Source: Escherichia phage phiAPCEc03. From it: a stretch of DNA of 64,000 nt. How positions within the stretch are numbered: position 1 is the first letter of the stretch; the number at the start of each line of letters is the position of its first letter. The position numbers and the translations under genes are program-made. Below, one piece after another: positions 1 through 64,000 of the stretch. The DNA lies in the sequence record NC_047754.1, one strand, 5' to 3'. The notes beneath the pieces are model-generated. The model was given only the letters and a program-made list of their open reading frames with translations, ran no database searches and was not told where the DNA came from.

Positions 1-461
1 CTGGCTTTTCTAAGTTCTTTTTCAGCCTGCTCAAGAGTTTTAAAAGTTCCTATGGTAATTCTATTACCATTTACACGTAGTTTTGCTTCGAACTTTCCCT
101 CCCCGCGTTTATATACTCCCTTAACCCCTGTAGACTCATTCTTCCATCCCGAAGAGTTTTTTCCATTCTCTGCATTTGTTGCTTTACGTAAGTTATTCCA
201 CCTATTGTTGAAGGGGTCTTGATCTTTGTGATCAATGAGAAATTCACCTGGGTCTTCTCCTGTCATGTATAGATACGCTACCCGATGGGCCTTATATAAC
301 CCATTATTACCCATTGATAGGGATATTCCTGAACTATTTCTACTACCTGCTGGTTTACCTTTACGACTCCCTGAATTCCAAGTAAATATACCTGCCTCTG
401 GATCATAGTCATATTTTTTCTTATATTCTTCTAATGATAGAAGAGGTTTATGATTTGCCAT
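1..461 (-). CDS. HNH-AP2 homing endonuclease, partial (start codon at 461, C-terminus runs off window edge)
   Basis: Hand translation of minus strand from ATG at 461 gives MANHKPLLSLEEYKKKYDYDPEAGIFTWNSG...YKAHRVAYLYMTGEDPGEFLIDHKDQDPFNNRWNNLRKATNAENGKN...GVKGVYKRGEGKFEAKLRVNGNRITIGTFKTLEQAEKELRKA with no stop to position 1; HNH motif plus AP2-like C-terminal domain; paralogous to ORFs at 40340, 47672, 60851. Absent from ORF track because it is truncated. Confidence 0.6.
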   Translation of the reverse strand, partial: MANHKPLLSLEEYKKKYDYDPEAGIFTWNSGSRKGKPAGSRNSSGISLSMGNNGLYKAHRVAYLYMTGEDPGEFLIDHKDQDPFNNRWNNLRKATNAENGKNSSGWKNESTGVKGVYKRGEGKFEAKLRVNGNRITIGTFKTLEQAEKELRKA

Positions 462-666
462 TTATCTTGAATCTCCTCCGAGAACTTCTTGAGCCATCAT
501 TCCACTCCCGCTCAAACTCCGCACGTTTCTCTTCAAACTTCCGCTCCCTTTCCGCAATCTCCCGCGATACTTCCGCAATATATTTACGATGGCTGTCGAT
601 AGCCGCAGTCATTCCGAAAATTCCCGCAAGTATCCCGATAATAAAAGCAATTATAATACTAAACAT
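448..666 (-). CDS. small membrane protein (N-terminal transmembrane helix, charged C-terminus)
   Basis: 72 aa ORF; hydrophobic N-terminus FSIIIAFIIGILAGIFGMTAAI followed by K/E/R-rich tail; function unknown. Confidence 0.4.
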   Translation of the reverse strand: MFSIIIAFIIGILAGIFGMTAAIDSHRKYIAEVSREIAERERKFEEKRAEFEREWNDGSRSSRRRFKINGKS

Positions 667-853
667 CTAATTCCCTCTCAATTTGCAGAATACGGGTACT
701 ATCACAACGTTGCAGTTCTACTAATTTTTCTATAGCAAATTGTTGCTGCTTTACCTGGGCCTCTAGAGTTTTTAGGCGAACATACGCGTTATAAGAAACA
801 ATGAAAGTTGCCCAGACTAGTATTACTATTAGTGTAGCTACTACTTCCATCAT
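659..853 (-). CDS. small membrane protein (TM helix plus coiled-coil-like tail)
   Basis: 64 aa ORF; MMEVVATLIVILVWATFIVSY hydrophobic segment; start overlaps stop of upstream small ORF (ATGA-type coupling). Confidence 0.4.
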   Translation of the reverse strand: MMEVVATLIVILVWATFIVSYNAYVRLKTLEAQVKQQQFAIEKLVELQRCDSTRILQIERELDV

Positions 854-957
854 TTACGTTTCTCCAGTAATAAAATTTCAACTCTAGCCAAGTGATTATC
901 TAAAATACATTGTCCGATAATAACAACCCCTAGTAATGCAATAATTACCCATTCCAT
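850..957 (-). CDS. very small membrane protein (35 aa)
   Basis: Hand translation MEWVIIALLGVVIIGQCILDNHLARVEILLLEKRK; overlapping stop/start with neighbours; below ORF-track size cutoff. Confidence 0.3.
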   Translation of the reverse strand: MEWVIIALLGVVIIGQCILDNHLARVEILLLEKRK

Positions 958-1085
958 TAAATCCACCCCGCCATAGCTGCTAACCAAAAACCTACGAAAA
1001 TAAAGAATAGGATAGTTCCGAACCCAAAACTATTTATCCAACTCTCATACACCTCTCCGCGTCTATTCTTTCTTTTGTTTGACAT
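957..1085 (-). CDS. very small membrane protein (42 aa)
   Basis: Hand translation MSNKRKNRRGEVYESWINSFGFGTILFFIFVGFWLAAMAGWI; basic N-terminus then hydrophobic helix; TAATG overlap with next ORF. Confidence 0.3.
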   Translation of the reverse strand: MSNKRKNRRGEVYESWINSFGFGTILFFIFVGFWLAAMAGWI

Positions 1086-1261
1086 ATCTTTCGTGCTCCC
1101 ATAAATGTGATATTTAAAATATTTTATAGTTTGTGTATAACCGACCGTGCTTGTGAACTCCTAGAAGGACTCCTATTTTTCTTACCTAGTGGTTTCTGCC
1201 AATATACCATCCAAGAAATAAAAAATTTAGTTTACTTGGATGTCTTTTTGTTTTATACTAA

Positions 1262-1528
1262 TTACAGGTAATTAGATTGCTCTAGTTTAAATTTACAATC
1301 ACCATATTTAAGGTCAAACTGACTGAGATCCCACCACCCAAATTTAGTACGGAGCTGTACTACTGGAAAGCGATCTCCCTTAATACGAACTTTTTGAACC
1401 TTGAGACCGTAATGTTCTTCTCCCGCACCACCAAAAGATTTTACAAATCCCGTACAAAATGGTTTGGGAGCAGGTGCACAACCAGATAACATAACTACGG
1501 CAACTAGTGCAATTACAAACTTTTTCAT
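1262..1528 (-). CDS. llp: Llp-like lipoprotein (receptor-blocking superinfection-exclusion lipoprotein)
   Basis: 88 aa; signal peptide MKKFVIALVAVVMLSGC with lipobox LSG-C; divergent from the receptor-binding protein gene as in T5 llp/oad; own sigma70-like promoter. Confidence 0.75.
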   Translation of the reverse strand: MKKFVIALVAVVMLSGCAPAPKPFCTGFVKSFGGAGEEHYGLKVQKVRIKGDRFPVVQLRTKFGWWDLSQFDLKYGDCKFKLEQSNYL

Positions 1529-1559
1529 ATTTATCTCTCCATTTCTAATTTATGAATCT

Positions 1560-1588
1560 ATTATAGCAAAATAGAGGGATGAAAGCAA
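1560..1588 (-). promoter_or_regulatory. sigma70-type promoter for llp (-35 TTGCTT, 17 nt spacer, -10 TATAAT)
   Basis: Minus-strand reading: TTGCTT-tcatccctctattttgc-TATAAT then GGAGAG Shine-Dalgarno before the llp ATG. Confidence 0.6.
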
Positions 1589-1613
1589 ATACATTTTTAT
1601 AATAGGAGATTAT

Positions 1614-3371
1614 ATGGGTTTTTTCGCTGGAAAGTATAGCGATGGTAAGACCGTACTATCTTTAAATACTGAATCTGGGGGTGACATTAATCGTCACTAT
1701 AGTCCAAATAATAATAGTATTTTTCATAGTGATATGCCATTTGTCCTAGTTGATGGTACTTACGAGGCTGGGTTAGGTGATGCCGGAAATGGGTTTTTCG
1801 TATGTCAGATGCCTCCTGATATAGTAAATATTAAATCTAATGATCCTGGTAGAGTTATACTAACTGCTATTGAAATTAACGGCACTCACAGAGCTTTTCT
1901 TAATGGTACTCAGAGTAAGGTTGGTCAAACTATAGTTGCCACTCAAGCTGATCCCTTTAGATCTTTTGCTAGTGTTTCTCAAACTAGTGGATTTGCATTT
2001 GGTAATAGTCTAGCATCTGGAACTTATAATTATAATTCATCGATAGGGCACGAAGAATCTATCTCTAGGAGTGGCACAGGGGGTACTACATTACATAGTA
2101 CCTACCATGGGATAGTTAGGCCCGGTGCGGGAGCTCCTGTAGGTGTTACTGTTGCAGAAGCTTTTGCACAATTAGGGTTTCCTACTAACAGTAGCACAGT
2201 ACCTGTAGATGGGAATAACCCGTACTATTGGGATCCTGGATGGATGTCGCCTCTAGGAGCAGCACATAGAGGGCATGATTGGTTTTATGTTTGCAATTCT
2301 AATATACGTGGGTACGGTGGGGTTAGGCAAGGGCTCCCAGGTAATGTAAATACTATGTACCACGACGGCGGGAACAGATTTGTTTGTAGGGGATCTACTA
2401 CTAATCTAGCTAACCAGTCGGGTGACTCTACAATACTACAGGATTGGTATAATATAACTCCTACTAAGGTTATTTGGTATGTTCTTAACTTAAGGTACTC
2501 AAATGGCGGTATGAGTATTTCCGGCAATCCCTTTACTGGTTCTGATATTCTTATATCTCCTTCTAATTTCATAATTAAAGGGGTAAGTCTCCCGAATACT
2601 GGATATAAATTTATAAATCAGAATGCTTTTGGTAACCTAGGTTACCGTCCTGATATGGAGTATATAGGGAATAACGCAGCGTATACTGGGGTTTTTGGGG
2701 ATACCACGGCAAGGTGTGAACTTGTAGGGTCTAGTAATGGAGGATTATGGTCTCCTGTAGACTATGGTGGAGCTAAATCACAGATTAGCATTTATAGGTT
2801 CGGAGTAGGTAAACAGTGGTATGTAAACTCTAACGATAATACTATTGGTAACGAGCATGGAGTTGTTTGGGGACCATCAGCAGTTCCACTGCGACTTTTT
2901 GGTGGAAATGTAGGTAGTTCTTATATGGGAGATGATATTACTCCTAGCTACCCAGGAACGGGTGATAGATACGTTGGTTTATCAACTATTGGGCTAGGTA
3001 TACCAGGCGGAAATGCTACAGTAATTCTTACTACTGAAGTTATATCAGGTAATCTTAATTGTGCGGGTGTTCCAGCTAATACATGGAATAACGGTGTGTT
3101 TCAAGTGCAAGGAAGAAGAGCATATAGCTATAGCGGCGGGGATGCAATATTCCACCAGATTTTAACGCTACCTGTGGGCTATCTAGTACCTTTTCATACT
3201 ACATCTGCTTTTAGATATACACCTAACAATGCTCTAAGTAGAAACAGTTTTATATATACAGTTAAAAATCTAGGAAATGGAAATGTGGAGTTAGGGGTAG
3301 TTATGCACGTGAGTTTGGGTAGTGCAGTTTTCCTACCTAGATTAAGAGTAACAGTTCAACGCCTTACCTAA
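1614..3371 (+). CDS. receptor-binding tail protein (T5 pb5/Oad-like)
   Basis: 585 aa; N-terminus [24 protein letters not shown] and C-terminus RVTVQRLT resemble my recollection of T5 pb5; Gly/Asn-rich; SD AGGAG; adjacent divergent llp. Confidence 0.7.
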
Positions 3372-3381
3372 AGGAGGAAAT

Positions 3382-3864
3382 ATGGCAAATGATGTATTAG
3401 TACCAGATCTTATGTCCCCTGAAGGGATGGATGTGATTGAAGCTTATTTACAGTGCGGCAGCGATGTGCCTTCTGCCGCACGTAGTCTTGGAATGTCCGA
3501 AATTGCTTTCCGAGATATTATGAATCGTAGTGAAGTTAAGAACTACTTAAATGATATTTTTATGGAAAGTGGATTCCGTAACAGGGATCGTTTGTTTGGT
3601 GTTCTAGATGAAGTTATTAAACGTAAACTAGAGGAACTGGAAGAAACTGGCATGGGTTCTGACCAGGATATTATGGATATTCTCTGGAAAGCACACAAGA
3701 TGAAGATGGAAGAGATGAAAATGATGGTAGAGTTAGAAAAAGCTAAAGCTGCCGTTCGAGCTCCTGCTAATCAGACCAATATCCAGAATAACATTATTGC
3801 TGGAGCTGGGGATCAAAACTACATGGACTTAATTACTTCCCTGGCTACTGGAGGTAAGAAATAA
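3382..3864 (+). CDS. putative terminase small subunit
   Basis: 160 aa ORF immediately upstream of and abutting large terminase (stop/start overlap); helix-turn-helix-like N-terminal region; SD AGGAGG. Confidence 0.5.
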
Positions 3865-5180
3865 TGGAAGTATCAAGACCCTACGTTAACACAGTAGATG
3901 TTATTGATTTCGGAATAGACAAACGTTTCTTTCGTTTACCTGTTTCAGGAATACTAGCACAAGAAGGTATTACACCTAATGGTCCTCAAATAGCGATTAT
4001 CAATGCGCTAGAAGACCCTAGACATCGTTTTGTAACGGCGTGTGTATCGCGCCGTGTGGGCAAGTCCTTTATAGCATATACACTTGGATTCCTAAAATTG
4101 CTGGAACCCAATGTGAAGGTACTAGTAGTTGCTCCTAACTACTCACTGGCCAACATCGGATGGTCTCAGATTCGTGGTCTTATTAAGAAGTATGGCCTAC
4201 AAACTGAACGTGAGAACGCTAAAGATAAAGAGATTGAGTTAGCTAATGGTTCTCTGTTTAAACTAGCTTCCGCGGCTCAGGCTGACTCCGCAGTTGGACG
4301 TTCATATGATTTTATCATTTTCGATGAGGCGGCAATTTCCGATGTGGGTGGTGATGCCTTTAGGGTTCAGTTACGTCCTACTCTAGATAAACCTAATTCT
4401 AAAGCTCTATTTATTTCCACCCCTCGTGGAGGTAACTGGTTTAAAGAGTTTTACGCCTATGGATTTGATGATACGTTACCTAACTGGGTGTCTATTCATG
4501 GTACATACCGTGATAACCCTCGTGCTGACCTGAATGACATTGAGGAAGCACGTCGTACAGTTAGTAAAAACTACTTCCGCCAGGAATACGAGGCCGACTT
4601 CTCTGTATTCGAAGGCCAGATCTTTGATACCTTTAATGCTATCGATCATGTTAAAGACCTCAAAGGTATGCGTCACTTCTTTAAAGATGATGAAGCATTC
4701 GAAACATTGCTTGGTATTGACGTTGGTTATCGTGATCCTACAGCAGTTCTTACTATTAAGTACCACTATGATACAGATACCTACTATGTATTAGAAGAGT
4801 ACCAGCAGGCAGAGAAAACTACAGCGCAACATGCTGCGTATATTCAGCACTGTATAGATCGTTATAACGTAGATCGTATCTTCGTTGACTCCGCGGCTGC
4901 CCAGTTCCGTCAGGACTTAGCTTATGAACATGAAATTGCATCAGCTCCAGCTAAAAAATCTGTCCTAGACGGTCTAGCATGCTTGCAAGCGCTATTCCAG
5001 CAAGGCAAGATTATTGTAGATGCTTCATGTTCCTCATTAATCCATGCGTTGCAGAACTATAAATGGGACTTCCAAGAAGGTGAAGAAAAATTATCACGTG
5101 AAAAACCACGTCATGATGCTAACTCTCACCTCTGTGATGCGCTGCGCTATGGAATTTACTCTATTTCCCGTGGTAAATAA
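3864..5180 (+). CDS. terminase large subunit
   Basis: 438 aa, same length as T5 large terminase; ATPase N-terminal region and nuclease C-terminal region; position before portal. Confidence 0.85.
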   Translation: MEVSRPYVNTVDVIDFGIDKRFFRLPVSGILAQEGITPNGPQIAIINALEDPRHRFVTACVSRRVGKSFIAYTLGFLKLLEPNVKVLVVAPNYSLANIGWSQIRGLIKKYGLQTERENAKDKEIELANGSLFKLASAAQADSAVGRSYDFIIFDEAAISDVGGDAFRVQLRPTLDKPNSKALFISTPRGGNWFKEFYAYGFDDTLPNWVSIHGTYRDNPRADLNDIEEARRTVSKNYFRQEYEADFSVFEGQIFDTFNAIDHVKDLKGMRHFFKDDEAFETLLGIDVGYRDPTAVLTIKYHYDTDTYYVLEEYQQAEKTTAQHAAYIQHCIDRYNVDRIFVDSAAAQFRQDLAYEHEIASAPAKKSVLDGLACLQALFQQGKIIVDASCSSLIHALQNYKWDFQEGEEKLSREKPRHDANSHLCDALRYGIYSISRGK

Positions 5181-5294
5181 ATAAATATAGGAAGGGATAC
5201 TACTCAGTTGGTATCCCATTCCTGCATTTTAAAATCCCCTTTACAAATTCGATACGATTATGTATACTATATTCATACAGTTGAGGAGAACACT

Positions 5295-5732
5295 ATGGCA
5301 AGCAATATAAAATATAAACGCGATGCTATATCCCTTATGAGAGACGGAATAAAAAGTCAATATAAAAAAGACTCTCAATGTGCTATCTGCGGTTGTGCTG
5401 AAGAATTAGAGCTTCATCATTACCATACGGTGTCTCTACTAGTTAAAAAATTTGCTAAAGAACTCCAATTGGATTTCACTGACGAAGAAACAGTCCTTTC
5501 AAATAGGACGGCATTCTATGATCGATATAGGCATGAGCTAGTAGAAGACACTGTTACCCTTTGTGTACACCATCACCAATTATTACATAAGGTTTACACA
5601 AAAGAACCTCCTTTATTTTCTGCTAATAAGCAAAAAGTGTGGGTTCAAAAGCAGAAAGACAAATTACAGAATCCTCAAGAAAAGACACAAGTCAAGACTG
5701 AAACAAAATCAGGATTCGCAAGGTTCTTATAA
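5295..5732 (+). CDS. HNH endonuclease (Cys/His-box type)
   Basis: CAICGCAEELELHHYH ... CVHHHQLLH metal-binding pattern; ATG at 5295 preceded by GAGGAG SD (ORF track's upstream start at 5208 is unlikely); sits between terminase and portal. Confidence 0.6.
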   Translation: MASNIKYKRDAISLMRDGIKSQYKKDSQCAICGCAEELELHHYHTVSLLVKKFAKELQLDFTDEETVLSNRTAFYDRYRHELVEDTVTLCVHHHQLLHKVYTKEPPLFSANKQKVWVQKQKDKLQNPQEKTQVKTETKSGFARFL

Positions 5733-6949
5733 TGGGTTTTAAAAGCTGGATTACTGAAAAGCTAAATCCGGGTCAACGTATTATAAGAGACATGGAACCA
5801 GTTAGTCATCGCACTAACCGTAAGCCTTTTACCACTGGACAAGCCTACAGTAAAATTGAGATTCTCAATAGAACTGCTAATATGGTTATAGATAGTGCGG
5901 CGGAGTGTTCTTATACTGTCGGAGATAAATATAATATTGTCACGTATGCCAATGGTATCAAGACAAAGACTCTAGACACTCTCTTAAATGTACGACCTAA
6001 TCCATTCATGGATATAAGCACATTCCGTAGACTTGTAGTCACTGACCTACTTTTTGAAGGTTGTGCATACATCTATTGGGATGGCACAGCACTTTACCAT
6101 GTCCCTGCTGCACTAATGCAAGTAGAGGCAGATGCCAATAAGTTTATCAAAAAATTTATATTTAATAATCAGATAGACTATCGCGTAGATGAGATTATCT
6201 TTATAAAGGATAACAGTTACATGCGCGGCACAAATTCTCAAATTTCTGGACAATCTCGTGTTGCTACTGTTATTGATTCTCTTGAGAAGCGTTCTAAGAT
6301 GCTTAACTTTAAAGAGAAATTCCTCGATAACGGAACCGTGATTGGTCTTATTCTTGAGACGGATGAAATCCTGAACAAGAAATTGCGTGAGCGTAAACAA
6401 GAAGAATTACAACTAGATTATAATCCTAGTACTGGTCAGTCCTCTGTCCTGATTCTAGATGGTGGTATGAAAGCTAAACCGTACTCCCAAATATCCTCTT
6501 TTAAAGATCTAGACTTTAAGGAAGACATTGAAGGATTTAATAAATCTATCTGTCTAGCCTTTGGTGTTCCGCAAGTACTGATTGATGGTGGTAATAATGC
6601 GAACATTCGACCAAACATCGAATTGTTCTACTATATGACTATCATCCCTATGCTGAACAAACTGACTAGTTCTCTTACTTTCTTTTTTGGTTATAAGATT
6701 ACTCCTAATACTAAGGAAGTAGCTGCATTAACACCAGATAAAGAATCTGAGGCTAAACATTTAACCTCATTGGTTAATAATGGTATTATAACTGGTAACG
6801 AAGCTCGTTTAGAGCTGAACCTTGAACCTTTAGATGATGAGCAGATGAATAAGATTCGTATTCCTGCTAACGTTGCTGGTTCTGCAACAGGCGTATCTGG
6901 TCAAGAAGGTGGTAGACCTCAAGGTTCCACCGAGGGAGATAAAGAATGA
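5732..6949 (+). CDS. portal protein
   Basis: 405 aa; position after terminase and before protease/capsid; size close to T5 portal pb7. Confidence 0.8.
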   Translation: MGFKSWITEKLNPGQRIIRDMEPVSHRTNRKPFTTGQAYSKIEILNRTANMVIDSAAECSYTVGDKYNIVTYANGIKTKTLDTLLNVRPNPFMDISTFRRLVVTDLLFEGCAYIYWDGTALYHVPAALMQVEADANKFIKKFIFNNQIDYRVDEIIFIKDNSYMRGTNSQISGQSRVATVIDSLEKRSKMLNFKEKFLDNGTVIGLILETDEILNKKLRERKQEELQLDYNPSTGQSSVLILDGGMKAKPYSQISSFKDLDFKEDIEGFNKSICLAFGVPQVLIDGGNNANIRPNIELFYYMTIIPMLNKLTSSLTFFFGYKITPNTKEVAALTPDKESEAKHLTSLVNNGIITGNEARLELNLEPLDDEQMNKIRIPANVAGSATGVSGQEGGRPQGSTEGDKE

Positions 6950-7431
6950 TTGATTATAGTGGTCTAAAGACCATTTTTGGTGAAAAACTGCCAGAATCTC
7001 ATATCTTCTTTGCTACGGTTGCTGCGCATAAATATGTTCCTAGCTACGCTTTTCTGCGTAGAGAACTAGGACTTTCATCTGCGCATACTAACCGTAAAGT
7101 ATGGAAGAAATTTGTAGAGACCTATGGTAAAGCAGTTCCTCCTGCTCCACCATTAACTCTTTCTAAGGATTTAACTGCTAGCATGTCCGTTGAAGAGGGA
7201 GCAGCGTTAACCCTTTCTGTTACTGCAACCGGTGGTATTGGTCCATATACTTATGCATGGACTAAAGATGGTTCTCCTATTCATGGTGCTTCAGGAGCTA
7301 CCTATACTAAGCCTGCAGCAGCTACAAAGTATTCTGGAGCCTATAAAGTAACTGTAACAGATAGTAAGCAAGTAAGCAAGGACTCTGCTACATGTGCTGT
7401 GACAGTTAATCCTACTGTTCCTGGAGGCTAA
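6946..7431 (+). CDS. capsid decoration protein with C-terminal Ig-like domain (T5 pb10-like)
   Basis: 161 aa; C-terminal segment SVEEGAALTLSVTATGGIGPYTYAWTKDGSPIHGASGATYTKPAAATKYSGAYKVTVTD is an Ig-like (Big/I-set type) fold signature; synteny portal-decoration-protease. Confidence 0.6.
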   Translation: MIDYSGLKTIFGEKLPESHIFFATVAAHKYVPSYAFLRRELGLSSAHTNRKVWKKFVETYGKAVPPAPPLTLSKDLTASMSVEEGAALTLSVTATGGIGPYTYAWTKDGSPIHGASGATYTKPAAATKYSGAYKVTVTDSKQVSKDSATCAVTVNPTVPGG

Positions 7432-7434
7432 TAA

Positions 7435-8067
7435 ATGACACAAGCTGCTATTGACTATAACAAGTTAAAATCAGCACACGTTCATTTAGATGCCTATATT
7501 AAATCTATTGATAGCGAATCCAAAGAGGGCGTTGTAAAAATCCGTGGATTCGCTAATACAATTAGTAAAGATCGCGCTGGTGATGTAATTCCTGCTTCTG
7601 CGTGGAAAACATCTAATGCACTTACTAACTATATGAAAAACCCGATTATTCTTTTCGGACACGATCATCGTCGTCCAATCGGTAAGTGTATTGATCTTAA
7701 CCCTACTGAAATGGGTCTCGAAATCGAATGCGAGATCTATGAAAGTTCTGACCCGGCTATCTTTTCACTAATTAAAAACGGTGTACTGAAAACTTTTAGT
7801 ATCGGATTCCGCTGCCTAGATGCAGAGTGGGATGAAGCTACTGATATATTTATTATTAAAGATTTAGAACTATACGAAGTTTCGGTAGTTTCTGTACCTT
7901 GTAATCAGGACTCAACGTTCAATCTCGCTAAGAGCATGAATGGTCATGATTATACTGAATGGCGTAAATCTTTTACTGCAATAAGTTCTAAAGCTGTCCC
8001 AGCTCAAGAACGTAATCTTTCTGAACTAGAAAAACTTGCGATAGCTTTAGGCTACGTTAAAGAATAA
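7435..8067 (+). CDS. prohead maturation protease
   Basis: 210 aa (same as T5 pb11); directly upstream of major capsid protein. Confidence 0.7.
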   Translation: MTQAAIDYNKLKSAHVHLDAYIKSIDSESKEGVVKIRGFANTISKDRAGDVIPASAWKTSNALTNYMKNPIILFGHDHRRPIGKCIDLNPTEMGLEIECEIYESSDPAIFSLIKNGVLKTFSIGFRCLDAEWDEATDIFIIKDLELYEVSVVSVPCNQDSTFNLAKSMNGHDYTEWRKSFTAISSKAVPAQERNLSELEKLAIALGYVKE

Positions 8068-8084
8068 CGGAGAATTATTTAAAA

Positions 8085-9458
8085 ATGACTATTGATATTA
8101 ATAAGCTGAAAGAAGAACTTGGTCTGGGTGATCTGGCTAAATCTCTGGAAGGTCTGACCGCTGCTCAGAAAGCTCAGGAAGCTGAACGTATGCGTAAAGA
8201 GCAGGAAGAAAAAGAACTGGCTCGTATGAATGACCTGGTTTCTAAAGCTGTTGGTGAAGACCGTAAGCGTCTGGAAGAGGCTCTGGATCTGGTTAAGTCT
8301 CTGGATGAGAAATCTAAGAAGAGCGCAGAACTGTTTGCACAAACTGTAGAAAAACAACAGGAAACTATTGTTGGTCTTCAGGACGAAATTAAATCTCTGC
8401 TAACAGCTCGTGAAGGTCGTTCCTTTGTTGGTGATAGTGTTGCTAAAGCACTGTACGGTACTCAGGAAAACTTTGAAGACGAAGTAGAAAAACTGGTTCT
8501 GTTGTCTTATGTAATGGAAAAAGGTGTATTCGAAACCGAACACGGTCAAAAACACCTGAAAGCAGTGAATCAGTCCTATTCTGTAGAAGTTTCTAGTGAA
8601 AGCTATGAAACTATTTTCTCCCAGCGTATTATCCGTGACCTGCAGAAAGAGCTGGTAGTTGGCGCACTGTTCGAAGAACTGCCGATGTCTAGTAAAATTC
8701 TTACTATGTTGGTTGAGCCAGACGCTGGTAAAGCTACTTGGGTTGCTGCTTCTACTTATGGTACTGATGCAACTACTGGTAATGAAGTTAAAGGTGCTCT
8801 TAAAGAAATCCACTTCAGTACTTACAAACTGGCTGCTAAGTCCTTCATTACTGATGAAACTGAAGAAGATGCAATCTTCTCTCTGCTGCCTCTGCTGCGT
8901 AAACGCCTGATTGAAGCACACGCTGTTTCTATCGAAGAAGCGTTTATGACTGGTGATGGTTCTGGTAAGCCGAAAGGCCTGTTGACTCTTGCTAGAGAAG
9001 ATGATGCTAAAGTTGCTACTGAAGCTAAAGCTGATGGTACTGTTCTGGTAACTGCTAAAACTATCTCTAAACTGCGTCGTAAACTGGGTCGTCATGGTCT
9101 GAAACTGAGCAAACTGGTACTTATCGTATCTATGGATGCTTACTACGATCTTCTGGAAGATGAAGAATGGCAGGATGTTGCACAGGTTGGTAACGATGCT
9201 GTTAAACTGCAAGGTCAGGTTGGTCGTATTTACGGTCTGCCGGTTGTAGTTTCTGAGTACTTCCCAGCTAAAGCTGCTTCCGCAGAGTTCGCAGTTATTG
9301 TTTATAAAGATAACTTCGTAATGCCGCGTCAGCGTGCTGTTACTGTTGAGCGTGAGCGCCAAGCTGGTAAACAGCGTGACGCATACTACGTTACCCAGCG
9401 TGTTAACCTGCAACGTTACTTTGCAAATGGCGTTGTATCTGGTACTTACGATGCTTAA
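8085..9458 (+). CDS. major capsid protein precursor (HK97 fold with N-terminal delta/scaffold domain)
   Basis: 457 aa; N-terminal ~150 aa coiled-coil rich in E/K/L (delta domain); strong high-expression codon bias (CTG, CGT, GGT, AAA); followed by strong terminator. Confidence 0.9.
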   Translation: MTIDINKLKEELGLGDLAKSLEGLTAAQKAQEAERMRKEQEEKELARMNDLVSKAVGEDRKRLEEALDLVKSLDEKSKKSAELFAQTVEKQQETIVGLQDEIKSLLTAREGRSFVGDSVAKALYGTQENFEDEVEKLVLLSYVMEKGVFETEHGQKHLKAVNQSYSVEVSSESYETIFSQRIIRDLQKELVVGALFEELPMSSKILTMLVEPDAGKATWVAASTYGTDATTGNEVKGALKEIHFSTYKLAAKSFITDETEEDAIFSLLPLLRKRLIEAHAVSIEEAFMTGDGSGKPKGLLTLAREDDAKVATEAKADGTVLVTAKTISKLRRKLGRHGLKLSKLVLIVSMDAYYDLLEDEEWQDVAQVGNDAVKLQGQVGRIYGLPVVVSEYFPAKAASAEFAVIVYKDNFVMPRQRAVTVERERQAGKQRDAYYVTQRVNLQRYFANGVVSGTYDA

Positions 9459-9477
9459 TACAGGCTTTTCAGCCGAT

Positions 9478-9505
9478 AAGGAGAGCTTCGGCTCTCCTTT
9501 TTTAT
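9478..9505 (+). terminator. intrinsic terminator after capsid gene
   Basis: Hairpin GGAGAGC-TTCG-GCTCTCC followed by TTTTTTATT. Confidence 0.7.
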
Positions 9506-9517
9506 TGGGAAAAATAA

Positions 9518-10030
9518 ATGCAAATAATCACAGCTGAAGATTATAGATTATATGGCGGGTTAAAACGACCTGAACTAGAATCTGGAGTAGAGATGATGAT
9601 TACTGCTGCCAATGCGCTGATTACTAGCCTTTTAGGTATGGATGATGCTGATGCGGTAGACCAGTTAATCAATACAAAACCTACTCGTAAAAAATACTTT
9701 TTAAGTTCTCCCTCAGCTACTTCAGTAACCAAAATGACTATTAATGATAAGGAGATAGATCCCGAACAGTATAAGTTGTACTCTGATGGGGTTATACTTC
9801 TTAAATTTAATCCTCCGGAAGGTTATATGGATGTAGAGTACACACAAGGTGGATTTAATCCAATACCTGAGGATCTCAAACTTGCAGCATGTATGCTAGT
9901 AGATCATTGGCATAAACAGGATTACCGTCAAGCTAAAACAATTGGTGGAGAAACAGTTACTTTTAATAATACTAAGTCTGGTATTCCAGAGCATATTCGT
10001 ACTATTATTGAAGTTTACAGGAGAGTATAA
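9518..10030 (+). CDS. putative head completion / head-tail adaptor protein
   Basis: 170 aa; position immediately after capsid gene in T5-like order. Confidence 0.5.
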   Translation: MQIITAEDYRLYGGLKRPELESGVEMMITAANALITSLLGMDDADAVDQLINTKPTRKKYFLSSPSATSVTKMTINDKEIDPEQYKLYSDGVILLKFNPPEGYMDVEYTQGGFNPIPEDLKLAACMLVDHWHKQDYRQAKTIGGETVTFNNTKSGIPEHIRTIIEVYRRV

Positions 10031-10797
10031 TGTCTCTTTCTGATTTAGCTACACAAATTATTAAGGAGCAACTAGATACTGTCGGACGTTCCGAGAACAA
10101 TAAAAATACTGTTGTATACTCTGTTGAAACAGGATTAAAAGATCCTACTAGGGACGGTACTGTTGCTCAAGTATCTTTTAAGTTTTCAAAACCTGTATCA
10201 CAAGATCTTCTTAATATTAGAACCGCTTCTATATTAAAAGCTGTATCCTCTAGTTTAGATCTTTCTGGAGATTTAGGTGCTCTAGAGAACTTAATACAAG
10301 CAACCGCTGGTAAAAAATCCTCAGTAGGTAAAAAACGTTCTACTGGTAGAGTGCAGGTAAATTTTGGGGATCCTAGAGACGTAGAAGATGGATATTCTGG
10401 TGCAGTAACAGGTGCTTCAGGACGTTTTGTATCAAATAGCAATATGAAGGTTATTCTGGAGTTGGTTGCTAAAGAATACTTAATAAAGGATATGAAAAAA
10501 GCAGGAGCGCCATTAAAATTTAGAACTGGTCGCTTTGCAAACTCTTTAAAAATTAAAGATGTTATGCTTAGAGACGCAGAGACTAGTAAAGGTGCCCCAG
10601 AACTAAACGTAACATATAACTATATGACTCGTCCATATTCTGTATTCAACCCCGCAGTATCTACATACAGAAGATTATCTCTACGACCTTATCCTGGCGC
10701 TAGAAACCCACAAAAACTTATTGGTGAGGCTATAGCAAAAGCTGCAAGAGACCTGATTCACTCCAGATATAAAATTAAGGTTAATCAAGGAACCTAA
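10030..10797 (+). CDS. putative neck / head-tail connector protein
   Basis: 255 aa; synteny between head completion and tail terminator genes. Confidence 0.45.
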   Translation: MSLSDLATQIIKEQLDTVGRSENNKNTVVYSVETGLKDPTRDGTVAQVSFKFSKPVSQDLLNIRTASILKAVSSSLDLSGDLGALENLIQATAGKKSSVGKKRSTGRVQVNFGDPRDVEDGYSGAVTGASGRFVSNSNMKVILELVAKEYLIKDMKKAGAPLKFRTGRFANSLKIKDVMLRDAETSKGAPELNVTYNYMTRPYSVFNPAVSTYRRLSLRPYPGARNPQKLIGEAIAKAARDLIHSRYKIKVNQGT

Positions 10798-10800
10798 TAA

Positions 10801-11286
10801 ATGGACCATAGAACAAGTATTGCACAAGCTATGGTTGACCGAATCTCTAAACAAATGGATGGTTCTCAACCTGACGAATATTTTAATAACCTATACGGAA
10901 ACGTTTCTCGTCAAACTTATAAATTTGAGGAAATACGAGAGTTTCCTTATGTGGCAGTTCATATCGGAACTGAAACTGGGCAGTATCTTCCTTCGGGCCA
11001 ACAGTGGATGTTTTTAGAACTTCCAATCCTGGTGTACGATAAAGAGAAAACAGACATTCAAGAGCAACTTGAAAAACTCGTAGCGGATATAAAAACCGTT
11101 ATTGACACAGGTGGAAATTTAGAATATACTGTTAGTAAACCTAATGGATCGACCTTCCCATGTGAGGCAACTGATATGATCATTACATCAGTTAGTACAG
11201 ATGAGGGTCTACTGGCCCCATATGGTTTAGCAGAAATAAATGTAACAGTGAGGTATCAGCCTCCACGTAGGTCACTTCGCAGATAA
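10801..11286 (+). CDS. putative tail terminator / tail completion protein (T5 p142-like)
   Basis: 161 aa, immediately upstream of tail tube gene. Confidence 0.5.
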   Translation: MDHRTSIAQAMVDRISKQMDGSQPDEYFNNLYGNVSRQTYKFEEIREFPYVAVHIGTETGQYLPSGQQWMFLELPILVYDKEKTDIQEQLEKLVADIKTVIDTGGNLEYTVSKPNGSTFPCEATDMIITSVSTDEGLLAPYGLAEINVTVRYQPPRRSLRR

Positions 11287-11312
11287 GTTACAGATTAGGA
11301 GAAAATAATTAA

Positions 11313-12707
11313 ATGTCTTTACAACTATTACGTAATACTCGAATCTTCGTGTCTACGGTTAAGACCGGTCACAATAAGACCAACACGCAAGAGATTCTAG
11401 TTCAGGATGATATTTCTTGGGGTCAGGACAGTAACTCAACAGATATTACTGTTAATGAAGCTGGTCCGCGTCCAACTCGTGGTTCTAAACGTTTTAATGA
11501 CTCTTTAAACGCAGCTGAGTGGAGTTTCTCTACTTATATCCTGCCGTATAAAGATAAAAATACTAACAAACAAATTGTTCCTGACTATATGTTATGGCAT
11601 GCACTTTCTAGTGGTAAAGCCCTTAACCTGGAAGGTGATACAGGGGCACACAATAACGAAGCTAACTTTATGGTTAACTTCAAAGATAACTCCTATCATG
11701 AGTTAGCAATGTTACATATTTATATTCTGACTGATAAAGCATGGAGTTATATCGATTCCTGTCAGATTAATCAGGCAGAAGTTAACGTTGATATCGAAGA
11801 TATTGGCCGTGTAACTTGGTCTGGTAATGGTAATCAGCTTATTCCTCTGGATAAGCAACCATTTGACCCAGATAAATTAGGTATTGATGATGAAACTTAT
11901 ATGACTATCCAGAGTTCTTATATTAAGAACAAACTTACTATCCTGAAAATTAAGGATATGGATTCTGGTAAAGCATATGATATTCCTATTACTGGTGGTA
12001 CTTTCACTATTAATAACAACATCACGTACCTAACCCCGAATATTATGTCCCGTGTAAATATTCCGATCGGTTCATTTACTGGTGCATTTGAACTAACTGG
12101 TTCATTAACTGCTTATCTGAATGATAAATTTCTTGGTTCTATGGAGCTGTACAAAGATCTTATCAAAACTCTGAAGGTAGTTAACCGCTTCGAAATTGCT
12201 CTAGTACTTGGTGGTGAATACAAGGAAGAACGTCCTGCGGCTATTCTGGTAGCTAAACAAGCACACGTTAATATTCCTACTATTGAAACTGATGATGTAC
12301 TTGGTACTTCAGTAGAGTTTAAAGCTATTCCATCTGATCTGGATGCTGGTGATGAAGGTTACTTAGGCTTCTCTAGTAAATATACCAAAACAACTATTAA
12401 TAACTTGATTGTTAATGGTGATGGTGCTACTAATGCTGTAACCGCAATTACTGTTAAATCTGCTGGTGATGCTACTACAGTAAACAACTCGGCTACTCTT
12501 CAAATGAGTGTTGAAGTTACTCCTTCTCCCGCAAAGAATAAGGAAGTTACTTGGGCTATCACTGCCGGTGATGCAGCTACTATCAGTGCAACCGGACTGT
12601 TGACAGCAGATGCTAGTAAAACTGGTGCAGTTACTGTGAAAGCTACTGCTAAAGATGGTTCTGGAGTTAAAGGTACTAAACAGATTACTGTAACAGCAGG
12701 TGGCTAA
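11313..12707 (+). CDS. major tail tube protein with C-terminal Ig-like domain (T5 pb6-like)
   Basis: 464 aa (same as T5 pb6); C-terminal ~90 aa Ig-like (Big_2-type) segment VTAITVKSAGDATTVNNSATLQMSVEVTPSPAKNKEVTWAI...; high-expression codon usage. Confidence 0.8.
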   Translation: MSLQLLRNTRIFVSTVKTGHNKTNTQEILVQDDISWGQDSNSTDITVNEAGPRPTRGSKRFNDSLNAAEWSFSTYILPYKDKNTNKQIVPDYMLWHALSSGKALNLEGDTGAHNNEANFMVNFKDNSYHELAMLHIYILTDKAWSYIDSCQINQAEVNVDIEDIGRVTWSGNGNQLIPLDKQPFDPDKLGIDDETYMTIQSSYIKNKLTILKIKDMDSGKAYDIPITGGTFTINNNITYLTPNIMSRVNIPIGSFTGAFELTGSLTAYLNDKFLGSMELYKDLIKTLKVVNRFEIALVLGGEYKEERPAAILVAKQAHVNIPTIETDDVLGTSVEFKAIPSDLDAGDEGYLGFSSKYTKTTINNLIVNGDGATNAVTAITVKSAGDATTVNNSATLQMSVEVTPSPAKNKEVTWAITAGDAATISATGLLTADASKTGAVTVKATAKDGSGVKGTKQITVTAGG

Positions 12708-12711
12708 TTAA

Positions 12712-13611
12712 ATGTACTACTCTCTAATGAGAGAGTCAAAAGTTATAGTTGAGTATGATGGTAGGGCATTTCATTTTGATGCCCTATCAAACTATGATAT
12801 ACAGACTTCCTACGAGGAATTCAAGACTCTTCGTAGGACTGTTCATCGTAGAACTAACTATGCAGACTCTATTATAAATGCTCAAACTCCCTCTTCTATC
12901 TCTCTAGCAGTAAATTTCAGCAATACTCTTACTGAGGCTAACTTCTTTGAATGGTTAGGTTTTGATAGAAAAGGTAATACTTTCTTACTCCCACTATATA
13001 GTAATAATATTGAACCTATTATGTTCAATATCTATATAGTAAACAAAGATAATAACTGTGTATATTTTGAAAACTGCTATGTATCTACAGTAGATTTTTC
13101 TTTAGATAAGAATATACCAATTCTTAATGTTGGTATTGAGTCTGGGAAATTCTCAGAAGTATCTACCTATAGAGAAGCCGCTTCTATTATACAGGGTGAA
13201 GTAATGTCTTACAGCCCAGTAATAGCTTCTACTAATGGCAGCATCTTACCCGGTCTTATTTCTGCCTCTTTATCTTTCCAACAGCAGTGCTCCTGGAGAG
13301 AGGATAAGAGTGTTTTTGATATAAATAAAATTTATAATAATAAAAGAGCCTATGTAACTGAAATGAATGCTTCGGCAACCCTTTCTCTGTATTACTTAAA
13401 ACGTTTTGCAGGAGATATGGTTTATAATATAGAACCGGAGATAGATGTACCTTTAACGATAAGAAATAATAATATTTCTATAGATTTTCCTTCAGCACGT
13501 ATTACAAAACGCCTAGATTTCTCAGATGTGTATAGAGTTGAGTGGGATATTATACCTACTGCCTCCTCAGACCCAGTGAGAATAGATTTCTTTGGAGAAA
13601 TTAAAAAATGA
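12712..13611 (+). CDS. tail collar/minor tail protein (T5 p140-like)
   Basis: 299 aa; position between tail tube and chaperone genes. Confidence 0.45.
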   Translation: MYYSLMRESKVIVEYDGRAFHFDALSNYDIQTSYEEFKTLRRTVHRRTNYADSIINAQTPSSISLAVNFSNTLTEANFFEWLGFDRKGNTFLLPLYSNNIEPIMFNIYIVNKDNNCVYFENCYVSTVDFSLDKNIPILNVGIESGKFSEVSTYREAASIIQGEVMSYSPVIASTNGSILPGLISASLSFQQQCSWREDKSVFDINKIYNNKRAYVTEMNASATLSLYYLKRFAGDMVYNIEPEIDVPLTIRNNNISIDFPSARITKRLDFSDVYRVEWDIIPTASSDPVRIDFFGEIKK

Positions 13612-14012
13612 TTAATTTAAAAGATATTACTCTTGATACTCGTACTATTACTCTTTCCTACCCAGGTATGCCGAACTTTAAACTAGAACTTAACTATATG
13701 TCTCGTGCTACCTCTAAACGTGTTATTTCTTCTGCTAAACGCGATGAATGGGTTAACGGTACTTTGGTTCAGGTACAGGATGATGATAAGTTCATTGAAG
13801 CCTTCGTTGATGCTGCGATTAAAGGTTGGACTGGTTTGACTGTTGGTGACGTTGAAAAACTGATGCTGATTGAAACAGATGCTGATCCTGAGACTGAAGT
13901 TCCTTTTAGTCGCGATAATGCTGTAATGCTTATGCAGAACTCTTCTGCGTTTGATTCCTGGATCAACCAGACAGTGTTCCACTTAGACACTTTTCGTAGC
14001 TCAAAAGCGTAA
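13608..14012 (+). CDS. putative tail assembly chaperone
   Basis: 134 aa acidic protein directly upstream of tape measure gene; canonical chaperone position. Confidence 0.5.
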   Translation: MINLKDITLDTRTITLSYPGMPNFKLELNYMSRATSKRVISSAKRDEWVNGTLVQVQDDDKFIEAFVDAAIKGWTGLTVGDVEKLMLIETDADPETEVPFSRDNAVMLMQNSSAFDSWINQTVFHLDTFRSSKA

Positions 14013-14073
14013 AGAGTTACTAGATGCTGTTGCTGATTTTGCAGACAAATGTATTAAAAGCTCAGCATCTAAA

Positions 14074-14442
14074 ATGACTAAACAACAATATTTAATACTT
14101 TGCGAGTCAATGGGTATAGAGCCTGATCCTAAGGCTATGCCCGTTGAACTTGAGGATTTTCCACCTATTGTAGCTATTAGTATGAATATTTATAATAGTC
14201 TAGTTGACTGTTTCATACCTGGTGACTTCCCTATCTTTATAGGTAAAGACAAAGCTGCTTTAGGTGTTTTATTTGATATTTATGGGATTACTGATCCTAT
14301 AGAAAAAGAATTTGTTCTACACATTATCAATATATTTGATGCTAAAGCTGTAGACGCTGCACGTAAACGTGCTGAGAAGCATAAGCCGCAAAACGGTAGA
14401 ATACCTAACGTTAAGCCGCACGCCAGATCTCGAGCACGGTAA
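14074..14442 (+). CDS. putative tail assembly chaperone, second component (possible frameshift extension)
   Basis: 122 aa; reading frame (+1 relative to upstream ORF) is open back to 13987, overlapping the upstream ORF end by 26 nt. Confidence 0.4.
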   Translation: MTKQQYLILCESMGIEPDPKAMPVELEDFPPIVAISMNIYNSLVDCFIPGDFPIFIGKDKAALGVLFDIYGITDPIEKEFVLHIINIFDAKAVDAARKRAEKHKPQNGRIPNVKPHARSRAR

Positions 14443-14467
14443 AAGTTTCCTCCAATGGGCGTTCCAC

Positions 14468-14500
14468 GATGAGGCTTGGCTCTGGGTGATTTGCCCAGAG
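14468..14500 (+). terminator. intrinsic terminator before tape measure gene
   Basis: Hairpin GGCTCTGGG-tgatttg-CCCAGAGCC followed by TTTTTTATT. Confidence 0.7.
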
Positions 14501-14525
14501 CCTTTTTTATTGGGAAAAATAAAAT

Positions 14526-17500
14526 ATGACTGATAAGCTAATACGAGAATTACTAATAGACGTTAAACAGAAGGGGGCAACCCGTACTGCAAAGTCTATT
14601 GAAAACGTATCTGATGCATTAGAAAATGCTGCTGCTGCTTCCGAACTGACAAATGAACAGTTAGGTAAAATGCCCAAAACTCTATATTCCATTGAGAGGG
14701 CAGCAGATAGAGCAGCGAAAAGTCTTACTAAAATGCAAGCTAGCAGAGGTATGCTTAGTATTACTAAATCTATTAATGATATAGGAGCTAAGTTAGATGA
14801 TCTCGCTATTACAATGATTGAAGTAGCAGATAAATTAGAAGTCGGATTTGATGGAGTTTCTAGATCTGTTAAAACAATGGGCAATGATGTTGCAGCTGCA
14901 ACAGAGAAGGTTCAAGATAGGTTATATGATACTAATAGGGCTTTAGGAGGTACGGCTAAAGGCTTTAATGATACTACTGGTGCTGCTGGTAGAGCTTCTA
15001 GAGCTATTGGTAATACTTCTGGTTCAGCACGTGGTGCAACTCGTGATTTTGCAGCAATGGCTAAAATTGGTGGTAGTTTACCTATTATGTACGCAGCTCT
15101 TGCTTCCAATATCTTCGTTCTGCAATCCGCGTTCGAACAACTTAAACTAGGTGATCAGTTAAATCGTCTAGAAAAATTTGGTGTTATAGTAGGTACTCAG
15201 ACTGGTACTCCTGTTCAGTCTCTTGCTAGATCACTACAAGAAGCTGCCGGGTATGCTATCTCCTTTGAAGAAGCAATGAGACAAGCATCCTCAGCGTCCG
15301 CTTATGGCTTTGATGCCGAACAACTTAATAAATTTGGTTTAGTAGCTCGTCGTGCTGCTGCTGTTCTTGGTGTTGATATGACTGATGCACTTAACCGTGT
15401 AATTAGGGGCGTATCTAAACAAGAAATCGAACTTCTGGATGAACTTGGTGTCACCATCCGTCTTAATGACGCATACGCTGATTATGTTAAACAGTTAAAT
15501 GCTGCAAACACAGGTATAACATATAATGTTAATAGTCTTACCACTTTCCAGAAACAACAAGCATACGCTAACGCGGTAATTGCTGAATCTACTAAGCGGT
15601 TTGGCTACCTAGATGAAGTACTACGTGCAACTCCATGGGAGCAATTTGCTGCTAATGCAGATGCTGCACTAAGAAAAATACAACAAGCTGCTGCTAAGTA
15701 TTTAGGGCCAGTAATTGATGCTATCAACACAGTATTTTATACATCTCAGGCTTCTATATCTGCTGAGGCAGCTAGAGCTCAAGAAAAAACTAATAGACAG
15801 ATAGACCCTACCAACGTTGGTGCTGTTGCTTTAAGTTTAGCTGCTTCTGAAGAAGGCTATAATAAAGCTCTAGATATGTATAAGGAATCTCTTGATAAGC
15901 GTAATAAGCTAAAATCTGAGTTCGATAAACGAATGGAACAAGCAGATTTCTATACAAAACTAGCTATACGTCAAGTTGGTGAAGGTATTCCTGTTGGTCT
16001 TGCAGCAGCAGGTGCTTCGGAGGCCAATAAGCAATTTGTAGCAGAAACTGCAGCTATGGGTTTACAAGTAACTAGACTTGGTAAAGAAGTAGAGGATTCT
16101 ACTGAAAACCTCAATGCTTGGAAATCAGCGTATCAAGCTGCTGGAGCTGCTGCTGCAAAAGCTAACCCCGAGTTTCAGAAGCAAATTAATCTACAGAGAG
16201 ATACTACTGATCCTGATGCTGTATACGATTTTAACTCTACTGTATTAAAAGGACTAACTGAGCAGCAGAAAGCGTACAATCAGACTAAGAAAACTGCTAG
16301 TGACTTAGCTAATGATATACAGAACGTTGCTCAGAATACAGATACTGCTGCTAAAACTAGTACTACGTTAGCAGATGCTATAAAAAACATAGAATCTCTA
16401 TCTCTAGGTACGGGTAAAAGTGCAGATGAGTATGTTAAAAATCTTAATTTAGGCTATAATACGTTATCTGAGATGAAAACTGCTTCTCAGGCCTTGTCCG
16501 AGTATGTTAAACTAACTGGTAATGAAACTAAAAATCAGTTAGCAGTTCAACAGAAAATAGCCGATGTGTATAATCAAACTAAGGATAAGGAAAAGGCTCA
16601 GGAAGCTGGTAGACGTTTAGAGTTGCAACAGTTAGAAGAGCAAGAAGCTGCTTTACGCCGTGTTCTTCAAACAAACCAGGGAAATAAAGCTGTTGAGAAA
16701 GAAATTGAAAAAATTCAGCTGGAGAAACTTAAACTTACCAATCAGGGTATGGAGGCCCAGAAGAAGATTAAGGATTATACAGATAAAATCCTGGGTGTAG
16801 ATCGTGAGATAGCTCTTCTGAATGACCGCACTATGACTACTACTCAATATAGATTAGCTCAGCTAAAACTAGAACTAACTATAGAGAAAGAGAAGTACGA
16901 ATGGTATACAAAACAAGCGGACAAACAGAAAGAGGCAGAACAGTCTAGACGTGCTCAAGCACAAATAAGCAGAGAAATATGGGAAGCGGAGAAACAGGCA
17001 ACTGCCTCACATGTATCAGCTCTCATGGATGCGCTAGAGGTCAGCCAAACGCAGAGGAATGTTACTGGTCAATCTCAAATTCTTACTGAAAGATTATCCA
17101 TTCTGCAGCAACAGCTGGAGCTGTCTAAGGGCAATACTGAGGAAGAAATTAAATATCGTAATGAGATTTATAAAACTTCGGCGGCCTTAGAGCAGCTTAG
17201 AAAACAGAGAGATATCCAGATGCAGCAACAGGTGGGATCTTCTGTAGGTGCTGTATATACTCCTACAACTGGACTATCTGGGGAGGATAAAGATTTTGCT
17301 GATATGCAAAATAGAATGGCTTCTTATGATCAGGCAATCTCTAAACTATCTGAATTAAATTCTGAAGCAACCGCTGTGGCTCAAAGTATGGGTAACTTAA
17401 CTAACGCTATGATTCAGTTCTCTCAGGGATCCCTAGATACTACCTCCTTGATTGCTTCTGGCATGCAAACTGTATCTTCTATGATTCAGTATAGTACTAG

Positions 17501-18206
17501 TCAACAGGTTAGTGCAATTGATCAGGCTATTGCAGCAGAACAGAAACGTGATGGTAAATCAGAAGCATCTAAAGCTAAGTTGAAGAAGTTGGAAGCTGAA
17601 AAGCTGAAGATTCAACAAGACGCAGCTAAGAAGCAGATTATCATCCAAACTGCAGTAGCTGTAATGCAAGCGGCAACAGCTGTACCATACCCGTTCTCTA
17701 TTCCTTTAATGGTTGCGGCAGGTTTAGCGGGTGCATTGGCGTTAGCACAAGCATCTTCTGCATCTGGTATGTCAAGTATTGCTGATTCTGGGGCGGATAC
17801 AACTAGTTACTTAACCTTAGGAGAGCGTCAGAAGAATATAGATGTGTCCATGTCTGCTAATGCAGGTGAACTATCTTATATTCGTGGCGATCAAGGTATA
17901 GGTAGTGCCAACTCTTTCGTTCCTCGTGCTGAGGGTGGTAATATGTATCCAGGGGTTAGCTATCAAATGGGTGAGCATGGTACAGAAGTAGTTACCCCTA
18001 TGGTTCCTATGAAAGCTACACCTAATGATGAGCTAAAAACCTCGTCTAACTCAACTTCAGGAAGACCTATCATCCTGAATATTAGTGCTATGGATGCTGC
18101 AAGTTTTAGAGAGTTTGCTTCTAGTAATAGTGGTGCTCTAAGAGACGCGGTAGAATTAGCTCTGAATGAGAACGGTGCTAGTCTGAAAACATTAGGAAAT
18201 TCTTAA
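14526..18206 (+). CDS. tape measure protein (T5 pb2-like)
   Basis: 1226 aa, largely alpha-helical/coiled-coil (A/Q/E/K rich); hydrophobic stretch near C-terminus (AVAVMQAATAVPYPFSIPLMVAAGLAGALALA); position before distal tail protein. Confidence 0.9.
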   Translation: MTDKLIRELLIDVKQKGATRTAKSIENVSDALENAAAASELTNEQLGKMPKTLYSIERAADRAAKSLTKMQASRGMLSITKSINDIGAKLDDLAITMIEVADKLEVGFDGVSRSVKTMGNDVAAATEKVQDRLYDTNRALGGTAKGFNDTTGAAGRASRAIGNTSGSARGATRDFAAMAKIGGSLPIMYAALASNIFVLQSAFEQLKLGDQLNRLEKFGVIVGTQTGTPVQSLARSLQEAAGYAISFEEAMRQASSASAYGFDAEQLNKFGLVARRAAAVLGVDMTDALNRVIRGVSKQEIELLDELGVTIRLNDAYADYVKQLNAANTGITYNVNSLTTFQKQQAYANAVIAESTKRFGYLDEVLRATPWEQFAANADAALRKIQQAAAKYLGPVIDAINTVFYTSQASISAEAARAQEKTNRQIDPTNVGAVALSLAASEEGYNKALDMYKESLDKRNKLKSEFDKRMEQADFYTKLAIRQVGEGIPVGLAAAGASEANKQFVAETAAMGLQVTRLGKEVEDSTENLNAWKSAYQAAGAAAAKANPEFQKQINLQRDTTDPDAVYDFNSTVLKGLTEQQKAYNQTKKTASDLANDIQNVAQNTDTAAKTSTTLADAIKNIESLSLGTGKSADEYVKNLNLGYNTLSEMKTASQALSEYVKLTGNETKNQLAVQQKIADVYNQTKDKEKAQEAGRRLELQQLEEQEAALRRVLQTNQGNKAVEKEIEKIQLEKLKLTNQGMEAQKKIKDYTDKILGVDREIALLNDRTMTTTQYRLAQLKLELTIEKEKYEWYTKQADKQKEAEQSRRAQAQISREIWEAEKQATASHVSALMDALEVSQTQRNVTGQSQILTERLSILQQQLELSKGNTEEEIKYRNEIYKTSAALEQLRKQRDIQMQQQVGSSVGAVYTPTTGLSGEDKDFADMQNRMASYDQAISKLSELNSEATAVAQSMGNLTNAMIQFSQGSLDTTSLIASGMQTVSSMIQYSTSQQVSAIDQAIAAEQKRDGKSEASKAKLKKLEAEKLKIQQDAAKKQIIIQTAVAVMQAATAVPYPFSIPLMVAAGLAGALALAQASSASGMSSIADSGADTTSYLTLGERQKNIDVSMSANAGELSYIRGDQGIGSANSFVPRAEGGNMYPGVSYQMGEHGTEVVTPMVPMKATPNDELKTSSNSTSGRPIILNISAMDAASFREFASSNSGALRDAVELALNENGASLKTLGNS

Positions 18207-18210
18207 AACT

Positions 18211-18240
18211 GGAGGAGGACTTTGAGTCCTCCTTTTCTTT
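18211..18240 (+). terminator. intrinsic terminator after tape measure gene
   Basis: Hairpin GGAGGAC-tttga-GTCCTCC followed by TTTTCTTT. Confidence 0.65.
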
Positions 18241-18259
18241 ATGGAAAAATAAAAATTTC

Positions 18260-18288
18260 TTGATAAAATTTTCTAATACTATTATAAT
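18260..18288 (+). promoter_or_regulatory. sigma70-like promoter upstream of baseplate genes (-35 TTGATA, 17 nt, -10 TATAAT)
   Basis: TTGATA-aaattttctaatactat-TATAAT about 30 nt upstream of the 18316 start; SD AAGAGGAG. Confidence 0.5.
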
Positions 18289-18315
18289 AATTGTATCTAA
18301 GAGGAGAAATTAACT

Positions 18316-18930
18316 ATGAGATTACCAGACCCATACACGAATCCAGAACTTTCAGGATTAGGATTCGAAAGTGTTAACCTGATTGATAATGACCCAGTAA
18401 TTCGTGATGAGTTACCAAATGGTAAAGTTAACGAAGTTAAGGTATCTGCTCAATACTGGGGTATAAATATTTCTTATCCAGAATTATTTCCAGATGAATA
18501 TAATGTTCTAGATGCTTTTATTCTAGAATACAAAAGGACTGGTAGTTATATAGATGTTATATTACCCCAATACGAAGCTTTTAGAGTTAGAGGTAATACT
18601 AACTTAGTAAATATACCAGCAGGACAAAAAGGTTCCAATATTACTATGGATACAAAAGGTGTTCTTACCGGTATCCCTAAACCAGGTGATTTATTTAAAT
18701 TATCCAATCACCCAAAAGTTTATAAAATAACATCATTTAATAGATCTGGTAATTCATGGTCTATTAACGTATACCCTGATTTATTTGTAACGACTACTGG
18801 AGCTGAAAAACCAGTATTTAATGGGATACTGTTTAGAACAAAACTCATGAATGGTGATGCTTTCGGATCTACATTAAATAATAACGGAACGTATTCCGGC
18901 ATCTCATTAAATTTACGGGAAAGTTTATGA
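18316..18930 (+). CDS. distal tail protein (T5 pb9-like)
   Basis: 204 aa (same as T5 pb9); directly after tape measure gene. Confidence 0.65.
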   Translation: MRLPDPYTNPELSGLGFESVNLIDNDPVIRDELPNGKVNEVKVSAQYWGINISYPELFPDEYNVLDAFILEYKRTGSYIDVILPQYEAFRVRGNTNLVNIPAGQKGSNITMDTKGVLTGIPKPGDLFKLSNHPKVYKITSFNRSGNSWSINVYPDLFVTTTGAEKPVFNGILFRTKLMNGDAFGSTLNNNGTYSGISLNLRESL

Positions 18931-21776
18931 AAAAAATACTAGATAGTGCTAGAAACTACTTAAAAAATAATAGCAGAATAAAAACTGCTAGTCTAATTTC
19001 CCTAGAATTACCTGGCTCTACTGGTACTAGTACTGCTTTTATTTATTTAACTGATTATTTTAGAGATGTACTATATAATGGTATTTTGTACCAGGCCGGT
19101 AAGGTTAAGTCCATTAGCACACATAAACAAAATAGAGATTTATCTATTGGCAGTCTATCTTTTACTATTACAGGTACAGCGCAGGATGAAGTACTAAAAC
19201 TAGTGCAAAATGGTGTATCCTTCTTAGATAGAACCGTATCAATTCATCAAGCAATTATTACTGAAGATGGTTCTATTCTACCAGTAGACCCCGATACAAA
19301 TGGTCCTTTACTATATTTTAGAGGGAGGATTACTGGAGGGGGTATTAAAGATAACATTAGTACCTCTGGAGTAGGAACCTCTACAATTACCTGGAATTGT
19401 TCTAACCAATTCTATGACTTTGATAGAGTTAATGGTAGATATACTGATGACGCTTCCCATAGGGGGCTTGAAGTTGTAGCTGGACAGTTAGTACCATCTA
19501 ATGGTGCTAAAAGACCAGAGTATCAAGAAGACTACGGCTTCTTCCACTCTAATAAAAGTATCTCTATCCTAGCAAAATATCAGGTTCAAGAAGAAAGATA
19601 CAAGCTAAAATCAAAGAAAAAATTATTTGGTTTATCTAGAAGCTACAGCCTTAAAAAATACTATGAAACTGTCACTAAGGAAGTGGATATAGATTTTAAC
19701 CTTGCTGCTAAATACATACCGGTGGTTTATGGAGTTCAAAAAATTCCTGGAATACCCATTTTTGCTGATACAGAACTACACAATCCCAACATAGTTTATG
19801 TCGTATACGCCTTTGCTGAGGGGGAGATTGATGGTTTTCTTGATTTCTCCTTTGGTGATAACCCTATGATCTGCGTAGATGCTAATGACAGCTCCGCTAG
19901 AACCTGCTTTGGTACTAAAAAAATAGCAGGAGATACAATGCAGAGGATAGCATCTGGAACCTCTTCTAGTAGTCCATCCGTCCATGGTCAAGAGTATAAG
20001 TATAATGATGGAAATGGTGACATAAGGATTTGGACTTATCACGGAAAATCTGATCAAACAGCCTCTGAAGTACTAGTAGATATAGCTAAAGAACGTGGAT
20101 TCTACCTTCAGAATATGAATGGCAATGGGCCGGAGTACTGGGATGCTAGATATAAGCTACTAGATACTGCATACGCAGTGGTGCGCTTCACTATTAATGA
20201 AAATAGGACTGAGATTCCAGAAGTTAGTGCTGAAATTCAAGGTAAAAAAGTAAAAGTCTATCATTCTGATGGTAGAGTAACTGCTAATAGTACTAGTTTA
20301 AATGGTATTTGGCAAACACTTGATTACTTAACCTCTGATAGATATGGCGCTAATATTACCATTGATCAGTTCCCCCTTCAGCAATTAATACAGGAAGCAT
20401 CTATTTTAGATATTATAGATGAATCCTATCAGGTATCTTGGCAGCCATATTGGAGATACGTTGGGTGGACTGATCCACTAGCAGAAAATAGACAAATAGT
20501 ACAAATGAATACTATTCTGGATACATCTGAATCAGTATTTAAAAATGTGCAAGGTTTGTTAGAGTCCTATGGTGGGGCTATTAACAATTTATCTGGCCAG
20601 TATAGGGTTACTGTAGAAAAATACTCTAATACTCCCTTAGAGATTAATTTTCTAGATACTTACGGTGATTTGGAGCTATCAGATACTACTGGTAGAAATA
20701 AATTCAACTCAGTTCAAGCATCTATCGTAGATCCCGCCCTTAGCTGGAAAACTAATTCTATTACATTCTATAATTCCAAGTATAAGGAACAGGACAAGAA
20801 CCTAGATAAAAAATTACAACTATCTTTTGCTAATATTACTAACTACTATACTGCAAGAAGTTTTGCGGATAGAGAACTTAAGAAATCCAGATACTCAAGA
20901 ACACTTTCTTTCTCATTACCATACCAGTTCATAGGGATTGAACCCAATGATGCTATTGCATTCACGTATGACCGTTACGGGTGGAACAGAAAGTATTTCC
21001 TAGTTGATGAGGTTGAAAACTCTAGAGAGGGTAAGATAAATGTTACCTTACAGGAGTATGGAGAGGATGTATTCATCAACTCTGAGCAGGTTGATAATAG
21101 CGGTAATGATATTCCTGATATTAGTAACAATGTCCTTCCTCCTAGAGACTTTAAATATACTCCTACTCCTGGCGGTTTAGTAGGCTCTATAGGTAAAAAT
21201 GGTGAGTTATCCTGGCTTCCGAGTCTAACCAATAATGTAGTTTACTACTCTATTGTGCACTCAGGCCATGCCGAACCTTACATAATACAACAGTTAGAGA
21301 CCAATCCTAACGAACGTATGATCCAAGAAATAATTGGGGAACCAGCAGGTCTGGCTATATTTGAGATAAGGGCAGTAGATATTAATGGTAGAAGAAGTTC
21401 CCCGGTGACTCTGTCTATAGAACTTAACTCTGCTAAAAACCTTAGTGTAGTATCTAATTTTAGGGTAACTAATACGGCCTCTGGGGATGTAACTGAGTTT
21501 GTCGGCCCAGATGTAAAACTAGCTTGGGATAGGATACCGGAAGAAGATATAATAGAGAGTATATTTTATACCCTTGAAATACACGATTCACAAAATAGGA
21601 TGTTAAGAAGTGTACGTATTGAAAATCAGTATACTTATGACTATTTATTAACGTATAATAAGGCAGATTTTGCTCTCCAGAACAGCGGTGCTCTAGGTAT
21701 AAATAGAAAATTGTATTTTCGTATTAGGGCTGAGGGGAATGATGGAGAACAGTCTGTGGAGTGGGCATCCATTTAA
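18927..21776 (+). CDS. baseplate hub protein (T5 pb3-like)
   Basis: 949 aa (same as T5 pb3); canonical position after distal tail protein. Confidence 0.75.
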   Translation: MKKILDSARNYLKNNSRIKTASLISLELPGSTGTSTAFIYLTDYFRDVLYNGILYQAGKVKSISTHKQNRDLSIGSLSFTITGTAQDEVLKLVQNGVSFLDRTVSIHQAIITEDGSILPVDPDTNGPLLYFRGRITGGGIKDNISTSGVGTSTITWNCSNQFYDFDRVNGRYTDDASHRGLEVVAGQLVPSNGAKRPEYQEDYGFFHSNKSISILAKYQVQEERYKLKSKKKLFGLSRSYSLKKYYETVTKEVDIDFNLAAKYIPVVYGVQKIPGIPIFADTELHNPNIVYVVYAFAEGEIDGFLDFSFGDNPMICVDANDSSARTCFGTKKIAGDTMQRIASGTSSSSPSVHGQEYKYNDGNGDIRIWTYHGKSDQTASEVLVDIAKERGFYLQNMNGNGPEYWDARYKLLDTAYAVVRFTINENRTEIPEVSAEIQGKKVKVYHSDGRVTANSTSLNGIWQTLDYLTSDRYGANITIDQFPLQQLIQEASILDIIDESYQVSWQPYWRYVGWTDPLAENRQIVQMNTILDTSESVFKNVQGLLESYGGAINNLSGQYRVTVEKYSNTPLEINFLDTYGDLELSDTTGRNKFNSVQASIVDPALSWKTNSITFYNSKYKEQDKNLDKKLQLSFANITNYYTARSFADRELKKSRYSRTLSFSLPYQFIGIEPNDAIAFTYDRYGWNRKYFLVDEVENSREGKINVTLQEYGEDVFINSEQVDNSGNDIPDISNNVLPPRDFKYTPTPGGLVGSIGKNGELSWLPSLTNNVVYYSIVHSGHAEPYIIQQLETNPNERMIQEIIGEPAGLAIFEIRAVDINGRRSSPVTLSIELNSAKNLSVVSNFRVTNTASGDVTEFVGPDVKLAWDRIPEEDIIESIFYTLEIHDSQNRMLRSVRIENQYTYDYLLTYNKADFALQNSGALGINRKLYFRIRAEGNDGEQSVEWASI

Positions 21777-23833
21777 TGATTTCAAATAATGCACCAGCCA
21801 AAATGGTCTTAAATAGTATAATGACTGGATATACTTTGGCTTATGTCCAGCACTCCATTTATACTGATTATGATGTTATTGGTAGATCTTTTTGGTTAAA
21901 AATAGGAGAAAGTATAGATAGACGTGATTACACCGGTATAGATACTTTCTTCGTAATGATTAATAATCTAACCCCCTCTACCTCCTATGAGATTCAGGGG
22001 GCTTTCTATGACTCAATTATTGACTCAGAGTTACTGGAAGCTAAGATTGGTATCAACCTCTCTAATGAAACTAATTTTAGAACAAAGGAAAAGCCAATAA
22101 TTGTTGCAGCAAGATCTGAATCAGAACCCGTCGACGTTGGTGTTGGTGCTCCAATAGTTGTTGTAGAGACTGCTGGTGAAGCTAGTTACTGCACTATTGA
22201 ATTAAAAAGTACTGCATCAGAAGACAGTGAATGGGTTAAGTATTATATAGGTGCGCTGGGACCTACTATCAAATTTGGTGGTGTTCCTGTTGGAGACTAT
22301 AAGATCAGAATATCTGGTCAAGTTACGATGCCAGATGGTGTTACAGTTGACTCATCTGGCTATTATGAATATCCTAGCGTTTTCACTGTAGCTTATAATT
22401 TCGTACCACCTACTGCACCTACTAACATTGCCTTTAAAACTGCACGAATCGCAGACGGTAAGGAACGATATGATGTTAGAATAGAATGGGACTGGGAACG
22501 TGGTGCTGGTGCTAATGTCCGTGAATTTCTGGTTACTTATATAAACTCTGAAGAATACGCTAAGACTGGTTGGGCTAAAGCTCAAAAGATAAACGTTGGG
22601 GCTGCTAGAGCTGCAACAATTATATCATTCCCATGGAAAGTTGAGCATACTTTTAAGGTATCATCAATTGCCTGGGGACCAAATAAGCAAGATATAACAG
22701 AATCAGCTCCTGTAACATTTATATTGAATGAAGATACTCCTCTAGACAACAGCTTTGTCAATGAGACGGGTATTGATGTTAATTATGCCTTTATTAAGGG
22801 CAGCATGAAAGATGGAGAAATCTGGAGACAGACATTCTTAATCGATGCAGCTACTGGTGCTATTAACATTGGTCTGCTAGATGAAGAAGGAAAAGCACCT
22901 ATTTCTTTTGACCCTATAAACCGTGTTGTTAACGTTGATGGTAAAGTAATTACTAGAGATATTAATGCTGCGAACTTTATCATGACTAACTTATCTGGTA
23001 AGGATAACCCAGCAATTTACACTCAAGGTAAATCTTGGGGGGATAATAACTCCGGTATTTGGATGGGTATGGATAATACCTCTGCCAAAGCTAAGTTAGA
23101 CATTGGTAATGCCACACAGTGGATTCGTTATGATGGTGATGTGCTACGTATTTCTAGTGGAGTAGTTATTGGAACTCCTAATGGCGATGTAGATCTTGGT
23201 ACTGGTATGCAAGGTAAGCAAACAGTATTTGTTTATAAGTTAGCAACATCTCTACCTGCTAAACCACTAGAACAAGATTATCCGCCTCCTGGTTGGTCAA
23301 AAACTCCACCTAACCGTACAGATATGACACAAAATATCTATGCCACTACAGGTACACTTGATCCCGTTACTAACAAACTTCTTGAAGGTACTAGCTGGTC
23401 TGATGTAGTTCAGTGGAGTGGTACTGAGGGTACTATAGGACATGATGGACAACGTGGTCCTGGGATGTACTCCTTAGGTATTCCTGGTCTTGGAGGCTGG
23501 GATGATGGACAAGCTAATGCCTTCTTCCAGAATAACTTTGGTAGTCCTCCTGTTAGATATGATGTATTAACCGAATTTAATAGTAATGCTCCACAATCAG
23601 CATTTACCAGACAATGGAATGGATCTGGGTGGGTGAACCCTGCAATGGTTCTTCATGGGAACATGATTGTTAATGGAACAGTGACGGCAGATAAAATTGT
23701 AGCAGGAAATGCTTTCTTGTCTCAAATTGGTGTTAATATCATTTATGATAGAAATGCTGCGTTATCCTGGAATCCTGAGGCATACTACAAGATGAAGATA
23801 GACCTAAATAGTGGGTATATCCATATAAGGTAA
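21761..23833 (+). CDS. central straight fibre / tail tip protein (T5 pb4-like)
   Basis: 690 aa; 16 nt overlap with hub gene; size close to T5 pb4. Confidence 0.65.
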   Translation: MGIHLMISNNAPAKMVLNSIMTGYTLAYVQHSIYTDYDVIGRSFWLKIGESIDRRDYTGIDTFFVMINNLTPSTSYEIQGAFYDSIIDSELLEAKIGINLSNETNFRTKEKPIIVAARSESEPVDVGVGAPIVVVETAGEASYCTIELKSTASEDSEWVKYYIGALGPTIKFGGVPVGDYKIRISGQVTMPDGVTVDSSGYYEYPSVFTVAYNFVPPTAPTNIAFKTARIADGKERYDVRIEWDWERGAGANVREFLVTYINSEEYAKTGWAKAQKINVGAARAATIISFPWKVEHTFKVSSIAWGPNKQDITESAPVTFILNEDTPLDNSFVNETGIDVNYAFIKGSMKDGEIWRQTFLIDAATGAINIGLLDEEGKAPISFDPINRVVNVDGKVITRDINAANFIMTNLSGKDNPAIYTQGKSWGDNNSGIWMGMDNTSAKAKLDIGNATQWIRYDGDVLRISSGVVIGTPNGDVDLGTGMQGKQTVFVYKLATSLPAKPLEQDYPPPGWSKTPPNRTDMTQNIYATTGTLDPVTNKLLEGTSWSDVVQWSGTEGTIGHDGQRGPGMYSLGIPGLGGWDDGQANAFFQNNFGSPPVRYDVLTEFNSNAPQSAFTRQWNGSGWVNPAMVLHGNMIVNGTVTADKIVAGNAFLSQIGVNIIYDRNAALSWNPEAYYKMKIDLNSGYIHIR

Positions 23834-23839
23834 TAAATA

Positions 23840-24262
23840 ATGAGTACTGAAAATAGAGTTATAGACTTAGTAATAGATGAGAAAGTACCTTATGGTCTAA
23901 TGATGCAATTCTTAGATGTTGATGATAGTACTTATCCCCCTACAAACACCCCTGTTAACTTAACAGGGTATTCTCTAAAGGGTACTATAAAGAATAGCCT
24001 TGATGAGAATGCGGAAACTTTGGCATCTTTTACTACTAAAATTATTGATGCTGCTCAAGGTGCTATAGCTATAAGTTTACCTGTAGAGGCGGTAGATAAT
24101 ATTGGTGAAAAAGCCACCAAAGAGAGAGATAAGTATAACCCTCGCCAACGTTTTGCAGGATACTATGATATAATTATGACACGAGATGTCATAGGATCAG
24201 CTATTAGCTCTTTTCGTATAATGGAGGGTAAAGTATTTATCAGTGATGGGGTAACTAGATAA
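23840..24262 (+). CDS. putative collar protein (T5 p132-like)
   Basis: 140 aa; immediately upstream of lateral tail fibre gene. Confidence 0.45.
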
Positions 24263-26709
24263 TGGCAATAACTACTAAGATTATTGTACAACAAATATTA
24301 AATATTGATGATACTAAAGCTACTGCTAGTAAATTTCCTAGATACACAGTAACTCTTGGAAACTCTATTAGCTCTATTACTGCTATAGAGTTAGTATCCT
24401 CTATAGAGGCCGCTGCTAAATCTGCTGCGGCTGCAAAAGATTCTGAAATAGCTGCTAAAACCTCAGAACTTAATGCTAAGAACTCTGAACAGGAAGCTGC
24501 TATTTCTGCTGGAGCTTCAGAAGCTTCTGCTAATCAGTCTGCTACCTCTGCTACTCAGTCCGCAGCGTCAGCCAATAAGTCTGCAGAATCCGCTGCCGCA
24601 GCTAAAATATCCGAGACTAATGCGAAGACTAGTGAAACTAATGCGAAGACTAGTGAAACTAACGCGAAGACTAGTGAAACTAATGCTGACGCATCAGCTG
24701 CTGCTGCAAAAATTAGTGAGACTAATGCAAAGGCAAGTGAGACTAATGCAGCTCAATCAGCTGCTGATGCAAAACTTAGCGAGGGTAACGCAAAGGTCAG
24801 TGAGACTAATGCAGCTCAATCAGCAGCTGATTCTAGCGGTTTTAGGAATGAGGCGGAAATATTTTCTGGGCAAGCTGCTGCATCGGCATCTGCGGCAAAA
24901 ATCTCTGAAACCAATGCAAAAACCTCGGAAACAAAAGCTAAGGCTAGTGAAACTAATGCTGCGGGATCTGCAACTTCTGCTAGCCAATCTGTAGCTACTA
25001 TTCAAGGACTTAAATCAGATGTCGAACAGTTAAAATCTGATACCCAGGACATTAAAAATAGTGCTATAACAGAGACAACAGCTTTAAAAGCGGATGTCGA
25101 ACAGTTAAAATCTGATACCCAGGCCATTAAAAATAGCGCTATAACAGAGACAACAGCTTTAAAAGCGGATGTTGAGCAACTAAAAACAGATACACAAGGT
25201 ATTAAGGATAGCGCGGTATCTGAGACAACAACTTTAAAAGATCAAGCTGCTGCTTCTGCTGCACAAGCAGGTAATAGTGCTGTTGAGGCCGGGCAACAAG
25301 CTAGCAATGCTGCTGGTAGTGCAAATAGCTCTAAAGTAGAAGCAGACCGTGCAAAGGCAGAAGCAGACCGTGCGGAAGTTGCAGCTAATAGGGATCCTGA
25401 TCTTCAACCATTCCCTGACGTATGGATTCCATTTAATGACTCGCTTGATATGCTCGCAGGTTATTCACCCGGCTATAAGAAAATAACAGTTGGTGAAGAT
25501 GTTATTACAATGCCTTCTGATAAGGTTGTTAGTTTCACGCGTGCGTCAAATGCAACATACATAAATAAGCATGGTGAATTTTGTATTGCTAATATCGATG
25601 AACCCAGATTTGAAAAGCAAGGACTCTTGATTGAAGGCCAGAGGACAAATCACATTACTTTCAGTAATGACCCCGCTTCACTAAATACAGATAAGCACCG
25701 TAGTGATGTTACTTATAATGTTGATAAGTATGGTTTTGCATATGCAACGGCTACAGCTAACGAAAATTCACATGGTGAGTACCCTTCATTATTTTATTGT
25801 AAAACCGTGAATGCAATCAACTGTCAGCAAAATGAATATGTTTCTTTATCTATACGAGTAAAGGCAAACTCGGATATCTATATCACCCCACAATTTTATT
25901 TAGTAGGTAAGGATGGAGGTCTTATTCTCGGTGCTAGATCTTTCATAAGTTGCGAAACCGGCGAAGTTTCTTCTGTAGTAGAAGGGAGGGGGACTATAGC
26001 ACATAGAATATATAGAGAAGACAACGGATGGTTGAAAGTTGAAGCTATGTGTAAATTTGTAGAACGTGGAGGTAGTTCTATTGGATCTGTAAATTATTGT
26101 CGGAATAATGATCAACCTTCGCAAGTTGGGGATACAATATCATTTTGTACTCCGCAATTTGAAAAGGGTTTTTGTGCATCCTCCTTCATTATTACGGGAA
26201 GCACTCCTGCAACAAGGGCTCTGGATTATGTTACTATACCTGCAAGAAATAATTTCTCAGGGACGAATATTTCATTCCTTGCTGAGGTAAGTATCAACTG
26301 GAATAGCTTTCAATTAGATAATATATACCCAATGATAGTGGATAACAACCACTACTTCGTAAGAGGAAAAGCATTTGTTGCGGAATTTGACAGAACCTCC
26401 GTTACACCTTACACGTATGTGGTAACTGAGGATGGATCAACTATTCTGTCCAGAGGTTATTCATTTGAAAAACAATTTTCTCCACATGTATTTGGTTTTA
26501 TTCTCAGTGGCGATGTAGAGGTCACCTCGTTTGTTAATGGTAATAGTGGTGAGACCTCACACGGTTCTACCTGGAAAGGAACGGACTCGGACGCACTAGT
26601 AGAAATAGGCGGTAGACTTTCAGATTCAACTAAATTGTATGGTCATATTCGTAACCTTAGAATATGGAATAGAGTATTAACAGATAGTCAAATGCGGGAG
26701 AAAGTTTAA
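24262..26709 (+). CDS. lateral tail fibre protein A (repeat-rich shaft, C-terminal LamG/concanavalin-like lectin-type domain)
   Basis: 815 aa; N-terminal half made of SETNAK and 25-aa DVEQLKSDTQxIKNSAITETTALKA repeats; C-terminal domain ends ...LYGHIRNLRIWNRVLTDSQMREKV, resembling the characteristic C-terminal strand of LamG-type domains. Confidence 0.7.
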   Translation: MAITTKIIVQQILNIDDTKATASKFPRYTVTLGNSISSITAIELVSSIEAAAKSAAAAKDSEIAAKTSELNAKNSEQEAAISAGASEASANQSATSATQSAASANKSAESAAAAKISETNAKTSETNAKTSETNAKTSETNADASAAAAKISETNAKASETNAAQSAADAKLSEGNAKVSETNAAQSAADSSGFRNEAEIFSGQAAASASAAKISETNAKTSETKAKASETNAAGSATSASQSVATIQGLKSDVEQLKSDTQDIKNSAITETTALKADVEQLKSDTQAIKNSAITETTALKADVEQLKTDTQGIKDSAVSETTTLKDQAAASAAQAGNSAVEAGQQASNAAGSANSSKVEADRAKAEADRAEVAANRDPDLQPFPDVWIPFNDSLDMLAGYSPGYKKITVGEDVITMPSDKVVSFTRASNATYINKHGEFCIANIDEPRFEKQGLLIEGQRTNHITFSNDPASLNTDKHRSDVTYNVDKYGFAYATATANENSHGEYPSLFYCKTVNAINCQQNEYVSLSIRVKANSDIYITPQFYLVGKDGGLILGARSFISCETGEVSSVVEGRGTIAHRIYREDNGWLKVEAMCKFVERGGSSIGSVNYCRNNDQPSQVGDTISFCTPQFEKGFCASSFIITGSTPATRALDYVTIPARNNFSGTNISFLAEVSINWNSFQLDNIYPMIVDNNHYFVRGKAFVAEFDRTSVTPYTYVVTEDGSTILSRGYSFEKQFSPHVFGFILSGDVEVTSFVNGNSGETSHGSTWKGTDSDALVEIGGRLSDSTKLYGHIRNLRIWNRVLTDSQMREKV
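24616..24678 (+). repeat. 21 bp tandem repeat x3 inside fibre gene
   Basis: actaatgcgaagactagtgaa repeated three times (third copy one mismatch), encoding TNAKTSE units. Confidence 0.8.
25018..25242 (+). repeat. 75 bp tandem repeat x3 inside fibre gene
   Basis: Unit starting gatgtcgaacagttaaaatctgatacccagg recurs at 25018, 25093, 25168 with increasing divergence. Confidence 0.8.
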
Positions 26710-26973
26710 GTGAAAGATATTAATTTACAATTCAAGGATGAAAAACATTATCTGGATGTTGTCGTTGATAGTGGGTGGCTTAAGACAAACTACGGTAACG
26801 TGTTTATAGATGAAATTGGTTTTATCCCTGTGGTAGACGACCCTAAAAGTAAAACCCCTGCTATTATTGGTAAAGAAGGTTATTACATAAATATAAGGGT
26901 AGGAGATAATATAGACTTGTCAGACATCGAACAATTCATTATTAAGAATCCCGATGTACGCAAATGGGCATAA
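26710..26973 (+). CDS. hypothetical small protein between the two fibre genes (GTG start)
   Basis: 87 aa ORF starting at GTG directly after the fibre A stop; no recognisable motif. Confidence 0.3.
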   Translation: MKDINLQFKDEKHYLDVVVDSGWLKTNYGNVFIDEIGFIPVVDDPKSKTPAIIGKEGYYINIRVGDNIDLSDIEQFIIKNPDVRKWA

Positions 26974-26983
26974 GAGGTGATCA

Positions 26984-28726
26984 ATGACTACTTATACTAA
27001 TATCCCCCAGGATATTACAAAACTTAAAGACGAAAAGATGGATAAAAACAACAATTTATCCGATCTTGCAGACCGTGCAGCAGCATGGTTAAATGTGCGT
27101 CCTATTGGGTCCACCCCTCTTGCGGGGGATCCTGTTGGGGACTATGATGCCGCAACTAAACGTTGGGTAGAGAATAAGATTAACACCGGTACAGTCGGTC
27201 CCACTATGAATGGTGTTATGAATTACGGTGTTGGTGATTTCCACCTTCGAGATAGTCGTGCGTATATCCAGCCGTACGAGGTGGTTTCTGATGGTCAGCT
27301 TCTTAACAGGGCTGACTGGCCGGAGCTTTGGGCATACGCTCAAAGGGTTGGTGTTATAGAGGATTCGGTATGGTTAGCTTATAAATTCCAGCGTGGAAAA
27401 TACTCTAATGGTGACGGAGCAACAACTTTTCGTGTTCCAGATAAGAATGGGGTGCAGGAGGGATCAATACGTGCTCTTTATGGCCGTGGAGATGGCGGGA
27501 ATAGTGGTGCAAATGGGCAACTGTTCGAATCCGCTGCGCCTAATATTACAGGCTTTTTCACCACATATTCCGCTCAAACTTACGGCCAGGTATTAGGTAT
27601 GACAGGTGGTTCTTTTACCACAAGTAATAAAATATTTCCGGAAGGAAAAGGAGACGGTATACCCCCAGGCACAGCGCCGCTCGCTGGGCGTTATAATACC
27701 TGCGACTTCAATGCCTCAATGTCAAGTCCGATTTACGGGGCATCAACTGATGAGATTCTTACACGAAACTTTGTCGGCGTGTGGGTAATACGGGCGTCCG
27801 GTGGTTTCGTTGCGGCAAATACATCATGGAGTGTAATAAACGCTGATGCTGCCAAACCTCCTACTGGTACAGTTGTAAGGGGTGGTAGTGTGAAGTCAGA
27901 ATACAAGATTGGCACAACTACTACGCATCAAGCATATCTGCAATCTTACGGAAAGATTGATGGATTGACGTCTGAACAAGGTGCAGTTATATCAAACGGG
28001 GTTCAAGAGTGGTCATTTAATCAAGCTGGGACTTTGTACTTCCCAAGCGCAGAAACTCAAATTGGCACGCTAAGGTCTGATGGCGCGCTACAGGTTAACG
28101 CATACGTACGAGCAAAAGACTTCGTTGCACAGCCATTAAACTCTGTTGGAGTTGCCGCTATAGAAAGAAACGCCATCAGAATGATTAACTACGCGAATGT
28201 GTCAGAAGGGTATTATGTAAACACTATAAGCGGCGATTGGTACGATGGAAGCTGGATATTTGGTGGTATTCGCTCCGGTAATAGGTTGTTAGATAGGGTA
28301 CAGCTTAATGTCTATAACGGAATCGGAGGAGCTGCATCTTATATTTTTGGGACGGATGGTATAGCAAAAGGTCAAGAATGGAGAAACTTATCCGACAAAC
28401 GCATTAAAAGTAATATTGAGCGTATAAACGATCCACTATCTAAGATGCGAAACATTAAAGGGGTTAAATGGGTACTAGAAACAAACGGCTCAGTTGGGTA
28501 TGGATTTATTGCTCAGGATGTAGAGAAAGACTTTCCTGAAGCAGTATCTGAAACTCAGTCATCACCTGTTACTCTGCGCGACGGTTCGACGTTGGATAAC
28601 ATAAAATCTGTTAATATGCCAGGTGTAGCAGCTGCACTGCACCACGAGGCGATACTTGCTTTGATGGAAAAGGTGGAGAACCTAGAAGCAGAATTAGCTG
28701 CATTAAAAGAAGCGAATGGTTCCTAA
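26984..28726 (+). CDS. lateral tail fibre protein B (phage tail-collar-type N-terminal domain, C-terminal intramolecular chaperone/peptidase S74 domain)
   Basis: 580 aa; N-terminal region has collar-domain pattern (GQLLNRADWPELWAYAQ...GDGATTFRVPDKNG); C-terminal ~120 aa (LSDKRIKSNIERINDP...GVKWVLETNGSVGYGFIAQDVEKDFPEAV...LEAELAALKEANGS) matches auto-cleaving chaperone domains of fibres and tailspikes; SD AGAGGTG. Confidence 0.7.
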   Translation: MTTYTNIPQDITKLKDEKMDKNNNLSDLADRAAAWLNVRPIGSTPLAGDPVGDYDAATKRWVENKINTGTVGPTMNGVMNYGVGDFHLRDSRAYIQPYEVVSDGQLLNRADWPELWAYAQRVGVIEDSVWLAYKFQRGKYSNGDGATTFRVPDKNGVQEGSIRALYGRGDGGNSGANGQLFESAAPNITGFFTTYSAQTYGQVLGMTGGSFTTSNKIFPEGKGDGIPPGTAPLAGRYNTCDFNASMSSPIYGASTDEILTRNFVGVWVIRASGGFVAANTSWSVINADAAKPPTGTVVRGGSVKSEYKIGTTTTHQAYLQSYGKIDGLTSEQGAVISNGVQEWSFNQAGTLYFPSAETQIGTLRSDGALQVNAYVRAKDFVAQPLNSVGVAAIERNAIRMINYANVSEGYYVNTISGDWYDGSWIFGGIRSGNRLLDRVQLNVYNGIGGAASYIFGTDGIAKGQEWRNLSDKRIKSNIERINDPLSKMRNIKGVKWVLETNGSVGYGFIAQDVEKDFPEAVSETQSSPVTLRDGSTLDNIKSVNMPGVAAALHHEAILALMEKVENLEAELAALKEANGS

Positions 28727-28813
28727 CAAATTTGAGCAAGAATTAATCGAACTGAAAAACTTGTGAACCAGCTCAATAATCCAGATAGATAATTATATAC
28801 GCATAGTAAAAAG

Positions 28814-28844
28814 AAACCCCAGTGGACAAAATCCGCTGGGGTTT
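28814..28844. terminator. bidirectional intrinsic terminator at late/early module boundary
   Basis: Hairpin AAACCCCAG-tggacaaaatccg-CTGGGGTTT flanked by A-run and T-run; lies between convergent gene blocks. Confidence 0.7.
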
Positions 28845-28849
28845 TTATA

Positions 28850-29059
28850 TTACTTGCTTCTACAACCTTCTATAATACCAAGATTATAGATAGTTAATAG
28901 TATTTTTAAATGCTCATTATCAGTATTAGTACAAAATTCTACAAAACCTTCAGGATCCCAGAAAGTAACATTACCTTCTTTATCTGTTTTTAGCACAAAC
29001 GTTTCTGGTTTAGTAGTTTTAATCTGATAAGCTGACATACTAGTATCAATACCTACCAT
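28850..29059 (-). CDS. hypothetical protein
   Basis: ORF track gives 28850..29113 (87 aa) overlapping dUTPase; internal Met at 29059 (MVGIDTS...) avoids overlap. Confidence 0.35.
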   Translation of the reverse strand: MVGIDTSMSAYQIKTTKPETFVLKTDKEGNVTFWDPEGFVEFCTNTDNEHLKILLTIYNLGIIEGCRSK

Positions 29060-29075
29060 ATTAGGATCACTAAAA

Positions 29076-29522
29076 TTATTTGCTTCCTGAGCTTCCAAAC
29101 CCGCCTTCCCCACGATCAGTTTCCCCTAGTTCATCAACAATTTCAAAATTATGTGTTGAGTAGTGTGGTACTACTACCAACTGGCAAAGTCTTTCAAAAT
29201 TTTCCAGAGTTTGAATTTCAGAACCGTAGTTATAAAGGTTCATCTTAATAGTTCCACGATAGTCTGAGTCGATCACTCCTGCGGTATTTGCGATCATCAG
29301 ATGACGCTTACCTAAAGAGCTGCGAGGAACTACCAAACCGAACCAACCTCGCGGAATTTCCACCGCGACACCGGTGTCAATCATTAGGGATTTGCCTGGT
29401 GCAATAGCGCGTAAATCTGCAGCAGGGTTAGTACCAAAGAATGCTCGCAGGTCCATACCTGCGGCATCTTTGGAACCAATCTTAGGCATACAATCTGGAT
29501 GAGTTAATTTAATTTTAATCAT
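29076..29522 (-). CDS. dut: dUTP diphosphatase (dUTPase)
   Basis: 148 aa; conserved dUTPase motifs AGMDLRA, GVIDSDYRG and C-terminal RGEGGFGSSG. Confidence 0.85.
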   Translation of the reverse strand: MIKIKLTHPDCMPKIGSKDAAGMDLRAFFGTNPAADLRAIAPGKSLMIDTGVAVEIPRGWFGLVVPRSSLGKRHLMIANTAGVIDSDYRGTIKMNLYNYGSEIQTLENFERLCQLVVVPHYSTHNFEIVDELGETDRGEGGFGSSGSK

Positions 29523-30394
29523 TGTTCTGCAATCTCCAAAATATCTTTTGTAAACTTATCTAATACATCTTGACCTACAGCAGCAATAGCATCCACACAG
29601 TAGGTAGGTAAATCAACCAGAATTAGGTTTCGATAAAGCAATTCTTCCGAAGCGTTTAAATTCTGTATATATTTCTGTTTTCCAGGTAGTGGAAGCTGAT
29701 CAATAATATCCAGAACATTACCAAATTCACGAATAATGTTATATCCTCGTTTCGCTCCAATACCTTCAACGCCACGGATATTATCCCCTAAATCACCCAT
29801 AATTGCTTTCAGAGAGATAAACTGCTCTACATCGTCAACATTATGGTGCTCATACATATCACGAAGATGATATTCACGACGTGTTGTGAAAGAGAAGCGA
29901 GAAACTTTATCAGTTAATAAAGTATCCCAGTCACCGTCAGTAGAAATCAACCAAACGTGGTCATATAGATGCCCGATGAGCTTAACAATATAAGCTGCCA
30001 TATCATCTGCTTCTACACCACGAATAGTGAAAGTTGGAAATGTAGTTTCGCATAACTCGAAAGCATCTCTCAGATATTCGAAGAATTGTTCATCTAATGC
30101 TTTCTCCTCTTCCGTACGCTGTGAGTATTTCTCATCTCGATTCCCTTTATACTCGGGGAGATGCTCTAAGCGGAATGCAGACTTCCCTTTATCTCCTAAA
30201 ACTATTGTAGTTCTAGCGGAATAAGATTTTGCTAGAGACTGAATAGTGGAAACATAACTTGAGGCAAAGGGTTTTTTACTGTTATTATGTTTGAAGCGAA
30301 AGCCTAAGTTAGTTCCATCGACAATCATTAGGTTACGACGGGAAGCCATTTCAGCTTCCTCTTCTTCAATAAATTTTCCCCAGGATTTACTCAT
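29519..30394 (-). CDS. flap endonuclease / 5'-3' exonuclease (T5 D15-like)
   Basis: 291 aa (same as T5 D15 exonuclease); acidic residue clusters typical of FEN/5'-nuclease family; synteny with dUTPase and SbcCD-like genes. Confidence 0.8.
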   Translation of the reverse strand: MSKSWGKFIEEEEAEMASRRNLMIVDGTNLGFRFKHNNSKKPFASSYVSTIQSLAKSYSARTTIVLGDKGKSAFRLEHLPEYKGNRDEKYSQRTEEEKALDEQFFEYLRDAFELCETTFPTFTIRGVEADDMAAYIVKLIGHLYDHVWLISTDGDWDTLLTDKVSRFSFTTRREYHLRDMYEHHNVDDVEQFISLKAIMGDLGDNIRGVEGIGAKRGYNIIREFGNVLDIIDQLPLPGKQKYIQNLNASEELLYRNLILVDLPTYCVDAIAAVGQDVLDKFTKDILEIAEQ

Positions 30395-30876
30395 TATTTA
30401 ATTAAGTCCTCAACAGATGCATGATGTAGCCACGGCTCAAATAAACCAATTACGATTTCCATGTCTTTCTTATTTAACACCATATGGGTACGACTCATTA
30501 AGTTGTCAACCATCGGGTCTGAGCTATCCAAAGCTATTAACCACTGTCCTCTGTCTTTTTTGAATATTAATGCAGGTTTGGAGTTCATCTGCTCACCTTC
30601 ACGTGAGCACTGCTGCCACCACTTCTCTAGAGTGGATTCACCAACATTAAATAAATTACTTGATATATTATCATCTTTATACCACTTAACTTCGAAGCAG
30701 TATTTACTAATGTGTCCGCTTTGTGGTGGAAGGTAGATGTCACCTTTCAGTCCGTGGCTCTGGCCAAAAGCACCAGAGCCAGGAACACGTTCCCACTCAA
30801 GACCTGTACGCTCACGTAGAATATCTCTTACCTGATATTCACCACGTTTACCTTTCTCTCTACTATCTACAGCCAT
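30394..30876 (-). CDS. putative PD-(D/E)xK nuclease / Holliday-junction-resolvase-like protein
   Basis: 160 aa; N-terminal GKRGEYQVRDILRERTGLEWERVPGSGAFG...KGDIY resembles Hjc-type resolvase core; placed between FEN and SbcC-like genes. Confidence 0.4.
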   Translation of the reverse strand: MAVDSREKGKRGEYQVRDILRERTGLEWERVPGSGAFGQSHGLKGDIYLPPQSGHISKYCFEVKWYKDDNISSNLFNVGESTLEKWWQQCSREGEQMNSKPALIFKKDRGQWLIALDSSDPMVDNLMSRTHMVLNKKDMEIVIGLFEPWLHHASVEDLIK

Positions 30877-30879
30877 GTT

Positions 30880-32718
30880 TTATTCTAAGTAGGAAAATCC
30901 TTCTGCATCTTTTTTGACAGTAATCTTATGAGCTAATGGATGCGTATGCCCATGAGAAACAATGATAGAATTTAGACTTTCTTCCCCATTTAATAGTTCA
31001 ACGAGAGTATCAAGTCCTTTCGTATCAATAAAGCTAATTACTTCATCAAGGAATAGAAGATTAATATTAACTTTACTAATAGATGTTAACAGCATCCGAA
31101 TAGCTAACAGGGTTGCTAGATTAATTCGACTTTGCTGACCAGTAGAGCAGTTCTCCATACTGGTACGATTTCCATCATTGAAGATTACTACTTGTAATTT
31201 TGTTTCATCAAGTTCAAATCCAAGTGCGAATTTACCTCCAGTCATAATAGAAAGGTATTTATTAATTAATTCTTCGAATACTTTCACACTATGCTCTAGT
31301 TTATATCCTACTAGATTCTTCAATGCAGCAATCAGAATATCGAGATCAGCAACAGCTTCAGATACTCCATCCAGTTTGGAAGTAATCTCAGTCATTTCTG
31401 CTTCTGCTTTCTCAATCTGTTCTAACTTTGCTTTATATTTTGCATTGGCTAATTCGACATTTGCATTATGCTCTTTGGCAATTGCAACCTTAGAGCGGCC
31501 ATCAGCGATTTCCTGTTCTAATTGTCGGATTTGCACCTGTAGGATTTGCACATTGAGTTCTTCAAAAGAAGCATCACTCATTGAATTTTTGAACTCGTCT
31601 CTAGCTACCACTGCTTTATCCAAAGCATCCTTTGCTTTAGTATACGCAACGTACTCAAGTTGTTCTTTCTTCAACTGTTCTAGCTTAGCTTCAAGAGATT
31701 GCTTCTCTTTGAACAGAGGATCATATTCTATTCTAGCCATATCCATTGCTTTTTGAGCAGCAGTTGTATCCAGATGAGTACCACAAGTAGGGCATTCAGT
31801 ATTTGAAGCCTCTTGCTTAAACTTCTGATAACGTTTCTTAACTTCGCTCGCACGTGAGGTCACAATCGTTAGGTCACGCGTAACACTCGAGATCTCTTCA
31901 TTTTGGTCGGTGGGCGCGGGCAGATTTTTGAAAGGTTCGAAAGATTGTTCGGCAACTTGTACAGCTTTGTCCAAATTACGCAACTTAGTAATATTAGCCT
32001 CTTGAGACTTGGCTAATGCCGCCTTAATTTTCGATTCAGTAAGTTCTTGTGCTAATGGCTCTTCATCAAACTCCGGTACTTCTACAGGTTCCTGTAAACT
32101 CCCGAGATTATCTTTACTATTTAGAATCTTCGTAATTACAGCCATTTGGCCCTGCAGATTACTTAATGTAGCTGCCACTTCTTTACGATCAGCTTTGATA
32201 GTCTCAGACATTTCTTTGTATTGTTCTTGATTGAATAAGTTAACAAGAAAAGCCTTACGTGTTGCATCTGTTGCTTTTAGAAAATCTAGGTTGGAACCCA
32301 CTGATTGATAAATCAGTTTGGTGAATGTTTGAAAGTCACCACCCATAATCTCTTCAATCATCTTGTATGTTTGGGTTGCCGTGTGTCCACTAATATCTTC
32401 CCCGTTCTTAATCAACGTTACTTTAGCAGTTGACTTGACAACTTTATGCAGCTCATACTCATCATCGTCTTTTGAAAAGTAAGCGTGCATATCATATTCT
32501 TTCTTGGGGGCATTCCAAGAGAACAATGCATCCTTCTTGATACCTCGAGAGTTCTTGTTATAAAACAATTCCTCGATAACCGTAGCGATGGTGGATTTCC
32601 CTAGCCCATTGCCACCAATTAGTTGAGTAACTGGATTCTTATCGAAATGAATTACGATGTCCTTACCGTAAGACATAACGTTACTAAATTTTAGTGTCTT
32701 AATTGTAATCTTTGACAT
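30880..32718 (-). CDS. SbcC/Rad50-like recombination ATPase (T5 D13-like)
   Basis: Walker A GGNGLGKST near N-terminus, long coiled coil with CPTCG zinc-hook-like motif, C-terminal LLFLDEV D-loop; ATG at 32718 preferred over upstream GTG used by ORF track (32799). Confidence 0.8.
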   Translation of the reverse strand: MSKITIKTLKFSNVMSYGKDIVIHFDKNPVTQLIGGNGLGKSTIATVIEELFYNKNSRGIKKDALFSWNAPKKEYDMHAYFSKDDDEYELHKVVKSTAKVTLIKNGEDISGHTATQTYKMIEEIMGGDFQTFTKLIYQSVGSNLDFLKATDATRKAFLVNLFNQEQYKEMSETIKADRKEVAATLSNLQGQMAVITKILNSKDNLGSLQEPVEVPEFDEEPLAQELTESKIKAALAKSQEANITKLRNLDKAVQVAEQSFEPFKNLPAPTDQNEEISSVTRDLTIVTSRASEVKKRYQKFKQEASNTECPTCGTHLDTTAAQKAMDMARIEYDPLFKEKQSLEAKLEQLKKEQLEYVAYTKAKDALDKAVVARDEFKNSMSDASFEELNVQILQVQIRQLEQEIADGRSKVAIAKEHNANVELANAKYKAKLEQIEKAEAEMTEITSKLDGVSEAVADLDILIAALKNLVGYKLEHSVKVFEELINKYLSIMTGGKFALGFELDETKLQVVIFNDGNRTSMENCSTGQQSRINLATLLAIRMLLTSISKVNINLLFLDEVISFIDTKGLDTLVELLNGEESLNSIIVSHGHTHPLAHKITVKKDAEGFSYLE

Positions 32719-33676
32719 ATTTCGCAGCTCTAGCCAAGATTCTATCAATGTCGCCTTGAGATAGCTTCTCGACTTCACGGAAGTAAAGTTCAAGTTCACC
32801 TAACATATCAAGATCGACAAGATTTAACTTAGCATCTTTAGTAACTCGATGGTTAATCTTCTTATCTAATAAATCAGAGTCTTTGATAGACTTTAATTGA
32901 ACAACGTCACCAGTAACTTCGTAGACTACACGATCATAATCACTAGGTTCCATCTCTTCACCAGCTCCGATTGTTTTACGAATCAGTTGTGGTAAATCAC
33001 CTAGTTCAATCCATTCTACTTTTAATGTGTCGGTATCAATGATAAAGCAACCATTTGTACCTTTTGTGCGTTCTCTATGGAACGATGTGGTTAATGGAGA
33101 CCCTGGGTAGAGAAGTCTAGTAGATCCAATAGTCTGGCTATTAGTATAAGAATGTAAATCGCCAGCAATTACAGTATCATAACAGTTGTACTTAGTTAGA
33201 TCAATTTCTGGTTTTACATGTGGAGGGATTTCACCACGAACATGCGTGAAACATAGTTTTGATTCAGCAGGTTTCCACTTGGGTTTATGAATCTCATCAT
33301 AGGGGACAATATCAAATTCTGGGGAACGATATGGTTTGGTAATTACTTCCCACTTCCCACTAGTTACTTTATTAATAACTCCCGCATAATGGTATAGACA
33401 TGAAATGGTTTTAGTTAACATTTCATGATTTCCAGTAAAGATTTTGCCTGGATGGTCAAGTCTTGACATAAACTGTTCAAGCAGTTCTATTTCTTCTGAT
33501 GACGGGTCGGCAACATCAAGTATATCACCGCCAGCAATATGAAGATCACAGTTATGATTATGGAATATATCATTTAACCGTTCTCCTAGCATCAGGAAGC
33601 GACGCTTCTGCCATTCCTTTGGAACTTTATCCTGTCCTAGTTTGATATGATGATCAGCACTAAATAATATTCTCAT
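32699..33676 (-). CDS. SbcD/Mre11-like nuclease (T5 D12-like)
   Basis: 325 aa; calcineurin-like phosphoesterase motifs (SADHH, GGDILD, GNHE); directly upstream of SbcC-like gene. Confidence 0.8.
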   Translation of the reverse strand: MRILFSADHHIKLGQDKVPKEWQKRRFLMLGERLNDIFHNHNCDLHIAGGDILDVADPSSEEIELLEQFMSRLDHPGKIFTGNHEMLTKTISCLYHYAGVINKVTSGKWEVITKPYRSPEFDIVPYDEIHKPKWKPAESKLCFTHVRGEIPPHVKPEIDLTKYNCYDTVIAGDLHSYTNSQTIGSTRLLYPGSPLTTSFHRERTKGTNGCFIIDTDTLKVEWIELGDLPQLIRKTIGAGEEMEPSDYDRVVYEVTGDVVQLKSIKDSDLLDKKINHRVTKDAKLNLVDLDMLGELELYFREVEKLSQGDIDRILARAAKYVKDYN

Positions 33677-33712
33677 TGGTTAAAAAGAAAGGGGCCGAAG
33701 CCCCTCTATTTA
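33677..33712 (-). terminator. intrinsic terminator after SSB-like gene
   Basis: Minus-strand hairpin AGGGGC-TTCG-GCCCCT followed by TTCTTTTT. Confidence 0.65.
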
Positions 33713-34486
33713 TTAGTCATCCAGATCGCTTGCAGCTTCGTGGTCAATACCTTTCTGGGAACCAGCATTGCTGTTACCAGATTTGGCATCATCATCTTTA
33801 TTCTCACGACCTTCCATGAAGGCTTGAATTGCTTCTTTCTGCTCTTCATAGGTAGGAACCGGATAGGTTTGTTCCAGAGAAGGAACTTTTTCGAACTTAA
33901 TGATGTCGCCATCTTCGTCACACATAGCTTCACCAATCAGATCTACATCCGCAGCATATTGCTTAGATTCTGCACTGTTAGGATCTTGCAGCTTAATCTG
34001 GAACTGCATAGCAGCAATCTGCTGTACATCATACTCAGTATCGAAACCTTTGCCTTTTTTCTCGATAGAAATATCAATATCAAACGGAGTTGCCAGATTC
34101 AACTGCTTCATGATAGACTGGATGCCTTTCAGAATAGTAGCTTTGACTTCCATTACTTTCAGTTTGTTATCGGAACGGTCGATAACAAAAGCGATATAGT
34201 TTTTCTTCGGTTTCAGCGGAACACGATTGCCATCTTTATCCAGCTCTTTCTCAAAGAAGCCCATCTCATGAACCGGGTCAGCTTTACCACGAACAAAGCT
34301 CTCTTTGTCGCGGTTAAAACGGAGACATTCGAAAGGAGCTACGCTACCCTCTTTATTAGTCAGCCAATAGACATAACGTGGAAGAACACCAGAAACGATA
34401 CGAACACGGGTGATACCGTTGTTGAACTTCAGGAATTCGATTTTATCGTTAGAACCGCCAGTAGTTTCGCCCCAAGACTTAGCCAT
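33713..34486 (-). CDS. putative single-stranded DNA-binding protein (acidic C-terminal tail)
   Basis: 257 aa; strong high-expression codon bias; C-terminus ...DHEAASDLDD acidic tail typical of SSBs; flanked by its own terminator. Confidence 0.45.
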   Translation of the reverse strand: MAKSWGETTGGSNDKIEFLKFNNGITRVRIVSGVLPRYVYWLTNKEGSVAPFECLRFNRDKESFVRGKADPVHEMGFFEKELDKDGNRVPLKPKKNYIAFVIDRSDNKLKVMEVKATILKGIQSIMKQLNLATPFDIDISIEKKGKGFDTEYDVQQIAAMQFQIKLQDPNSAESKQYAADVDLIGEAMCDEDGDIIKFEKVPSLEQTYPVPTYEEQKEAIQAFMEGRENKDDDAKSGNSNAGSQKGIDHEAASDLDD

Positions 34487-34763
34487 ATTTTATTTCCTCT
34501 TTAAAGATTAATTTCGATTTGTTAATTGCGATTAGTGGGTTAGTGTCGATTACTAAACGTGGTATCCATACTGGAACATATTGTATGTCCAAACTAGGAT
34601 CGTTTGTAAACTTGTATTCGGCATAATTTCGTAGACTTAAAATTCCTAGATATTCTGCCAGTTGTCTATTAGACAATTTATTTGGATTATCAACTATTGT
34701 TGATTCGTTCAAAATGAATGAGGAACCGACCAATAATTGGTGAGCATCAGGCTCTGTAAGCAT
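34479..34763 (-). CDS. hypothetical protein
   Basis: 94 aa ORF downstream of tandem early promoters. Confidence 0.4.
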   Translation of the reverse strand: MLTEPDAHQLLVGSSFILNESTIVDNPNKLSNRQLAEYLGILSLRNYAEYKFTNDPSLDIQYVPVWIPRLVIDTNPLIAINKSKLIFKEEIKYG

Positions 34764-34870
34764 TCTTTTGAATAGCTTAATAATTAGGTCGGAATTTCCT
34801 CTAGCTAGTAAGTATAGCTTTTCATAATCGAAGAATTTAATTTTTGTTTTCTCCTCGAATTTATGTATAT

Positions 34871-34900
34871 ATTATACTAGATTTCGAGAGAATTTAGCAA
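34871..34900 (-). promoter_or_regulatory. sigma70 promoter (-35 TTGCTA, 18 nt, -10 TATAAT)
   Basis: Minus strand TTGCTA-aattctctcgaaatctag-TATAAT-ATATACATAAATTCGAGGAG. Confidence 0.55.
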
Positions 34901-34971
34901 CTAAAAGTTTTATTTTTCTGCTTCGGACTTTCTTATCAACCCGAAACTTTCTCTCTCAAATTTATGTATAT

Positions 34972-35000
34972 ATTATACATCATTTATGAGCTGTTGCCAA
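34972..35000 (-). promoter_or_regulatory. sigma70 promoter (-35 TTGGCA, 17 nt, -10 TATAAT), tandem with previous
   Basis: Minus strand TTGGCA-acagctcataaatgatg-TATAAT-ATATACATAAATTTGAGAG; -35 lies in 3' end of helicase gene. Confidence 0.5.
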
Positions 35001-36336
35001 ATGCAATTTTAGCTAATTGAACTGCTTTCTCCGGAGTCATAGTAATAGTTTTCCACCCGTTGTTACGATATACTGTCATACGTCCAGAAGCCTGTCTTAG
35101 CCCAGTGCCACCTTTCATAATTAGATCTACAACGATTGGGTCGAGTTTACCCTCGACAATACGTTGAACACGGCCTGCAAGCTGTTCAATTAGAGATTCA
35201 TTATTAATGAGGCTTCCCATTATTAAACAAGACAGCTCGTTAAGTGAAATACCTTCAGAGAAGATGCTTTGAGCTGCTGCAAGCACACACGGCCCGCCTT
35301 TTGCTATATCTTCCTGAATTTTTAATCGGTCATCTAAGTGGGTTGCTCCTATAATTTCATAGGTTGTAACACCACGCTGTGTAAGAGCTTCTAGTATTGT
35401 TTGTATTAACTCTGTTCTATCACTTACAATGAGTACTTTATGTCCCATATTCGCATATAAATGTGCTAGGTTTATAATAGTCTCTCGGTATTCAGGATGG
35501 TTATACACATCGTTAGCACGTAATGCCCACGGTACGTTTTGGTTTCCTGATAGCTCAACAGGCACGGAATACCTATGTATTGTAGGAGCAACAGTATTAT
35601 TAACCGGCGGGCTAAATATCTTATATCCAAAGAAATCTTTGAACATAAATTGTAAACCATCTTTTCGTTTTAATGTACCGGATAGTCCAATTTTATAGCG
35701 AGCACATGATATTTCTAGGAAATTAGTGAAAGTTGTAGCTACACAATGGTGAACTTCATCAACTATAACAGTACCGAATACTTTAGAAAGATTATTCGCA
35801 TGTTTATTCACTGTTTGAATATTACTGACTACAATTGGTGGATCAATATTGTATTTCCCAGAACCTATAATGCCCGGTTCAAACCCAAACCATTTACGAA
35901 CTTCTGCCGCCCACATTTCACGAATGGATGTATTCGTACAGATTACCAAAGTTTTCTGGCCAAATTTATATGCAAGTGCAAGGGCTAGGATAGTTTTACC
36001 AAACCCAGGCTTACCATTAATAATACAGGTATCATCGCACTCTTCATATATTGGAAGCTGATCTTCTTCACGCAGTTTAAACGACGGTTTTGGTATATCT
36101 ACCGGAGCTAATGTGCGTTTATCAACTAATTCGTATTTTATTCCTTTAGCATCTAGTAAGTCCAGACGCGTAATAGGAATCCACTTAATCTCTTTGGCAA
36201 CAACACCACTATTCTTATACATAATAGGGTATTTACTAGTCATTGTCTCTATGTGATAAGTGGTTTGCTTACTACAATAGTCCCAAAGTTCATCATCGGG
36301 CTTGAAATAGGCTTTATTAGATATAACAACCTTCAT
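34984..36336 (-). CDS. SF2 DEAH-type DNA helicase (T5 D10-like)
   Basis: 450 aa; Walker A GKPGFGKT, Walker B VIVDEVHH. Confidence 0.8.
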   Translation of the reverse strand: MKVVISNKAYFKPDDELWDYCSKQTTYHIETMTSKYPIMYKNSGVVAKEIKWIPITRLDLLDAKGIKYELVDKRTLAPVDIPKPSFKLREEDQLPIYEECDDTCIINGKPGFGKTILALALAYKFGQKTLVICTNTSIREMWAAEVRKWFGFEPGIIGSGKYNIDPPIVVSNIQTVNKHANNLSKVFGTVIVDEVHHCVATTFTNFLEISCARYKIGLSGTLKRKDGLQFMFKDFFGYKIFSPPVNNTVAPTIHRYSVPVELSGNQNVPWALRANDVYNHPEYRETIINLAHLYANMGHKVLIVSDRTELIQTILEALTQRGVTTYEIIGATHLDDRLKIQEDIAKGGPCVLAAAQSIFSEGISLNELSCLIMGSLINNESLIEQLAGRVQRIVEGKLDPIVVDLIMKGGTGLRQASGRMTVYRNNGWKTITMTPEKAVQLAKIAFGNSS

Positions 36337-36830
36337 AATTTTATTCTAAGTCTAGGAATTTCAGGCTCCTCTTGATGGACTTGATAAATAACAGGGCTAT
36401 TATTTACCAGAATATAGCTTATATAAGCTGGAACGTAGGATAATACAAATGGATAAGGGACTTTAGCCACATAGCATTGGTATTTTCCATTATAAATTCT
36501 AGCTGAATGCAAAACTTTAGAGGTGACAACATCATAGAACGTAGTTTTCTTCCAATTAATAAGATTTCCATCAGAATCTATAAATTGGTTACGCTTTGAC
36601 CCAACTAATTGAGACAACATTGATATTCTACCCCTAATAGGATAGAGCTTGTATGGTAATTCTTTCCGTTTCTCAAATAGAATAAGCCTACGTTGAGAAA
36701 ACGTGCCAGGCAACTTCCTGTTATCTAGCACATATTTATTATATCTTGTTGTAATTACGGAATAATCACCTTCTTGCTCAATTGATACAAACGCCCGTAA
36801 TGCATAGACGGGCAATTTGAAATTAAGCAC
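36333..36830 (-). CDS. hypothetical protein
   Basis: 165 aa ORF between DNA polymerase and helicase genes, overlapping both by a few nt. Confidence 0.45.
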   Translation of the reverse strand: MLNFKLPVYALRAFVSIEQEGDYSVITTRYNKYVLDNRKLPGTFSQRRLILFEKRKELPYKLYPIRGRISMLSQLVGSKRNQFIDSDGNLINWKKTTFYDVVTSKVLHSARIYNGKYQCYVAKVPYPFVLSYVPAYISYILVNNSPVIYQVHQEEPEIPRLRIKL

Positions 36831-39390
36831 CGAGAATCCTTTTCACGTTATCCAGATCTTTACATACAGCAATAAACTTATCATCCTTGTACTTGCTGTG
36901 GTCTGGATGCTCTTTATCCATTGCTGCTAATTTCTTATACTCGAAATCTGCATCAAGTAATACACCCTTGACATAACGAGTATATTCATCATCATCAATA
37001 CAAGCGATTGATGGGTGCTGTTTCTTCATCTTACCACAAGAATAGTCACGAGAACCTCCAGCTTCAGAATCTGAATCAATACCAATCGGACAGCCAGGAA
37101 TACTGATACCACGGTCTTTCTGAATATTACGAATCAGGATTTCATTGTATTGGTCGATCAAATCCTCACGAACAATAGCAACTACGGAATCGTGAACCAG
37201 CATAACAATCTTCATCTCTTGTTCTAGGCCAAGAGAAATGATCTCATTATCTGCATCTACAGCACCTAAAAGGAGACTATCAGAAGAAGCAGACTGAATG
37301 ATTGCATTAAATCCAGAACGAATTTCTTCACCCTGAACGCCACGGTCTTCGGAATGGATATTATGCAGACGACGTTTACGACCAAAGTGACTATAGATAA
37401 ATCCATGATTCTTGATCTGATCGTGGCACTTATCAATCCAACGCTTAAGCTGTGGGAACTGACTGAAGTAAGTTTCGATATAGTCCTTCGCATCTGCAAC
37501 AGTACATTCAACAAACGGTTCGCCTGTTTTAGCAGATTGTTCCAGAAGAGCTTCGTTAACAGAATGCGCTACTTTAGCCGGGCCAGAGCCGTATAGAATA
37601 CCGAAGGTAATTGCCTTAGCGGCCTGACGCAGCGCTGGGAATAGCTTTTTAACATCACGGGGTTCGCATTGCAGCTTAAACACCATGTGTGCGATGTTAG
37701 AGTGGAAGTCAGGGTATTTATCAGGTTCATTTCTCATGTTGATAAATACTTGTTGCATATTTCTATCACCAGATAGAACAGCAGCATAATAAACTTCCGC
37801 AGTTGTTAAGTCCCATGCGATTACACGGTATCCCGGCGGTGCAACTACACAACCCTTAATGATAGATTCATCACGAGGTAACTGTTGCAGGTTCAGTTTA
37901 CCAGAAGAACTCAGACGACCAGAAGTAGTCATATGTTCGTGGAAACCTGTACGAATGCAACCATCTGCATCAATACTCAGAAGAATCTTCTCAACATAAG
38001 TAGAGATCAGCTTAGTCAGCTTACGAATCTCTAGAAGAGTTTTAGCAATCGGATGTTGGGTTGCCAACTCATTCAGAGCTTCTGCATCCGTAGAATCTGC
38101 ACCAGTATCTGTTAATTTACCAGTTGGAGTCAAACCAACATAATCGAACAGAAGAACACGAAGTTGCTTAACAGAGTTCGGGTTAAATGCTTCATTCTGA
38201 TCTTGTTCTAGCTGTTTAACTTCTGGATAAGTATACAGTTTCTCACGGGCTTTATTCAGGTTATGAGTTAACTGATACTGAGCTTCTTTCAAACGATCAA
38301 TAGAGATAGGTACTCCACGATCCTCAACACGTTGCAAGAATACGCAACCAGGCATCAAAACATCATAGTACAGACTGCAAAGTTTTTCATTCTTCTCAAT
38401 TTTTGGTAAGAAGAAGTTGTGCAAACGTATGGTGGCATCTGTATCTTTCGCAGCATATGGCCACATAATATCAAACGGAATTAAATCATAGGTGAAATCT
38501 TCTTTCTTGATTTTATGTGCTTTGCAGTAATCATCTTTGAACTTATCTAGTTCGAAGTCATAGTCACCCATATCGGTATACTTCATTGCTAGAGATTTCA
38601 AGCCATGAGTACCACGACGTTCATCTAGAACATAGTGCTGCAACATGGTATCATGGAGCCTGCGTTCTTTATGTGCTTTATCAAAAGTAAGTCCCAGATG
38701 GTACTTATAAAAGTGCATATCAAACTTCAAGTTGTGAAAAACAATAGTGTGGTTTTCACTATCCAGAATTTTCTGGAGATAATATACTGCAACTTCTGTG
38801 AGACAATCAGAATCGATATATACACCCTGATATTCTTGGTGAGATATAGAAACACCAAGCAGATAACCATCTCTACAGTATAGTGCTGAGGTTTCGGAGT
38901 CGAATGCGACAGGTCCGATAACCATATTATACACCATCTTGATATATTCTTCTGCCTCATCAGGGTCAGTAATAGGACGGTAATCACCAGCTTTTGCAAT
39001 CTTCTCACGACCATTGATAATATCGTGGATATTCTCTACTGTTGCATCAAAAACTGGTTTCATCTCAGGTTTAAAGTGTAACTGGGCTGGGCTGATACTC
39101 GCAATCCAGTTAGCATATCCATTATACTCTACACGTTTACCGGTATAATCACCAATACCTTTCTTACCTGCAAAGTACAGAAAAGGTTCGGCACCTACCA
39201 GTATAACAAAATCATAATCATTCGGGTCAAATGGGTTTTCCGGAGTCCCGATAGTAATATGCTTTTTGAGCAAACGACCGGATAACTTCTCGTTACACAT
39301 ATGGAATACATCAACTTCCTCGCCGTATAGCTGGAAATGTTTATCATAACGAGTGTTATTTAGGGCTTTATCAACTACTGCGATTTTCAA
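36823..39390 (-). CDS. DNA polymerase, family A with 3'-5' exonuclease domain
   Basis: 855 aa (same as T5 DNA polymerase); exonuclease motif AFDSETS; polymerase motifs incl. KAITFGILYGSG and LVHDS. Confidence 0.9.
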   Translation of the reverse strand: MKIAVVDKALNNTRYDKHFQLYGEEVDVFHMCNEKLSGRLLKKHITIGTPENPFDPNDYDFVILVGAEPFLYFAGKKGIGDYTGKRVEYNGYANWIASISPAQLHFKPEMKPVFDATVENIHDIINGREKIAKAGDYRPITDPDEAEEYIKMVYNMVIGPVAFDSETSALYCRDGYLLGVSISHQEYQGVYIDSDCLTEVAVYYLQKILDSENHTIVFHNLKFDMHFYKYHLGLTFDKAHKERRLHDTMLQHYVLDERRGTHGLKSLAMKYTDMGDYDFELDKFKDDYCKAHKIKKEDFTYDLIPFDIMWPYAAKDTDATIRLHNFFLPKIEKNEKLCSLYYDVLMPGCVFLQRVEDRGVPISIDRLKEAQYQLTHNLNKAREKLYTYPEVKQLEQDQNEAFNPNSVKQLRVLLFDYVGLTPTGKLTDTGADSTDAEALNELATQHPIAKTLLEIRKLTKLISTYVEKILLSIDADGCIRTGFHEHMTTSGRLSSSGKLNLQQLPRDESIIKGCVVAPPGYRVIAWDLTTAEVYYAAVLSGDRNMQQVFINMRNEPDKYPDFHSNIAHMVFKLQCEPRDVKKLFPALRQAAKAITFGILYGSGPAKVAHSVNEALLEQSAKTGEPFVECTVADAKDYIETYFSQFPQLKRWIDKCHDQIKNHGFIYSHFGRKRRLHNIHSEDRGVQGEEIRSGFNAIIQSASSDSLLLGAVDADNEIISLGLEQEMKIVMLVHDSVVAIVREDLIDQYNEILIRNIQKDRGISIPGCPIGIDSDSEAGGSRDYSCGKMKKQHPSIACIDDDEYTRYVKGVLLDADFEYKKLAAMDKEHPDHSKYKDDKFIAVCKDLDNVKRILGA

Positions 39391-39451
39391 ATTTAATCTC
39401 CTCTTGGTAAGTAAGTATAACTTCAGTGTTTCTTCTCTAACTTACCAATAT

Positions 39452-39481
39452 ATTATACCAAATCTTTAAGCGATTCAGCAA
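39452..39481 (-). promoter_or_regulatory. sigma70 promoter for DNA polymerase gene (-35 TTGCTG, 18 nt, -10 TATAAT)
   Basis: -10 overlaps primase stop codon; conserved downstream ATATATTGG... Confidence 0.5.
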
Positions 39482-40343
39482 CTAAAATTTCAATACGTTT
39501 TGCTAACATATCAATCTCTTCTTTATTTAAGTCACCAGGGTCTTTACCTTCAGGCAGAAGAAAGTTAGCAACTACAGGTGTTAAACGCGTTTTTGTACGA
39601 ATTAGCTTGGCCAATGCTTGTGCAGCTTTATTACCAGAAGCATCATTATCTAGTAAGATAACAACAACTTTTACACCGGCAATAATATAAGGACTGAACT
39701 TATCTGCAATGTTATCTGAAGTAAACTGATGTGTACCAAAGCAGCAGGAAGCATAGTCTATACCATTATCCTCTAGATTCAGCATATCAAAGATACCTTC
39801 AACTAGAATAAGAACTGGAGTATTATATCGTACAGGAAAAATTGGTGGTGAAACTTGTTTTGGTTTTACTAAGTATTTAGGAGGGGCAGAACTGTTTATA
39901 GAACGACCCAAAAATAGGATATTGCGTCCAACAGCATCTGTGATTGGGAATACAATTCTGCCTTCCCAGTCTGCTTGGTGTTGGAAAGCAAAATATTTCT
40001 TCAAGGTCTTAGAACTTATGCCTCGGAAATCACCTTCGAAAAGGTAAGCAGATTCAGGAATTGCAAGATTCGTTGATCCATTCCTAATCTCTGAAATCTT
40101 TTTACGTACTTGCGATAGCCTTGGGGACTGTCGGTACTGAGTCTCATTAAAATAATGGTAAATGCTCGGTATACCTTTACCGAATCCACAACTCAAGCAG
40201 TGCATAATACCTGTTTCAGGGTCAATACGCAAACTTGGGTGTTTATCGTCATGATCTGGATTGAGACAACATATAAGAATATCCCCGCCTGTATCCTTGT
40301 ACTCAATTCCTTTTAGATCAAGTAACTCTGTTATTCTACTCAT
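39453..40343 (-). CDS. DNA primase (DnaG-like: zinc finger plus TOPRIM)
   Basis: 296 aa; CHC2-type zinc finger CCLNPDHDDKHPSLRIDPETGIMHCLSCG; TOPRIM-like LVEGIFD...ILLDNDASG. Confidence 0.8.
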   Translation of the reverse strand: MSRITELLDLKGIEYKDTGGDILICCLNPDHDDKHPSLRIDPETGIMHCLSCGFGKGIPSIYHYFNETQYRQSPRLSQVRKKISEIRNGSTNLAIPESAYLFEGDFRGISSKTLKKYFAFQHQADWEGRIVFPITDAVGRNILFLGRSINSSAPPKYLVKPKQVSPPIFPVRYNTPVLILVEGIFDMLNLEDNGIDYASCCFGTHQFTSDNIADKFSPYIIAGVKVVVILLDNDASGNKAAQALAKLIRTKTRLTPVVANFLLPEGKDPGDLNKEEIDMLAKRIEILVAESLKDLV

Positions 40344-40873
40344 GAATTTAACTCCTCCAGTGAAGGATAATTAGATGTATCAAAAATTTCTATAACAGCA
40401 CGTTCTCCATGTAACTTAGTCCTTAATATATTTGCTGAATTTACAGCTAGCTCTAGCTCTTCATACTTAAATCTGCCACCATTTTTAAGAGTGCTATTAG
40501 AGTCTCTTACTTGAACTCTCCATCTTTGTTTTTCTATATCCCAAGCAACTCCCAAATATCCAGACTTACTACATGCGGTTTTATTTCTACTATTTTCCTG
40601 GGCTGTGGCGTCTCTTAGATTACACCATCGGTTATCAAAGGGTATTCTATTTACATGGTCTACTTTTTCAGGTAACGTGTTTTCCATAAATAGGAAGGCC
40701 ATACGATGGGCTTTATAATCACTACCATCTATACCGATAATTATATAACCGTTTGAATCCTTTCTAGTTACTATACTCCCGGCTTTCTGGTTGCCTCTAG
40801 ATACTTTTCTAATAAACTCCCCAGTCTCTGGGGAGTAGTCAAACAGTTCTTTTAGTCGTTCCTGTGTTATCAT
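40340..40873 (-). CDS. HNH-AP2 homing endonuclease
   Basis: 177 aa; HNH core VDHVNRIPFDNRWCNLRDATAQEN, AP2-like YLGVAWDIEKQRWRVQV; N-terminus MITQERLKELFDYSPETGEF nearly identical in pattern to the 60851 ORF. Confidence 0.75.
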   Translation of the reverse strand: MITQERLKELFDYSPETGEFIRKVSRGNQKAGSIVTRKDSNGYIIIGIDGSDYKAHRMAFLFMENTLPEKVDHVNRIPFDNRWCNLRDATAQENSRNKTACSKSGYLGVAWDIEKQRWRVQVRDSNSTLKNGGRFKYEELELAVNSANILRTKLHGERAVIEIFDTSNYPSLEELNS

Positions 40874-42393
40874 ATATCGCTGGCCTGTTCACCTGTTGAA
40901 TTTTCAGCTTTGTCTTTCTTAGCACGTTTAGATTGAGCTGGCTTATCCTTCTCAATAGGGATAACGAACTCAGCTTCCATTTGAGATATATCTTCCATTG
41001 CTAGGTTGGTAGTGTTATCCATCCGCAGGGTTTCCCAGTTCATTTTAGGCATAAACTTCACGCTATCAGAAGAACGAGTCTTAACGAAGTCAAACATAAT
41101 AGCACCTTGACCATTATCAGCTTTTGCAGCATTAAGATTAGCAGCCATGTCTGCGGAATCAAGAATCCCCTTTGACATACGTGTTCTACCATCTTGATCA
41201 ATCTGGTAAGGAGCTACACCAGCCACGTTATGTTTCTGGCAGATAGATTTGAAAGACGAGCTAACAACCATCTGTTCTTTCCAGTCATACATATCAATGG
41301 TTTTAGAGTCTGGAAGTCGGGTTTGGTTAATATAGTCCAGTAAAGCTACTGTAACTTTATCCCCATATCTAGCAACTAATTTATTTAATTCTACGTCAAC
41401 TGTTGTAATAGACAGCTCAGGATCATAAACAATAATCATAGGAGTATGTAGCTCATATCCTTCTATTAGCTTACTTTCCATATCGTAGAAATCACTCATC
41501 TTAGCCATTGTGTACTGTTTAACGAAATTGTCGAAAAGCTCTTCACCACCGTTAAACATCCTAGCTCTAGTTCTGGCTAATCTCAACAGAGCTGCACCTT
41601 CTAGAGTATTATTACGCATTGCTAGTGCTGATACACCAGCTAGCATAGCTAGATTACGTCTAAATACTTCATGTTCTTTCATCTCAATTGAGAAGTATGG
41701 AGCAATATCTCCATTCAAATATTGCTGAACCTGTATGTTTGAACAGATAATGGATTTACCAGTACCACGCCAACCACCAAGCAGTAACGTTTCTGTGCGA
41801 GCTAAACCAATTTGAGCGTCGAACTCATTACAAATACCAAGAGCGATTAAGTTCAGTTTGGTATCTTCTTCTCTCTGGAAAATACGCATGTTATCTGCGT
41901 TGAATACTTTTCCAGTATTCGTTACTTTCTCTTCTAATTTTAAGTGAAGGGAGGCAACTCGGTTAAGAATTTCTCCCTGATCCAGCATTGTTAAATCTTG
42001 AAGCACGTCTGTTTCTAGAAGCTTCAGGAATAAATCCTGTGTATACTCGGCCTCTAGGACTTCAAGTGCCTGTTCCATGCTAACTTCTGGAATTTGAGTG
42101 TTAGCTAAGACGACTAGAGCTTGAGAAAGGCGGGCGTTCCTATTAGCTTCAAGCATAAGTGCGTCAATGGACGGCATTGTGTTATATTTTTTATAATAAT
42201 TCTGGACGGCTTGGTAAATTGAGGAGAAAGCGTCATTAAAATGATCTTTATGCAGTTTTGAGAATGTTTCCAATGCTATTTGCTTCTGTTCGGAAGCTAG
42301 AAGCATCTTCAACACTACAGCTTGCACGTTAAACAAGGTCATTCTCCTTTGCACGCTTTCGTGCCTTCTAAATGCAAAAAGGGGAAGGAGCAT
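40870..42393 (-). CDS. DnaB-like replicative DNA helicase
   Basis: 507 aa; RecA-like C-terminal domain with Walker A GGWRGTGKS; adjacent to primase. Confidence 0.65.
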   Translation of the reverse strand: MLLPLFAFRRHESVQRRMTLFNVQAVVLKMLLASEQKQIALETFSKLHKDHFNDAFSSIYQAVQNYYKKYNTMPSIDALMLEANRNARLSQALVVLANTQIPEVSMEQALEVLEAEYTQDLFLKLLETDVLQDLTMLDQGEILNRVASLHLKLEEKVTNTGKVFNADNMRIFQREEDTKLNLIALGICNEFDAQIGLARTETLLLGGWRGTGKSIICSNIQVQQYLNGDIAPYFSIEMKEHEVFRRNLAMLAGVSALAMRNNTLEGAALLRLARTRARMFNGGEELFDNFVKQYTMAKMSDFYDMESKLIEGYELHTPMIIVYDPELSITTVDVELNKLVARYGDKVTVALLDYINQTRLPDSKTIDMYDWKEQMVVSSSFKSICQKHNVAGVAPYQIDQDGRTRMSKGILDSADMAANLNAAKADNGQGAIMFDFVKTRSSDSVKFMPKMNWETLRMDNTTNLAMEDISQMEAEFVIPIEKDKPAQSKRAKKDKAENSTGEQASDI

Positions 42394-42424
42394 AGCCCCC
42401 TCCCCTTAGGTTTAATTTACCAGA
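42394..42424 (-). terminator. intrinsic terminator
   Basis: Minus-strand hairpin AAGGGGAGGG-ggctatgct-CCTTCCCCTT followed by TTTGCATTT. Confidence 0.55.
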
Positions 42425-43192
42425 TTATTCAGCAGCCGCAGCTTTTGCATCCAGTTTAGCACGCTTAGCGGCACCATCATAGTCCTTAGCAACCAGACCA
42501 CGACGAGACAGCATAGATTTAACACCGCGCTCAGATTTACCAGTTTTCTCAGCGATCTCAGCAACAGTCATGTTAACCAGATCCAGACCTTCTAACAGAT
42601 CTTCACGAGTTTTAGCACTTGAGGTTTCCTGTACCGGCATAGCAGCGATACGACCTTCACGAAGCAGGCTCAGAGCTTTACCACGGATCTGCTTAATATT
42701 GCGACCGAAGTGAGCAGCGATAGCTTCAATAGTAGCACCAGCAACAACCTGATTAACAAAATCAGTTTCTTCATCCGGAGTGAAGGAACGAACAGCAGCA
42801 GCTTTTTCGGTTGGCTTAACAGAAGCGGTCATTTCCAGACTCAGGATCTTACCCTGTACCTGTTTAGCACCGAACTGACCACCAGCTACAGCAGCAGCGA
42901 TTTCAGCATAGGTATACTGACCAGCATGAGCGTTCAGGAAATCAACCAGTTCAGCTTCCTGCTCAGGAGTCCATGGGGATTTCTGTACTTCGTTGGCTTT
43001 CTGTACTTCAAAACCTTCTTTACGCAGTTTAGAACCAACAGAGCGGGCAGTAACATCTTTGCCAGTTTCAGCAGCCAGTTCAGCAGCGATAGCAGCTACT
43101 TGTTCTTGAGAGATTACAGAAACACCCAGAGCAGTGGCTTTTGCTTTCAGAGACTCGGTTACACCTTCTACGTTCCAGTTCAGTTTAGACAT
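42425..43192 (-). CDS. abundant DNA-binding protein with three HTH-like repeats (possibly T5 D5-like)
   Basis: 255 aa; three similar segments (YTYAEIAAAVAGGQFGAKQVQGKILSL / ATIEAIAAHFGRNIKQIRGKALSL / MTVAEIAEKTGKSERGVKSMLSRRGL); high-expression codon usage; Ala-rich. Confidence 0.45.
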   Translation of the reverse strand: MSKLNWNVEGVTESLKAKATALGVSVISQEQVAAIAAELAAETGKDVTARSVGSKLRKEGFEVQKANEVQKSPWTPEQEAELVDFLNAHAGQYTYAEIAAAVAGGQFGAKQVQGKILSLEMTASVKPTEKAAAVRSFTPDEETDFVNQVVAGATIEAIAAHFGRNIKQIRGKALSLLREGRIAAMPVQETSSAKTREDLLEGLDLVNMTVAEIAEKTGKSERGVKSMLSRRGLVAKDYDGAAKRAKLDAKAAAAE

Positions 43193-43958
43193 TATTATTT
43201 TTCTCCAATAGTTCTTTAATCGACAGGATTTCTATCCCATTCGTTTCGGCTTTCTTATAAGATGAGGAAGAACGTTTTGATTCATCCTCACAGATCAGGT
43301 ATTTGACATCTTTGGTAACGGATTTCTTAACCGTATATCCTAGACCTTCTAAATAGTTTGTTGCATCCGTTCTATTTGCAAAGTCTTGCAAAGATCCGGT
43401 AATACATACCGCGATTCCATTTGGCTGGGCAACTAAATCATCAGTAACGACGGTTTTAGCTTTAGCACCAGTTGAGAATTTCCACGGTAATTCGATAACA
43501 TCCTTGCCTTGTGGGGAATTTAGCCAGGCTTTATAGTTTTCTCCAGCCTTGCCGTCAGCCTTCACATCGTGGAAGCTAGTGCAATTTTGGGATAATTTCT
43601 TTGCTGCAACCTCTCCGATTAGAGGGATTCCTAAAGAACCGAGAACTGAACCAAAGTCAATGTCTCCGCGAACTTTAGTATTTAATTCGCTAATTAACTT
43701 AGCGGCAACCTTGCTACCCACGGCTCTAACCAAATCTTCTTCGGTTAGGTAAAATAGTTCTGAAATCTTCGTCAGCTCCAGCTTCTCAATAGTTTTTGGA
43801 CCAAAGCCCTTTAACTTAATTTTTGTACAGAAGTTCTCAATTAACTTACTTGATTGCGCTGGACAGTTGGACTTATTCCGACAGAATAATTGTCCGTTGA
43901 CAAGATCTAGCTTAGAACCACAAGAGGGACATTGTGTTGGAATTTCGATTTTCATCAA
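43185..43958 (-). CDS. ligB: NAD-dependent DNA ligase, C-terminal subunit (Zn finger, HhH, BRCT-like)
   Basis: 257 aa; CPSCGSKLDLVNGQLFCRNKSNC zinc finger near N-terminus, helix-hairpin-helix-like segments; separate ORF from adenylation domain. Confidence 0.7.
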   Translation of the reverse strand: MMKIEIPTQCPSCGSKLDLVNGQLFCRNKSNCPAQSSKLIENFCTKIKLKGFGPKTIEKLELTKISELFYLTEEDLVRAVGSKVAAKLISELNTKVRGDIDFGSVLGSLGIPLIGEVAAKKLSQNCTSFHDVKADGKAGENYKAWLNSPQGKDVIELPWKFSTGAKAKTVVTDDLVAQPNGIAVCITGSLQDFANRTDATNYLEGLGYTVKKSVTKDVKYLICEDESKRSSSSYKKAETNGIEILSIKELLEKNNNV

Positions 43959-43985
43959 AGTTCTTCCTTATCAATTTATATAAAT

Positions 43986-44014
43986 ATTATAGCAAGTATT
44001 TAAGCATTTAGCAA
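43986..44014 (-). promoter_or_regulatory. sigma70 promoter between the ligase halves (-35 TTGCTA, 17 nt, -10 TATAAT)
   Basis: Minus strand TTGCTA-aatgcttaaatacttgc-TATAAT-ATTTATATAAATTGAT. Confidence 0.6.
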
Positions 44015-44157
44015 CTACAATTTTAACTAACTTTGCTTACCCTCGCCATAACTTTCTATCCCTCAACTGAATGATAATAGTATATACCTAAGCGGCGAAA
44101 ATGTCAATAACCACTTTATAATTCCGATATGGTAGATGGGTAGCAAAGGGTTATGTA

Positions 44158-45129
44158 TTAATCGTATACTCGCTCTACTATACACGGGATTACACCACCA
44201 GCACGAATTACTCGAATCTGGCAACCGATCTCTAGATCAAGAGAGTTAATATAATCAACGTTATTAAGAGTCGCCTTAACAATTGTAGCATCATCAATAA
44301 TTACCGGTTCGAAATAACCAACTGGAGTTACTTTACCAGAGGCCCCTACCTGCCATTCAACTTTAGTAAGAGTTGTAATCTCGCCTTCTTCATCCTCTTT
44401 AATAGCGAAGGCTCCACGAGGGAATTTATTAGTCCAGCCCTCTCGGAAGAATTTGTTGTTATCATTAATACGAACAACTTTACCGTCCGTCGGAATCCAT
44501 TTAAAGAAGGAACGCACATTAACAACTGTTAAGAAGTTCTCATTCTCTAGCCAAAGCATATCTTTTAAATATGCTTCTGTAATACCTACAGATTCAGCAG
44601 AACACTGGATACCGTATGCGACGAAGATTAAACCACCTTCCCCTATACGTTGTACGAAATCATCGCTATCTTTGAGGTTAATAGCACCAGAGGCAAAGTT
44701 ACGTTTATTTTCTACTTCTTTTGTAATTAGAACTTCACCAGTGATTTGAGTAGGTACTTTTTGGGAAATCTTTTGAGGGATGTTCAGCAATCTTACGTTG
44801 CTTGTGACATCATTCCCTAGAATACCATTACCACGAGTTAGTGCTTGAACAAATTCGCCATTAATATATAACAGAGAAATCGCACAACCATCTAACTTAT
44901 CAGTTTCTACCTGACCTAACGGGTTGAACGGAGGTTTATCTCCACGATTATAATAAACTTTCTGTAAAGAATACATACGATACAGATGTGGAATATCACC
45001 CTTAGGCCCGATCTCTTCTTCTAATGGAAATCTTTTAATCAGACGATCATATTCTTCGTCAGAGATTAAAGACATACCTTGATAATATGCTTCTTGACAG
45101 CGTTTAATAAAGTCTTTTACATTAGTCAT
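44158..45129 (-). CDS. ligA: NAD-dependent DNA ligase, N-terminal adenylation subunit
   Basis: 323 aa; adenylation motif KLDGCAISLLY (KxDG) and OB-fold region; stops 199 nt before the Zn-finger subunit. Confidence 0.75.
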   Translation of the reverse strand: MTNVKDFIKRCQEAYYQGMSLISDEEYDRLIKRFPLEEEIGPKGDIPHLYRMYSLQKVYYNRGDKPPFNPLGQVETDKLDGCAISLLYINGEFVQALTRGNGILGNDVTSNVRLLNIPQKISQKVPTQITGEVLITKEVENKRNFASGAINLKDSDDFVQRIGEGGLIFVAYGIQCSAESVGITEAYLKDMLWLENENFLTVVNVRSFFKWIPTDGKVVRINDNNKFFREGWTNKFPRGAFAIKEDEEGEITTLTKVEWQVGASGKVTPVGYFEPVIIDDATIVKATLNNVDYINSLDLEIGCQIRVIRAGGVIPCIVERVYD

Positions 45130-45160
45130 TTATTTATATCTCTCATCAATTTATATAAAT

Positions 45161-45189
45161 ATTATATAATAAAACTGAGTTGAAAGCAA
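45161..45189 (-). promoter_or_regulatory. sigma70 promoter for ligA (-35 TTGCTT, 17 nt, -10 TATAAT)
   Basis: Minus strand TTGCTT-tcaactcagttttatta-TATAAT-ATTTATATAAATTGATGAGAG. Confidence 0.6.
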
Positions 45190-45202
45190 ATACATTTATA
45201 AA

Positions 45203-45233
45203 GAAAAAGCCAAGAACTAGGCATTCTTGGCTT
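45203..45233 (-). terminator. intrinsic terminator
   Basis: Hairpin GCCAAGAA-tgcctag-TTCTTGGC followed by TTTTTC on minus strand. Confidence 0.6.
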
Positions 45234-45525
45234 TGAGTTCTTCAGCTCGTTTCTGTACTTCATGTAAAACCTCAGATTCGCTAAGAATCTGTGTAAACGC
45301 ATAGAAAAGCTGTGATGTTGTTTCTAGGGTGTAAGGAAAAGAGAAGCCAGATTTCGTTGGAAACCATTCATCATTAATATCAAGAAGCCAGTAACGAATA
45401 CCCATGTATAGATTCCCACGAAATTCAGATACTGTTAATCTTACTTGTTCTCCCTCCTTCTCCCAAAGTATGATGGACTGGTCATCAACGTGTCCTTCAT
45501 AGTTTTGATTTACCTGTTCGCTCAT
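45217..45525 (-). CDS. hypothetical protein
   Basis: 102 aa ORF with upstream SD; no recognised motif. Confidence 0.45.
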   Translation of the reverse strand: MSEQVNQNYEGHVDDQSIILWEKEGEQVRLTVSEFRGNLYMGIRYWLLDINDEWFPTKSGFSFPYTLETTSQLFYAFTQILSESEVLHEVQKRAEELKAKNA

Positions 45526-45575
45526 TTACATATTCCAAATACACAAAAAGCCCCATATAGGGGCTAATTGGTTTC

Positions 45576-45872
45576 TTATCGGCCTACTGGAGAAGCACGA
45601 TCTAACTCTGATTGGAGGCTAGTCACACGACGGACTTTCTCGACAGGAATAAAACGGAAGCTATCATTAGTACGAGAGAAGACAAGGATCTCATCATCTT
45701 TCGCTTTACGAATACGTTCACGTTTAATACGCTCAGCTAGATATTTATCTTGGGCTGGATCAAATTCCATTGTACCCTGAAGGTACGTGGTTCCTTTCTG
45801 ACGAAGTTTCTCGTAATGAAGATAAAACTCACCAAATTTTTCACATTGTGCGATAATTTCAGCTTTGGTCAT
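45576..45872 (-). CDS. hypothetical protein
   Basis: 98 aa ORF; followed by hairpin AGCCCC-tatat-GGGGCT-TTTT. Confidence 0.45.
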   Translation of the reverse strand: MTKAEIIAQCEKFGEFYLHYEKLRQKGTTYLQGTMEFDPAQDKYLAERIKRERIRKAKDDEILVFSRTNDSFRFIPVEKVRRVTSLQSELDRASPVGR

Positions 45873-45908
45873 AACTGTGTTCCTTTTGTTGGTGGATTTA
45901 TCTAAAAA

Positions 45909-46319
45909 TTACTTAGTGATAGCTCGGATTGCTTCTGCCAGATGAGCAGCCGCTTTACCGGTCAGTTTGTCGATAATTGCATCATCCAGAAAATCTGGTG
46001 CTAGGCCAGCATCAGAGAATGCTGAACGAAGGTCGGCGTGAGCTTGGGCTTTGGAGGTACGAGAACCACCGGAAGCTTTTTCTCCAGTAGATGCGCTAGA
46101 TTTAGAAGCAGAGCCAGCAGCTTTCTTGATATACAAACCTGCTTTAGTCAGCTTCATACGAAAACCGTTCGGAGTTACACCATTTTCCTGGGCAATTTCG
46201 CTAACAATTTCCATGCTAACACCCGGACGTTCATCCTCTGGGAATTGCTCCATACGAGCAACGTATTCGGAAGACATTTTTTCGAACAGTTCATCAGTCC
46301 ACTGAGTTGGAGTAGTCAT
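45909..46319 (-). CDS. hypothetical protein (Ser/Ala-rich low-complexity centre)
   Basis: 136 aa ORF downstream of promoter at 46377. Confidence 0.45.
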   Translation of the reverse strand: MTTPTQWTDELFEKMSSEYVARMEQFPEDERPGVSMEIVSEIAQENGVTPNGFRMKLTKAGLYIKKAAGSASKSSASTGEKASGGSRTSKAQAHADLRSAFSDAGLAPDFLDDAIIDKLTGKAAAHLAEAIRAITK

Positions 46320-46376
46320 ATTTTATATTTCCTTAATTAAGAATTAAACAGAATAGTTCTTTCAAACTATGAGAAT

Positions 46377-46405
46377 ATTATATCAAGAATTATAAGATTA
46401 AGCAA
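46377..46405 (-). promoter_or_regulatory. sigma70 promoter (-35 TTGCTT, 17 nt, -10 TATAAT)
   Basis: Minus strand TTGCTT-aatcttataattcttga-TATAAT-ATTCTCATAG. Confidence 0.6.
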
Positions 46406-46425
46406 CTGAAATTTTTCTGTAATTG

Positions 46426-46713
46426 CTACACATCTAGCTCAACGATCTCCCAATCATCCGCCAGAGCTTCTTCTAGGGTTAGGGAGGTGGTTTTCCATGT
46501 TGCGTCTTTTATATCGAACTTGGTATACCCATCTTCATTGGGCCACCAGGTAAACTCGACAATATCATTATTATCAACATCTACTTTTATAATAGTAGAG
46601 TAATAAGTACGAGCATCCCAGTTACCCCAGCTATCTCGCTGGAGATATTTTACATCTCCATCTTTGAGCAAATCTGTTAGTTTACTCACGGCGTTTTCCT
46701 TTTTCTTTATCAA
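46426..46713 (-). CDS. hypothetical protein
   Basis: 95 aa acidic ORF. Confidence 0.4.
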   Translation of the reverse strand: MIKKKENAVSKLTDLLKDGDVKYLQRDSWGNWDARTYYSTIIKVDVDNNDIVEFTWWPNEDGYTKFDIKDATWKTTSLTLEEALADDWEIVELDV

Positions 46714-47386
46714 GTTTCAGGGCAGCCTTAACAGCTTCGTTAATCAACGTAATAATTTCTTCACGAGTCCATTTATACCCCAGAGACTTTACGTCTACCC
46801 CTAACTTTTCCAGATGTTTAACAGAAGCCAGCTCGTAATTCATATAATGAACGTTCTGTTGTTTGCCTTCTGATAGAAGCCATACACGGTAGCAACCAAC
46901 AGGATTATCCATTGCTTTTTTGATTTCACCGATACACTGGTATCCAGGAACCCAAACAAGCTCACCAACTGCAAATTCTTCTGCTACAGCATCATCAGGA
47001 ATAATCGGAGGATTCAATGGATCTACAATATCATTCAAACGAAGTAGAGCACCGTAGCGTTCCAGAACAGATTTAACCATTGCTACAGAGCGATAATTAC
47101 GATCGGCAATTTCTTCAAAAGAATCACCAGATAAATACTGCTCAATAACGTTGGCTAACTCGATGCCTTCAATAAGTGTGCCACGTTTCTTTTTCTTCAT
47201 TTCGGCAACTTGAATCTGGCGGTCTTGCCATTCTTCAATCATCCTTTCCATAGTTGGGTTGGATGATACGCCGAGCATTTCACATGCTGCTTTCTTAGTA
47301 CCACCGTTCTCCAGATGCTCTATAACTTTTTTAAAGACTTCATCCGGGATTTCATGGATATGTTTCTTTCTGCGAGAACCAGCCAT
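46682..47386 (-). CDS. putative HTH DNA-binding regulator
   Basis: 234 aa; N-terminal helix-turn-helix-like segment TKKAACEMLGVSSNPTMERMIEEW; basic termini. Confidence 0.45.
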   Translation of the reverse strand: MAGSRRKKHIHEIPDEVFKKVIEHLENGGTKKAACEMLGVSSNPTMERMIEEWQDRQIQVAEMKKKKRGTLIEGIELANVIEQYLSGDSFEEIADRNYRSVAMVKSVLERYGALLRLNDIVDPLNPPIIPDDAVAEEFAVGELVWVPGYQCIGEIKKAMDNPVGCYRVWLLSEGKQQNVHYMNYELASVKHLEKLGVDVKSLGYKWTREEIITLINEAVKAALKLDKEKGKRRE

Positions 47387-47417
47387 ATTTAAACTCCTCT
47401 CTCAAATTTATGAATCT

Positions 47418-47446
47418 ATTATACAGAAAAATTTTCCTGAAAGCAA
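47418..47446 (-). promoter_or_regulatory. sigma70 promoter (-35 TTGCTT, 17 nt, -10 TATAAT)
   Basis: Minus strand TTGCTT-tcaggaaaatttttctg-TATAAT-AGATTCATAAATTTGAGAGAGGAG then ATG at 47386. Confidence 0.6.
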
Positions 47447-47454
47447 ATAAATTT

Positions 47455-47796
47455 TTACGATTCCTTGAGCAAAGAAGAAAGTTCAGCATATACTTTATCT
47501 AACTCAAACCCTATGCGAAGAGATACGTTAGTCCTCCGTTGTTTAAGTAACCACTCGGATATGTTAGGGATGCCAGCTAATCTATGTGGTACCACCCTAC
47601 ATAGCTTTTCCGAAGTATCATAAACAGGAACTTTACGTTCTTTTACTGGAAACTTCCTTGTTTCCCATTTTTTATTCTTCACTGTCATATCTCTCCGAGG
47701 GATTAAATTCACCAAACAGCTCTTTAACTCCCCTAAGGTATAGCTGATGGGCTTCTTCCGGGGTATCTCGTCTACCAAAAATATGTTGCTTTCCAT
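47455..47796 (-). CDS. hypothetical protein (true start possibly internal Met near 47690)
   Basis: 113 aa ORF overlapping 3' end of upstream HNH gene by 125 nt; basic. Confidence 0.3.
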   Translation of the reverse strand: MESNIFLVDEIPRKKPISYTLGELKSCLVNLIPRRDMTVKNKKWETRKFPVKERKVPVYDTSEKLCRVVPHRLAGIPNISEWLLKQRRTNVSLRIGFELDKVYAELSSLLKES

Positions 47797-48202
47797 CGCA
47801 GTAAGCGTAGGCCATATACCTATTACCTCGTTTTACAACTCCAGTGAATCCGGTAGAATTAGTAGAACACTTCTTATTCTTTCCATTTTCGGAATAGGTA
47901 GCCTTACGTAAATTATCCCACAAGTTGTTTAAACTATCACCGTCTTTATGGTCAATAGTTTTATCTCCAGGATCTTCACCTGTCTTTATAAACCAGATTA
48001 TTCTATGGGCTAAGTAAGCTGTCCGCTCCCCATTTATCATAAACTCTAGCTGTCTCCCAGTTTTCATTTTGGAGCCCGCTACTTTTCCCTTCCTTGGGCC
48101 AGATAACCAAATTAAGTCCCCAGTACTTTCGTCATATCTAAGCTTTTCTAGGATAAATGCCATAGGAGGCATTGGTTTATGCATCTTCATTAGTTGCTCC
48201 AA
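47672..48202 (-). CDS. HNH-AP2 homing endonuclease
   Basis: 176 aa; HNH core IDHKDGDSLNNLWDNLRKATYSENGKN, AP2-like TGFTGVVKRGNRYMAYAYCDGKQHIFGRRDTPEEAHQLY. Confidence 0.75.
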   Translation of the reverse strand: MEQLMKMHKPMPPMAFILEKLRYDESTGDLIWLSGPRKGKVAGSKMKTGRQLEFMINGERTAYLAHRIIWFIKTGEDPGDKTIDHKDGDSLNNLWDNLRKATYSENGKNKKCSTNSTGFTGVVKRGNRYMAYAYCDGKQHIFGRRDTPEEAHQLYLRGVKELFGEFNPSERYDSEE

Positions 48203-50963
48203 GTTCGGACAGTACTTCTTCTGCCATAGCCTTCTCTTCCTCTGTCATGAATTTGAAAGGAATTGGCATACACTCGATTTTACAATAGGTTCTGTACCAG
48301 TCTACGATATTTTCAGTGTTCATATCCTTACCAATACCCATCATACCAAGATACATTCTAGCATATTTTGGGTTAGCACTCTGACCTGTTTTAAGGAAGA
48401 AATCTTTCTTCTTACCTTTCAGAGCTTCTATGAATGGTTTGATAGTAACATTTGAACACTTCTTAATATCTTCCCAGAACATCTCGTGCATCTTATGGAA
48501 GAATGCAGCTCGATCATTAGGTTTATCTTTGATATATTGTTCAACATGCTCAACTGTTACATCTTTAATAGACTCAAGATGATAGTAGCGAACAAGAAGT
48601 AGTTTAGCTTCGTACGCATCTGCATGGCGTGGAGCACAATAATCAGGAGTTGAATATAAAATAGCTTTGATTCGCTCTTCCGTATACTCTTTTCCTGCAC
48701 CTTCGATAGTTCCCCAGCTTTCACTGAAAATATCAATAGTTGCACCCTGATCAAGCAAGTAATAACGTAAAGTACTAGTATAGTTCCTAGACTCCAGCTC
48801 CCTACGACGTGCGTATAATTGCTGTGCTAACTCCAGCCAACCTTCATCAATGTTATATTGTTCAGAACCTGCGGAGAATCCACTCGTAGATTTATCAATG
48901 AAATAATAAATGTTCTGAGCGCCACGGTCGCGCCTGATTGCTTGGAAACGCATGTTTGGCGCTTGGTTACTAGTTCTAGTAATAACGAATACGTTATCAA
49001 AGTAGTTAAAGTCAACTCCACTCGTTACGGATGGACTACATAATAAGCAATCAATTTGTTGATCAATTAGCTCATTAGTTGTGTAATCCAGAATACGTCT
49101 AATATCCACATCAGACGTAGAGTTTGAGTGGATTTCCTTAACTAACGCACCCGTATTACGACGCAACGCCATGCCCTTCTCATTCAGTTCATCTGGTCCA
49201 CAGTCAGATACTAGGATAGATTTCTCACCCATCTCTAGAGATGTCTGAAGTGCAACCCAAATACTGGATTCATCAGGAAACTCATAAGCATGAGCTTTTG
49301 ACAGCATTCTACGGTGATGATTATAAAATGCAACCGGTTTATCAAACTCAATCAAGGAACCATATGCTTCAATTGTTTCTGCACTAATATCACCATCAGA
49401 TAATATAATGATTTTTGCAGTTGCAAGAATGTCCCGAAGAACCTGAATACATTCACGACGTTGTTTAACAACCGGGGCGAATAATAGGTCATTCATTACA
49501 GCGTCACATTCATCGATAAAGATTGCATCAATTTGACCAATAAAACTCTTGAACTTATGCAAAGAGTGAATAGTTGTGGACATACGGTCAATAGCACCAC
49601 GCTTAAAATTGAGCATATCTACAGACTTATCATATTGTCCTGCACTAAATTTCTTGGCATTTGAAGATACCAGTGCTCTAGTATTGGTAATTGCTAAGAA
49701 ATTACCTTTAATAACTCCTGAGTCTAACCAACGCACAACCGCCGTGGTTTTACCTGTACCTAGACTTGCTTTTACAAAAGTCATATAACCTTCTGGTGGC
49801 ACAGTATTTAATTTCAAGAAGTTATCAGTTTCTAGAGAATTAGTTTCTAGCTTTTTAAGTGGAATACCTTTTAAAACATCTGGTATATCACGTTTAGAAT
49901 TATTAACAAACGCTTTCAGAGCCTGCTTACGACCGTTGTTAAAATAATCTTGAATATTACGACTATTATCTTTAGTTGCAATATACTCAGATAAAGCTGG
50001 GCGGATCTCCTTCTCTAGCCAACCAAAATCTACACCATCCTCTAGTGCTCGGTGATAGAGTTTAGGAATAATACGTAGATATACACCATCCTCAGCTTCT
50101 TCTAACTCGCTGATGGTTTCTTCTACTTTATCAGAGGCAGCCTTTTTACCTTTAATTTGATCGAGTAAGGAGTAGAACTCCTCTTTAAACTCTCCTCTAG
50201 TTGTTTCATAGTCAACTAGATTATTGGGTAAATTTACTTTTGAGCCTTTAACAAATACCAGACGTGAAGCACCCTCCGCTTTAAACGGATCTACTATACC
50301 ATCAGTAAATAAAGGATCTGCAAAGTAATGGAGCTGTACGGAAGAGTAATAAGCTAAGTCGGCAATATCAAAGCCATACTTTTGTCTACTACTTTCGTTG
50401 ATAGATGTAAATAAGAACTTGATTTGACCCTGAGTTACTTTAACATTAGATTCTAGTATTAAGTGCATTCGGATACCTGGTTTTAGCCCAGCCGAAGACG
50501 ATGCATGAGCAATAAACCCTGCATCAAGAGGAAACATGTCCTCACTAATACTATTTAACATTCTAATAATATGTCGAGCCATGCCAACAAGATCAAACTT
50601 GTTACAACCACCTGTATCTACAATACCATCCACGTCCATTGCAATTATATGACTTGGGTTAGATACATTAAAGTTGCCCTTCTTACGTCGCACATTATTT
50701 TTAGGTGCAAGACATCGACCTCGTACCGCAACGATATGAGGGTCAGACGTTAAACGTCTCATAAGAGGAAGCATTTCTACTAGGGTTTGAGGATCAACTT
50801 CATCAATTACATCAAACTTGAAGGGCATTGAAGCTGGTTTACCTTCAGGATGCTTTGAGGAAAATCTTTTAGCAAAAAGATAGTCTTCTGCTTTAACTTC
50901 TCGCCAATTGCCTGTGGCTAAATCGCGATGAAATCCTGCATGACCTTGTAGGATTGAGAACAC
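48177..50963 (-). CDS. large P-loop ATPase / helicase-like protein (possible replication-origin-binding protein)
   Basis: Walker A SLGTGKTTAV and Walker B IFIDECDAV; ORF track start (51041) is a TTG; GTG at 50963 with AGGAG SD 7 nt upstream is preferred; first ATG is further downstream. Confidence 0.6.
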   Translation of the reverse strand: MFSILQGHAGFHRDLATGNWREVKAEDYLFAKRFSSKHPEGKPASMPFKFDVIDEVDPQTLVEMLPLMRRLTSDPHIVAVRGRCLAPKNNVRRKKGNFNVSNPSHIIAMDVDGIVDTGGCNKFDLVGMARHIIRMLNSISEDMFPLDAGFIAHASSSAGLKPGIRMHLILESNVKVTQGQIKFLFTSINESSRQKYGFDIADLAYYSSVQLHYFADPLFTDGIVDPFKAEGASRLVFVKGSKVNLPNNLVDYETTRGEFKEEFYSLLDQIKGKKAASDKVEETISELEEAEDGVYLRIIPKLYHRALEDGVDFGWLEKEIRPALSEYIATKDNSRNIQDYFNNGRKQALKAFVNNSKRDIPDVLKGIPLKKLETNSLETDNFLKLNTVPPEGYMTFVKASLGTGKTTAVVRWLDSGVIKGNFLAITNTRALVSSNAKKFSAGQYDKSVDMLNFKRGAIDRMSTTIHSLHKFKSFIGQIDAIFIDECDAVMNDLLFAPVVKQRRECIQVLRDILATAKIIILSDGDISAETIEAYGSLIEFDKPVAFYNHHRRMLSKAHAYEFPDESSIWVALQTSLEMGEKSILVSDCGPDELNEKGMALRRNTGALVKEIHSNSTSDVDIRRILDYTTNELIDQQIDCLLCSPSVTSGVDFNYFDNVFVITRTSNQAPNMRFQAIRRDRGAQNIYYFIDKSTSGFSAGSEQYNIDEGWLELAQQLYARRRELESRNYTSTLRYYLLDQGATIDIFSESWGTIEGAGKEYTEERIKAILYSTPDYCAPRHADAYEAKLLLVRYYHLESIKDVTVEHVEQYIKDKPNDRAAFFHKMHEMFWEDIKKCSNVTIKPFIEALKGKKKDFFLKTGQSANPKYARMYLGMMGIGKDMNTENIVDWYRTYCKIECMPIPFKFMTEEEKAMAEEVLSELGATNEDA

Positions 50964-51462
50964 AACAATACTCCTGTGTTGGAAATGAAATAAGTTTTCT
51001 TTAGGACTATTCAGAAAGAATAGAACAACTGTTACTGTCAATTTCTCAACAAATTAATTGCAAATACTGAAGTGGGGTGGCAACTTCCACTTTCACGCTG
51101 CGCTGCTGCTTTGCTATACCGCACAAATCCTTGAGGATGGCCGCTAAGCCAGATTTGCTCACCTAATGCTTCATATACTAGCTCATACTAGATGCAATAT
51201 AACTTACAGAATCACGTCTCGGAGTTTTTCACTCCTCCCGTCTCACTTCACAACCACCTCTGTCTAGGTTGCTTCGAGGCCTTACCAGGGTTCCTACGGG
51301 ACGCAGATCGCTAAGTATTCTATTAACTATTTGTTTAAAAACTAACACGTAACAGTTAAAACAACCCTTAATGGGGCAGCCTAACTGTTCCGTATCGCGG
51401 ATTGTAAACAAGAAAAATTAGCAAAATCAATTTTTACTAATGTCTCTCAATTCAATATAAAT

Positions 51463-51491
51463 ATTATATCAAGATTTTGGGCATCCTGCAA
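51463..51491 (-). promoter_or_regulatory. sigma70 promoter (-35 TTGCAG, 17 nt, -10 TATAAT) firing into a ~500 nt leader
   Basis: Minus strand TTGCAG-gatgcccaaaatcttga-TATAAT-ATTTATATTGAATTGAG. Confidence 0.5.
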
Positions 51492-51582
51492 GTAAAATTT
51501 TCCGGATGGTGCTATCATTGGTCTTGAGTACGGATAAAACCGAGCCAAAATGACTCGGTAATCAGAGTTCAGCTAATAAAAA

Positions 51583-51975
51583 TCATTCATCATTTAGGCC
51601 TGGAACATAAATCCCAACACGATTTAATTGTTCTTTAGCTTCTGCGAGAATATCTGGAGTGTACTCCCAAATATCATCTTCCACCTGTAAAAGATGGGGC
51701 GAACAACCATCATCCGGCACACGACATATGGCCAAACCACGTGGATGGAATATAGAGAAGTTTAGGGCAACAATTAAACCCATAGCGGATAATTCATTCC
51801 AGTCCAATTCCCATTCCCCCGCGTAGCCGGATAGGAAAACACCAACACAGGGATCATCTATTTGCTGCTCCGGAAAAGTGAAGGAGGCTTGTCTTACCCC
51901 CAACCAACGTTGTAGCAGCTTCTCCGCACGTTTCACCAAACTAGGATCAATCTGACGCCAATATACTTGTTCCAT
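51583..51975 (-). CDS. hypothetical protein, tandem paralog B
   Basis: 130 aa; aligns with neighbour at 51985 (PCVGVFL..W.EL..MGLIVALNF..F.P......YVPGL versus PCIGLIV..WKELDEMGLVFALNYKLFMP....YMIPGL). Confidence 0.5.
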   Translation of the reverse strand: MEQVYWRQIDPSLVKRAEKLLQRWLGVRQASFTFPEQQIDDPCVGVFLSGYAGEWELDWNELSAMGLIVALNFSIFHPRGLAICRVPDDGCSPHLLQVEDDIWEYTPDILAEAKEQLNRVGIYVPGLNDE

Positions 51976-51984
51976 TATGCCCTC

Positions 51985-52413
51985 TTAAGCAGTTAAACCT
52001 GGGATCATATACCCGAAACGTCGAAGTTTCTGAATCCCCTCATCTACTTCTTCCGGTGAGTAAGACCAACCATAACGTTCATTAACCTGAAAACCAGGAG
52101 ATTCACTAGTTTTATAGTTAACAACGAGGCGATGCTTAGCAGGCATAAACAGCTTATAGTTTAACGCAAAAACTAAGCCCATTTCATCTAACTCTTTCCA
52201 GCCGACAATCTCTTCAAGACCCTCCTCTACCTGAACAATTAAACCAATACAGGGGGCCTCATCAATATCATCTTTAAAAGCAAAGGAGATTTCGTTATTC
52301 TCACACCATATTTTCAAAGAGTTAATAGCCTCATTATACAGGCTAGCTGGGAGAGTACGCCAAAAGTTAACCAAAATTGGGTTAGCTTCTTTAGAGAATA
52401 CATTATTGAACAT
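51985..52413 (-). CDS. hypothetical protein, tandem paralog A
   Basis: 142 aa; see paralog B. Confidence 0.5.
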   Translation of the reverse strand: MFNNVFSKEANPILVNFWRTLPASLYNEAINSLKIWCENNEISFAFKDDIDEAPCIGLIVQVEEGLEEIVGWKELDEMGLVFALNYKLFMPAKHRLVVNYKTSESPGFQVNERYGWSYSPEEVDEGIQKLRRFGYMIPGLTA

Positions 52414-52415
52414 AT

Positions 52416-52955
52416 TTACACCTTAAATTGTTGCAAGGATTTACACATTTCAAGATCTGGGCTAAATTCTAGCATATAGCTAACAGCTTTTAAATCTTGA
52501 AGATTTATCCCAGTCCTACCGTTGACTATAACCGTTGGATACTGATACATCATAGCACCCGCATCATCAAGCACACACCAATGTTTGAGCTTATGCTTTT
52601 CAACGAAGCGAAGAACAGAATTACCCCTAGATAATCCACCACCAGTAAAATCCGTTGTACCAAGAAAACGATCGATAAGACCTAATCCGGTCATAATCTG
52701 AACGTTCTCCATCTCATTTCTGACAGAAAACCAAGATGATACTCCGACAATCATTATCGGAGAAGGACGAATAAAGTCCTGAAAAGCCTTGAGAAGCGGT
52801 TTGAAAACCCAGTCACTTCCAAAGAAAATCTTTTCATCATCAGGTGCATGATGGTGGGAGATGCTCGAATTGAGCACCCCATCAATGTCTAGAAAAATAA
52901 TTGGAGTATTACTTATTTCCACCAGTAGCATCCCACGTCCAGACTTTAACTTCAT
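52416..52955 (-). CDS. HAD-superfamily phosphatase-like protein
   Basis: 179 aa; motif I FLDIDGVL near N-terminus; downstream VLDDAG-type acidic motif. Confidence 0.6.
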   Translation of the reverse strand: MKLKSGRGMLLVEISNTPIIFLDIDGVLNSSISHHHAPDDEKIFFGSDWVFKPLLKAFQDFIRPSPIMIVGVSSWFSVRNEMENVQIMTGLGLIDRFLGTTDFTGGGLSRGNSVLRFVEKHKLKHWCVLDDAGAMMYQYPTVIVNGRTGINLQDLKAVSYMLEFSPDLEMCKSLQQFKV

Positions 52956-53094
52956 CAGTAAAAGGAACCGGAACCTTCAATTCACCCTTACCCCACATAA
53001 CAGACAGGAACAGAGAATAAATGGTAATCATACCAATTAGGTTGACAAACCATACTAGACCTTTCCAGATACCCTTAAAAATCTTCTTTATCAT
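52909..53094 (-). CDS. small membrane protein
   Basis: 61 aa; hydrophobic helix LVWFVNLIGMITIYSLFLSVMW; start overlaps stop of upstream small ORF (ATGA). Confidence 0.4.
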   Translation of the reverse strand: MIKKIFKGIWKGLVWFVNLIGMITIYSLFLSVMWGKGELKVPVPFTDEVKVWTWDATGGNK

Positions 53095-53261
53095 TCGTTC
53101 TCCTCTAGGAACGTATCATACTCAACCGTATCAACATATATGACACCATAGTCATCGGATTTATAGTCCATTTCCCACAGCTCACAGCGATAGCACCAAC
53201 TACCATCCGCCCATACAAATATATCATCGGGATGTGTATACACAGATTTAACTATGGACAT
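53091..53261 (-). CDS. small hypothetical protein (56 aa), paralog of 53252..53437
   Basis: Hand translation MSIVKSVYTHPDDIFVWADGSWCYRCELWEMDYKSDDYGVIYVDTVEYDTFLEENE; shares D-IF-x-GSWCYR motif with neighbour; below ORF-track cutoff. Confidence 0.35.
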   Translation of the reverse strand: MSIVKSVYTHPDDIFVWADGSWCYRCELWEMDYKSDDYGVIYVDTVEYDTFLEENE

Positions 53262-53437
53262 ATCTGTTTCCCCTCATCTCCAGAGGATAACCATATGTTC
53301 TCTGTAGTATAGATAATTTTATATGTGTTGCCCAACCTTTCTTTAACATTAGGAAATCTATAGGCAAACCTATAACACCACGTGCCAGACTCAGTTATAA
53401 AAATATCCCATTCATTATTTCTTGCTTCCCGACACAT
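53252..53437 (-). CDS. small hypothetical protein
   Basis: 61 aa; EWDIFITESGTWCYRF motif shared with 53091..53261. Confidence 0.35.
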   Translation of the reverse strand: MCREARNNEWDIFITESGTWCYRFAYRFPNVKERLGNTYKIIYTTENIWLSSGDEGKQICP

Positions 53438-54233
53438 AAGGTCTACCCTCTAAATGAGCTTCTACACGAGCAATAAAATCAGGATCACTGAAAGCATCTA
53501 CCGCACCTTTACTCCAGTAAGGGATACCGCGTTCTTCCAGCTGGTACATCTCACTACGAGTCATACCTTGATAGCCCGGTTCCGCCGCTAGGGCACTATC
53601 ATAGTAGTTAACAACCATTAGCTTGGCAGCAGTCAAATTAAGAACAGGAAATAATTCCCAGTAGAAGTTAATTACTTGGTTAGAGCAACCAATCACAACG
53701 ATCATATCTTGACTGGTAATACCATCAAAAACATTGTACATTTCTGCGTATGCAGGAGCATGCTCTCCAAAGAAGATTACATTAGGTTTAACCCATTTAT
53801 AATCATCTGGATCAATAGAATTATATCCTACATCAATAATCCGTTTATTACTACTACTGTAGCTATCCGCTACAACAACCTCTTTTAAGTATCCATGAAT
53901 GTGCAGAATGTCACTATGTGGAACTCCAGCACGCTCAATAAGGTCATCAACGTTGGTAGTCAAGTTTACTATTTGACCGGGATATTGTTTATACCATTCG
54001 CCAATACGCAAATGCGCAAGATTGGGTTCAACAGTTTTTAGCTCTTCACGACGCTTGTTGTAAAACATATGGGTTTTATGATAAAAATTACCACGAAAGG
54101 CATGAATATTACATACTTCTTCTAGATCATAATCATCCCACAGTGCTTTACCACTAGCAGTATCAGTACGGAAGGCTCGTACACCACTTTCAACACTCAA
54201 ACCTGCACCGCTAATAATAATTAATCTACGCAT
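53415..54233 (-). CDS. Sir2-family (sirtuin-like) NAD-dependent protein, zinc-ribbon-less
   Basis: 272 aa; sirtuin signature motifs GAGLSVESGVRAFR (cf. GAGISxxSGIPxFR), TTNVDDL (cf. TQNID), HIHG catalytic His, NVIFFGE, VIGCS; no CxxC...CxxC zinc module between HG and FFGE. Confidence 0.7.
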   Translation of the reverse strand: MRRLIIISGAGLSVESGVRAFRTDTASGKALWDDYDLEEVCNIHAFRGNFYHKTHMFYNKRREELKTVEPNLAHLRIGEWYKQYPGQIVNLTTNVDDLIERAGVPHSDILHIHGYLKEVVVADSYSSSNKRIIDVGYNSIDPDDYKWVKPNVIFFGEHAPAYAEMYNVFDGITSQDMIVVIGCSNQVINFYWELFPVLNLTAAKLMVVNYYDSALAAEPGYQGMTRSEMYQLEERGIPYWSKGAVDAFSDPDFIARVEAHLEGRPYVSGSKK

Positions 54234-54447
54234 TTTTCACCTGTTCTCTGAAGTTTTGCCCAATACTGCCTAATAGCTCAGCTAATTCTTTATTGCCTTT
54301 CTCCATTAAGGTATTAGCAATAACTTCTAGCATAGTAGCGCAGGATTCAACACCATCCTTATAGCCAGTTTCCCAGTGCTGCATTAATGCATTTTCCAAA
54401 GCGGCGTTTAACCCCTTATCTGGTAGCATCGGCTTCGAGAATGCCAT
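54226..54447 (-). CDS. hypothetical protein
   Basis: 73 aa ORF. Confidence 0.35.
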   Translation of the reverse strand: MAFSKPMLPDKGLNAALENALMQHWETGYKDGVESCATMLEVIANTLMEKGNKELAELLGSIGQNFREQVKNA

Positions 54448-54619
54448 ACAGTTTCTCCTCTAGTTCCATAACACGATTTTCATAAGAGGCACGCAACTTT
54501 TCAATTGCCAGCGCACGCACTGTAACCTCATTAGAATTAATAGCTAATTGGGCCAGATCTTCTGTTTCCATACGTCCGTTGTAAATTAAGCGATATTTAA
54601 GATGTTTTACGTTTTTCAT
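54416..54619 (-). CDS. hypothetical protein
   Basis: 67 aa ORF. Confidence 0.35.
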   Translation of the reverse strand: MKNVKHLKYRLIYNGRMETEDLAQLAINSNEVTVRALAIEKLRASYENRVMELEEKLYGILEADATR

Positions 54620-54990
54620 ACTTTTAGCTCCGCTCCAATATCCTCATAGAAGTAATCGTAGTAAACCTGCTTAATATGATGTTTAATAACAGAAGAGAAA
54701 TCCTCTGTGCCGTTAGAGGTAACATTAAATACTTGTAAGTGGTTCCAATATACAAATTCTAGAGTCTCTTTTAAGTCTTCAGGTTCTTCATATATAGGAT
54801 TATAGACAGTAATATCTAATTCTTGCTCTACGAAGTCACCTAGTAATGTAGGATATCCAATACCTCCTAGCAATGAGTAATCACCTGTAGCAGCAAAAAT
54901 AGCTTCCTGAATAGTATCTACTCCTAAGTGATAATGTCCTAACTTAGATACAACAATAAATGGTTTTAGGTCCATATACCCTCCTCTCAA
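54616..54990 (-). CDS. hypothetical protein
   Basis: 124 aa acidic ORF with SD GAGAGGAGGG and upstream promoter. Confidence 0.45.
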   Translation of the reverse strand: MRGGYMDLKPFIVVSKLGHYHLGVDTIQEAIFAATGDYSLLGGIGYPTLLGDFVEQELDITVYNPIYEEPEDLKETLEFVYWNHLQVFNVTSNGTEDFSSVIKHHIKQVYYDYFYEDIGAELKV

Positions 54991-55002
54991 ATTTATAAAT
55001 CA

Positions 55003-55031
55003 ATTATACATAAGTTTTAGCTCGAAAGCAA
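55003..55031 (-). promoter_or_regulatory. sigma70 promoter (-35 TTGCTT, 17 nt, -10 TATAAT)
   Basis: Minus strand TTGCTT-tcgagctaaaacttatg-TATAAT-TGATTTATAAATTTGAGAGGAGGG then ATG at 54990. Confidence 0.6.
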
Positions 55032-55066
55032 ATAAAATAAAAGCCAGGTCGACTAGCAACCCGGCT
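55032..55066 (-). terminator. intrinsic terminator after nrdD
   Basis: Minus-strand hairpin AGCCGGG-ttgctagtcga-CCTGGCT followed by TTTTATTTTATTT. Confidence 0.6.
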
Positions 55067-55073
55067 GATTAGC

Positions 55074-56948
55074 TTATTTAGCTCGAATATCCTGATGCTT
55101 CACTCTGCCCATCACCTCGTGCTGTTTGCCGGGGTTAAATGGACGAGCACCCGGATTTCCAAGATACCCACAAACTCTACGAGTTACTTCAAGAGTTTCG
55201 GGGTCATGATTACCACAGATAGGGCACTTAAATCCATCTTCGGATGCTATTGTTTCACCTAAGAATCCACATTTACCACAAGAATCCACTGGAGTATTAA
55301 TACCGAAGTAATGAACCTTACTAGCAGCATAATTAATAACCCATTCCAGTGCATCTGGGAATCGTTTCATATCCGGTAGTTCTACATAGGAAATGCACCC
55401 ACCAGAAGCAATCGGAGTAAAGTTAGATTCATAATCAAATTTTACGTTAGGAGCAACTTTACGTTCCACATCAAGGTGATGAGAGTTAGTGTAGTATCCT
55501 TTGGACAGAATATCTTCATGCTCCGAGAAATATTCACGGTCTAGACGACAAAAACGGTCACATAGGGATTCTGATGGTGTAGCATACAGGCTATAACCTA
55601 ACTTAGTTTCTTCCTTCTTCTGATCGACTCTATCCCGCATGTACTGCAATACACGCTGAACAAACTTGATGCAGGTCTCGGACATTGTGTCTACATCTTT
55701 GCCAAACATGAACTGTAGCATTTCATGGCAACCAATATACCCTAGAGATACAGAAGCACGGTTATAGAAGTGATCGAATACATATTCATCAGGCTCCAAG
55801 CGCAGTCCAAAGGCTCCTGACATATAGAGGATGGGCGCAGCTTTAGCTTGAATGTATTTTAAGCGATCAACTCTCCACTCCAATGCTTTTAACGCTGTAT
55901 CCACACGTAGCTCAAGCAAATCAAAGAATAGATCAATATTTCCTTCAGCTTCGATAGCAATTCTAGGCAAGTTTACAGAAACAACACCTAAGTTATTACG
56001 ACCGGCAGTTTCACCATCTTCTGTAGCAGCTAGGAATGAACGGCAGCCCATAGAAACTTTATAGTCGCCAGTAACTTCCACAACCTTGTCATAGCTGATA
56101 TAATCTGGATACATACGTTCAGACGTACATTTCATAGCTAACTTCTTGATGTCATAATTAACATCTCCTGGTTTCATGTTAACGCCATCACGAAGCACAA
56201 ATACTAGTTTCGGGAAGATAGCTGTACGTTTATTGATACCTAAACCATCCATACGTACTTTTAGTATTGCTTTCTGTACTAGACGTGCCTCCCAAGAAGT
56301 TCCTAGACCAAAACCAAAGGTAATAAATGGACTCTGACCATTAGAGTTGAACATGGTATTGATTTCATATTCTAAACCCTGACAAGCGTCATAGACTTCT
56401 TTCTCAGTCATCTCCGTAGCCATTACGGATGCTTTGGCTTCATCCTTAGTCCAACGTTTTGCAAACGCATGATTTTTGTCATAGGATTTACGAACATAAG
56501 GGGCTAATACTTCATCAAGGCGGTCTACAGAAGTACCACCATACTGATGGGAGCTAACTTGAGTGATAATCTGAGCAGTAATAGCCGCCGCAGTAGTGAT
56601 AGAGTTTGGAGTGCTAATTTCAGCATTACCAACCTTCATACCATTCTTCAACATATCTTCCAGAGCTACCAGACAACAGTTAGTCATGCCTAATGCAGCA
56701 TAATCAGCATCATGGAAATGAATATCCCCAATCATATGAGCATTTCGAATCTGAATTGGCATTTCTTCTAGAATCAGATACTTACTCAATTCACCTGCAA
56801 GCATATCCCTTTGTGTAGGGAAACGTTCTGAGGGTTTATTGGCATTATTAAACAGCAGCTCTTCATCTGCTGACCCTTCGATAATCTCTTTGCAGTTTCT
56901 AATTAACGCCTGCATTTCTTTATACTTTAGTTCTTCATTGCGATTCAT
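55074..56948 (-). CDS. nrdD: anaerobic ribonucleoside-triphosphate reductase (class III, NrdD)
   Basis: 624 aa; C-terminal CPICGNHD zinc ribbon and glycyl-radical motif RVCGYLG; SD GAAGGAGAG. Confidence 0.85.
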   Translation of the reverse strand: MNRNEELKYKEMQALIRNCKEIIEGSADEELLFNNANKPSERFPTQRDMLAGELSKYLILEEMPIQIRNAHMIGDIHFHDADYAALGMTNCCLVALEDMLKNGMKVGNAEISTPNSITTAAAITAQIITQVSSHQYGGTSVDRLDEVLAPYVRKSYDKNHAFAKRWTKDEAKASVMATEMTEKEVYDACQGLEYEINTMFNSNGQSPFITFGFGLGTSWEARLVQKAILKVRMDGLGINKRTAIFPKLVFVLRDGVNMKPGDVNYDIKKLAMKCTSERMYPDYISYDKVVEVTGDYKVSMGCRSFLAATEDGETAGRNNLGVVSVNLPRIAIEAEGNIDLFFDLLELRVDTALKALEWRVDRLKYIQAKAAPILYMSGAFGLRLEPDEYVFDHFYNRASVSLGYIGCHEMLQFMFGKDVDTMSETCIKFVQRVLQYMRDRVDQKKEETKLGYSLYATPSESLCDRFCRLDREYFSEHEDILSKGYYTNSHHLDVERKVAPNVKFDYESNFTPIASGGCISYVELPDMKRFPDALEWVINYAASKVHYFGINTPVDSCGKCGFLGETIASEDGFKCPICGNHDPETLEVTRRVCGYLGNPGARPFNPGKQHEVMGRVKHQDIRAK

Positions 56949-56977
56949 TATACTCTCCTTCTCTAACTAAGACTACT

Positions 56978-57006
56978 ATTATAACTCATTCGAGGGCGGA
57001 TGTCAA
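56978..57006 (-). promoter_or_regulatory. sigma70 promoter for nrdD (-35 TTGACA, 17 nt, -10 TATAAT)
   Basis: Perfect consensus hexamers on minus strand with 17 nt spacer. Confidence 0.65.
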
Positions 57007-57057
57007 CAATATTTTACTATAAAGTTCTGTAACATGATCTGAGTCAAAAAATTTTAT

Positions 57058-57086
57058 TTGCCAATCTCTATTAAAAATTGTATAAT
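57058..57086 (+). promoter_or_regulatory. sigma70 promoter (-35 TTGCCA, 17 nt, TG-extended -10 TATAAT)
   Basis: TTGCCA-atctctattaaaaattg-TATAAT on + strand, about 215 nt upstream of phoH. Confidence 0.5.
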
Positions 57087-57198
57087 CACGCACTCGTGTA
57101 CGCGATATAAAATGATTATCTAGTATCACACATCTCACGTTAAAAGCAAGCAAATTTTTTATTTAAATGCAATATCATAGGCTTATTTAAAATTGTAG

Positions 57199-57227
57199 TT
57201 GCTTTTTACTGTATATATTGGTATAAT
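57199..57227 (+). promoter_or_regulatory. sigma70 promoter for phoH operon (-35 TTGCTT, 17 nt, -10 TATAAT)
   Basis: TTGCTT-tttactgtatatattgg-TATAAT, AT-rich upstream region. Confidence 0.6.
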
Positions 57228-57300
57228 ATATTTGTAAGTTGATAAACAAGATCTTTTTGTTGATCCTCTGTTAGCGAAGTACACTATAGGAGTGTTATTT

Positions 57301-58053
57301 ATGGGAAAAGCACGTCAAAAAAGAGAGAACCGCAATGGTTCAAGAAAGCGTGGCAACAAATATGAGAACAACGTAATTCAGGCTGATTTTTCTAATGATT
57401 ACGCTAATCCAGTTGCTAAATCCCTAGTAGGTAAAAACCGCGAGCAAAAATCATATATCAATATGATCAAGAACAACACAGTGACCGTGGGTATCGGTGA
57501 GCCGGGTACTGGTAAAACCTTTATTCCGTCCGTTCTTGCAGCTCAGGAACTCGTAGACATTCACTCAGATATTGAGCAAGTGATTCTCGTACGTCCTAAT
57601 GAACCTCTAGGTAAGTCTCTTGGTATGCTTCCTGGTGATCTAGCGGAAAAGCTAGAGCCTTGGTTGGAGCCAATAGCTGATGGTATGAAATGGGCCATCG
57701 GCGATCATGCATATAAAGGATATGTCGAACGTCAGAAAATTAAATTTTTGGCTGTCGAACATGCTCGTGGCAGAACTTTCAACAACTCCTATGTAATTGT
57801 CGATGAAGCTCAGAATATTTCCGTTGAGGCAATGATTTGTCTCCTAACTCGTGTAGGACAAGACTGCCGTTTAATTATCTGCGGAGATATAGCTCAGAAA
57901 GACATTAAAGGTGACTCAGGTCTAGCACTCCTTATGGAAGTCTATGAAAAATACGAAAATGCCCCATTCTCAATGATCGAATTGGTTGATAACGTTCGTT
58001 CTGTTGAGTCTAAAGCATTCTATGATATTTTTAAAGACATGGGGAAGGTGTAA
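57301..58053 (+). CDS. phoH: PhoH-like ATPase
   Basis: Walker A GEPGTGKT, Walker B VIVDEAQN; ATG at 57301 with TAGGAG SD preferred over GTG at 57292 used by ORF track. Confidence 0.85.
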   Translation: MGKARQKRENRNGSRKRGNKYENNVIQADFSNDYANPVAKSLVGKNREQKSYINMIKNNTVTVGIGEPGTGKTFIPSVLAAQELVDIHSDIEQVILVRPNEPLGKSLGMLPGDLAEKLEPWLEPIADGMKWAIGDHAYKGYVERQKIKFLAVEHARGRTFNNSYVIVDEAQNISVEAMICLLTRVGQDCRLIICGDIAQKDIKGDSGLALLMEVYEKYENAPFSMIELVDNVRSVESKAFYDIFKDMGKV

Positions 58054-58054
58054 T

Positions 58055-58276
58055 ATGGGAAACGTCGTTCATCTGAGCCGTAAAACTAAAATACATCGTA
58101 CCTCACTGAGTGCTGCTAATATGATTACACGTAAAGAAGGGGAAGAAAGTCCTAAGACAACCCTAGCGTGGAAAATTGTAACCTCAAATCCAAATAAACC
58201 ATTCAATTATAACGAGCTGAGCACCTCTATAGATATTCTATTAAAAGAAGTAGCTAGAGCTAAAGTAATTGAATAA
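58055..58276 (+). CDS. hypothetical small protein
   Basis: ATG at 58055 directly after phoH stop (TAATATG); ORF track's longer version (57986) overlaps phoH; 73 aa. Confidence 0.4.
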   Translation: MGNVVHLSRKTKIHRTSLSAANMITRKEGEESPKTTLAWKIVTSNPNKPFNYNELSTSIDILLKEVARAKVIE

Positions 58277-58304
58277 GCTAAAAAGCTAGACTGGTAGTAT
58301 ACAG

Positions 58305-58336
58305 GGCCTGGGTATGAAAATACTCGGGCCTTTTCT
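58305..58336 (+). terminator. intrinsic terminator
   Basis: Hairpin GGCCTGGGTAT-gaaa-ATACTCGGGCC (with G-U pairs) followed by TTTTCT. Confidence 0.5.
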
Positions 58337-58351
58337 ATCAGAAAATTTTAT

Positions 58352-58380
58352 TTGCCTAATGACCAATAATAATGTAGAAT
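58352..58380 (+). promoter_or_regulatory. sigma70 promoter for nrdA (-35 TTGCCT, 17 nt, -10 TAGAAT)
   Basis: TTGCCT-aatgaccaataataatg-TAGAAT. Confidence 0.5.
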
Positions 58381-58418
58381 ATTCCTTAAATCCTGATAAC
58401 TATAAAAAGGAAAGCCAA

Positions 58419-60749
58419 ATGAGCCATCGCATTGAAAAAGTAATTAAACGTGACGGTACTGTAGAAGACTTTGCTCCTGAAAAACTCAATGGTTGGGCAG
58501 AGTATGGTTGCAAAACAGTTGATGTAAGTTGGTCAGCCATTACTATGGCTGCTCAAAAAACTCTGCCTAAAGGGGTTGTAGATTCCGACACTCTGATGGA
58601 TGCATTAATTAAAGCTGCTGAAAGTCTTATTAAAGATAATCCAGCATACGATGTGCCAGCAAAGGAATTACGTCTTGCGCAAATGCGTAAGCGCCTTTAT
58701 GACTCTTTCGAACCACCTTCTCTACGCTTCTTCCATGATCATATGGTTAGTGTAGGTGCATGGGAAGACATGAGTGCATGGATTACCGATGAGCAGTTTG
58801 AGGCTTTGAATCAGGTTATTGACCATGATCGTGACCGTCTTTTCACTAGTGGAGGACTGAAACAATTCTTTGATAAGTATTCTCGCCGTAATATAGCAAC
58901 TGGAGAAATTTACGAAACTCCGCAATTCGCCTATATGGGTATGGCAATGGCGATGTTATCTCAACCTAACTGGACAATTCTAGATGCAATCGACCTCTAC
59001 AATGCAATGTCGCTCCACAAAATCAACGTTCCTACGCCGCCATTGGTTGGCTTGCGCTCTAGTGATCGTGGATTTGCTAGTTGTTGCCTCGTTGATTCCA
59101 CTGACACATTGGATTCAATCGACACGGCCGAACACATCGTCTTCAAAATGGTTGCAGCCAGAGCGGGAATCGGGTATCATCTTGAAAGCCGATCAATTGC
59201 TGATCCGGTGCGAAATGGGGCATTCCCGCATTCCGGAAAACTGCCATATTATCGACACATTGACCGCTCAGTAAAGGCCAATACTCAGCAAACTCGTGGT
59301 GGTTCTGCTACAGTGTCTTATCCATACTTTGATCCTGAGATCATTCAATTGATGCAGGTTAAGCAACAACGTGCTACAGATGAGAATAAAATCGATAAGA
59401 TGGATTATTCTCTGAGCTTCAACAATCTTTTACTAAAACGTTATCTGAAAAATGAAGATATTACGCTAATGTCATACTTCTATGCTCCAGAAGTTCATGA
59501 AGCGTTTTATAGTGATGACGAGGCTAAATTTGAAGAAATCTATGTGGCAGCGGAGAAACGTGTGGCATCTCTTACAAAGATCGACCACGAAGGAAAAACA
59601 GTTCCAGCAGCTCCTAAAGTCTCTGCAAAAGAAATCCTAGATACTTGGCTACGTATCCGCATGGAAACAGGACGTATGTATGCACACCACATTGCAGAAT
59701 CTAATCGTCATGGTAACTTCCTTGACCAGATTCGTATGACTAACCTTTGTGTTGAAATTACTCAACCTACACGTCCATTCCATCACATTACAGAACTGTA
59801 TAAGACAAAAGAGCAGCTTGATCAAATGAAGCCGGAGGATATTGGTGAAGTATCTCTGTGTAACTTAGGGGGTGTTGTACTTGGACGCATGGAATCTCTG
59901 GCTGAGTGGGAAAAAACTTGCTACATCCTTCTGAAATTCGTTGATACAATTATCGAAATTCAGGATTATCCGTTCCCAACTATGGAATATACGGCTAAGA
60001 AACGTCGTAATGTTGGTATTGGCCTAATGAACGCAGCAGGTGCAATGGCCGCAGAAGGTCTGGCTTATGAAGGTATTGAAGCCCGTAACTGGATTCACCG
60101 TGAGGCTGAAAAACTGTCCTACTTCCTGCATAAAGCCTCTGTACGCCTAGCTAAAGAACAGGGTGCATGTGAGTGGTTCGATCGTACTAAACCATCTAAA
60201 GGAATTCTGGTAATCGACACGTACAAGAAAACTGTTGATGAACTGGTATCCGTAGGTCTAGAAATGGATTGGGAGTCTCTACGTGCAGATATTTTGAAAT
60301 ATGGTATGCGTAACTCTGTTCTGACTGCTCAGATGCCGGGAGAAAGTTCTTCTGTTCTGTTAGGTGTTACTAACTCTATCGAACCACCACGTAAGATTGT
60401 ATCTATCAAGGGTAGTGCAGTGAATAAAGTAATTGCAATTGCTCCAGGTGCAACCGATTGGGAAACGTTAATGAGCTATAAACTGGCTTATGATGTAGAT
60501 CGTATCGAGTGGATCAAATGGGTAGCAACTATGCAGAAATTCTTCAGTCAGTCTATCAGTACGAATATGTACTATGACTACACCAAGTTTGAGAATGAAA
60601 TCATTCCTGGCCCAGTAGTAGTTCGTGATTTCATGACTGCTGTTAAGTATGGGTGGAAAACTTGGTATTATGCTAACTTCAACACTGCAAATGGTGGAGG
60701 TGCTGGAGAAGAAGCAGCCGGTTGTGCATCCGGTGGTTGTACTATTTAA
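58419..60749 (+). CDS. nrdA: ribonucleoside-diphosphate reductase large subunit (class Ia NrdA)
   Basis: ATP-cone start MSHRIEKVIKRDGTVEDF at ATG 58419 with SD AAAGGAAAG (ORF track start 58314 is upstream and unlikely); C-terminal tail Cys pair ...GCASGGCTI. Confidence 0.85.
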   Translation: MSHRIEKVIKRDGTVEDFAPEKLNGWAEYGCKTVDVSWSAITMAAQKTLPKGVVDSDTLMDALIKAAESLIKDNPAYDVPAKELRLAQMRKRLYDSFEPPSLRFFHDHMVSVGAWEDMSAWITDEQFEALNQVIDHDRDRLFTSGGLKQFFDKYSRRNIATGEIYETPQFAYMGMAMAMLSQPNWTILDAIDLYNAMSLHKINVPTPPLVGLRSSDRGFASCCLVDSTDTLDSIDTAEHIVFKMVAARAGIGYHLESRSIADPVRNGAFPHSGKLPYYRHIDRSVKANTQQTRGGSATVSYPYFDPEIIQLMQVKQQRATDENKIDKMDYSLSFNNLLLKRYLKNEDITLMSYFYAPEVHEAFYSDDEAKFEEIYVAAEKRVASLTKIDHEGKTVPAAPKVSAKEILDTWLRIRMETGRMYAHHIAESNRHGNFLDQIRMTNLCVEITQPTRPFHHITELYKTKEQLDQMKPEDIGEVSLCNLGGVVLGRMESLAEWEKTCYILLKFVDTIIEIQDYPFPTMEYTAKKRRNVGIGLMNAAGAMAAEGLAYEGIEARNWIHREAEKLSYFLHKASVRLAKEQGACEWFDRTKPSKGILVIDTYKKTVDELVSVGLEMDWESLRADILKYGMRNSVLTAQMPGESSSVLLGVTNSIEPPRKIVSIKGSAVNKVIAIAPGATDWETLMSYKLAYDVDRIEWIKWVATMQKFFSQSISTNMYYDYTKFENEIIPGPVVVRDFMTAVKYGWKTWYYANFNTANGGGAGEEAAGCASGGCTI

Positions 60750-60756
60750 TAAAAAC

Positions 60757-60790
60757 AAGGAGATCTTCGGGTCTCCTTTTTCTTTGAAAT
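60757..60790 (+). terminator. intrinsic terminator after nrdA
   Basis: Hairpin AAGGAGATC-TTCG-GGTCTCCTT followed by TTTCTTT. Confidence 0.65.
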
Positions 60791-60795
60791 TTTAC

Positions 60796-60824
60796 TTGCT
60801 AATCGCTATCAGATTTGCTATAAT
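60796..60824 (+). promoter_or_regulatory. sigma70 promoter (-35 TTGCTA, 17 nt, -10 TATAAT)
   Basis: TTGCTA-atcgctatcagatttgc-TATAAT directly upstream of the inserted HNH gene. Confidence 0.6.
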
Positions 60825-60850
60825 ATCTCCATTAGTTAAGGAGATTAGTT

Positions 60851-61366
60851 TTGATAACACAAGATGAATTAAAAAGGATTCTGGAGTATAATCCAGATGA
60901 AGGAACATTTACTTGGTTAAATAACCAAGAAGTACACAATAAAGTAAGAGGACTACCTGCTGGTTGTTTAAAACCACACTCAGTAGACCCTAACCGAAAA
61001 GACTTAGTGATACAAATCAAGGGTAAGAAGTACCCTGCACAAAATATTGCTTTCCTGTACATGACAGGAAACTTACCTAAAGTTATGGTTGACCATATAG
61101 ATGGAGATTCACTAAACTATAAGTGGACTAACCTAAGAGAAGCAGACTGGCAGTTAAATAGTCAAAATAGAAAAACCAGTAAAAACAATATATTGGGTAC
61201 TAAGAATATTCGGAAGAAAGGGTCTGGATTTCAAGTTAGAAAATCTATTAACGGAAAAGAATACGTGAAAACTCTTCCAACTCTAGAAGAGGCAATAGAG
61301 TATCGAGATTCTTTAATCCTCTCTATAACCAAAGATCCAACACTACTTAGAAACACAGATAAATAG
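60851..61366 (+). CDS. HNH-AP2 homing endonuclease inserted between nrdA and nrdB
   Basis: 171 aa; HNH core VDHIDGDSLNYKWTNLREADWQLNSQN, AP2-like SGFQVRKSINGKEYVKTLPTLEEAIEYRD; N-terminus MITQDELKRILEYNPDEGTF parallels the 40340 ORF. Confidence 0.75.
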   Translation: MITQDELKRILEYNPDEGTFTWLNNQEVHNKVRGLPAGCLKPHSVDPNRKDLVIQIKGKKYPAQNIAFLYMTGNLPKVMVDHIDGDSLNYKWTNLREADWQLNSQNRKTSKNNILGTKNIRKKGSGFQVRKSINGKEYVKTLPTLEEAIEYRDSLILSITKDPTLLRNTDK

Positions 61367-61374
61367 GAGAACTA

Positions 61375-62520
61375 ATGACAACTTTACTTAACTTAAACTG
61401 GGATCATACCAATAAAGATCTATTTCTCGGTGATTCTCTTGGTATTGCAGATTATGTACGAGTAGCCCATCCAGAGCTGGAAAGGCTGGCGTTATTAGCT
61501 CGCTCTCAATTTTGGACTGAAACTGAAATCAGTCTGGAAGCAGATAAGAAACAATGGCCCAACCTCCCACGTGAAATTCAGGAAATTACACTCCTGAACT
61601 TAGCATGGCAGACCCAAACAGATTCTTTCATTAGTCGCGCACCTGAAGCAGCTATTATGCCGCTTGTAAGCCGCCCTGAACTGGAAGGAATGCTAAAACA
61701 GTGGAGCTACTTCGAAGACCTGCATAGCCGTGCGTATAGCAACATTATCCGTAATGTGCTGACTGATCCGGCAGAATTTATTGATTCTGTAACTAAAAAC
61801 CAAGAAGCATTTGCACGTATCGCAGATTCTGTTGAACTGTTTGATGAACTGTACCAGTTAGGTCAGTATTTCATTGCAGTACGTGATCATCGTGGTGACA
61901 ATACATATCCAGAAACTGAGTTCCCTGAAGTTAAGCGTGAAACTCAGGCTAAACTGTTAGATGCTTATTTTGCAATCTACGGTCTGGAAGCAATGCAGTT
62001 CTACGCATCCTTTGCATGTACCTTTGCGTTAGCAGAGAACGATATTCTGCAAGGTATTGCTAAAAATCTGCAATTGATTGCTAAAGATGAAGCCCTACAT
62101 ACTCAGATGTCTAAAACAATCATCCAGATTATGTTCCAGCAGTTTGACAAAGATCTGGTAGATGAAGCAGTGGCTAAAGCACCAGCACAGCTCCTGAAAA
62201 CTCTGAAAACTGAAATTGAATGGGGTCATTTCATTTTCAAAGGTCGTAGTCTGATTGGCTTGAATGCAGAACTTCTAGAAGAATATCTGTACTTTGTGGG
62301 GCGCAATGCATTTATGCACATCGGTGTAGAATGGCCAAGTAATCTGCCGGTAATCACCAAAAACCCTATTCCGTGGATCATGAACTGGTTGGATACTACT
62401 TCTCTACAGCCTGCTCCGCAAGAAATCCAGATTGGTGCAGCTTACCGTGTAGGTCAGGTAACTGAGACCTCTACTGATACTCTGAAAGATCTGGGTAATG
62501 AATTTGGAGATTTCTTATGA
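61375..62520 (+). CDS. nrdB: ribonucleoside-diphosphate reductase small subunit (class Ia NrdB)
   Basis: 381 aa; ferritin-like di-iron protein with EALH-type ligand motifs; adjacent to nrdA. Confidence 0.8.
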   Translation: MTTLLNLNWDHTNKDLFLGDSLGIADYVRVAHPELERLALLARSQFWTETEISLEADKKQWPNLPREIQEITLLNLAWQTQTDSFISRAPEAAIMPLVSRPELEGMLKQWSYFEDLHSRAYSNIIRNVLTDPAEFIDSVTKNQEAFARIADSVELFDELYQLGQYFIAVRDHRGDNTYPETEFPEVKRETQAKLLDAYFAIYGLEAMQFYASFACTFALAENDILQGIAKNLQLIAKDEALHTQMSKTIIQIMFQQFDKDLVDEAVAKAPAQLLKTLKTEIEWGHFIFKGRSLIGLNAELLEEYLYFVGRNAFMHIGVEWPSNLPVITKNPIPWIMNWLDTTSLQPAPQEIQIGAAYRVGQVTETSTDTLKDLGNEFGDFL

Positions 62521-63050
62521 TTACAGCAATATATGCAGTTGGGCCGAATGGGGAGTTCGGCCTCCGCGGTAAACTTCCATGGGGTTCCTTCAAAGAAGAA
62601 CTAGATGCTTTCTATTCTCAACTGGACGTGTTGAATCCAGATAACATCATCATTGGTGCTGGTACTTATTTAGCTCTTCCATACGCCGTTAGGGAACGTA
62701 TGATTGGAGCTTCTGATCTATTTATTCGTGCTGATCGTCCACTGCCAGACGATATTACACATGATATTTACACCCCAATTTCTAAGATTGGGGATACATT
62801 GCCCACGTTCTTAAAAGATCAACAGACAGTGGTTTTAGGTGGCGCAACATTACTGTACGAAATGTATATTCATGGTCATATTGAAAGTGCTTTCGTATCC
62901 ACAATCTTTAGTAATCAAAAACTAGAGGCAGATGTACATCTGGATAATACGATTCTAGATTACAACTATGAATCTACTCGTTTAGTTTACGCAACTGGCG
63001 CAAACAGTGATAACAGCCTGCGATTTGTACAGGAATTGGTTACTTATTAA
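62517..63050 (+). CDS. frd: dihydrofolate reductase
   Basis: 177 aa; N-terminal DHFR pattern ITAIYAVGPNGEFGLRGKLPW; translationally coupled to nrdB and thyA. Confidence 0.8.
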   Translation: MITAIYAVGPNGEFGLRGKLPWGSFKEELDAFYSQLDVLNPDNIIIGAGTYLALPYAVRERMIGASDLFIRADRPLPDDITHDIYTPISKIGDTLPTFLKDQQTVVLGGATLLYEMYIHGHIESAFVSTIFSNQKLEADVHLDNTILDYNYESTRLVYATGANSDNSLRFVQELVTY

Positions 63051-63889
63051 TGCAACAATACTTAAAAATTTTGACAGATGTAATTTTACTAGGTGAACCC
63101 CGTAATGACCGTACAGGAACAGGCACAGTTTCAATTTTTGATTCCTATGCTAAGTTCGATCTACGTGAGGGATTCCCTGCCGTAACCACTAAACGTCTAG
63201 CTTGGAAATCGGTAGTTGGAGAACTCTTATGGTTCCTATCTGGGTCTACAAATCTCCATGATCTGCGTATATTCACATTTGGGCGTGACGAAGGACAGTG
63301 GACTATCTGGACCCCAAATTATGAAGACCAAGCTATAAGCATGGGTTATGCCAATGGTAATCTAGGACCAGTATATGGTAAACAATGGCGCAACTTTGGC
63401 GGACGAGATCAGATTTTAGAACTCATTGAGGGACTCAAGAATAATCCACATGGTCGTAGACACCTAGTATCTGCATGGAACGTTGCTGAACTGGATAAGA
63501 TGGCACTACCACCATGTCATTATGGTTTTCAGTGTTACGTAAGTAATGATGGATACTTAGATCTTAAATGGACACAACGTTCTGTAGACTGTTTTCTAGG
63601 CCTACCTTTCAATATTGCTAGTTATGCTTTATTAACGCACATATTAGCAAAACTGACAGGATTAAAACCTCGTTATCTTATCTTTAGTGGCGGTGATACT
63701 CATATCTATAATGACCACATGGAACAGGTAGAAGAACAGGTAAAACGTAAACCTCGTCCTCTACCGACTCTAGTAATGCCAGAATTTGTAGATTTTTACG
63801 ACTTACTAGAAAATAATACGGCAGCTTGGTCATTCCATTTAGAGGGGTACGATCCTCATCCAGCTCTTAAAGCTAAAATGTCCTCTTAA
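63050..63889 (+). CDS. thyA: thymidylate synthase
   Basis: 279 aa; active-site region LPPCHYGFQCYV and conserved N-terminal folate-binding region. Confidence 0.85.
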   Translation: MQQYLKILTDVILLGEPRNDRTGTGTVSIFDSYAKFDLREGFPAVTTKRLAWKSVVGELLWFLSGSTNLHDLRIFTFGRDEGQWTIWTPNYEDQAISMGYANGNLGPVYGKQWRNFGGRDQILELIEGLKNNPHGRRHLVSAWNVAELDKMALPPCHYGFQCYVSNDGYLDLKWTQRSVDCFLGLPFNIASYALLTHILAKLTGLKPRYLIFSGGDTHIYNDHMEQVEEQVKRKPRPLPTLVMPEFVDFYDLLENNTAAWSFHLEGYDPHPALKAKMSS

Positions 63890-63893
63890 CTTA

Positions 63894-63920
63894 AATAGCC
63901 CTTCGGGGCTATTATATTTA
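63894..63920 (+). terminator. intrinsic terminator after thyA
   Basis: Hairpin AATAGCCC-TTCG-GGGCTATT followed by ATATTTAAATTT. Confidence 0.6.
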
Positions 63921-63982
63921 AATTTCATTTGCTTATTTAGTGAAATTTAAATATAATATATTTTATAAATTGGAGGTATACA

Positions 63983-64000
63983 ATGATTTCAGCCAAAGAA
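63983..64000 (+). CDS. start of next gene (5' partial, only 6 codons in window)
   Basis: ATG at 63983 preceded by TGGAGGT SD. Confidence 0.3.

Follow-up and report, generated by a model that had tools for sequence, protein, structure and literature searches.

A probable composite lateral tail fibre of two fibre proteins and a small partner in the T5-like Escherichia phage phiAPCEc03

The window analyzed here, a stretch of 64,000 nucleotides from Escherichia phage phiAPCEc03 (NC_047754.1), carries a Tequintavirus locus for what is probably a T5-like lateral (L-shaped) tail fibre of composite build, in which a pair of fibre proteins combines with a small partner. Downstream of ltfC, the plus strand holds gene A (24262..26709, 815 aa), gene B (26710..26973, 87 aa) and gene C (26984..28726, 580 aa), with the dUTPase block beyond them. 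The initial annotation had placed these ORFs exactly to the base and had read them as a multi-protein lateral tail fibre locus in place of the single pb1 gene of T5, and both points hold. The novelty that it implied does not: two novel proteins in place of the T5 L-shaped fibre were reported in 2012 for AKFV33, whose locus is 91% identical in nucleotide sequence (PMC3326045), and the arrangement was described again for mar004NP2 in 2019 (PMC6563131) and in the BASEL papers of 2021 and 2025 (PMC8594841, PMC11990801). The three-gene arrangement is already known and adds no new biology. AKFV33, FFH1 (about 96% nucleotide identity) and mar004NP2 have the same three genes (ltpA-orf136-ltpB), in the same order and in the same setting of ltfC and dUTPase block. 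The phiAPCEc03 locus differs from the AKFV33/FFH1 type in a patch of the LamG-like domain of gene A (aa 690-780), which is SelmaRatti-like, and in gene B, which starts with GTG and has a one-codon deletion. Two points go beyond the published papers, as judged by sequence comparison: the junction between genes A and C is not homologous to the LtfA/LtfB branch of DT57C, and an A-B-C cassette with a conserved gene C peptide recurs in four phage groups. The A-B pair is also found without gene C.

The ltfC product, a 140-aa collar protein (23840..24262, plus strand), matches the Pfam family LtfC (PF23926, E 3.7e-15) and is 84% identical over 140 aa to LtfC of DT57C, which cryo-EM has revealed as a dodecameric ring holding the lateral fibres (PMC10713586). 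The ltfC-A-B-C transcription unit is closed by a strong stem-loop terminator (28812..28846, plus strand), with a 15-bp stem that includes 7 GC pairs and is followed by a T run; the genes past it lie on the minus strand, in convergent orientation.

Gene A encodes an LtfA/ltpA-type proximal lateral tail fibre of 86.5 kDa (phrog_1419, E 8e-227). Its collar anchor covers aa 1-44 (24262..24393), with similarity extending to about aa 74. DT57C LtfA (PDB 8hqz chain d) matches aa 1-212 with an E value of 8e-34, and BLASTP gave 54% identity between aa 1-191 and LtfA 1-205. The same N-terminus was found by tblastn in 523 phage records, BF23 and pb1-type fibres included. The shaft is an Ala/Ser/Glu coiled coil (24614..25240) in which TRF detected tandem units of 7, 21 and 25 aa, in agreement with the repeat-rich shaft first noted. 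Since the SelmaRatti homologue has 537 aa and lacks aa ~45-320 of gene A, shaft length is variable. The neck (aa 395-478, 25444..25695) is the most conserved segment across all cassettes, with many invariant residues in an alignment of 34 sequences and a conservation of 0.8-0.9 in cassettes with and without gene C.

The gene A head consists of two domains. Domain 1 (aa 479-650, 25696..26211) is a beta-sandwich similar to a domain of the RcGTA head-spike fibre (NCBIfam NF048003, matching aa 456-653, E 3.8e-13). Domain 2 (aa 655-810, 26224..26691) is Laminin_G_3/ConA-like: the LamG-like C-terminal domain originally proposed passes the Pfam cutoff marginally (PF13385, 28.5 bits against 27.6), and the same match is precomputed for many homologues. 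The head has the jelly-roll beta-sandwich typical of ConA-like/Laminin_G_3 domains, with a predicted ConA/CBM40-like fold. In the AlphaFold monomer model of aa 360-815, which is of moderate quality overall (mean pLDDT 60), the neck comes out poorly (pLDDT ~30). Within domain 2, a hypervariable patch at aa ~690-780 (26329..26601) is a candidate ligand-binding surface; its identity is 37-53% to FFH1 and SA126VB, with flanks above 90%, and 90-100% to SelmaRatti. This patch is the reason why the megablast alignment with FFH1 is interrupted. From these identities gene A is read as a recombinant allele, SelmaRatti-like and not FFH1-like at aa 690-780. A Pfam search gave no Peptidase_S74 match in gene A and no SDxRxK motif was seen; the protein lacks an intramolecular chaperone. 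By mass spectrometry, the gene A homologue is present in virions of AKFV33 (ORF137, 95.8 kDa band; PMC3326045) and mar004NP2 (GenBank note; PMC6563131), being the only locus product detected in these two proteomes, which total just 4 and 8 proteins. It is reasonable to regard the gene A head as a candidate glycan-binding head, as it resembles a receptor-binding domain and seems to evolve like one.

Gene B (10 kDa, pI 4.8), the small partner of the lectin head, had been treated as incidental in the initial annotation, yet no other partner of gene A is conserved so consistently. It belongs to phrog_1361, a conserved and uncharacterised family of ~90-aa proteins with an alpha/beta fold, always encoded directly after a lectin-headed fibre and co-varying with its head. 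Mirror-tree/Mantel analysis clearly linked gene B to the A head, in a co-variation for which the adjacency of the genes and their common descent are confounders. Comparison with the known chaperones lambda Tfa, Mu U and T4 gp38 and gp57A gave no similarity in sequence or fold. Gene B is most likely a dedicated assembly partner of the A head, a chaperone that is possibly retained on the fibre.

Gene C encodes the 62.5 kDa precursor of an LtfB/ltpB-type distal fibre (phrog_6921, E 5e-259). It shows 43% identity to DT57C LtfA 508-1066, 56% to LtfB 206-533, 65% to EP335 gp13 over aa 49-577 and 65.6% to IrisVonRoten Gp24 over aa 1-332. Its first 21 residues (26984..27046), MTTYTNIPQDITKLKDEKMDK, form a "plug" peptide with the core TxIPxDIxxLK, which opens gene C in 30 of 30 A-B-C cassettes, even where the remaining part of the protein is unrelated. 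The conserved proximal part (aa 22-300, 27047..27883), which includes a gp12/collar-like region, is 73-100% identical in EC100, T5_ev219, SelmaRatti and SA126VB. The tail-collar-type N-terminus claimed for this protein did not reach significance: the Pfam Collar match (PF07484) at aa 140-155, model positions 39-53, scores 13.7 bits, well below the cutoff (24), and homologues score 13-19 bits. A GDGxTTFxxPD motif is visible in gene C, and the homologous IrisVonRoten Gp24 has been described with a Gp12-like RBD1 (PMC11990801). A sequence search of gene C against the PDB gave no match to the T5 pb1 tip, and the "T5-like RBD2" reported in BASEL was not confirmed from sequence.

In gene C, the receptor-binding part is distal (aa 301-470, 27884..28393) and variable, with 13-30% identity to SelmaRatti, EC100 and T5_ev219 and 70-90% to EP335 gp13, a protein that binds O157 and O26 cells (PMC8217332). 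The target of gene C is probably an O157/O26-type O-antigen, the likeliest being O157. This prediction is extrapolated from 65-80% identity to EP335 gp13, and receptor specificity can shift with few substitutions. The C-terminal intramolecular chaperone noted initially was recovered as a Peptidase_S74 domain (aa 471-580, 12 kDa, 28394..28726 with the stop codon; PF13884 at aa 470-521, 45.6 bits against a cutoff of 22). Cleavage is predicted between Ser470 and Asp471 (codons 28391-28396), where NLS/DKRIKSNIERI of gene C aligns with STS/DERIKSNIERI of EP335 gp13 (Ser621/Asp622), a protein that mass spectrometry has shown to be cut after Ser621 (PMC8217332). The predicted autocleavage products have 50.6 and 12.0 kDa. 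The role in host range suggested for the locus is reasonable, given a ConA/CBM40-like A head with a hypervariable patch and an EP335 gp13-like distal part in gene C.

The locus qualifies as an A-B-C cassette, with a phrog_1361 protein of ~90 aa between a lectin-headed fibre and a fibre starting with TxIPxDIxxLK. Such cassettes are common to Tequintavirus, Seuratvirus, Dhillonvirus and lambdoid prophages. Our survey comprised 30 A-B-C loci and 52 A-B loci without gene C, in which a membrane protein is encoded next instead; loci of the two kinds have identical A and B types in common.

How gene C may attach to the fibre was considered by comparison with DT57C, whose branch junction is the only one to have been studied by experiment and where LtfA aa 223-471, homologous to phiEco32 gp14, is the proposed docking site of LtfB. 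In BLASTP, gene A aligned with LtfA 1-226 only, leaving LtfA 226-508 unmatched, while gene C aligned with LtfB only from residue 206, LtfB aa 1-205 with its ~45-aa phiEco32 gp15-like part being absent. Likewise, gene C aligned with EP335 gp13 only from gp13 residue 205, and its N-terminal plug is unrelated to the LtfB N-terminus. As both docking elements are absent from genes A and C, we rejected the assignment to a DT57C-type branch. A lateral attachment of gene C on the gene A shaft, through an interface like that of LtfB on LtfA (phiEco32 gp15 on gp14), would agree with the conserved LtfC and LtfA anchor, with the presence of gene C in the same PHROG as DT571/2 LtfB and with the literature, in which further two-gene loci of T5-like phages are generally interpreted after DT57C. 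However, it is very improbable in view of the missing elements and of the Seuratvirus cassettes, which keep gene C and lack gene A aa 1-300; the latter exclude docking on the T5-specific shaft. Consequently, of the "branched or dual-specificity" fibre first suggested, dual specificity is reasonable; the geometry may be branched or end-to-end, with a branch of the DT57C type very improbable. Equally improbable is a gene C product outside the lateral fibre, either not incorporated or forming an independent fibre elsewhere on the tail tip. It went undetected in the two low-depth virion proteomes of AKFV33 and mar004NP2, and weak density in DT57C suggested LtfB folding back onto the tail tip (PMC10713586). 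Yet gene C has no tail anchor, is co-transcribed with A and B up to a shared terminator, and has a receptor-binding region that turns over in mosaic fashion, as functional receptor-binding proteins typically do; moreover, plug and gene order are identical despite unrelated tail tips (T5-like, Seuratvirus, Dhillonvirus, lambdoid).

Less easily set aside, though still unlikely, is a serial T4-like fibre with one receptor-binding end, in which the ConA-like domains of gene A and gene B only hold gene C, comparable to gp35/gp36 between the T4 half-fibres. In BASEL a gene C homologue was described as joined to a long proximal fibre (PMC11990801), and in DT57C LtfA, which is continuous, the final repeat of the shaft aligns with the gene C N-terminus. 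The plug shifts with the type of gene B and A head while aa 22-120 stay 97-100% identical, as expected of a co-adapted joint. In the mirror-tree/Mantel analysis the gene C N-terminus also correlated more with gene B (0.51) than with gene A (0.26-0.29), values confounded by adjacency and shared ancestry, in which binding of the plug to B and binding to A are inseparable. Residues conserved only in C-bearing cassettes amounted to one trivial position (807) in gene A and none in gene B. Against a purely serial fibre stand the 52 loci with the same A and B types and no gene C, which argue that the A head is a functional fibre end on its own. In addition, this head, with its hypervariable patch, varies as much as receptor-binding domains do, and its predicted fold is that of a carbohydrate-binding module.

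Returning to the composite fibre with two binding modules, homology shows that LtfC forms the collar and that the first ~44-74 residues of gene A are the standard T5-family anchor, which inserts into it. The rest of gene A would give a trimeric coiled coil, serving as a shaft whose length can be adjusted, then the conserved neck, and at the end a glycan-binding head of two ConA/LamG-like beta-sandwich domains. Gene B, translationally coupled to gene A and apparently co-evolving with the head, would help the head to assemble. Gene C would supply, as a separate polypeptide, what is the distal half in a fibre of the DT57C-LtfA type; it would trimerise via its C-terminal S74 chaperone and, once self-cut after Ser470, leave a mature chain of ~50.6 kDa. 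As gene C has no tail anchor, it must be carried by the A/B part, with its N-terminal TxIPxDIxxLK peptide as the most probable link. The fibre would then offer at least two independently exchangeable glycan-binding modules, A head plus B and the distal part of C, that may bind O-antigen reversibly, so that the phage crosses the O-antigen layer before pb5 engages the outer-membrane receptor.

Parts of this organization are shared with known systems. In DT57C and DT571/2, LtfC is 84% and the LtfA anchor with the first coiled coil 54% identical to their counterparts here, and DT57C LtfA and LtfB share the distal module of gene C (collar-like region, receptor-binding domain and S74). The logic of two receptor-binding proteins per fibre, needed to cross the O-antigen in DT57C, where phage mutants and host panels were used (PMC4728585), would be shared as well. 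Both DT57C fibre proteins end in S74 and no 87-aa gene separates them, whereas in phiAPCEc03 gene B lies between the fibre genes, S74 is limited to gene C and gene A ends lectin-like. By sequence, gene C is a member of the family of T-shaped dual-RBD fibres (IrisVonRoten Gp24, Kuravirus AnnaHegner Gp10, EP335 gp13), with its S74 site at the identical position to EP335 gp13 and IrisVonRoten; however, the kuravirus fibre docks on gp12/gp14-type proximal fibres by an N-terminal extension of ~200 aa, and gene C has a 21-aa plug after an A-B pair. In lambdoid prophages, the Stf N-terminal domain (PF08400) precedes the same A-head/B/C cassette in a fusion, with gene B in the position of tfa, directly 3' of a fibre gene without an intramolecular chaperone. 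Nevertheless, gene B is unlike the Tfa-family chaperones and the A head is ConA-like, not a Stf/gp37-type tip. We found no relevant functional study of LamG-headed Stf-like fibres of lambdoid prophages in the literature. Finally, gene A has one domain in common with the RcGTA head-spike protein, which binds capsular polysaccharide and is a capsid spike, while gene A is a tail fibre.

We tentatively propose that the gene B family and the TxIPxDIxxLK peptide of gene C might constitute a portable, undescribed plug-and-socket junction, with B a structural adaptor retained in the virion and not a transient chaperone. If so, this junction would bolt an S74-type fibre onto a lectin-headed side fibre, would be common to four unrelated siphovirus backbones (T5-like, Seuratvirus, Dhillonvirus and lambdoid prophages), and would allow the added fibre to be gained or lost with the carrier fibre unchanged. 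The role of this ubiquitous ~90-aa protein and the attachment of the add-on fibre should interest specialists to a moderate degree. The O-antigen types that a T5-like phage is able to penetrate are determined by its lateral tail fibres, which are therefore relevant to the typing of phages, to the engineering of host range and to biocontrol of E. coli O157. The practical yield of this analysis is a prediction: gene C would probably recognize an O157/O26-type O-antigen, and the A head with gene B may represent a second module of specificity, which could be swapped independently and has a hypervariable patch of defined position.

The window comes from a T5-like phage (Demerecviridae, Tequintavirus) and covers its late/structural region. 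In a megablast search with positions 23800-28800 the best match was FFH1, with 95% of the query aligned at 96.3% identity; I14, NBEco002, ESCO40 and AKFV33 came next. Downstream of the pb3 (18927-21776) and pb4 (21761-23833) genes lie four ORFs, all on the + strand. The collar gene ltfC (23840-24262) encodes a 140 aa protein that matches Pfam LtfC and is 84% identical to DT57C LtfC. It is followed by the genes of the fibre proteins A (815 aa, 24262-26709) and C (580 aa, 26984-28726), and between them lies gene B (87 aa, 26710-26973), whose GTG start stands right behind the TAA of A and is preceded by a GGGAG Shine-Dalgarno sequence. An ORF check reproduced these ORFs exactly as the initial annotation had given them, and the FFH1 annotation contains counterparts of all four in identical order. 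A strong terminator (28812-28846) closes ltfC-A-B-C, and the genes past it are on the opposite strand. The pb4 gene begins with GTG, shares 16 nt with the end of pb3 and matches all four dedicated Pfam PB4 domains (spike domain E 3e-199). T5-like genomes carry about 22 tRNAs; ARAGORN found no tRNA genes in the 64-kb window, so the tRNA cluster must be located outside it.

The first ~200 residues of A match the cryo-EM-resolved LtfA of DT57C (PDB 8hqz chain d, E 8e-34), and residues 1 to 44-74 correspond to an anchor that 523 T5-like phage records share, among them those with pb1-type single-gene fibres. The shaft is rich in Ala, Ser and Glu, contains tandem repeats of 7, 21 and 25 residues and varies in length, as SelmaRatti lacks about 275 shaft residues. 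Beyond the neck (aa 395-478), which is highly conserved, A has two beta-sandwich domains. Residues 456-653 match NCBIfam GTA_spike_fiber (E 3.8e-13), and a Pfam match of residues 655-810 to Laminin_G_3, barely over threshold, agrees with the LamG-like C-terminal domain initially proposed. The Pfam search found no Peptidase_S74 intramolecular chaperone (S74) in A. Within the head, aa 690-780 (26329-26601) share only 37-53% identity with FFH1 but 90-100% with SelmaRatti, and the flanks exceed 90%; this segment is a recombinant hypervariable patch such as occurs at ligand-binding surfaces. Since the LamG-like patch is SelmaRatti-like and the rest is 96% identical to FFH1, the phage represents a new mosaic of known fibre alleles.

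Protein C falls in a PHROG containing DT571/2 LtfB. It aligns with DT57C LtfB from residue 206 on (56% identity) and with aa 508-1066 of DT57C LtfA, the distal half (43% identity). A weak alignment links its N-terminus to the final shaft repeat of DT57C LtfA, which is continuous, and C thus fits the distal half of an LtfA-type continuous fibre expressed as a separate chain. The tail-collar-type N-terminus assigned to C was a weak call, the Pfam Collar match being sub-threshold here and throughout the C family. C is 65% identical to EP335 gp13 over aa 49-577, with distal windows at 70-90%. Experiments on EP335 gp13 showed binding to O157 and O26 cells and cleavage of its chaperone after Ser621 (PMC8217332). 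Because this site aligns with the bond between Ser470 and Asp471 of C, cleavage is predicted to leave a mature chain of 50.6 kDa and to release a chaperone of 12 kDa.

Protein B is a member of phrog_1361. A profile search placed it in a family of 349 clusters, every one of 88-93 aa and unannotated, and E. coli prophages carry its homologues very frequently. An alignment of 30 sequences has eleven invariant residues. The predicted model is a confident (pLDDT 83.5) small alpha/beta fold for which structural searches returned generic or uncharacterised matches only. All close homologues have 88 aa, one codon more than the GTG-initiated B of the window, which lacks an Ile at '...YYINIR-VGDN...'.

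The branched-fibre concept originated with DT57C and DT571/2 (PMC4728585, PMC10713586). The DT57C branch is thought to join LtfA aa 223-471, a phiEco32 gp14 homologue, to the gp15-like N-terminus of LtfB, and both proteins end in an S74 domain (PMC4728585). The window locus shares LtfC and the LtfA anchor with DT57C. However, A lacks LtfA 226-508 and C lacks LtfB 1-205, S74 is present in both DT57C fibre proteins but not in A, and an extra gene, B, separates the two fibre genes. A DT57C-type branch was rejected as the class of the locus on account of these differences at the junction, and the locus should not be filed as such, although it may work similarly despite the different junction. The initial idea of a two-gene locus, branched or of dual specificity, in place of the single long T5 fibre gene is reasonable and only partly supported: the branching is putative, the junction is unlike the one example characterised so far, and the collar assignment of C is weak.

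Windowed identities between cassettes divide the A-B-C gene set, or cassette, into four modules. Residues 1-330 of A occur in T5-like phages only, aa ~300-480 are conserved in all cassettes and aa 480-815 are highly variable (17-35% identical between cassette types), with B changing alongside; in C, aa 22-300 are conserved (73-100%) and aa 300-470 variable. Across phage groups the A-head/B/C cassette is joined to differing tail-attachment N-termini: it was found in Seuratvirus (SA126VB, BRET, phiG7, Dru_SM1 and VogelGryff), in Dhillonvirus (KarlBarth) and, with the Stf domain PF08400 as its N-terminus, in lambdoid phages and prophages. Gene C was present in 30 of 99 surveyed loci containing a B homologue (10 were truncated too early for a call), and all 30 C proteins start with M-x-x-x-T-x-IP-x-DI-x-x-LK, even where the remainder of C is unrelated. 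In 52 loci A-B is followed by a 97-aa membrane protein, without C, and seven more have no C at all. Identical A and B types were found both with and without C, and no residues of A or B were specifically conserved in the C-bearing cassettes surveyed. Among 26 non-redundant cassettes, the distance matrix of B correlated strongly with those of the A neck and head (rho 0.64-0.76), while that of the first ~21 residues of C, the plug, correlated moderately with B (0.51) and weakly with A (0.26-0.29), figures that are suggestive only because gene adjacency and relatedness confound them.

Lambdoid prophages with A-B and no third fibre gene carry after B a conserved ~97-aa hydrophobic protein (MDISPLLHALCAVAAQ...), mostly at the prophage end (L004 7477-7764, L022 2464-2748 and about 50 IMG/VR prophage loci, L044-L098). 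The B homologues of a third group share 55-56% identity with the window B and lie at contig or prophage ends behind a ~604-aa A protein (L028-L040, on IMG/VR contigs 40-57 kb long); they have no gene C behind them, even where the flank reaches 4 kb. C seems truncated or split in some cassettes: Dru_SM1 (L010 5390-6600) has a 30-aa ORF ahead of a C protein without plug, and in an E. coli genome (L018 5292-6333) C falls into two pieces of 90 aa and 254 aa, which suggests decay or sequencing frameshifts. T5-like tail fibre sequence, with the C plug at 77% identity, also appears in records labelled as Listeria or Campylobacter phages (OR848352, Listeria phage LM 4-14-1, 7.5 kb; OR844773; MG065667, Campylobacter phage A127), which are probably short or mis-assigned contigs.

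The two-fibre-protein arrangement is already known from close relatives. Niu et al. described it in AKFV33, where mass spectrometry of virions detected the A homologue (PMC3326045). Michniewski et al. (2019) reported that mar004NP2 has only an ltfB orthologue and two upstream genes, one of which 'likely' builds the fibre together with it, and mass spectrometry again confirmed the A homologue (PMC6563131). According to BASEL, a Markadamsvirinae fibre is either a single large polypeptide or built from two or more proteins (PMC8594841). IrisVonRoten Gp24, a C homologue, is predicted to form a T-shaped fibre with two receptor-binding domains joined to a long proximal fibre (PMC11990801).

In the best-supported reading, A would be anchored in the LtfC collar, form the shaft and end in a lectin-like, glycan-binding head. 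B would be a dedicated partner of this head, presumably a chaperone, because A lacks an intramolecular one, translation of B is coupled to that of A, B and the head co-evolve, and B stays with A where C is absent. C would be a facultative add-on fibre, docking via its plug somewhere on the distal A/B part. It would contribute a second receptor-binding region whose specificity is probably O157/O26; should the T-shaped prediction be right, there may also be a third. In the main rival reading the fibre would be serial and T4-like, with the A head and B serving only as a knee; two things weaken this reading, namely that A-B cassettes lacking C are abundant and that the A head varies in the manner of a receptor-binding domain. 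The residual interest of the locus resides in the uncharacterised 90-aa family of B and the conserved plug of C, which together may constitute a portable junction through which a second fibre can be added.

Follow-up and report, generated by a model that had tools for sequence, protein, structure and literature searches.

The window, i.e. the whole 64-kb stretch of DNA that was analysed, carries at 24262-26709, on the plus strand, a lateral (L-shaped) tail-fibre gene of the LtfA type, which contains the tandem arrays discussed below and encodes an 815-residue protein assigned to phrog_1419 (E = 8e-227). In a phmmer search of the PDB, residues 1-212 of the product match LtfA of phage DT57C (8hqz_d, E = 8.1e-34), the first 102 residues being almost identical in the two proteins (PDB 8hqz chain d), and the gene is 93.5% identical in nucleotide sequence to that of a 'putative tail fiber protein' of ESCO40. 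The orthologous product of AKFV33, ORF137, has been detected in virions by mass spectrometry (PMC3326045).

Within the late tail operon, the gene follows directly on pb4 and ltfC, an order that is kept in 16 related phage genomes. PB4 domains are recognized by Pfam at 21761-23833, upstream of ltfC; the ltfC (p132-like) gene itself (23840-24262, plus strand, 140 residues; PF23926 LtfC, E = 3.7e-15) encodes the collar protein that anchors the lateral fibre, and its product also matches phrog_34807 (collar tail protein for L-shaped tail fibre attachment). On the other side, the fibre gene is adjoined by a gene for an 87-residue protein (26710-26973, plus strand; phrog_1361, E = 2e-26), syntenic in ESCO40, AKFV33, SelmaRatti and Queuovirinae phages, and then by that of an LtfB-like second fibre protein of 580 residues (26984-28726, plus strand; phrog_6921, tail fiber protein), which bears at residues 470-521 a C-terminal intramolecular chaperone (PF13884 Peptidase_S74, E = 8.9e-12). 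The order pb4, ltfC, ltfA, 87-residue protein gene, ltfB-like gene is that of a Tequintavirus-type locus, and since ltfA is followed by another fibre gene, it is a two-protein (LtfA + LtfB) locus, encoding a possibly branched fibre. No match to PF13884 was found in the 815-residue protein, the sole Pfam domain of which is Laminin_G_3 at residues 655-810; because PF13884 sits in the downstream 580-residue protein, the fibre of the window is of the AKFV33-type two-protein variant and not of the T5 pb1 type.

Predicted architecture of the fibre protein

The N-terminal anchor (24262-24381, plus strand; residues 1-40) is predicted to contain two short beta-strands (residues 28-32 and 35-39) that insert into the collar, on the basis of an alignment-based AF2 model and of the cryo-EM description of DT57C LtfA, in which beta-strands are followed by a helix from T40 onwards, three copies of which wind into a coiled coil (PMC10713586). 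The AF2 model of residues 1-400, calculated for the monomer, places helices at residues 41-190 and 200-376, with pLDDT values of 75-93 over the repeats and the highest ones, 86-93, on the 25-residue units described below. It supersedes an AF2 model of the full-length protein calculated from a single sequence, which, with a mean pLDDT of 44, gave weak support. By homology with DT57C LtfA, the shaft of the window's fibre is presumably also a trimeric coiled coil, the trimer being experimentally visible in DT57C solely where the helix begins, over its first residues (PMC10713586).

The putative coiled-coil core consists of 28 uninterrupted heptads with the consensus S-E/A-T-N-A-K-x (24421-25008, plus strand; residues 54-249). 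When the heptads are written as rows, Ser occupies column 1 in 26 of 29 and Ala or Ser column 5 in 27 of 29. Fourier analysis of the heptads peaks at 3.5 residues and that of the 25-residue units at 3.571 residues (= 25/7); each of these units can be read as 7+7+11 residues, i.e. seven helical turns. The helical shaft ends in an Ala-rich segment (25243-25389, plus strand; residues 328-376), helix being predicted up to residue 376, and this segment is also the 3' junction of an 834-bp shaft deletion in SelmaRatti. A predicted helix break with the motif SSGFRNEAE (24832-24858, plus strand; residues 191-199), with pLDDT of approximately 40 between two confident helices, is kept in all relatives having a full-length shaft, and is a candidate hinge. 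The remainder of the protein (25390-26706, plus strand; residues 377-815) is rich in beta-strands in a low-confidence model and is presumed to be the distal, receptor-binding part; it includes a concanavalin-A-like lectin domain (26224-26691, plus strand; residues 655-810; PF13385 Laminin_G_3, E = 2e-06), recognized with a score of 28.5 bits, the cut-off being 27.6. The assignment of the repeats to a fibre shaft in the preliminary description was, therefore, correct, as the N-terminus of the protein matches DT57C LtfA, the gene follows ltfC and the repeats are predicted to be helical.

Tandem arrays at the DNA level

The first array has a period of 21 bp (24610-24693, plus strand) and encodes SETNAKT three times and then SETNADA; it is called by TRF at 24616-24686 (period 21, 3.4 copies, 96% matches, score 135), and its units start, in frame, at 24610, 24631, 24652 and 24673. 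Units 2 and 3 are one synonymous base apart, and unit 1 uses other Ser and Glu codons, with four synonymous differences. The second array has a period of 75 bp (25018-25242, plus strand; called at 25018-25240, period 75, 3.0 copies, 87%, score 313) and specifies three 25-residue units (residues 253-327) of types A, A' and B, starting in frame at 25018, 25093 and 25168 and reading DVEQLKSDTQ(D/A)IKNSAITETTALKA twice and then DVEQLKTDTQGIKDSAVSETTTLKD. A higher-order array of three heptads, 63 bp in period, is found at 24651-24831 on the plus strand (2.9 copies, 84%, score 227); it was absent from the preliminary list. A second mini-array of the SETxAKx type (24904-24966, plus strand; residues 215-235) comprises three units, SETNAKT, SETKAKA and SETNAAG, versus four or five in relatives. 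In the rest of the 64-kb window TRF reported no further array scoring above 64.

All the 21-, 63- and 75-bp units lie in the frame of the open reading frame 24262-26709, their lengths being multiples of 3. As a control for chance, the codons of residues 40-395 were shuffled 200 times and the best TRF score of each shuffle was recorded: the mean was 17.9 and the maximum 72, scores of 135 or 313 being reached in none of the 200, so that the arrays are not a by-product of a composition rich in Ala, Ser, Thr, Glu and Lys. The in-frame 21- and 75-bp tandem repeats that had been noticed from the letters alone are, thus, confirmed by TRF, by the listing of the units and by the shuffles. Their qualification as perfect or near-perfect holds, within the 75-bp array, only for copies 1 and 2, which differ at 2 of 75 nucleotides (97.3% identity), since copy 3 differs from both at 19-20 nucleotides (73-75% identity), with 8-9 synonymous versus 7 non-synonymous codon differences.

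Other readings of the repeated DNA were considered and rejected. Open reading frames in alternative frames over the repeats (24473-24994, plus strand; 24820-25005, minus strand) are not genes but by-products of the repeated sequence, because homologues and protein families are matched in the LtfA frame only; a role as RNA or other non-coding element was discarded, as no Rfam matches and no tRNAs were found in the 64-kb window; and a phase-variable, frame-switching locus is not compatible with repeat units that are all multiples of 3, the frame-breaking insertions seen in I14, SP15 and WP85 not being whole units.

Repeat number among relatives and its interpretation

Between fixed anchors, related phage genomes contain 15, 28, 29 or 30 heptads, and proteins from metagenomes 4-20. 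The latter, short-shaft proteins were found by a word-indexed protein search with the shaft, which was swamped by low-complexity words (8000 candidates scored, the matches listed all being shorter than 700 residues) and is not an unbiased census. The number of 25-residue units across relatives is 0, 1, 2 or 3, with additional variants of the 25+36 and 25+36+36 type. Three-copy 75-bp arrays have the composition A-A'-B and two-copy ones A-B, from which it follows that the unit in the middle arose by duplication of A; within a genome A' is 89-100% identical to A. Indels in the shaft are unit-sized (21, 63, 75, 252-294 and 834 bp) and those in the C-terminal part small.

The pairs of close relatives are the most informative. 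T5_ev219 shares 98.3% identity over 2352 nucleotides with L019, a contig from IMG/VR, the sole indel between them being of 75 bp. L073 and L074, two metagenome loci, show no mismatch in 4905 nucleotides, their sole indel being of 42 bp (two heptads) within the array that corresponds to the 21-bp array of the window; this difference could be repeat collapse in short-read assembly. AKFV33 and NBEco002, at 98% identity, differ by indels of 30 and 63 bp, AKFV33 being without exactly one 63-bp unit that NBEco002, FFH1 and the window carry, and OSYSP and L023, at 97.3%, by indels of 21 bp (one unit of the second SETxAKx mini-array) and of 108 bp. Copy number, which might have been identical in all related genomes, differs between them, as the preliminary description had anticipated, and variation of fibre length by whole repeat units is supported at the between-genome level by these sequence comparisons.

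We consider it probable (roughly 0.78) that the repeats encode the proximal rod of LtfA of a T5-like phage, and that this rod is a periodic alpha-helical coiled coil that carries recent DNA duplications and varies in length by whole units. The rod would consist of 28 heptads with a small Ser/Ala core spaced 4 and 3, three 25-residue units and the Ala-rich tail, spanning approximately 335 residues or, at approximately 0.15 nm per residue, approximately 50 nm. The 21-, 63- and 75-bp repeats would be the most recently duplicated or homogenized layer of this larger periodic rod. As neighbouring units are nearly identical in DNA, whole units may be gained or lost when replication slips from one to another or when misaligned copies undergo unequal homologous recombination; products that stay in frame and in coiled-coil register would still assemble, so that fibres of differing length could persist in nature, each heptad changing the length by approximately 1 nm and each 25-residue unit by approximately 3.7 nm. 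Slippage or recombination is thus a putative mechanism, and copy number may have an effect on adsorption. A precedent from the laboratory, for a different repeat, is the DT571/2-ABF mutant of phage DT571/2, which gained an extra copy of a 19-residue tandem motif in LtfA (PMC4728585).

That such changes are occasional and not rapid is indicated by the closest relatives of the window, ESCO40 (approximately 93% identity), NBEco002 (92%) and FFH1 (90%), which have the same 28 heptads and three units, as does PNJ1902, within the same range of 90-93%. A length of 28 heptads is, furthermore, common to 9 of 17 phage genomes despite differing internal repeat patterns (the internal period is, for instance, 21 bp in the window versus 42 bp in T5_ev219), a constancy that points to stabilizing selection on length and to a low rate of change. 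The same observations, together with the old age of the third 75-bp copy (73-75% identity), would also fit a static periodicity, in which the repeats merely reflect the requirements of a coiled coil, the arrays are not appreciably unstable, changes in copy number are ancient and rare, and selection fixes the length. Such a reading is unlikely, as it does not account for pairs at 98-100% identity that differ by exactly one unit, for the repeat unit gained by the DT571/2 mutant, or for units 1 and 2 being 97-100% identical within genomes, which calls for gene conversion or a duplication of recent date. Concerted evolution of these two units is itself weakly resolved, unit 1 of the window being approximately 97% identical to unit 1 of other genomes and equally so to its own unit 2.

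The repeats might instead form an array of docking sites, the units binding the LtfB-like fibre, the 87-residue protein or neighbouring fibres, so that what copy number sets is not simply length but stoichiometry or branching. LtfB does attach through LtfA in DT57C and DT571/2, and it was speculated that the extra 19-residue repeat of the mutant offset the loss of LtfB (PMC4728585). We hold this to be improbable, since SelmaRatti, which is devoid of the entire helical shaft, retains the 87-residue and LtfB-like genes, and Queuovirinae phages with one unit retain the same downstream genes, indicating that the partner genes co-vary with the C-terminal module and not with the repeats. It is more improbable still that much of the copy-number variation in databases is an artefact of short-read assembly, with tandem repeats collapsed or expanded: the insertions that break the frame inside the arrays of I14, SP15 and WP85 do resemble assembly or sequencing errors, and L073 and L074 stem from metagenome assemblies, but arrays of two and of three units are both found repeatedly, in many independent, diverged isolates, no array exceeds 225 bp, the units are distinguishable (A versus B type), and collapse of repeats does not yield in-frame deletions as large as those of SelmaRatti (834 bp) and L024 (294 bp).

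Under the reading of a rod that varies by whole units, maintenance of frame and register is expected of the products that persist. The preliminary claim that repeat number would change without breaking frame holds for the unit-sized indels of the near-identical pairs; it fails for three deposited genomes, in which frame-breaking insertions are found inside the arrays (28 bp in I14, 94 bp in SP15 and 1 bp in WP85), and it is, therefore, a description of what survives selection. The 30-bp (10-residue) deletion of AKFV33, which does not keep the heptad register, is a real exception. Expressing indels as 7a + 11b residues is informative only for small ones (7, 14, 21, 11 and 25), since any length above 59 residues fits and large deletions say nothing on register.

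T5-like lateral fibres make the first, reversible contact with the O-antigen and decide the infectibility of smooth hosts (PMC8594841, PMC10713586). The comparisons made here show a proximal rod that is modular, changing by steps of 7, 11 and 25 residues that keep the register, rods from a few heptads to approximately 335 residues sharing one anchor and the same distal domains being carried on rods of differing length. Phage engineering would find here a natural, tolerated route to changing fibre length, by approximately 1 or 3.7 nm per unit, as well as a handle on the question of whether fibre reach matters for adsorption. As for annotation, the arrays appear to break both assemblies and annotations of T5-like genomes and to leave split 'tail protein' genes, as in I14, SP15 and WP85. 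It is doubtful, albeit conceivable, that the arrays act as an evolvable ruler, with a length (approximately 5-50 nm) tuned by selection to the thickness of O-antigen or capsule or to the geometry by which the receptor-binding protein of the central fibre reaches its receptor in the outer membrane, and with frequent unit changes within phage populations providing standing adaptive variation in host range or adsorption rate, independently of the receptor-binding domain.

Comparison with known fibres and repeat-built rods

A literature search of incomplete coverage found no earlier account of the heptad and 25-residue arrays, or of their variation, in T5-like fibres. The closest described system is LtfA of DT57C and DT571/2 (PDB 8hqz chain d; Golomidova 2016, PMC4728585; Ayala 2023, PMC10713586), which shares with the protein of the window the position after ltfC, the two-protein locus, approximately 100 nearly identical N-terminal residues and a helix starting at approximately residue 40, the three-helix coiled coil being seen there and a monomer helix predicted here. 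DT571/2 LtfA also has an in-frame tandem motif that changed in copy number in the laboratory, but its units are of 19 residues, versus 7 and 25 here, the sequences differ, and they sit after the LtfB contact region, whereas those of the window are in the proximal coiled coil. Moreover, the DT57C and DT571/2 proteins have 1076 residues versus 815, and the protein of the window ends in a ConA-like lectin domain, no intramolecular chaperone being detectable at its C-terminus.

Orthologues at 90-93% nucleotide identity are found in AKFV33 (ORF137, 'LtpA'), FFH1, ESCO40 and NBEco002; they share the C-terminal module and are likewise followed by the 87-residue and LtfB-like genes. ORF137 differs in having 784 residues, 30 + 63 bp of the heptad arrays being missing; COILS predicts coiled coils in it at residues 249-276 and 314-346 (PMC3326045). 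T5 pb1 (Ltf), which forms a single-protein L-shaped fibre, is homologous in its N-terminal anchor, and its run of Ser/Ala heptads starts in the same way, as seen in the T5-type N-termini of P0018 and P0027. Its binding to O-antigen is reversible, and rough hosts can be infected without it (PMC10038345; PMC8594841). With 1396 residues, it differs in its distal part and ends in an intramolecular chaperone (PMC4690869).

The lateral fibres of the Queuovirinae, as in the Seuratvirus SA126VB and the Nonagvirus BRET, share the 25-residue unit, the Ala-rich tail, the C-terminal module and the 87-residue and LtfB-like genes, with 82-93% nucleotide identity from the 25-residue unit onwards, but have an N-terminus of the lambda Stf type instead of the T5 collar anchor. 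SA126VB has one 25-residue unit, and BRET one plus two extra 11-residue sub-repeats.

Among trimeric viral fibres, the adenovirus fibre shaft and T4 fibritin also vary among relatives in the number of shaft repeats or segments, which sets their length; neither is homologous to LtfA, the adenovirus shaft being a triple beta-spiral of 15-residue pseudo-repeats and not a coiled coil, and the segments of fibritin (Letarov 2005, as cited in PMC10713586) being separated by loops. The streptococcal M protein, although bacterial, dimeric and unrelated to LtfA, is likewise a surface coiled-coil rod built from in-frame tandem repeats, and its size mutants, which appear in culture at a frequency of approximately 1 in 2000 CFU and carry deletions within the repeats, have been attributed to homologous recombination between repeats (PMC2188411). 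Stepwise, repeat-driven changes in stalk length are, indeed, a familiar evolutionary route of fibrous surface proteins.

Repeat arrays and the gene that carries them

Tandem Repeats Finder (TRF), run on the whole window, recovers three strong arrays, all within 24610-25242 and on the plus strand: a 21-bp array at 24616-24686 (3.4 copies, 96% matches, score 135), a 63-bp (i.e. three-heptad) higher-order array at 24651-24831 (2.9 copies, 84%, score 227) and a 75-bp array at 25018-25240 (3.0 copies, 87%, score 313); no other array in the rest of the 64-kb window scores above 64. The 21- and 75-bp tandem repeats of the preliminary description are thus recovered; between them sit the 63-bp array and a second mini-array, of SETxAKx units (24904-24966, plus strand). 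Read codon by codon, the 21-bp units start at 24610, 24631, 24652 and 24673 and encode SETNAKT three times and then SETNADA, the second and third units being one synonymous base apart. The 75-bp units start at 25018, 25093 and 25168, and the term 'near-perfect' holds for copies 1 and 2, which differ at 2 of 75 nt, but not for copy 3, which differs from both by 19-20 nt (8-9 synonymous and 7 non-synonymous codon changes). When the shaft codons (aa 40-395) were shuffled 200 times and submitted to TRF, the best score averaged 17.9 and reached 72 at most and, therefore, the arrays are not due to biased amino-acid composition. Alternative-frame ORFs cross the repeats (24473-24994, plus strand in another frame, 173 aa; 24820-25005, minus strand, 61 aa); they were rejected as by-products of the periodic sequence, but such long ORFs could mislead gene callers.

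The arrays lie in an ltfA-type fibre ORF of 815 aa (24262-26709, plus strand), within a tail-tip module of T5-like type: the gene for the straight-fibre protein pb4, with all four PB4 Pfam domains, is upstream of that for an LtfC/p132-like collar protein (PF23926), which ends at 24262, and the 815-aa gene is followed by one for an 87-aa protein and then by a 580-aa fibre gene whose product has an intramolecular chaperone domain (Peptidase_S74). In the PHROG collection, the 815-aa protein falls into family 1419 ('tail protein', E = 8e-227); its sole Pfam match is Laminin_G_3, a concanavalin-A-like lectin domain (aa 655-810), and aa 1-212 match PDB 8hqz chain d (E = 8e-34), which is LtfA from the lateral fibre of phage DT57C, the first approximately 100 residues being almost identical. 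Megablast matched 89 phage records, the best being Tequintavirus ESCO40 (93.5%), NBEco002, FFH1, SP15 and AKFV33, in all of which the gene order is identical; the AKFV33 orthologue (ORF137) has been detected in virions by mass spectrometry (PMC3326045). Its anchor, position and predicted helix place the protein in the LtfA family of lateral fibres of T5-like phages, and the DT57C match, the tail-tip context and the virion orthologue bear out the earlier designation as a fibre shaft. As the Pfam search found no C-terminal chaperone in it, it belongs to the AKFV33-type two-protein variant. Searches in the window covered the five fibre-locus ORFs (21761-28726), other identities being inferred from annotations of syntenic relatives; the window apparently comprises the late structural block and adjacent opposite-strand replication genes of a T5-like genome, and no tRNA genes or Rfam families (gathering threshold) were found anywhere in 1-64000.

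Periodicity and predicted structure of the shaft

The DNA repeats are the most evident part of a periodicity that extends further. With the sequence laid out in rows of seven, 28 heptads run without interruption from residue 54 to 249, with Ser in column 1 of 26 of the 29 rows and Ala or Ser in column 5 of 27, and a Fourier peak at 3.5 residues; by standard coiled-coil geometry, this 4/3 spacing of small residues would be that of core positions. In the 25-residue unit, the hydrophobic residues are V2, L5, I12, A16/I17 and L23 (spacing 3-4-3-4-4-3-4), i.e. two heptads and one hendecad, or seven turns, a reading to which the peak at 3.571 (25/7), obtained from 75 residues only, lends modest support.

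In an AlphaFold2 model of aa 1-400 (monomer, 13 homologues, mean pLDDT 71), two short beta-strands (aa 28-32 and 35-39) precede a first helix (aa 41-190) and a second one (aa 200-376), the latter predicted with top confidence over the 25-residue units (pLDDT 86-93). The Gly/Phe-containing segment SSGFRNEAE (aa 191-199, window 24832-24858, pLDDT about 40) is the only predicted break in the 335-residue helix, and every relative whose shaft is full-length retains it; a hinge for the 'L-shaped' fibre, or else a docking point, may lie here. The model fits what cryo-EM showed for DT57C LtfA: strands at the N-terminus augment LtfC sheets, and the long helix that begins at T40 packs into a coiled coil of three helices, which projects from the collar (PMC10713586). 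Since the model is a monomer, the trimeric state of the shaft is inferred by homology. At approximately 0.15 nm per residue, the predicted helices would sum to roughly 50 nm, each heptad contributing approximately 1 nm and each 25-residue unit approximately 3.7 nm. The Ser/Ala heptad run also matches trimeric autotransporter adhesins (YadA-type Pfam domains, E about 1e-23) and the phage depolymerase structures 7vyv, 7vz3 and 7lzj (E about 0.005), which probably reflects periodic or compositional likeness of coiled-coil stalks rather than homology.

Copy number among relatives

The orthologous gene was collected from 16 GenBank phages and IMG/VR contigs (18 distinct full-length proteins), and heptads were counted between the fixed anchors SAAAAKD and the first DVEQLK. 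There are 28 heptads in nine genomes, the window included, 29 in five, 30 in one, 15 in one, 24 with a 3-residue register shift in AKFV33 and none in SelmaRatti. Three 25-residue units are found in eight genomes, two in six, two with an 18-residue spacer between them in Lindwurm, 25+36 units in the genome L023 and 25+36+36 in OSYSP. The second SETxAKx mini-array has 3, 4 or 5 units in relatives. Metagenome-derived homologues widen the range down to approximately 4-6 heptads and zero or one 25-residue unit. Copy number is, thus, clearly not identical among relatives, and length variation between genomes, as had been proposed, is observed. Three-copy genomes have the 75-bp units in the order A-A'-B and two-copy genomes A-B, which identifies the additional copy as a duplicated A; within one genome A and A' are 89-100% identical, fully so in PNJ1902. 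Across 42 pairwise full-gene alignments, indels in the helical part are unit-sized (21, 63, 75, 252-294 and 834 bp) and those in the C-terminal part are small only.

Close relatives are polymorphic by the same unit lengths. T5_ev219 and an IMG/VR contig differ by one indel of exactly 75 bp (98.3% identity over 2352 aligned nt); NBEco002 and AKFV33 (98%) by a 30-bp indel and a 63-bp indel, in the second of which AKFV33 lacks one unit of the 63-bp array; OSYSP and L023 (shaft 97.3%) by 21 and 108 bp. Two independent human-gut metagenome assemblies (ENA ERZ914468 and ERZ1742470) have no mismatch in 4905 nt of fibre locus and differ by a single indel of 42 bp (two heptads) in the SETxAKx array corresponding to the 21-bp array of the window, outside which 634/634 residues are identical; the copy number may have changed very recently, or a repeat may have collapsed in short-read assembly. 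On the other hand, the window's nearest relatives (ESCO40, NBEco002, FFH1 and PNJ1902) have exactly its copy numbers and, taken with the retained 28-heptad length, this indicates that copy-number change is occasional. The 28 heptads are kept despite different internal patterns (21-bp period in the window, perfect 42-bp period in T5_ev219), which suggests that gene conversion has left the length unaltered or that length is under stabilizing selection. That the repeats are a static periodicity with no ongoing dynamics would fit the conserved length, but is unlikely in the light of the pairs at 98-100% identity and of neighbouring units that are 97-100% identical.

In SelmaRatti (Bas34; gene at 3001-4614), a natural in-frame deletion of 834 bp, with its junction in Ala-codon runs, has taken out the helical shaft in full (aa about 50-327), so that hardly anything separates anchor and distal part in the 537-aa protein. 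The distal half also occurs in Queuovirinae phages: loci of Seuratvirus SA126VB (1943-6090) and Nonagvirus BRET (1804-5994), unrelated 60-kb phages whose fibre N-terminus is of the lambda-Stf type, correspond to window 25162-28726 at 82-93% nt identity, and carry the 25-residue unit (one in SA126VB; one plus two extra 11-residue sub-repeats in BRET), the C-terminal lectin-like module, the 87-aa gene and the LtfB-like gene. This represents cross-family module exchange, with the junction in the helical repeat region. A role of the repeats as docking sites is very unlikely, as both partner genes are retained by SelmaRatti, with no shaft, and by the one-unit Queuovirinae fibres; the 87-aa and LtfB-like genes, therefore, go with the C-terminal module.

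Not all events in the arrays are benign, since frame-breaking insertions of 28 bp in I14, 94 bp in SP15 and 1 bp in WP85 (window-equivalent positions 25090, 24766 and 24702) split the deposited ltfA, annotated as two to four fragments. The insertions may have arisen as errors in assembling or sequencing repeats, or they may be genuine fibre-null variants; such variants would survive, since rough laboratory hosts can be infected without lateral fibres (PMC10038345; PMC8594841). Assembly artefact, although it may account for these frame-breaking cases, is scarcely credible as the source of the copy-number variation overall, given that two- and three-unit states recur in many independent, diverged isolates. 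The taxonomy line of the I14 record (PP892525.1, vB_EcoS_I14) reads Ounavirinae; Felixounavirus, while its pb3, pb4, ltfC, ltfA, dUTPase and flap endonuclease genes are typical of T5-like Demerecviridae, and the label is probably wrong. A phase-variation switch is excluded, every unit length being a multiple of three.

Mechanism and known systems

Near-identical neighbouring units would misalign, through replication slippage or unequal homologous recombination, so that units are gained or lost, and selection would retain the in-frame, register-compatible products; shaft length may, possibly, be adaptively tuned to the host surface. The feature is real and its earlier interpretation correct, the principle of unit-wise length change being already known. 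In the literature search, no published account turned up of how this shaft is built from heptads and 25-residue units, or of how widely its length ranges across the family. These repeats behave as a well-known class of fibrous, repeat-encoded rods that lengthen or shorten by whole units, for instance T4 fibritin and the shaft of the adenovirus fibre. Precedents supporting the proposed mechanism are the T5-like phage DT571/2, whose LtfA is likewise a rod with an in-frame repeat and, in a laboratory mutant, gained an extra copy of its tandem motif, of 19 aa and different sequence (PMC4728585), and the streptococcal M protein, likewise a coiled-coil rod encoded by intragenic repeats and changing length by repeats, size mutants of which arise in about 1 in 2000 cells and have been attributed to recombination between repeats (PMC2188411).

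Follow-up and report, generated by a model that had tools for sequence, protein, structure and literature searches.

The promoters repeated along the 64-kb stretch of phiAPCEc03 DNA analysed here (hereafter the window) are very probably sigma70-dependent early promoters which carry an escape-promoting initial transcribed sequence (ITS) and are read by the unmodified host RNA polymerase. The phage is T5-like (a Tequintavirus sharing about 96% identity with sequenced relatives) and, judging from homology, the cassette is the classic early promoter set of phage T5, of the P_N25 type, which is already known. The conservation downstream of the -10 box is real and not new either: it is the already-studied discriminator and initial transcribed sequence of T5. 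P_N25 is what expression vectors carry as the "T5 promoter"; Gentz and Bujard reportedly described P_N25, P_N26, P_K28a, P_K28b and other early promoters of T5 in 1985. What is apparently unstated in the accessible literature is that every early promoter of the module shares the escape-type character of the ITS, and that purifying selection acts on this ITS across T5-like phages; both are incremental additions.

The window contains 10 exact matches to TTGCT(T/A)-N17/18-TATAAT where 0.18 would be expected, and none of 100 shuffles reached 10. A first-pass annotation of this DNA had listed eight minus-strand promoters of this form: all eight are found where it placed them and seven are exact (1560, 34871, 43986, 45161, 46377, 47418 and 55003), while 34972 reads TTGGCA-N17-TATAAT. 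The -35 variants TTGCAG, TTGCTG, TTGGCA and TTGACA were recovered by a relaxed scan and a repeat finder, the latter having independently picked up the cassette as families D2, D4, D7, D13 and D14. Further copies beyond the first eight were found at 39452, 51463 and 56983, together with the P-K28b site at 44079-44107 (Table 1). The same annotation had attributed the cassette to a minus-strand module; it is not so confined, because 57199, 60796 and 63929 (at least three copies) sit on the plus strand. The 15-mer ATAYATAAATTYGAG had been proposed as common to the eight sites. It occurs with at most one mismatch at four of them (34854, 34955, 47401 and 54986), but there are three mismatches at 1543, 43986 and 45161 bear the variant ATTTATATAAATTGAT, and 46377 bears the weaker variant ATTCTCATAGTTTGAA; at three mismatches, window-wide enrichment of the 15-mer was not found (20 matches against 14.8 expected). 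As for the AGGAG expected before the ATG, it lies immediately 5' of it at some sites and not at all.

Table 1. Early promoters and candidate regulator of the window. Elements are read on the strand given; blocks are written as discriminator followed by ITS; bits are leave-one-out scores; percentages are identities to T5.
Feature	Coordinates	Strand	-35	-10	Downstream block	Gene context	T5 counterpart and remarks
P-N25 ortholog	47399..47456	-	TTGCTT 47441-47446	TATAAT 47418-47423	AGATTC ATAAATTTGAGAGAGGAGTT; ITS at 47411-47392	upstream of D3 (46682..47386), ATG 47386	'promoter P-N 25' of AY692264, 100% over 95 nt
P-N26 ortholog	46358..46415	-	TTGCTT 46400-46405	46377-46382	ATTCTC ATAGTTTGAAAGA, weak variant, 6.5 bits	leader 51 nt	'promoter P-N 26' of AY692264, 97.9%
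P-K28a ortholog	43967..44024	-	TTGCTA 44009-44014	43986-43991	ATTTAT ATAAATTGATAAG (T5 'repeat b')	upstream of ligB (43185..43958)	'promoter P-K 28a', 99%; 'repeat b copy 5' in AY587007
P-K28b ortholog	44060..44117	-	TTGACA 44102-44107	TATACT 44079-44084	ATTATC ATTCAGTTGAGGG, looser version		'promoter P-K 28b', 100% over 105 nt; top match of a generic promoter scan
ligA early promoter	45142..45199	-	TTGCTT 45184-45189	45161-45166	ATTTAT ATAAATTGATGAG ('repeat b'), 15.1 bits	upstream of ligA (44158..45129)	'putative promoter' / T5P35, 96.9%
Early promoter	54984..55041	-	TTGCTT 55026-55031	55003-55008	TGATTT ATAAATTTGAGAGGAGG ('repeat c')	upstream of T5p098 homolog	homolog of T5P31 / 'repeat c copy 5'
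D2 early promoter	51444..51501	-	TTGCAG 51486-51491	51463-51468	ATTTAT ATTGAATTGAGAG	upstream of D2, origin-binding helicase (ends at 51041); leader >400 nt	putative promoter / T5P32, 100%; repeat-finder family D4
DNA polymerase early promoter	39433..39491	-	TTGCTG 39476-39481, 18-nt spacer	39452-39457	ATATTG GTAAGTTAGAGAA	pol 36823..39390; leader 55 nt	putative promoter, 100%
Early promoter	34852..34910	-	TTGCTA 34895-34900, 18-nt spacer	34871-34876	ATATAC ATAAATTCGAGGAG	upstream of T5p123 homolog (34479..34763); leader ~100 nt	T5P38 / putative promoter, 99%
Tandem upstream copy	34953..35010	-	TTGGCA 34995-35000, N17	34972-34977	ATATAC ATAAATTTGAGAGAG, 19.5 bits	overlaps 3' end of D10 helicase ORF	annotated only as 'repeat c copy 7'
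Early promoter	1541..1598	-	TTGCTT 1583-1588	1560-1565	AGATTC ATAAATTAGAAAT	upstream of llp-position ORF (1262..1528)	position of T5P41, early llp promoter of T5
nrdD promoter	56959..57016	-	TTGACA 57001-57006, N17 (perfect consensus)	TATAAT 56978-56983	AGTAGT CTTAGTTAGAGAAGGAG	nrdD 55074..56948	'putative promoter', 92.6%
phoH early promoter	57189..57246	+	TTGCTT 57199-57204	57222-57227	ATATTT GTAAGTTGATAAA	leader 58 nt	T5P30 / putative promoter, 100%
HNH endonuclease / nrdB unit early promoter	60786..60843	+	TTGCTA 60796-60801	60819-60824	ATCTCC ATTAGTTAAGGAG		T5P28 / putative promoter, 97.9%
Early-type promoter, window edge	63919..63977	+	TTGCTT 63929-63934	63952-63957	ATATTTT ATAAATTGGAGG, offset 1 nt, 10.6 bits after one-base shift
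D5-like transcriptional regulator / DNA-binding protein (candidate binder)	42425..43192	-					phrog_323, E = 1.4e-71

We compared by BLAST 13 promoters annotated in the T5 records AY692264 and AY587007 with the window. Twelve of them fall where expected, with 92.6-100% identity and among the same genes, while the Sir2 'putative promoter' of T5 has a 31-nt match only. The T5 counterparts of the sites include the putative early promoters T5P28-T5P38 and T5P41, and 'repeat c' and 'repeat b' of AY587007 are the conserved downstream element of the cassette. The view that these sites are early promoters is hence upheld by their orthology to promoters which the T5 records name or label 'putative early'. 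In T5, 11 of the 19 Gentz-Bujard promoters, as well as Ppol, were detected in vivo by primer extension, which confirmed that Ppol is an early promoter (PMC7472727). As TATAATAGATTCAT is the sequence from -12 to +2 of T5 N25 (PMC7472727), we placed the +1 of the 47418 promoter at the A at 47411; in the other copies, we infer that transcription would start at the equivalent A or G located 7 nt 3' of TATAAT.

The T5 promoters and those of the window have in common an A/T UP-like block, a TTGCTT -35 box, TATAAT and the downstream homology, as well as their gene context (D3, ligA/ligB, D2, pol, nrdD, phoH, nrdB). Nothing of substance differs between them, some spacers being off by a few bases. The phage is nonetheless a relative of T5 and not T5 itself, and the two do differ in the llp/receptor-binding region, which is non-homologous, and in the gene which follows the promoter at 5269. 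The flanks of the 1560 promoter are not homologous to T5, and the cassette architecture is still the same. The 34972 copy has no gene of its own and reads into the 34871 promoter; the 101-nt separation of this tandem pair is kept in Epseptimavirus SE7, where the pair lies outside any ORF. An early-type block can also be noticed 5' of the ORF 5295..5732, inside the late region.

The alignment of the promoter regions which the first-pass annotation had proposed was carried out on 14 sites, anchored on the -10 box and with +1 set as in P_N25. Information peaks at -45 to -37, at the -35 box and from -6 to +13. The first of these peaks is an upstream A/T-rich UP-like block, AAAATTTTA, found at about -45 to -37, whose variability among orthologs is low (0.052), and a TG extended -10 is usual among the cassette promoters. 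The downstream block consists of a 6-nt AT-rich discriminator (ATATT-like, consensus ATaTt.) followed by the ITS A(+1)TAAATT.GAGAG; its best-conserved positions are +2, +4 and +7, T+7 being essentially invariant. In a leave-one-out test, a position weight matrix was applied to the 19 nt which follow every TATAAT of the window (99 occurrences). Thirteen of the 14 promoter candidates scored between +2.7 and +19.5 bits, the highest being the 34972 copy, against a mean of -13 bits (sd 6.2) for the other TATAATs. The sole failure was 57058 (TTGCCA-N17-TATAAT), which is without the downstream block. The top-scoring site outside the candidate list was the consensus promoter 56983, at 4.9 bits, and the late promoter T5P39 (18260 in the window) scored -3.4 bits. 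Weak versions of the block are found at P-N26, at 60796 and at nrdD.

For nine promoters, we then calculated the fraction of orthologs which differ at each position, over about 28 related loci. This fraction is 0.053 in the discriminator, 0.030 from +1 to +7, 0.039 from +8 to +13 and 0.028 in the -35 box. It is higher in the spacer (0.134), in the far upstream part (0.153) and from +14 to +60 (0.12-0.17). Across about 28 related phages, the block thus varies about as much as the -35 hexamer and 3 to 5 times less than the spacer and the flanks; the constraint reaches about +16 and relaxes beyond. Among the orthologs of P_N25, the spacer and the whole upstream gene change and TATAATAGATTCATAAATTTGAGAGAGGAG is unchanged, and the cassette is retained in relatives whose D3 identity is 67-73%. 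The conservation from -6 to +13 is promoter-specific and under purifying selection across related phages. Alignment, weight matrix and orthologs agree here with the initial proposal that conservation goes beyond the sigma70 hexamers and involves a shared discriminator and initial transcribed region; for P_N25, such a region is the explanation already established.

How the cassette would work can be proposed from its five parts: the UP-like block, a TTGC(T/A)N -35 box, the usual TG extended -10, TATAAT and the downstream block would together make a composite strong promoter. The upstream parts would ensure very fast and very tight binding of the polymerase, so that escape from the promoter would become the limiting step of initiation. 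This is probably compensated by the conserved ITS, which would keep the initially transcribing complex from backtracked, abortive states, and rapid escape would provide the high output required for the phage early genes. Such a behavior has been described for N25, which has the highest on-rate and an open-complex half-life of 180 min and is rate-limited at escape. Replacing +3 to +20 of P_N25 cuts full-length RNA 10-fold by impairing escape (Kammerer 1986, as described in PMC12464699). The antiDSR ITS gives one-tenth of the full-length RNA, an effect measured as in vitro RNA yield, and the 10-fold effect of the N25 downstream region occurs without any phage protein. With a purine-rich non-template strand in the ITS, the pretranslocated state, which is prone to backtracking, is avoided.

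The ATAAATTTGAGAGAGGAGTT of the window is the ITS of N25 itself, that of the work on its 'downstream sequence region' (DSR) or ITS (Kammerer et al. 1986; the N25/N25anti promoters of the Hsu laboratory). The other copies resemble it in being purine-rich, C-poor and AT-rich: the purine fraction of the ITS is 0.70 against 0.53 in controls, C amounts to 0.86 per 20 nt against 3.5 in controls, and A+T reaches 0.82 from +1 to +10; values like these were not attained in any of 20,000 bootstrap samples. The published experiments, and with them the demonstration of the escape function, concern P_N25 only, and the ITSs of the other copies presumably act likewise by analogy. The strong early promoters T7 A1 and lambda PL and PR, from other coliphages, are also host-sigma70 promoters optimised for rapid takeover, and the ITS of T7 A1 also eases escape. 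Their sequences are not homologous to the T5 cassette. In T5, a single cassette design recurs more than 12 times; a common ITS is not reported for the promoters of lambda or T7. These promoters were reportedly used as comparators by Brunner and Bujard in 1987.

The block is specific to one class of promoters, the early and not the late ones. Escape alone does not require this, and the block may have a regulatory role as well. It is conceivable, though we would not bet on it, that the discriminator/ITS block (especially its ATATT-type discriminator) is a class mark by which a phage factor selectively turns down the early promoters at the early-to-late switch; such a role and the escape function could coexist. 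The factor might be the RNAP-binding gpT5.026, which weakens the polymerase contacts at -5/+2, or a DNA-binding protein such as the D5-like regulator, which would act over +1. The early promoters have the block and the late promoter 18260 / T5P39 lacks it, and according to Klimuk et al. 2020 (PMC7472727) every known early promoter of T5 has ATATT in its discriminator. In the same study, gpT5.026 lowered the binding of RNAP to an N25 -12/+2 oligonucleotide 8-fold, and in a gene 026 mutant early transcript rose about 5-fold and late transcript fell 5-fold (PMC7472727). The discriminator element boxed in its Figure S5 is our -6 to -1 consensus, and its early-versus-late specificity is reproduced in the window. 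The N25-type copies have AGATTC and not ATATT, gene 026 is outside the window, and the proposal of Klimuk et al. bears on the discriminator only and not on +1 to +13, with an RNAP-binding protein and not a DNA-binding repressor.

As regards the D5-like protein, the homolog is encoded within the promoter module, and D5 binds DNA and affects the expression of late genes (McCorquodale 1979, cited in PMC12630848). The ORF, which had been read at first pass as coding for a DNA-binding protein, is indeed that of the D5-like regulator: besides its phrog_323 match it shows a Pfam Sigma70_r4_2 match at 9.6e-7, above the curated cutoff, with weak HTH and Myb matches, and it is annotated as T5p116, 'putative transcription factor'. 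On the other side, we found in the searchable literature no report of D5 binding at cassette sites, nor did the analysis give direct support to the other initial proposal, a site where a phage regulator would bind to shut off early transcription. The dyad symmetry of the block is marginal (score 4.99; shuffles 4.57 +/- 0.18; p about 0.02) and due to the AAATTT core only. The block is never found away from a -10 box in such a manner as to point to an autonomous operator, and always sits at a fixed distance from the -10; the 10-fold downstream effect at N25 needs no phage protein; and a block of the early type precedes an ORF of the late region. The more specific version, in which the block is, beyond its part in escape, an early-class address label whose ATATT-type discriminator and -10-like TAAATT (+2 to +7) would let gpT5.026, the D5-like HTH protein or both selectively stall or exclude the polymerase at all early promoters simultaneously, we regard as unlikely. 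If true, it would give the early-to-late switch of T5 a defined cis-element.

Less probable still is that the transcribed block is kept mainly as a 5' leader, with an A/U-rich enhancer followed by the Shine-Dalgarno sequence GAGAGGAG. At seven promoters (llp, K28a, ligA, N25, 55003, nrdD and 60796) the leader is 6-25 nt long and +9 to +17 is the ribosome binding site directly 5' of the start codon. This stretch doubles there as a Shine-Dalgarno sequence, hence part of the constraint at these short-leader promoters is translational. But promoters whose start codon lies 45 to more than 400 nt away (34871, 34972, pol, N26, D2 and phoH) have the block just as well, so that its conservation, seen with leaders of 20-25 nt as well as with the long ones, is independent of leader length. 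The discriminator, which is not transcribed, is constrained as well; the positions most conserved are not those of the Shine-Dalgarno sequence; and the antiDSR effect was seen on RNA yield in vitro.

One may also notice that T(+2)AAAT T(+7) resembles a -10 box (TAnnnT), to which region 2 of sigma70 could rebind and cause promoter-proximal pausing around +17/+18, of the kind found at lambda PR' and lacUV5. Of 13 sites, 10 combine T+2, A+3 and T+7; T+2 and T+7 rank with the positions of highest conservation and lowest variability, and the limit of the ortholog constraint would fit. We nevertheless consider this pause very doubtful: the case for it is a resemblance of sequence, and in a sequence with 82% A+T, agreement with TATAAT at 4 of 6 positions means little. 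Our literature search found no sigma-dependent pause reported at native N25 (PMC4005639 uses the N25anti ITS only), and N25 is described as the fastest-escaping variant, which fits poorly with a built-in pause.

It is most improbable, and disfavoured, that the similarity reflects shared ancestry only, that is a recent duplication or gene conversion of cassettes with a functionless downstream part, for instance along with homing endonucleases: genes for the latter do adjoin several promoters (T5p093, T5p107, the SE7 insertion) and the copies do form the sub-families 'repeat b' and 'repeat c', but identity between copies is limited to the functional blocks (0.69 from +1 to +7 and 0.78 in the -35 box, with background levels of 0.38 for the 17-nt spacer and 0.31 beyond +14), upstream and downstream sub-types are mixed among copies, the block is under purifying selection in orthologs, and the SE7 endonuclease lies upstream of both tandem copies and not between them.

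Within the 64 kb of the window there are 10 matches to TTGCTW-N17/18-TATAAT, where 0.18 would be expected, and none of 100 shuffled sequences reached this count. Seven of the matches (1560, 34871, 43986, 45161, 46377, 47418 and 55003) are minus-strand sites which the first-pass annotation had listed as copies of a repeated early promoter cassette; another site of that list, 34972, has the hexamers TTGGCA-N17-TATAAT instead of the TTGCTW form. The cassette had been assigned to the minus strand, whereas the three other matches (57199, 60796 and 63929) lie on the plus strand. The literal 15-nt element said to follow the -10 hexamer is found with 0-1 mismatch at 34871, 34972, 47418 and 55003; it has 3 mismatches at 1560 and exists as variants elsewhere, 43986 and 45161 having ATTTATATAAATTGAT in its place and 46377 a weaker version. 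Searched window-wide as a loose pattern (3 mismatches), this element shows no enrichment (20 matches versus 14.8 expected), and a scan with the generic sigma70 consensus gives no useful signal in the AT-rich DNA of the window (67 sites versus 57.5 expected). The signal of the block, that is the conserved ~19 nt 3' of the -10 (discriminator, -6..-1, and initial transcribed sequence or ITS, from +1), emerges only once it is anchored to the -10. A repeat finder independently picked up the promoter cassette.

The window shares ~96% identity with many T5-like phages (genus Tequintavirus), and both GenBank records of T5 annotate homologous sites: AY692264 has 'promoter P-N 25', 'P-N 26', 'P-K 28b', 'P-K 28a' and nine 'putative promoters' in the homologous stretch, and AY587007 has the labels 'putative early promoter T5P28...T5P38' and T5P41, together with 'repeat c' and 'repeat b' features overlying the -10 and the leader. 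We searched the window with each of the T5 promoters by BLAST (see the table). The T5 'repeat c', TGTATAAT-AGATTC-ATAAATTTGAGAGAG, and 'repeat b', TATAAT-ATTTAT-ATAAATTGATAAG, are exactly the element described in the first pass. Hence the early promoter cassette is already known, and its repetition is already catalogued in the GenBank annotation of T5.

Positions of the promoters and other features in the window (percentages: identity of the T5 promoter blasted to the window)
Feature	Position	Strand	Observation
P-N25	47456-47362		100% over 95 nt
P-N26	46416-46321		97.9%
P-K28a	44034-43930		99%
P-K28b	44127-44023		100%
ligA, D2, pol, T5p098, T5p123, nrdD, phoH and nrdB/HNH promoters	expected positions		92.6-100%
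Tandem copy 34972	34953-35010	-	full cassette, overlaps last D10 helicase codons
D5-like regulator gene	42425..43192	-	
Promoter upstream of nrdD (55074..56948)	56978-57006	-	perfect consensus, TTGACA-N17-TATAAT
Promoter-like site	57058-57086	+	TTGCCA-N17-TATAAT
Promoter preceding ORF 5295..5732	5241-5295	+	TTTACA-N17-TATACT
Late-region repeat cassette	9496-9531, 14501-14536, 18231-18266	+	CCTTTTTTATTGGGAAAAATAAA
Repeat arrays in L-shaped tail fibre gene	24413-25236	+	in-frame, 21-nt and 75-nt (families D1, D3, D6)

The cassette at 34972 lies 101 nt upstream of the annotated 34871 promoter, and the T5 annotation calls it only 'repeat c copy 7', with no promoter. In Salmonella phage SE7 (Epseptimavirus) the tandem pair has kept its 101-nt distance and no ORF covers it; this supports 34972 as a real promoter. 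A homing endonuclease between 34972 and 34871 was rejected as the origin of the duplication, because the endonuclease of SE7 lies upstream of both copies. This tandem copy, unannotated as a promoter and conserved across genera, is a modest addition to what was known.

We aligned 14 promoter sites, taking the -10 as the anchor. According to Klimuk et al. 2020 (PMC7472727), TATAATAGATTCAT is -12..+2 of the N25 non-template strand, which places the +1 of the N25 ortholog of the window at the A in 47411; the +1 positions of the remaining copies, assigned by alignment, are predicted ones. Conservation does extend past the -10, as had been claimed, with peaks at -6..-1 (ATaTt.) and at +1..+13 (ATAAaTT.GAGAG), T+7 being essentially invariant; further information peaks lie at -45..-37 (AAAATTTTA) and at the -35 hexamer. 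A leave-one-out PWM test scored the 19 nt after each of the 99 TATAAT hexamers of the window: 13 of the 14 promoter sites reached +2.7 to +19.5 bits, versus a mean of -13 bits (sd 6.2) for all other TATAATs. All 14 ITSs are purine-rich (0.70 versus 0.53 in sense-strand controls), with an A+T content of 0.82 over +1..+10 and C nearly absent (0.86 versus 3.5 per 20 nt). About half of the promoters have leaders of 6-25 nt, where +9..+17 serves as the Shine-Dalgarno sequence. At 34871, 34972, pol, N26, D2 and phoH the leaders measure from 45 to >400 nt and the block is still present; this means that it cannot be a ribosome-binding site only.

Few bacterial promoters have been studied as much as the early promoters of T5; P_N25 underlies the commercial "T5 promoter" and serves as a standard model of promoter escape, its mechanism having been established by experiment. 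A shared initial transcribed or discriminator region, which was one of the two suggestions made at first for the block, is the correct reading, and has been known since the mid-1980s. Among strong promoters none has a higher on-rate than P_N25, whose open complex has a half-life of 180 min; escape is its rate-limiting step. When +3..+20 of P_N25 is replaced by an 'antiDSR' (a replacement version of the downstream sequence region, DSR), full-length RNA falls to one-tenth and abortive synthesis expands; a purine-rich non-template ITS avoids the pretranslocated, backtracking-prone state (Kammerer 1986, as described in PMC12464699, and Hsu et al.). T5 promoters, the early pol promoter included, are used in vivo, according to primer extension (PMC7472727). 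We infer that the whole early promoter set may be built on the P_N25 design: the UP-like block, the near-consensus -35, the extended -10 and the perfect -10 would together bind the polymerase very tightly, and the common escape-friendly ITS and the AT-rich discriminator would offset this tight binding. That an ITS composition of the escape type is common to the entire early promoter set adds modestly to the earlier description.

One scan using the D3 protein gave 45 loci, from 100% down to ~30% identity. In close relatives the spacer of the P_N25 ortholog varies (TTGCTTTCAGGAAAATTTTTCTG versus TTGCATAGTGCAAAAAATTTCTG) and in some of them even the upstream gene differs; TATAATAGATTCATAAATTTGAGAGAGGAG is near-fixed in these orthologs, with an occasional extra GA or missing base. 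We calculated variability as the fraction of distinct orthologs differing from the window, averaged over nine promoters and ~28 loci. This fraction is 0.000 in the -10, 0.028 in the -35, 0.030 at +1..+7, 0.039 at +8..+13, 0.052 in the UP-like block, 0.053 in the discriminator, 0.134 in the spacer, 0.153 far upstream and 0.12-0.17 at +14..+60. Across T5-like phages purifying selection acts on the -6..+16 block as strongly as on the -35 hexamer, again a modest addition. The TG at -15/-14 is likewise constrained in the orthologs, which indicates an extended -10. The full cassette is kept in relatives with 67-73% D3 identity. At the distant D3-containing loci (<=41% identity) no promoter was found directly upstream of D3, and the promoters of these clades are of the type TTGAC(A/T), with only 'AT' retained after the -10. 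Hence the full block characterizes Tequintavirus and its near relatives. Between the copies of the window, identity is 0.78 in the -35 and 0.69 at +1..+7, versus a background of 0.38 in the spacer and 0.31 beyond +14; a recent duplication of whole cassettes was rejected, since the spacers of different copies are at background identity.

The block had also been suggested to be the site of a putative phage regulator, a role which is possible though rather doubtful, and which would add to the escape function and not replace it. The block is specific to its class, and late promoter T5P39 (18260 in the window) does not have it. The main difference between the early and the late promoters of T5 is the discriminator, which contains ATATT in the early class; gpT5.026, a binder of the RNAP beta subunit, weakens the -5/+2 contacts, and a gene 026 mutant over-produces early transcripts and under-produces late ones (Klimuk et al., PMC7472727). 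One version of the regulator-site reading is already published. D5 binds DNA and affects late expression (McCorquodale 1979, as cited in PMC12630848). However, the dyad symmetry of a dimeric operator is only marginal in the block, and the block is never found apart from a -10. The protein proposed as the binder is a D5-like transcriptional regulator (phrog_323, E = 1.4e-71), with a match to Pfam Sigma70_r4_2 at residues 204-230 (E 9.6e-7, 28.8 bits versus a curated cutoff of 25.7) and several weak HTH and Myb matches besides. We note that a sigma region-4-like HTH sits here in a protein which genetics links to the early/late switch. As the mechanism of the early-to-late switch of T5 is described as unknown (PMC7472727), the class-specific block is a reasonable candidate cis-element.

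TAAATT at +2..+7 might otherwise be a putative sigma70-dependent pause element; TAnnnT is present at +2..+7 in 10 of 13 sites, but we found in the literature no report of a sigma-dependent pause for native N25, and we consider this improbable. A role of RNA structure in the leaders was rejected, as the folding of the pol, phoH and N26 leaders does not exceed that of shuffled sequences (z = -0.18, +0.35 and -0.35); the hairpin of the N25 leader reaches just -1.8 kcal/mol.

The top-scoring TATAAT outside the listed sites (56983) belongs to the perfect-consensus promoter upstream of nrdD, which has the same arrangement in T5. Reportedly, none of the strong T5 promoters selected by Gentz and Bujard combines both consensus hexamers. 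The plus-strand TTGCCA site diverges from the nrdD promoter, 141 nt ahead of that of phoH, and has a GC-rich discriminator, CACGCAC; the early block is wholly absent (leave-one-out score -25), and neither T5 record annotates the site.

In the late region, the TTTACA promoter carries a downstream block of the early type (ATATTC ATACAGTTGAGGAG) and precedes an ORF situated between terminase (3864..5180) and portal (5732..6949), annotated 'nicking endonuclease' in some relatives; T5 has this promoter up to ~+2, then an inserted gene. The late-region repeat cassette, made of a terminator tail and an A-rich block, is found at the positions of the T5 late promoters T5P40 and T5P39. Late promoter 18260 has TTGATA-N17-TATAAT with the discriminator AATTGT, different from the early type, and its leader AAGAGGAGAAATTAACTATGAGA resembles 'RBSII' of the pQE vectors. 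The L-shaped tail fibre gene holds repeat arrays (see the table). Finally, blastn-short detected no homology between the llp / receptor-binding-protein promoter region (window 1-2000) and T5 110.4-110.7 kb, and despite this the cassette architecture is the same as in T5, which suggests that the receptor module was exchanged and the promoter design kept.
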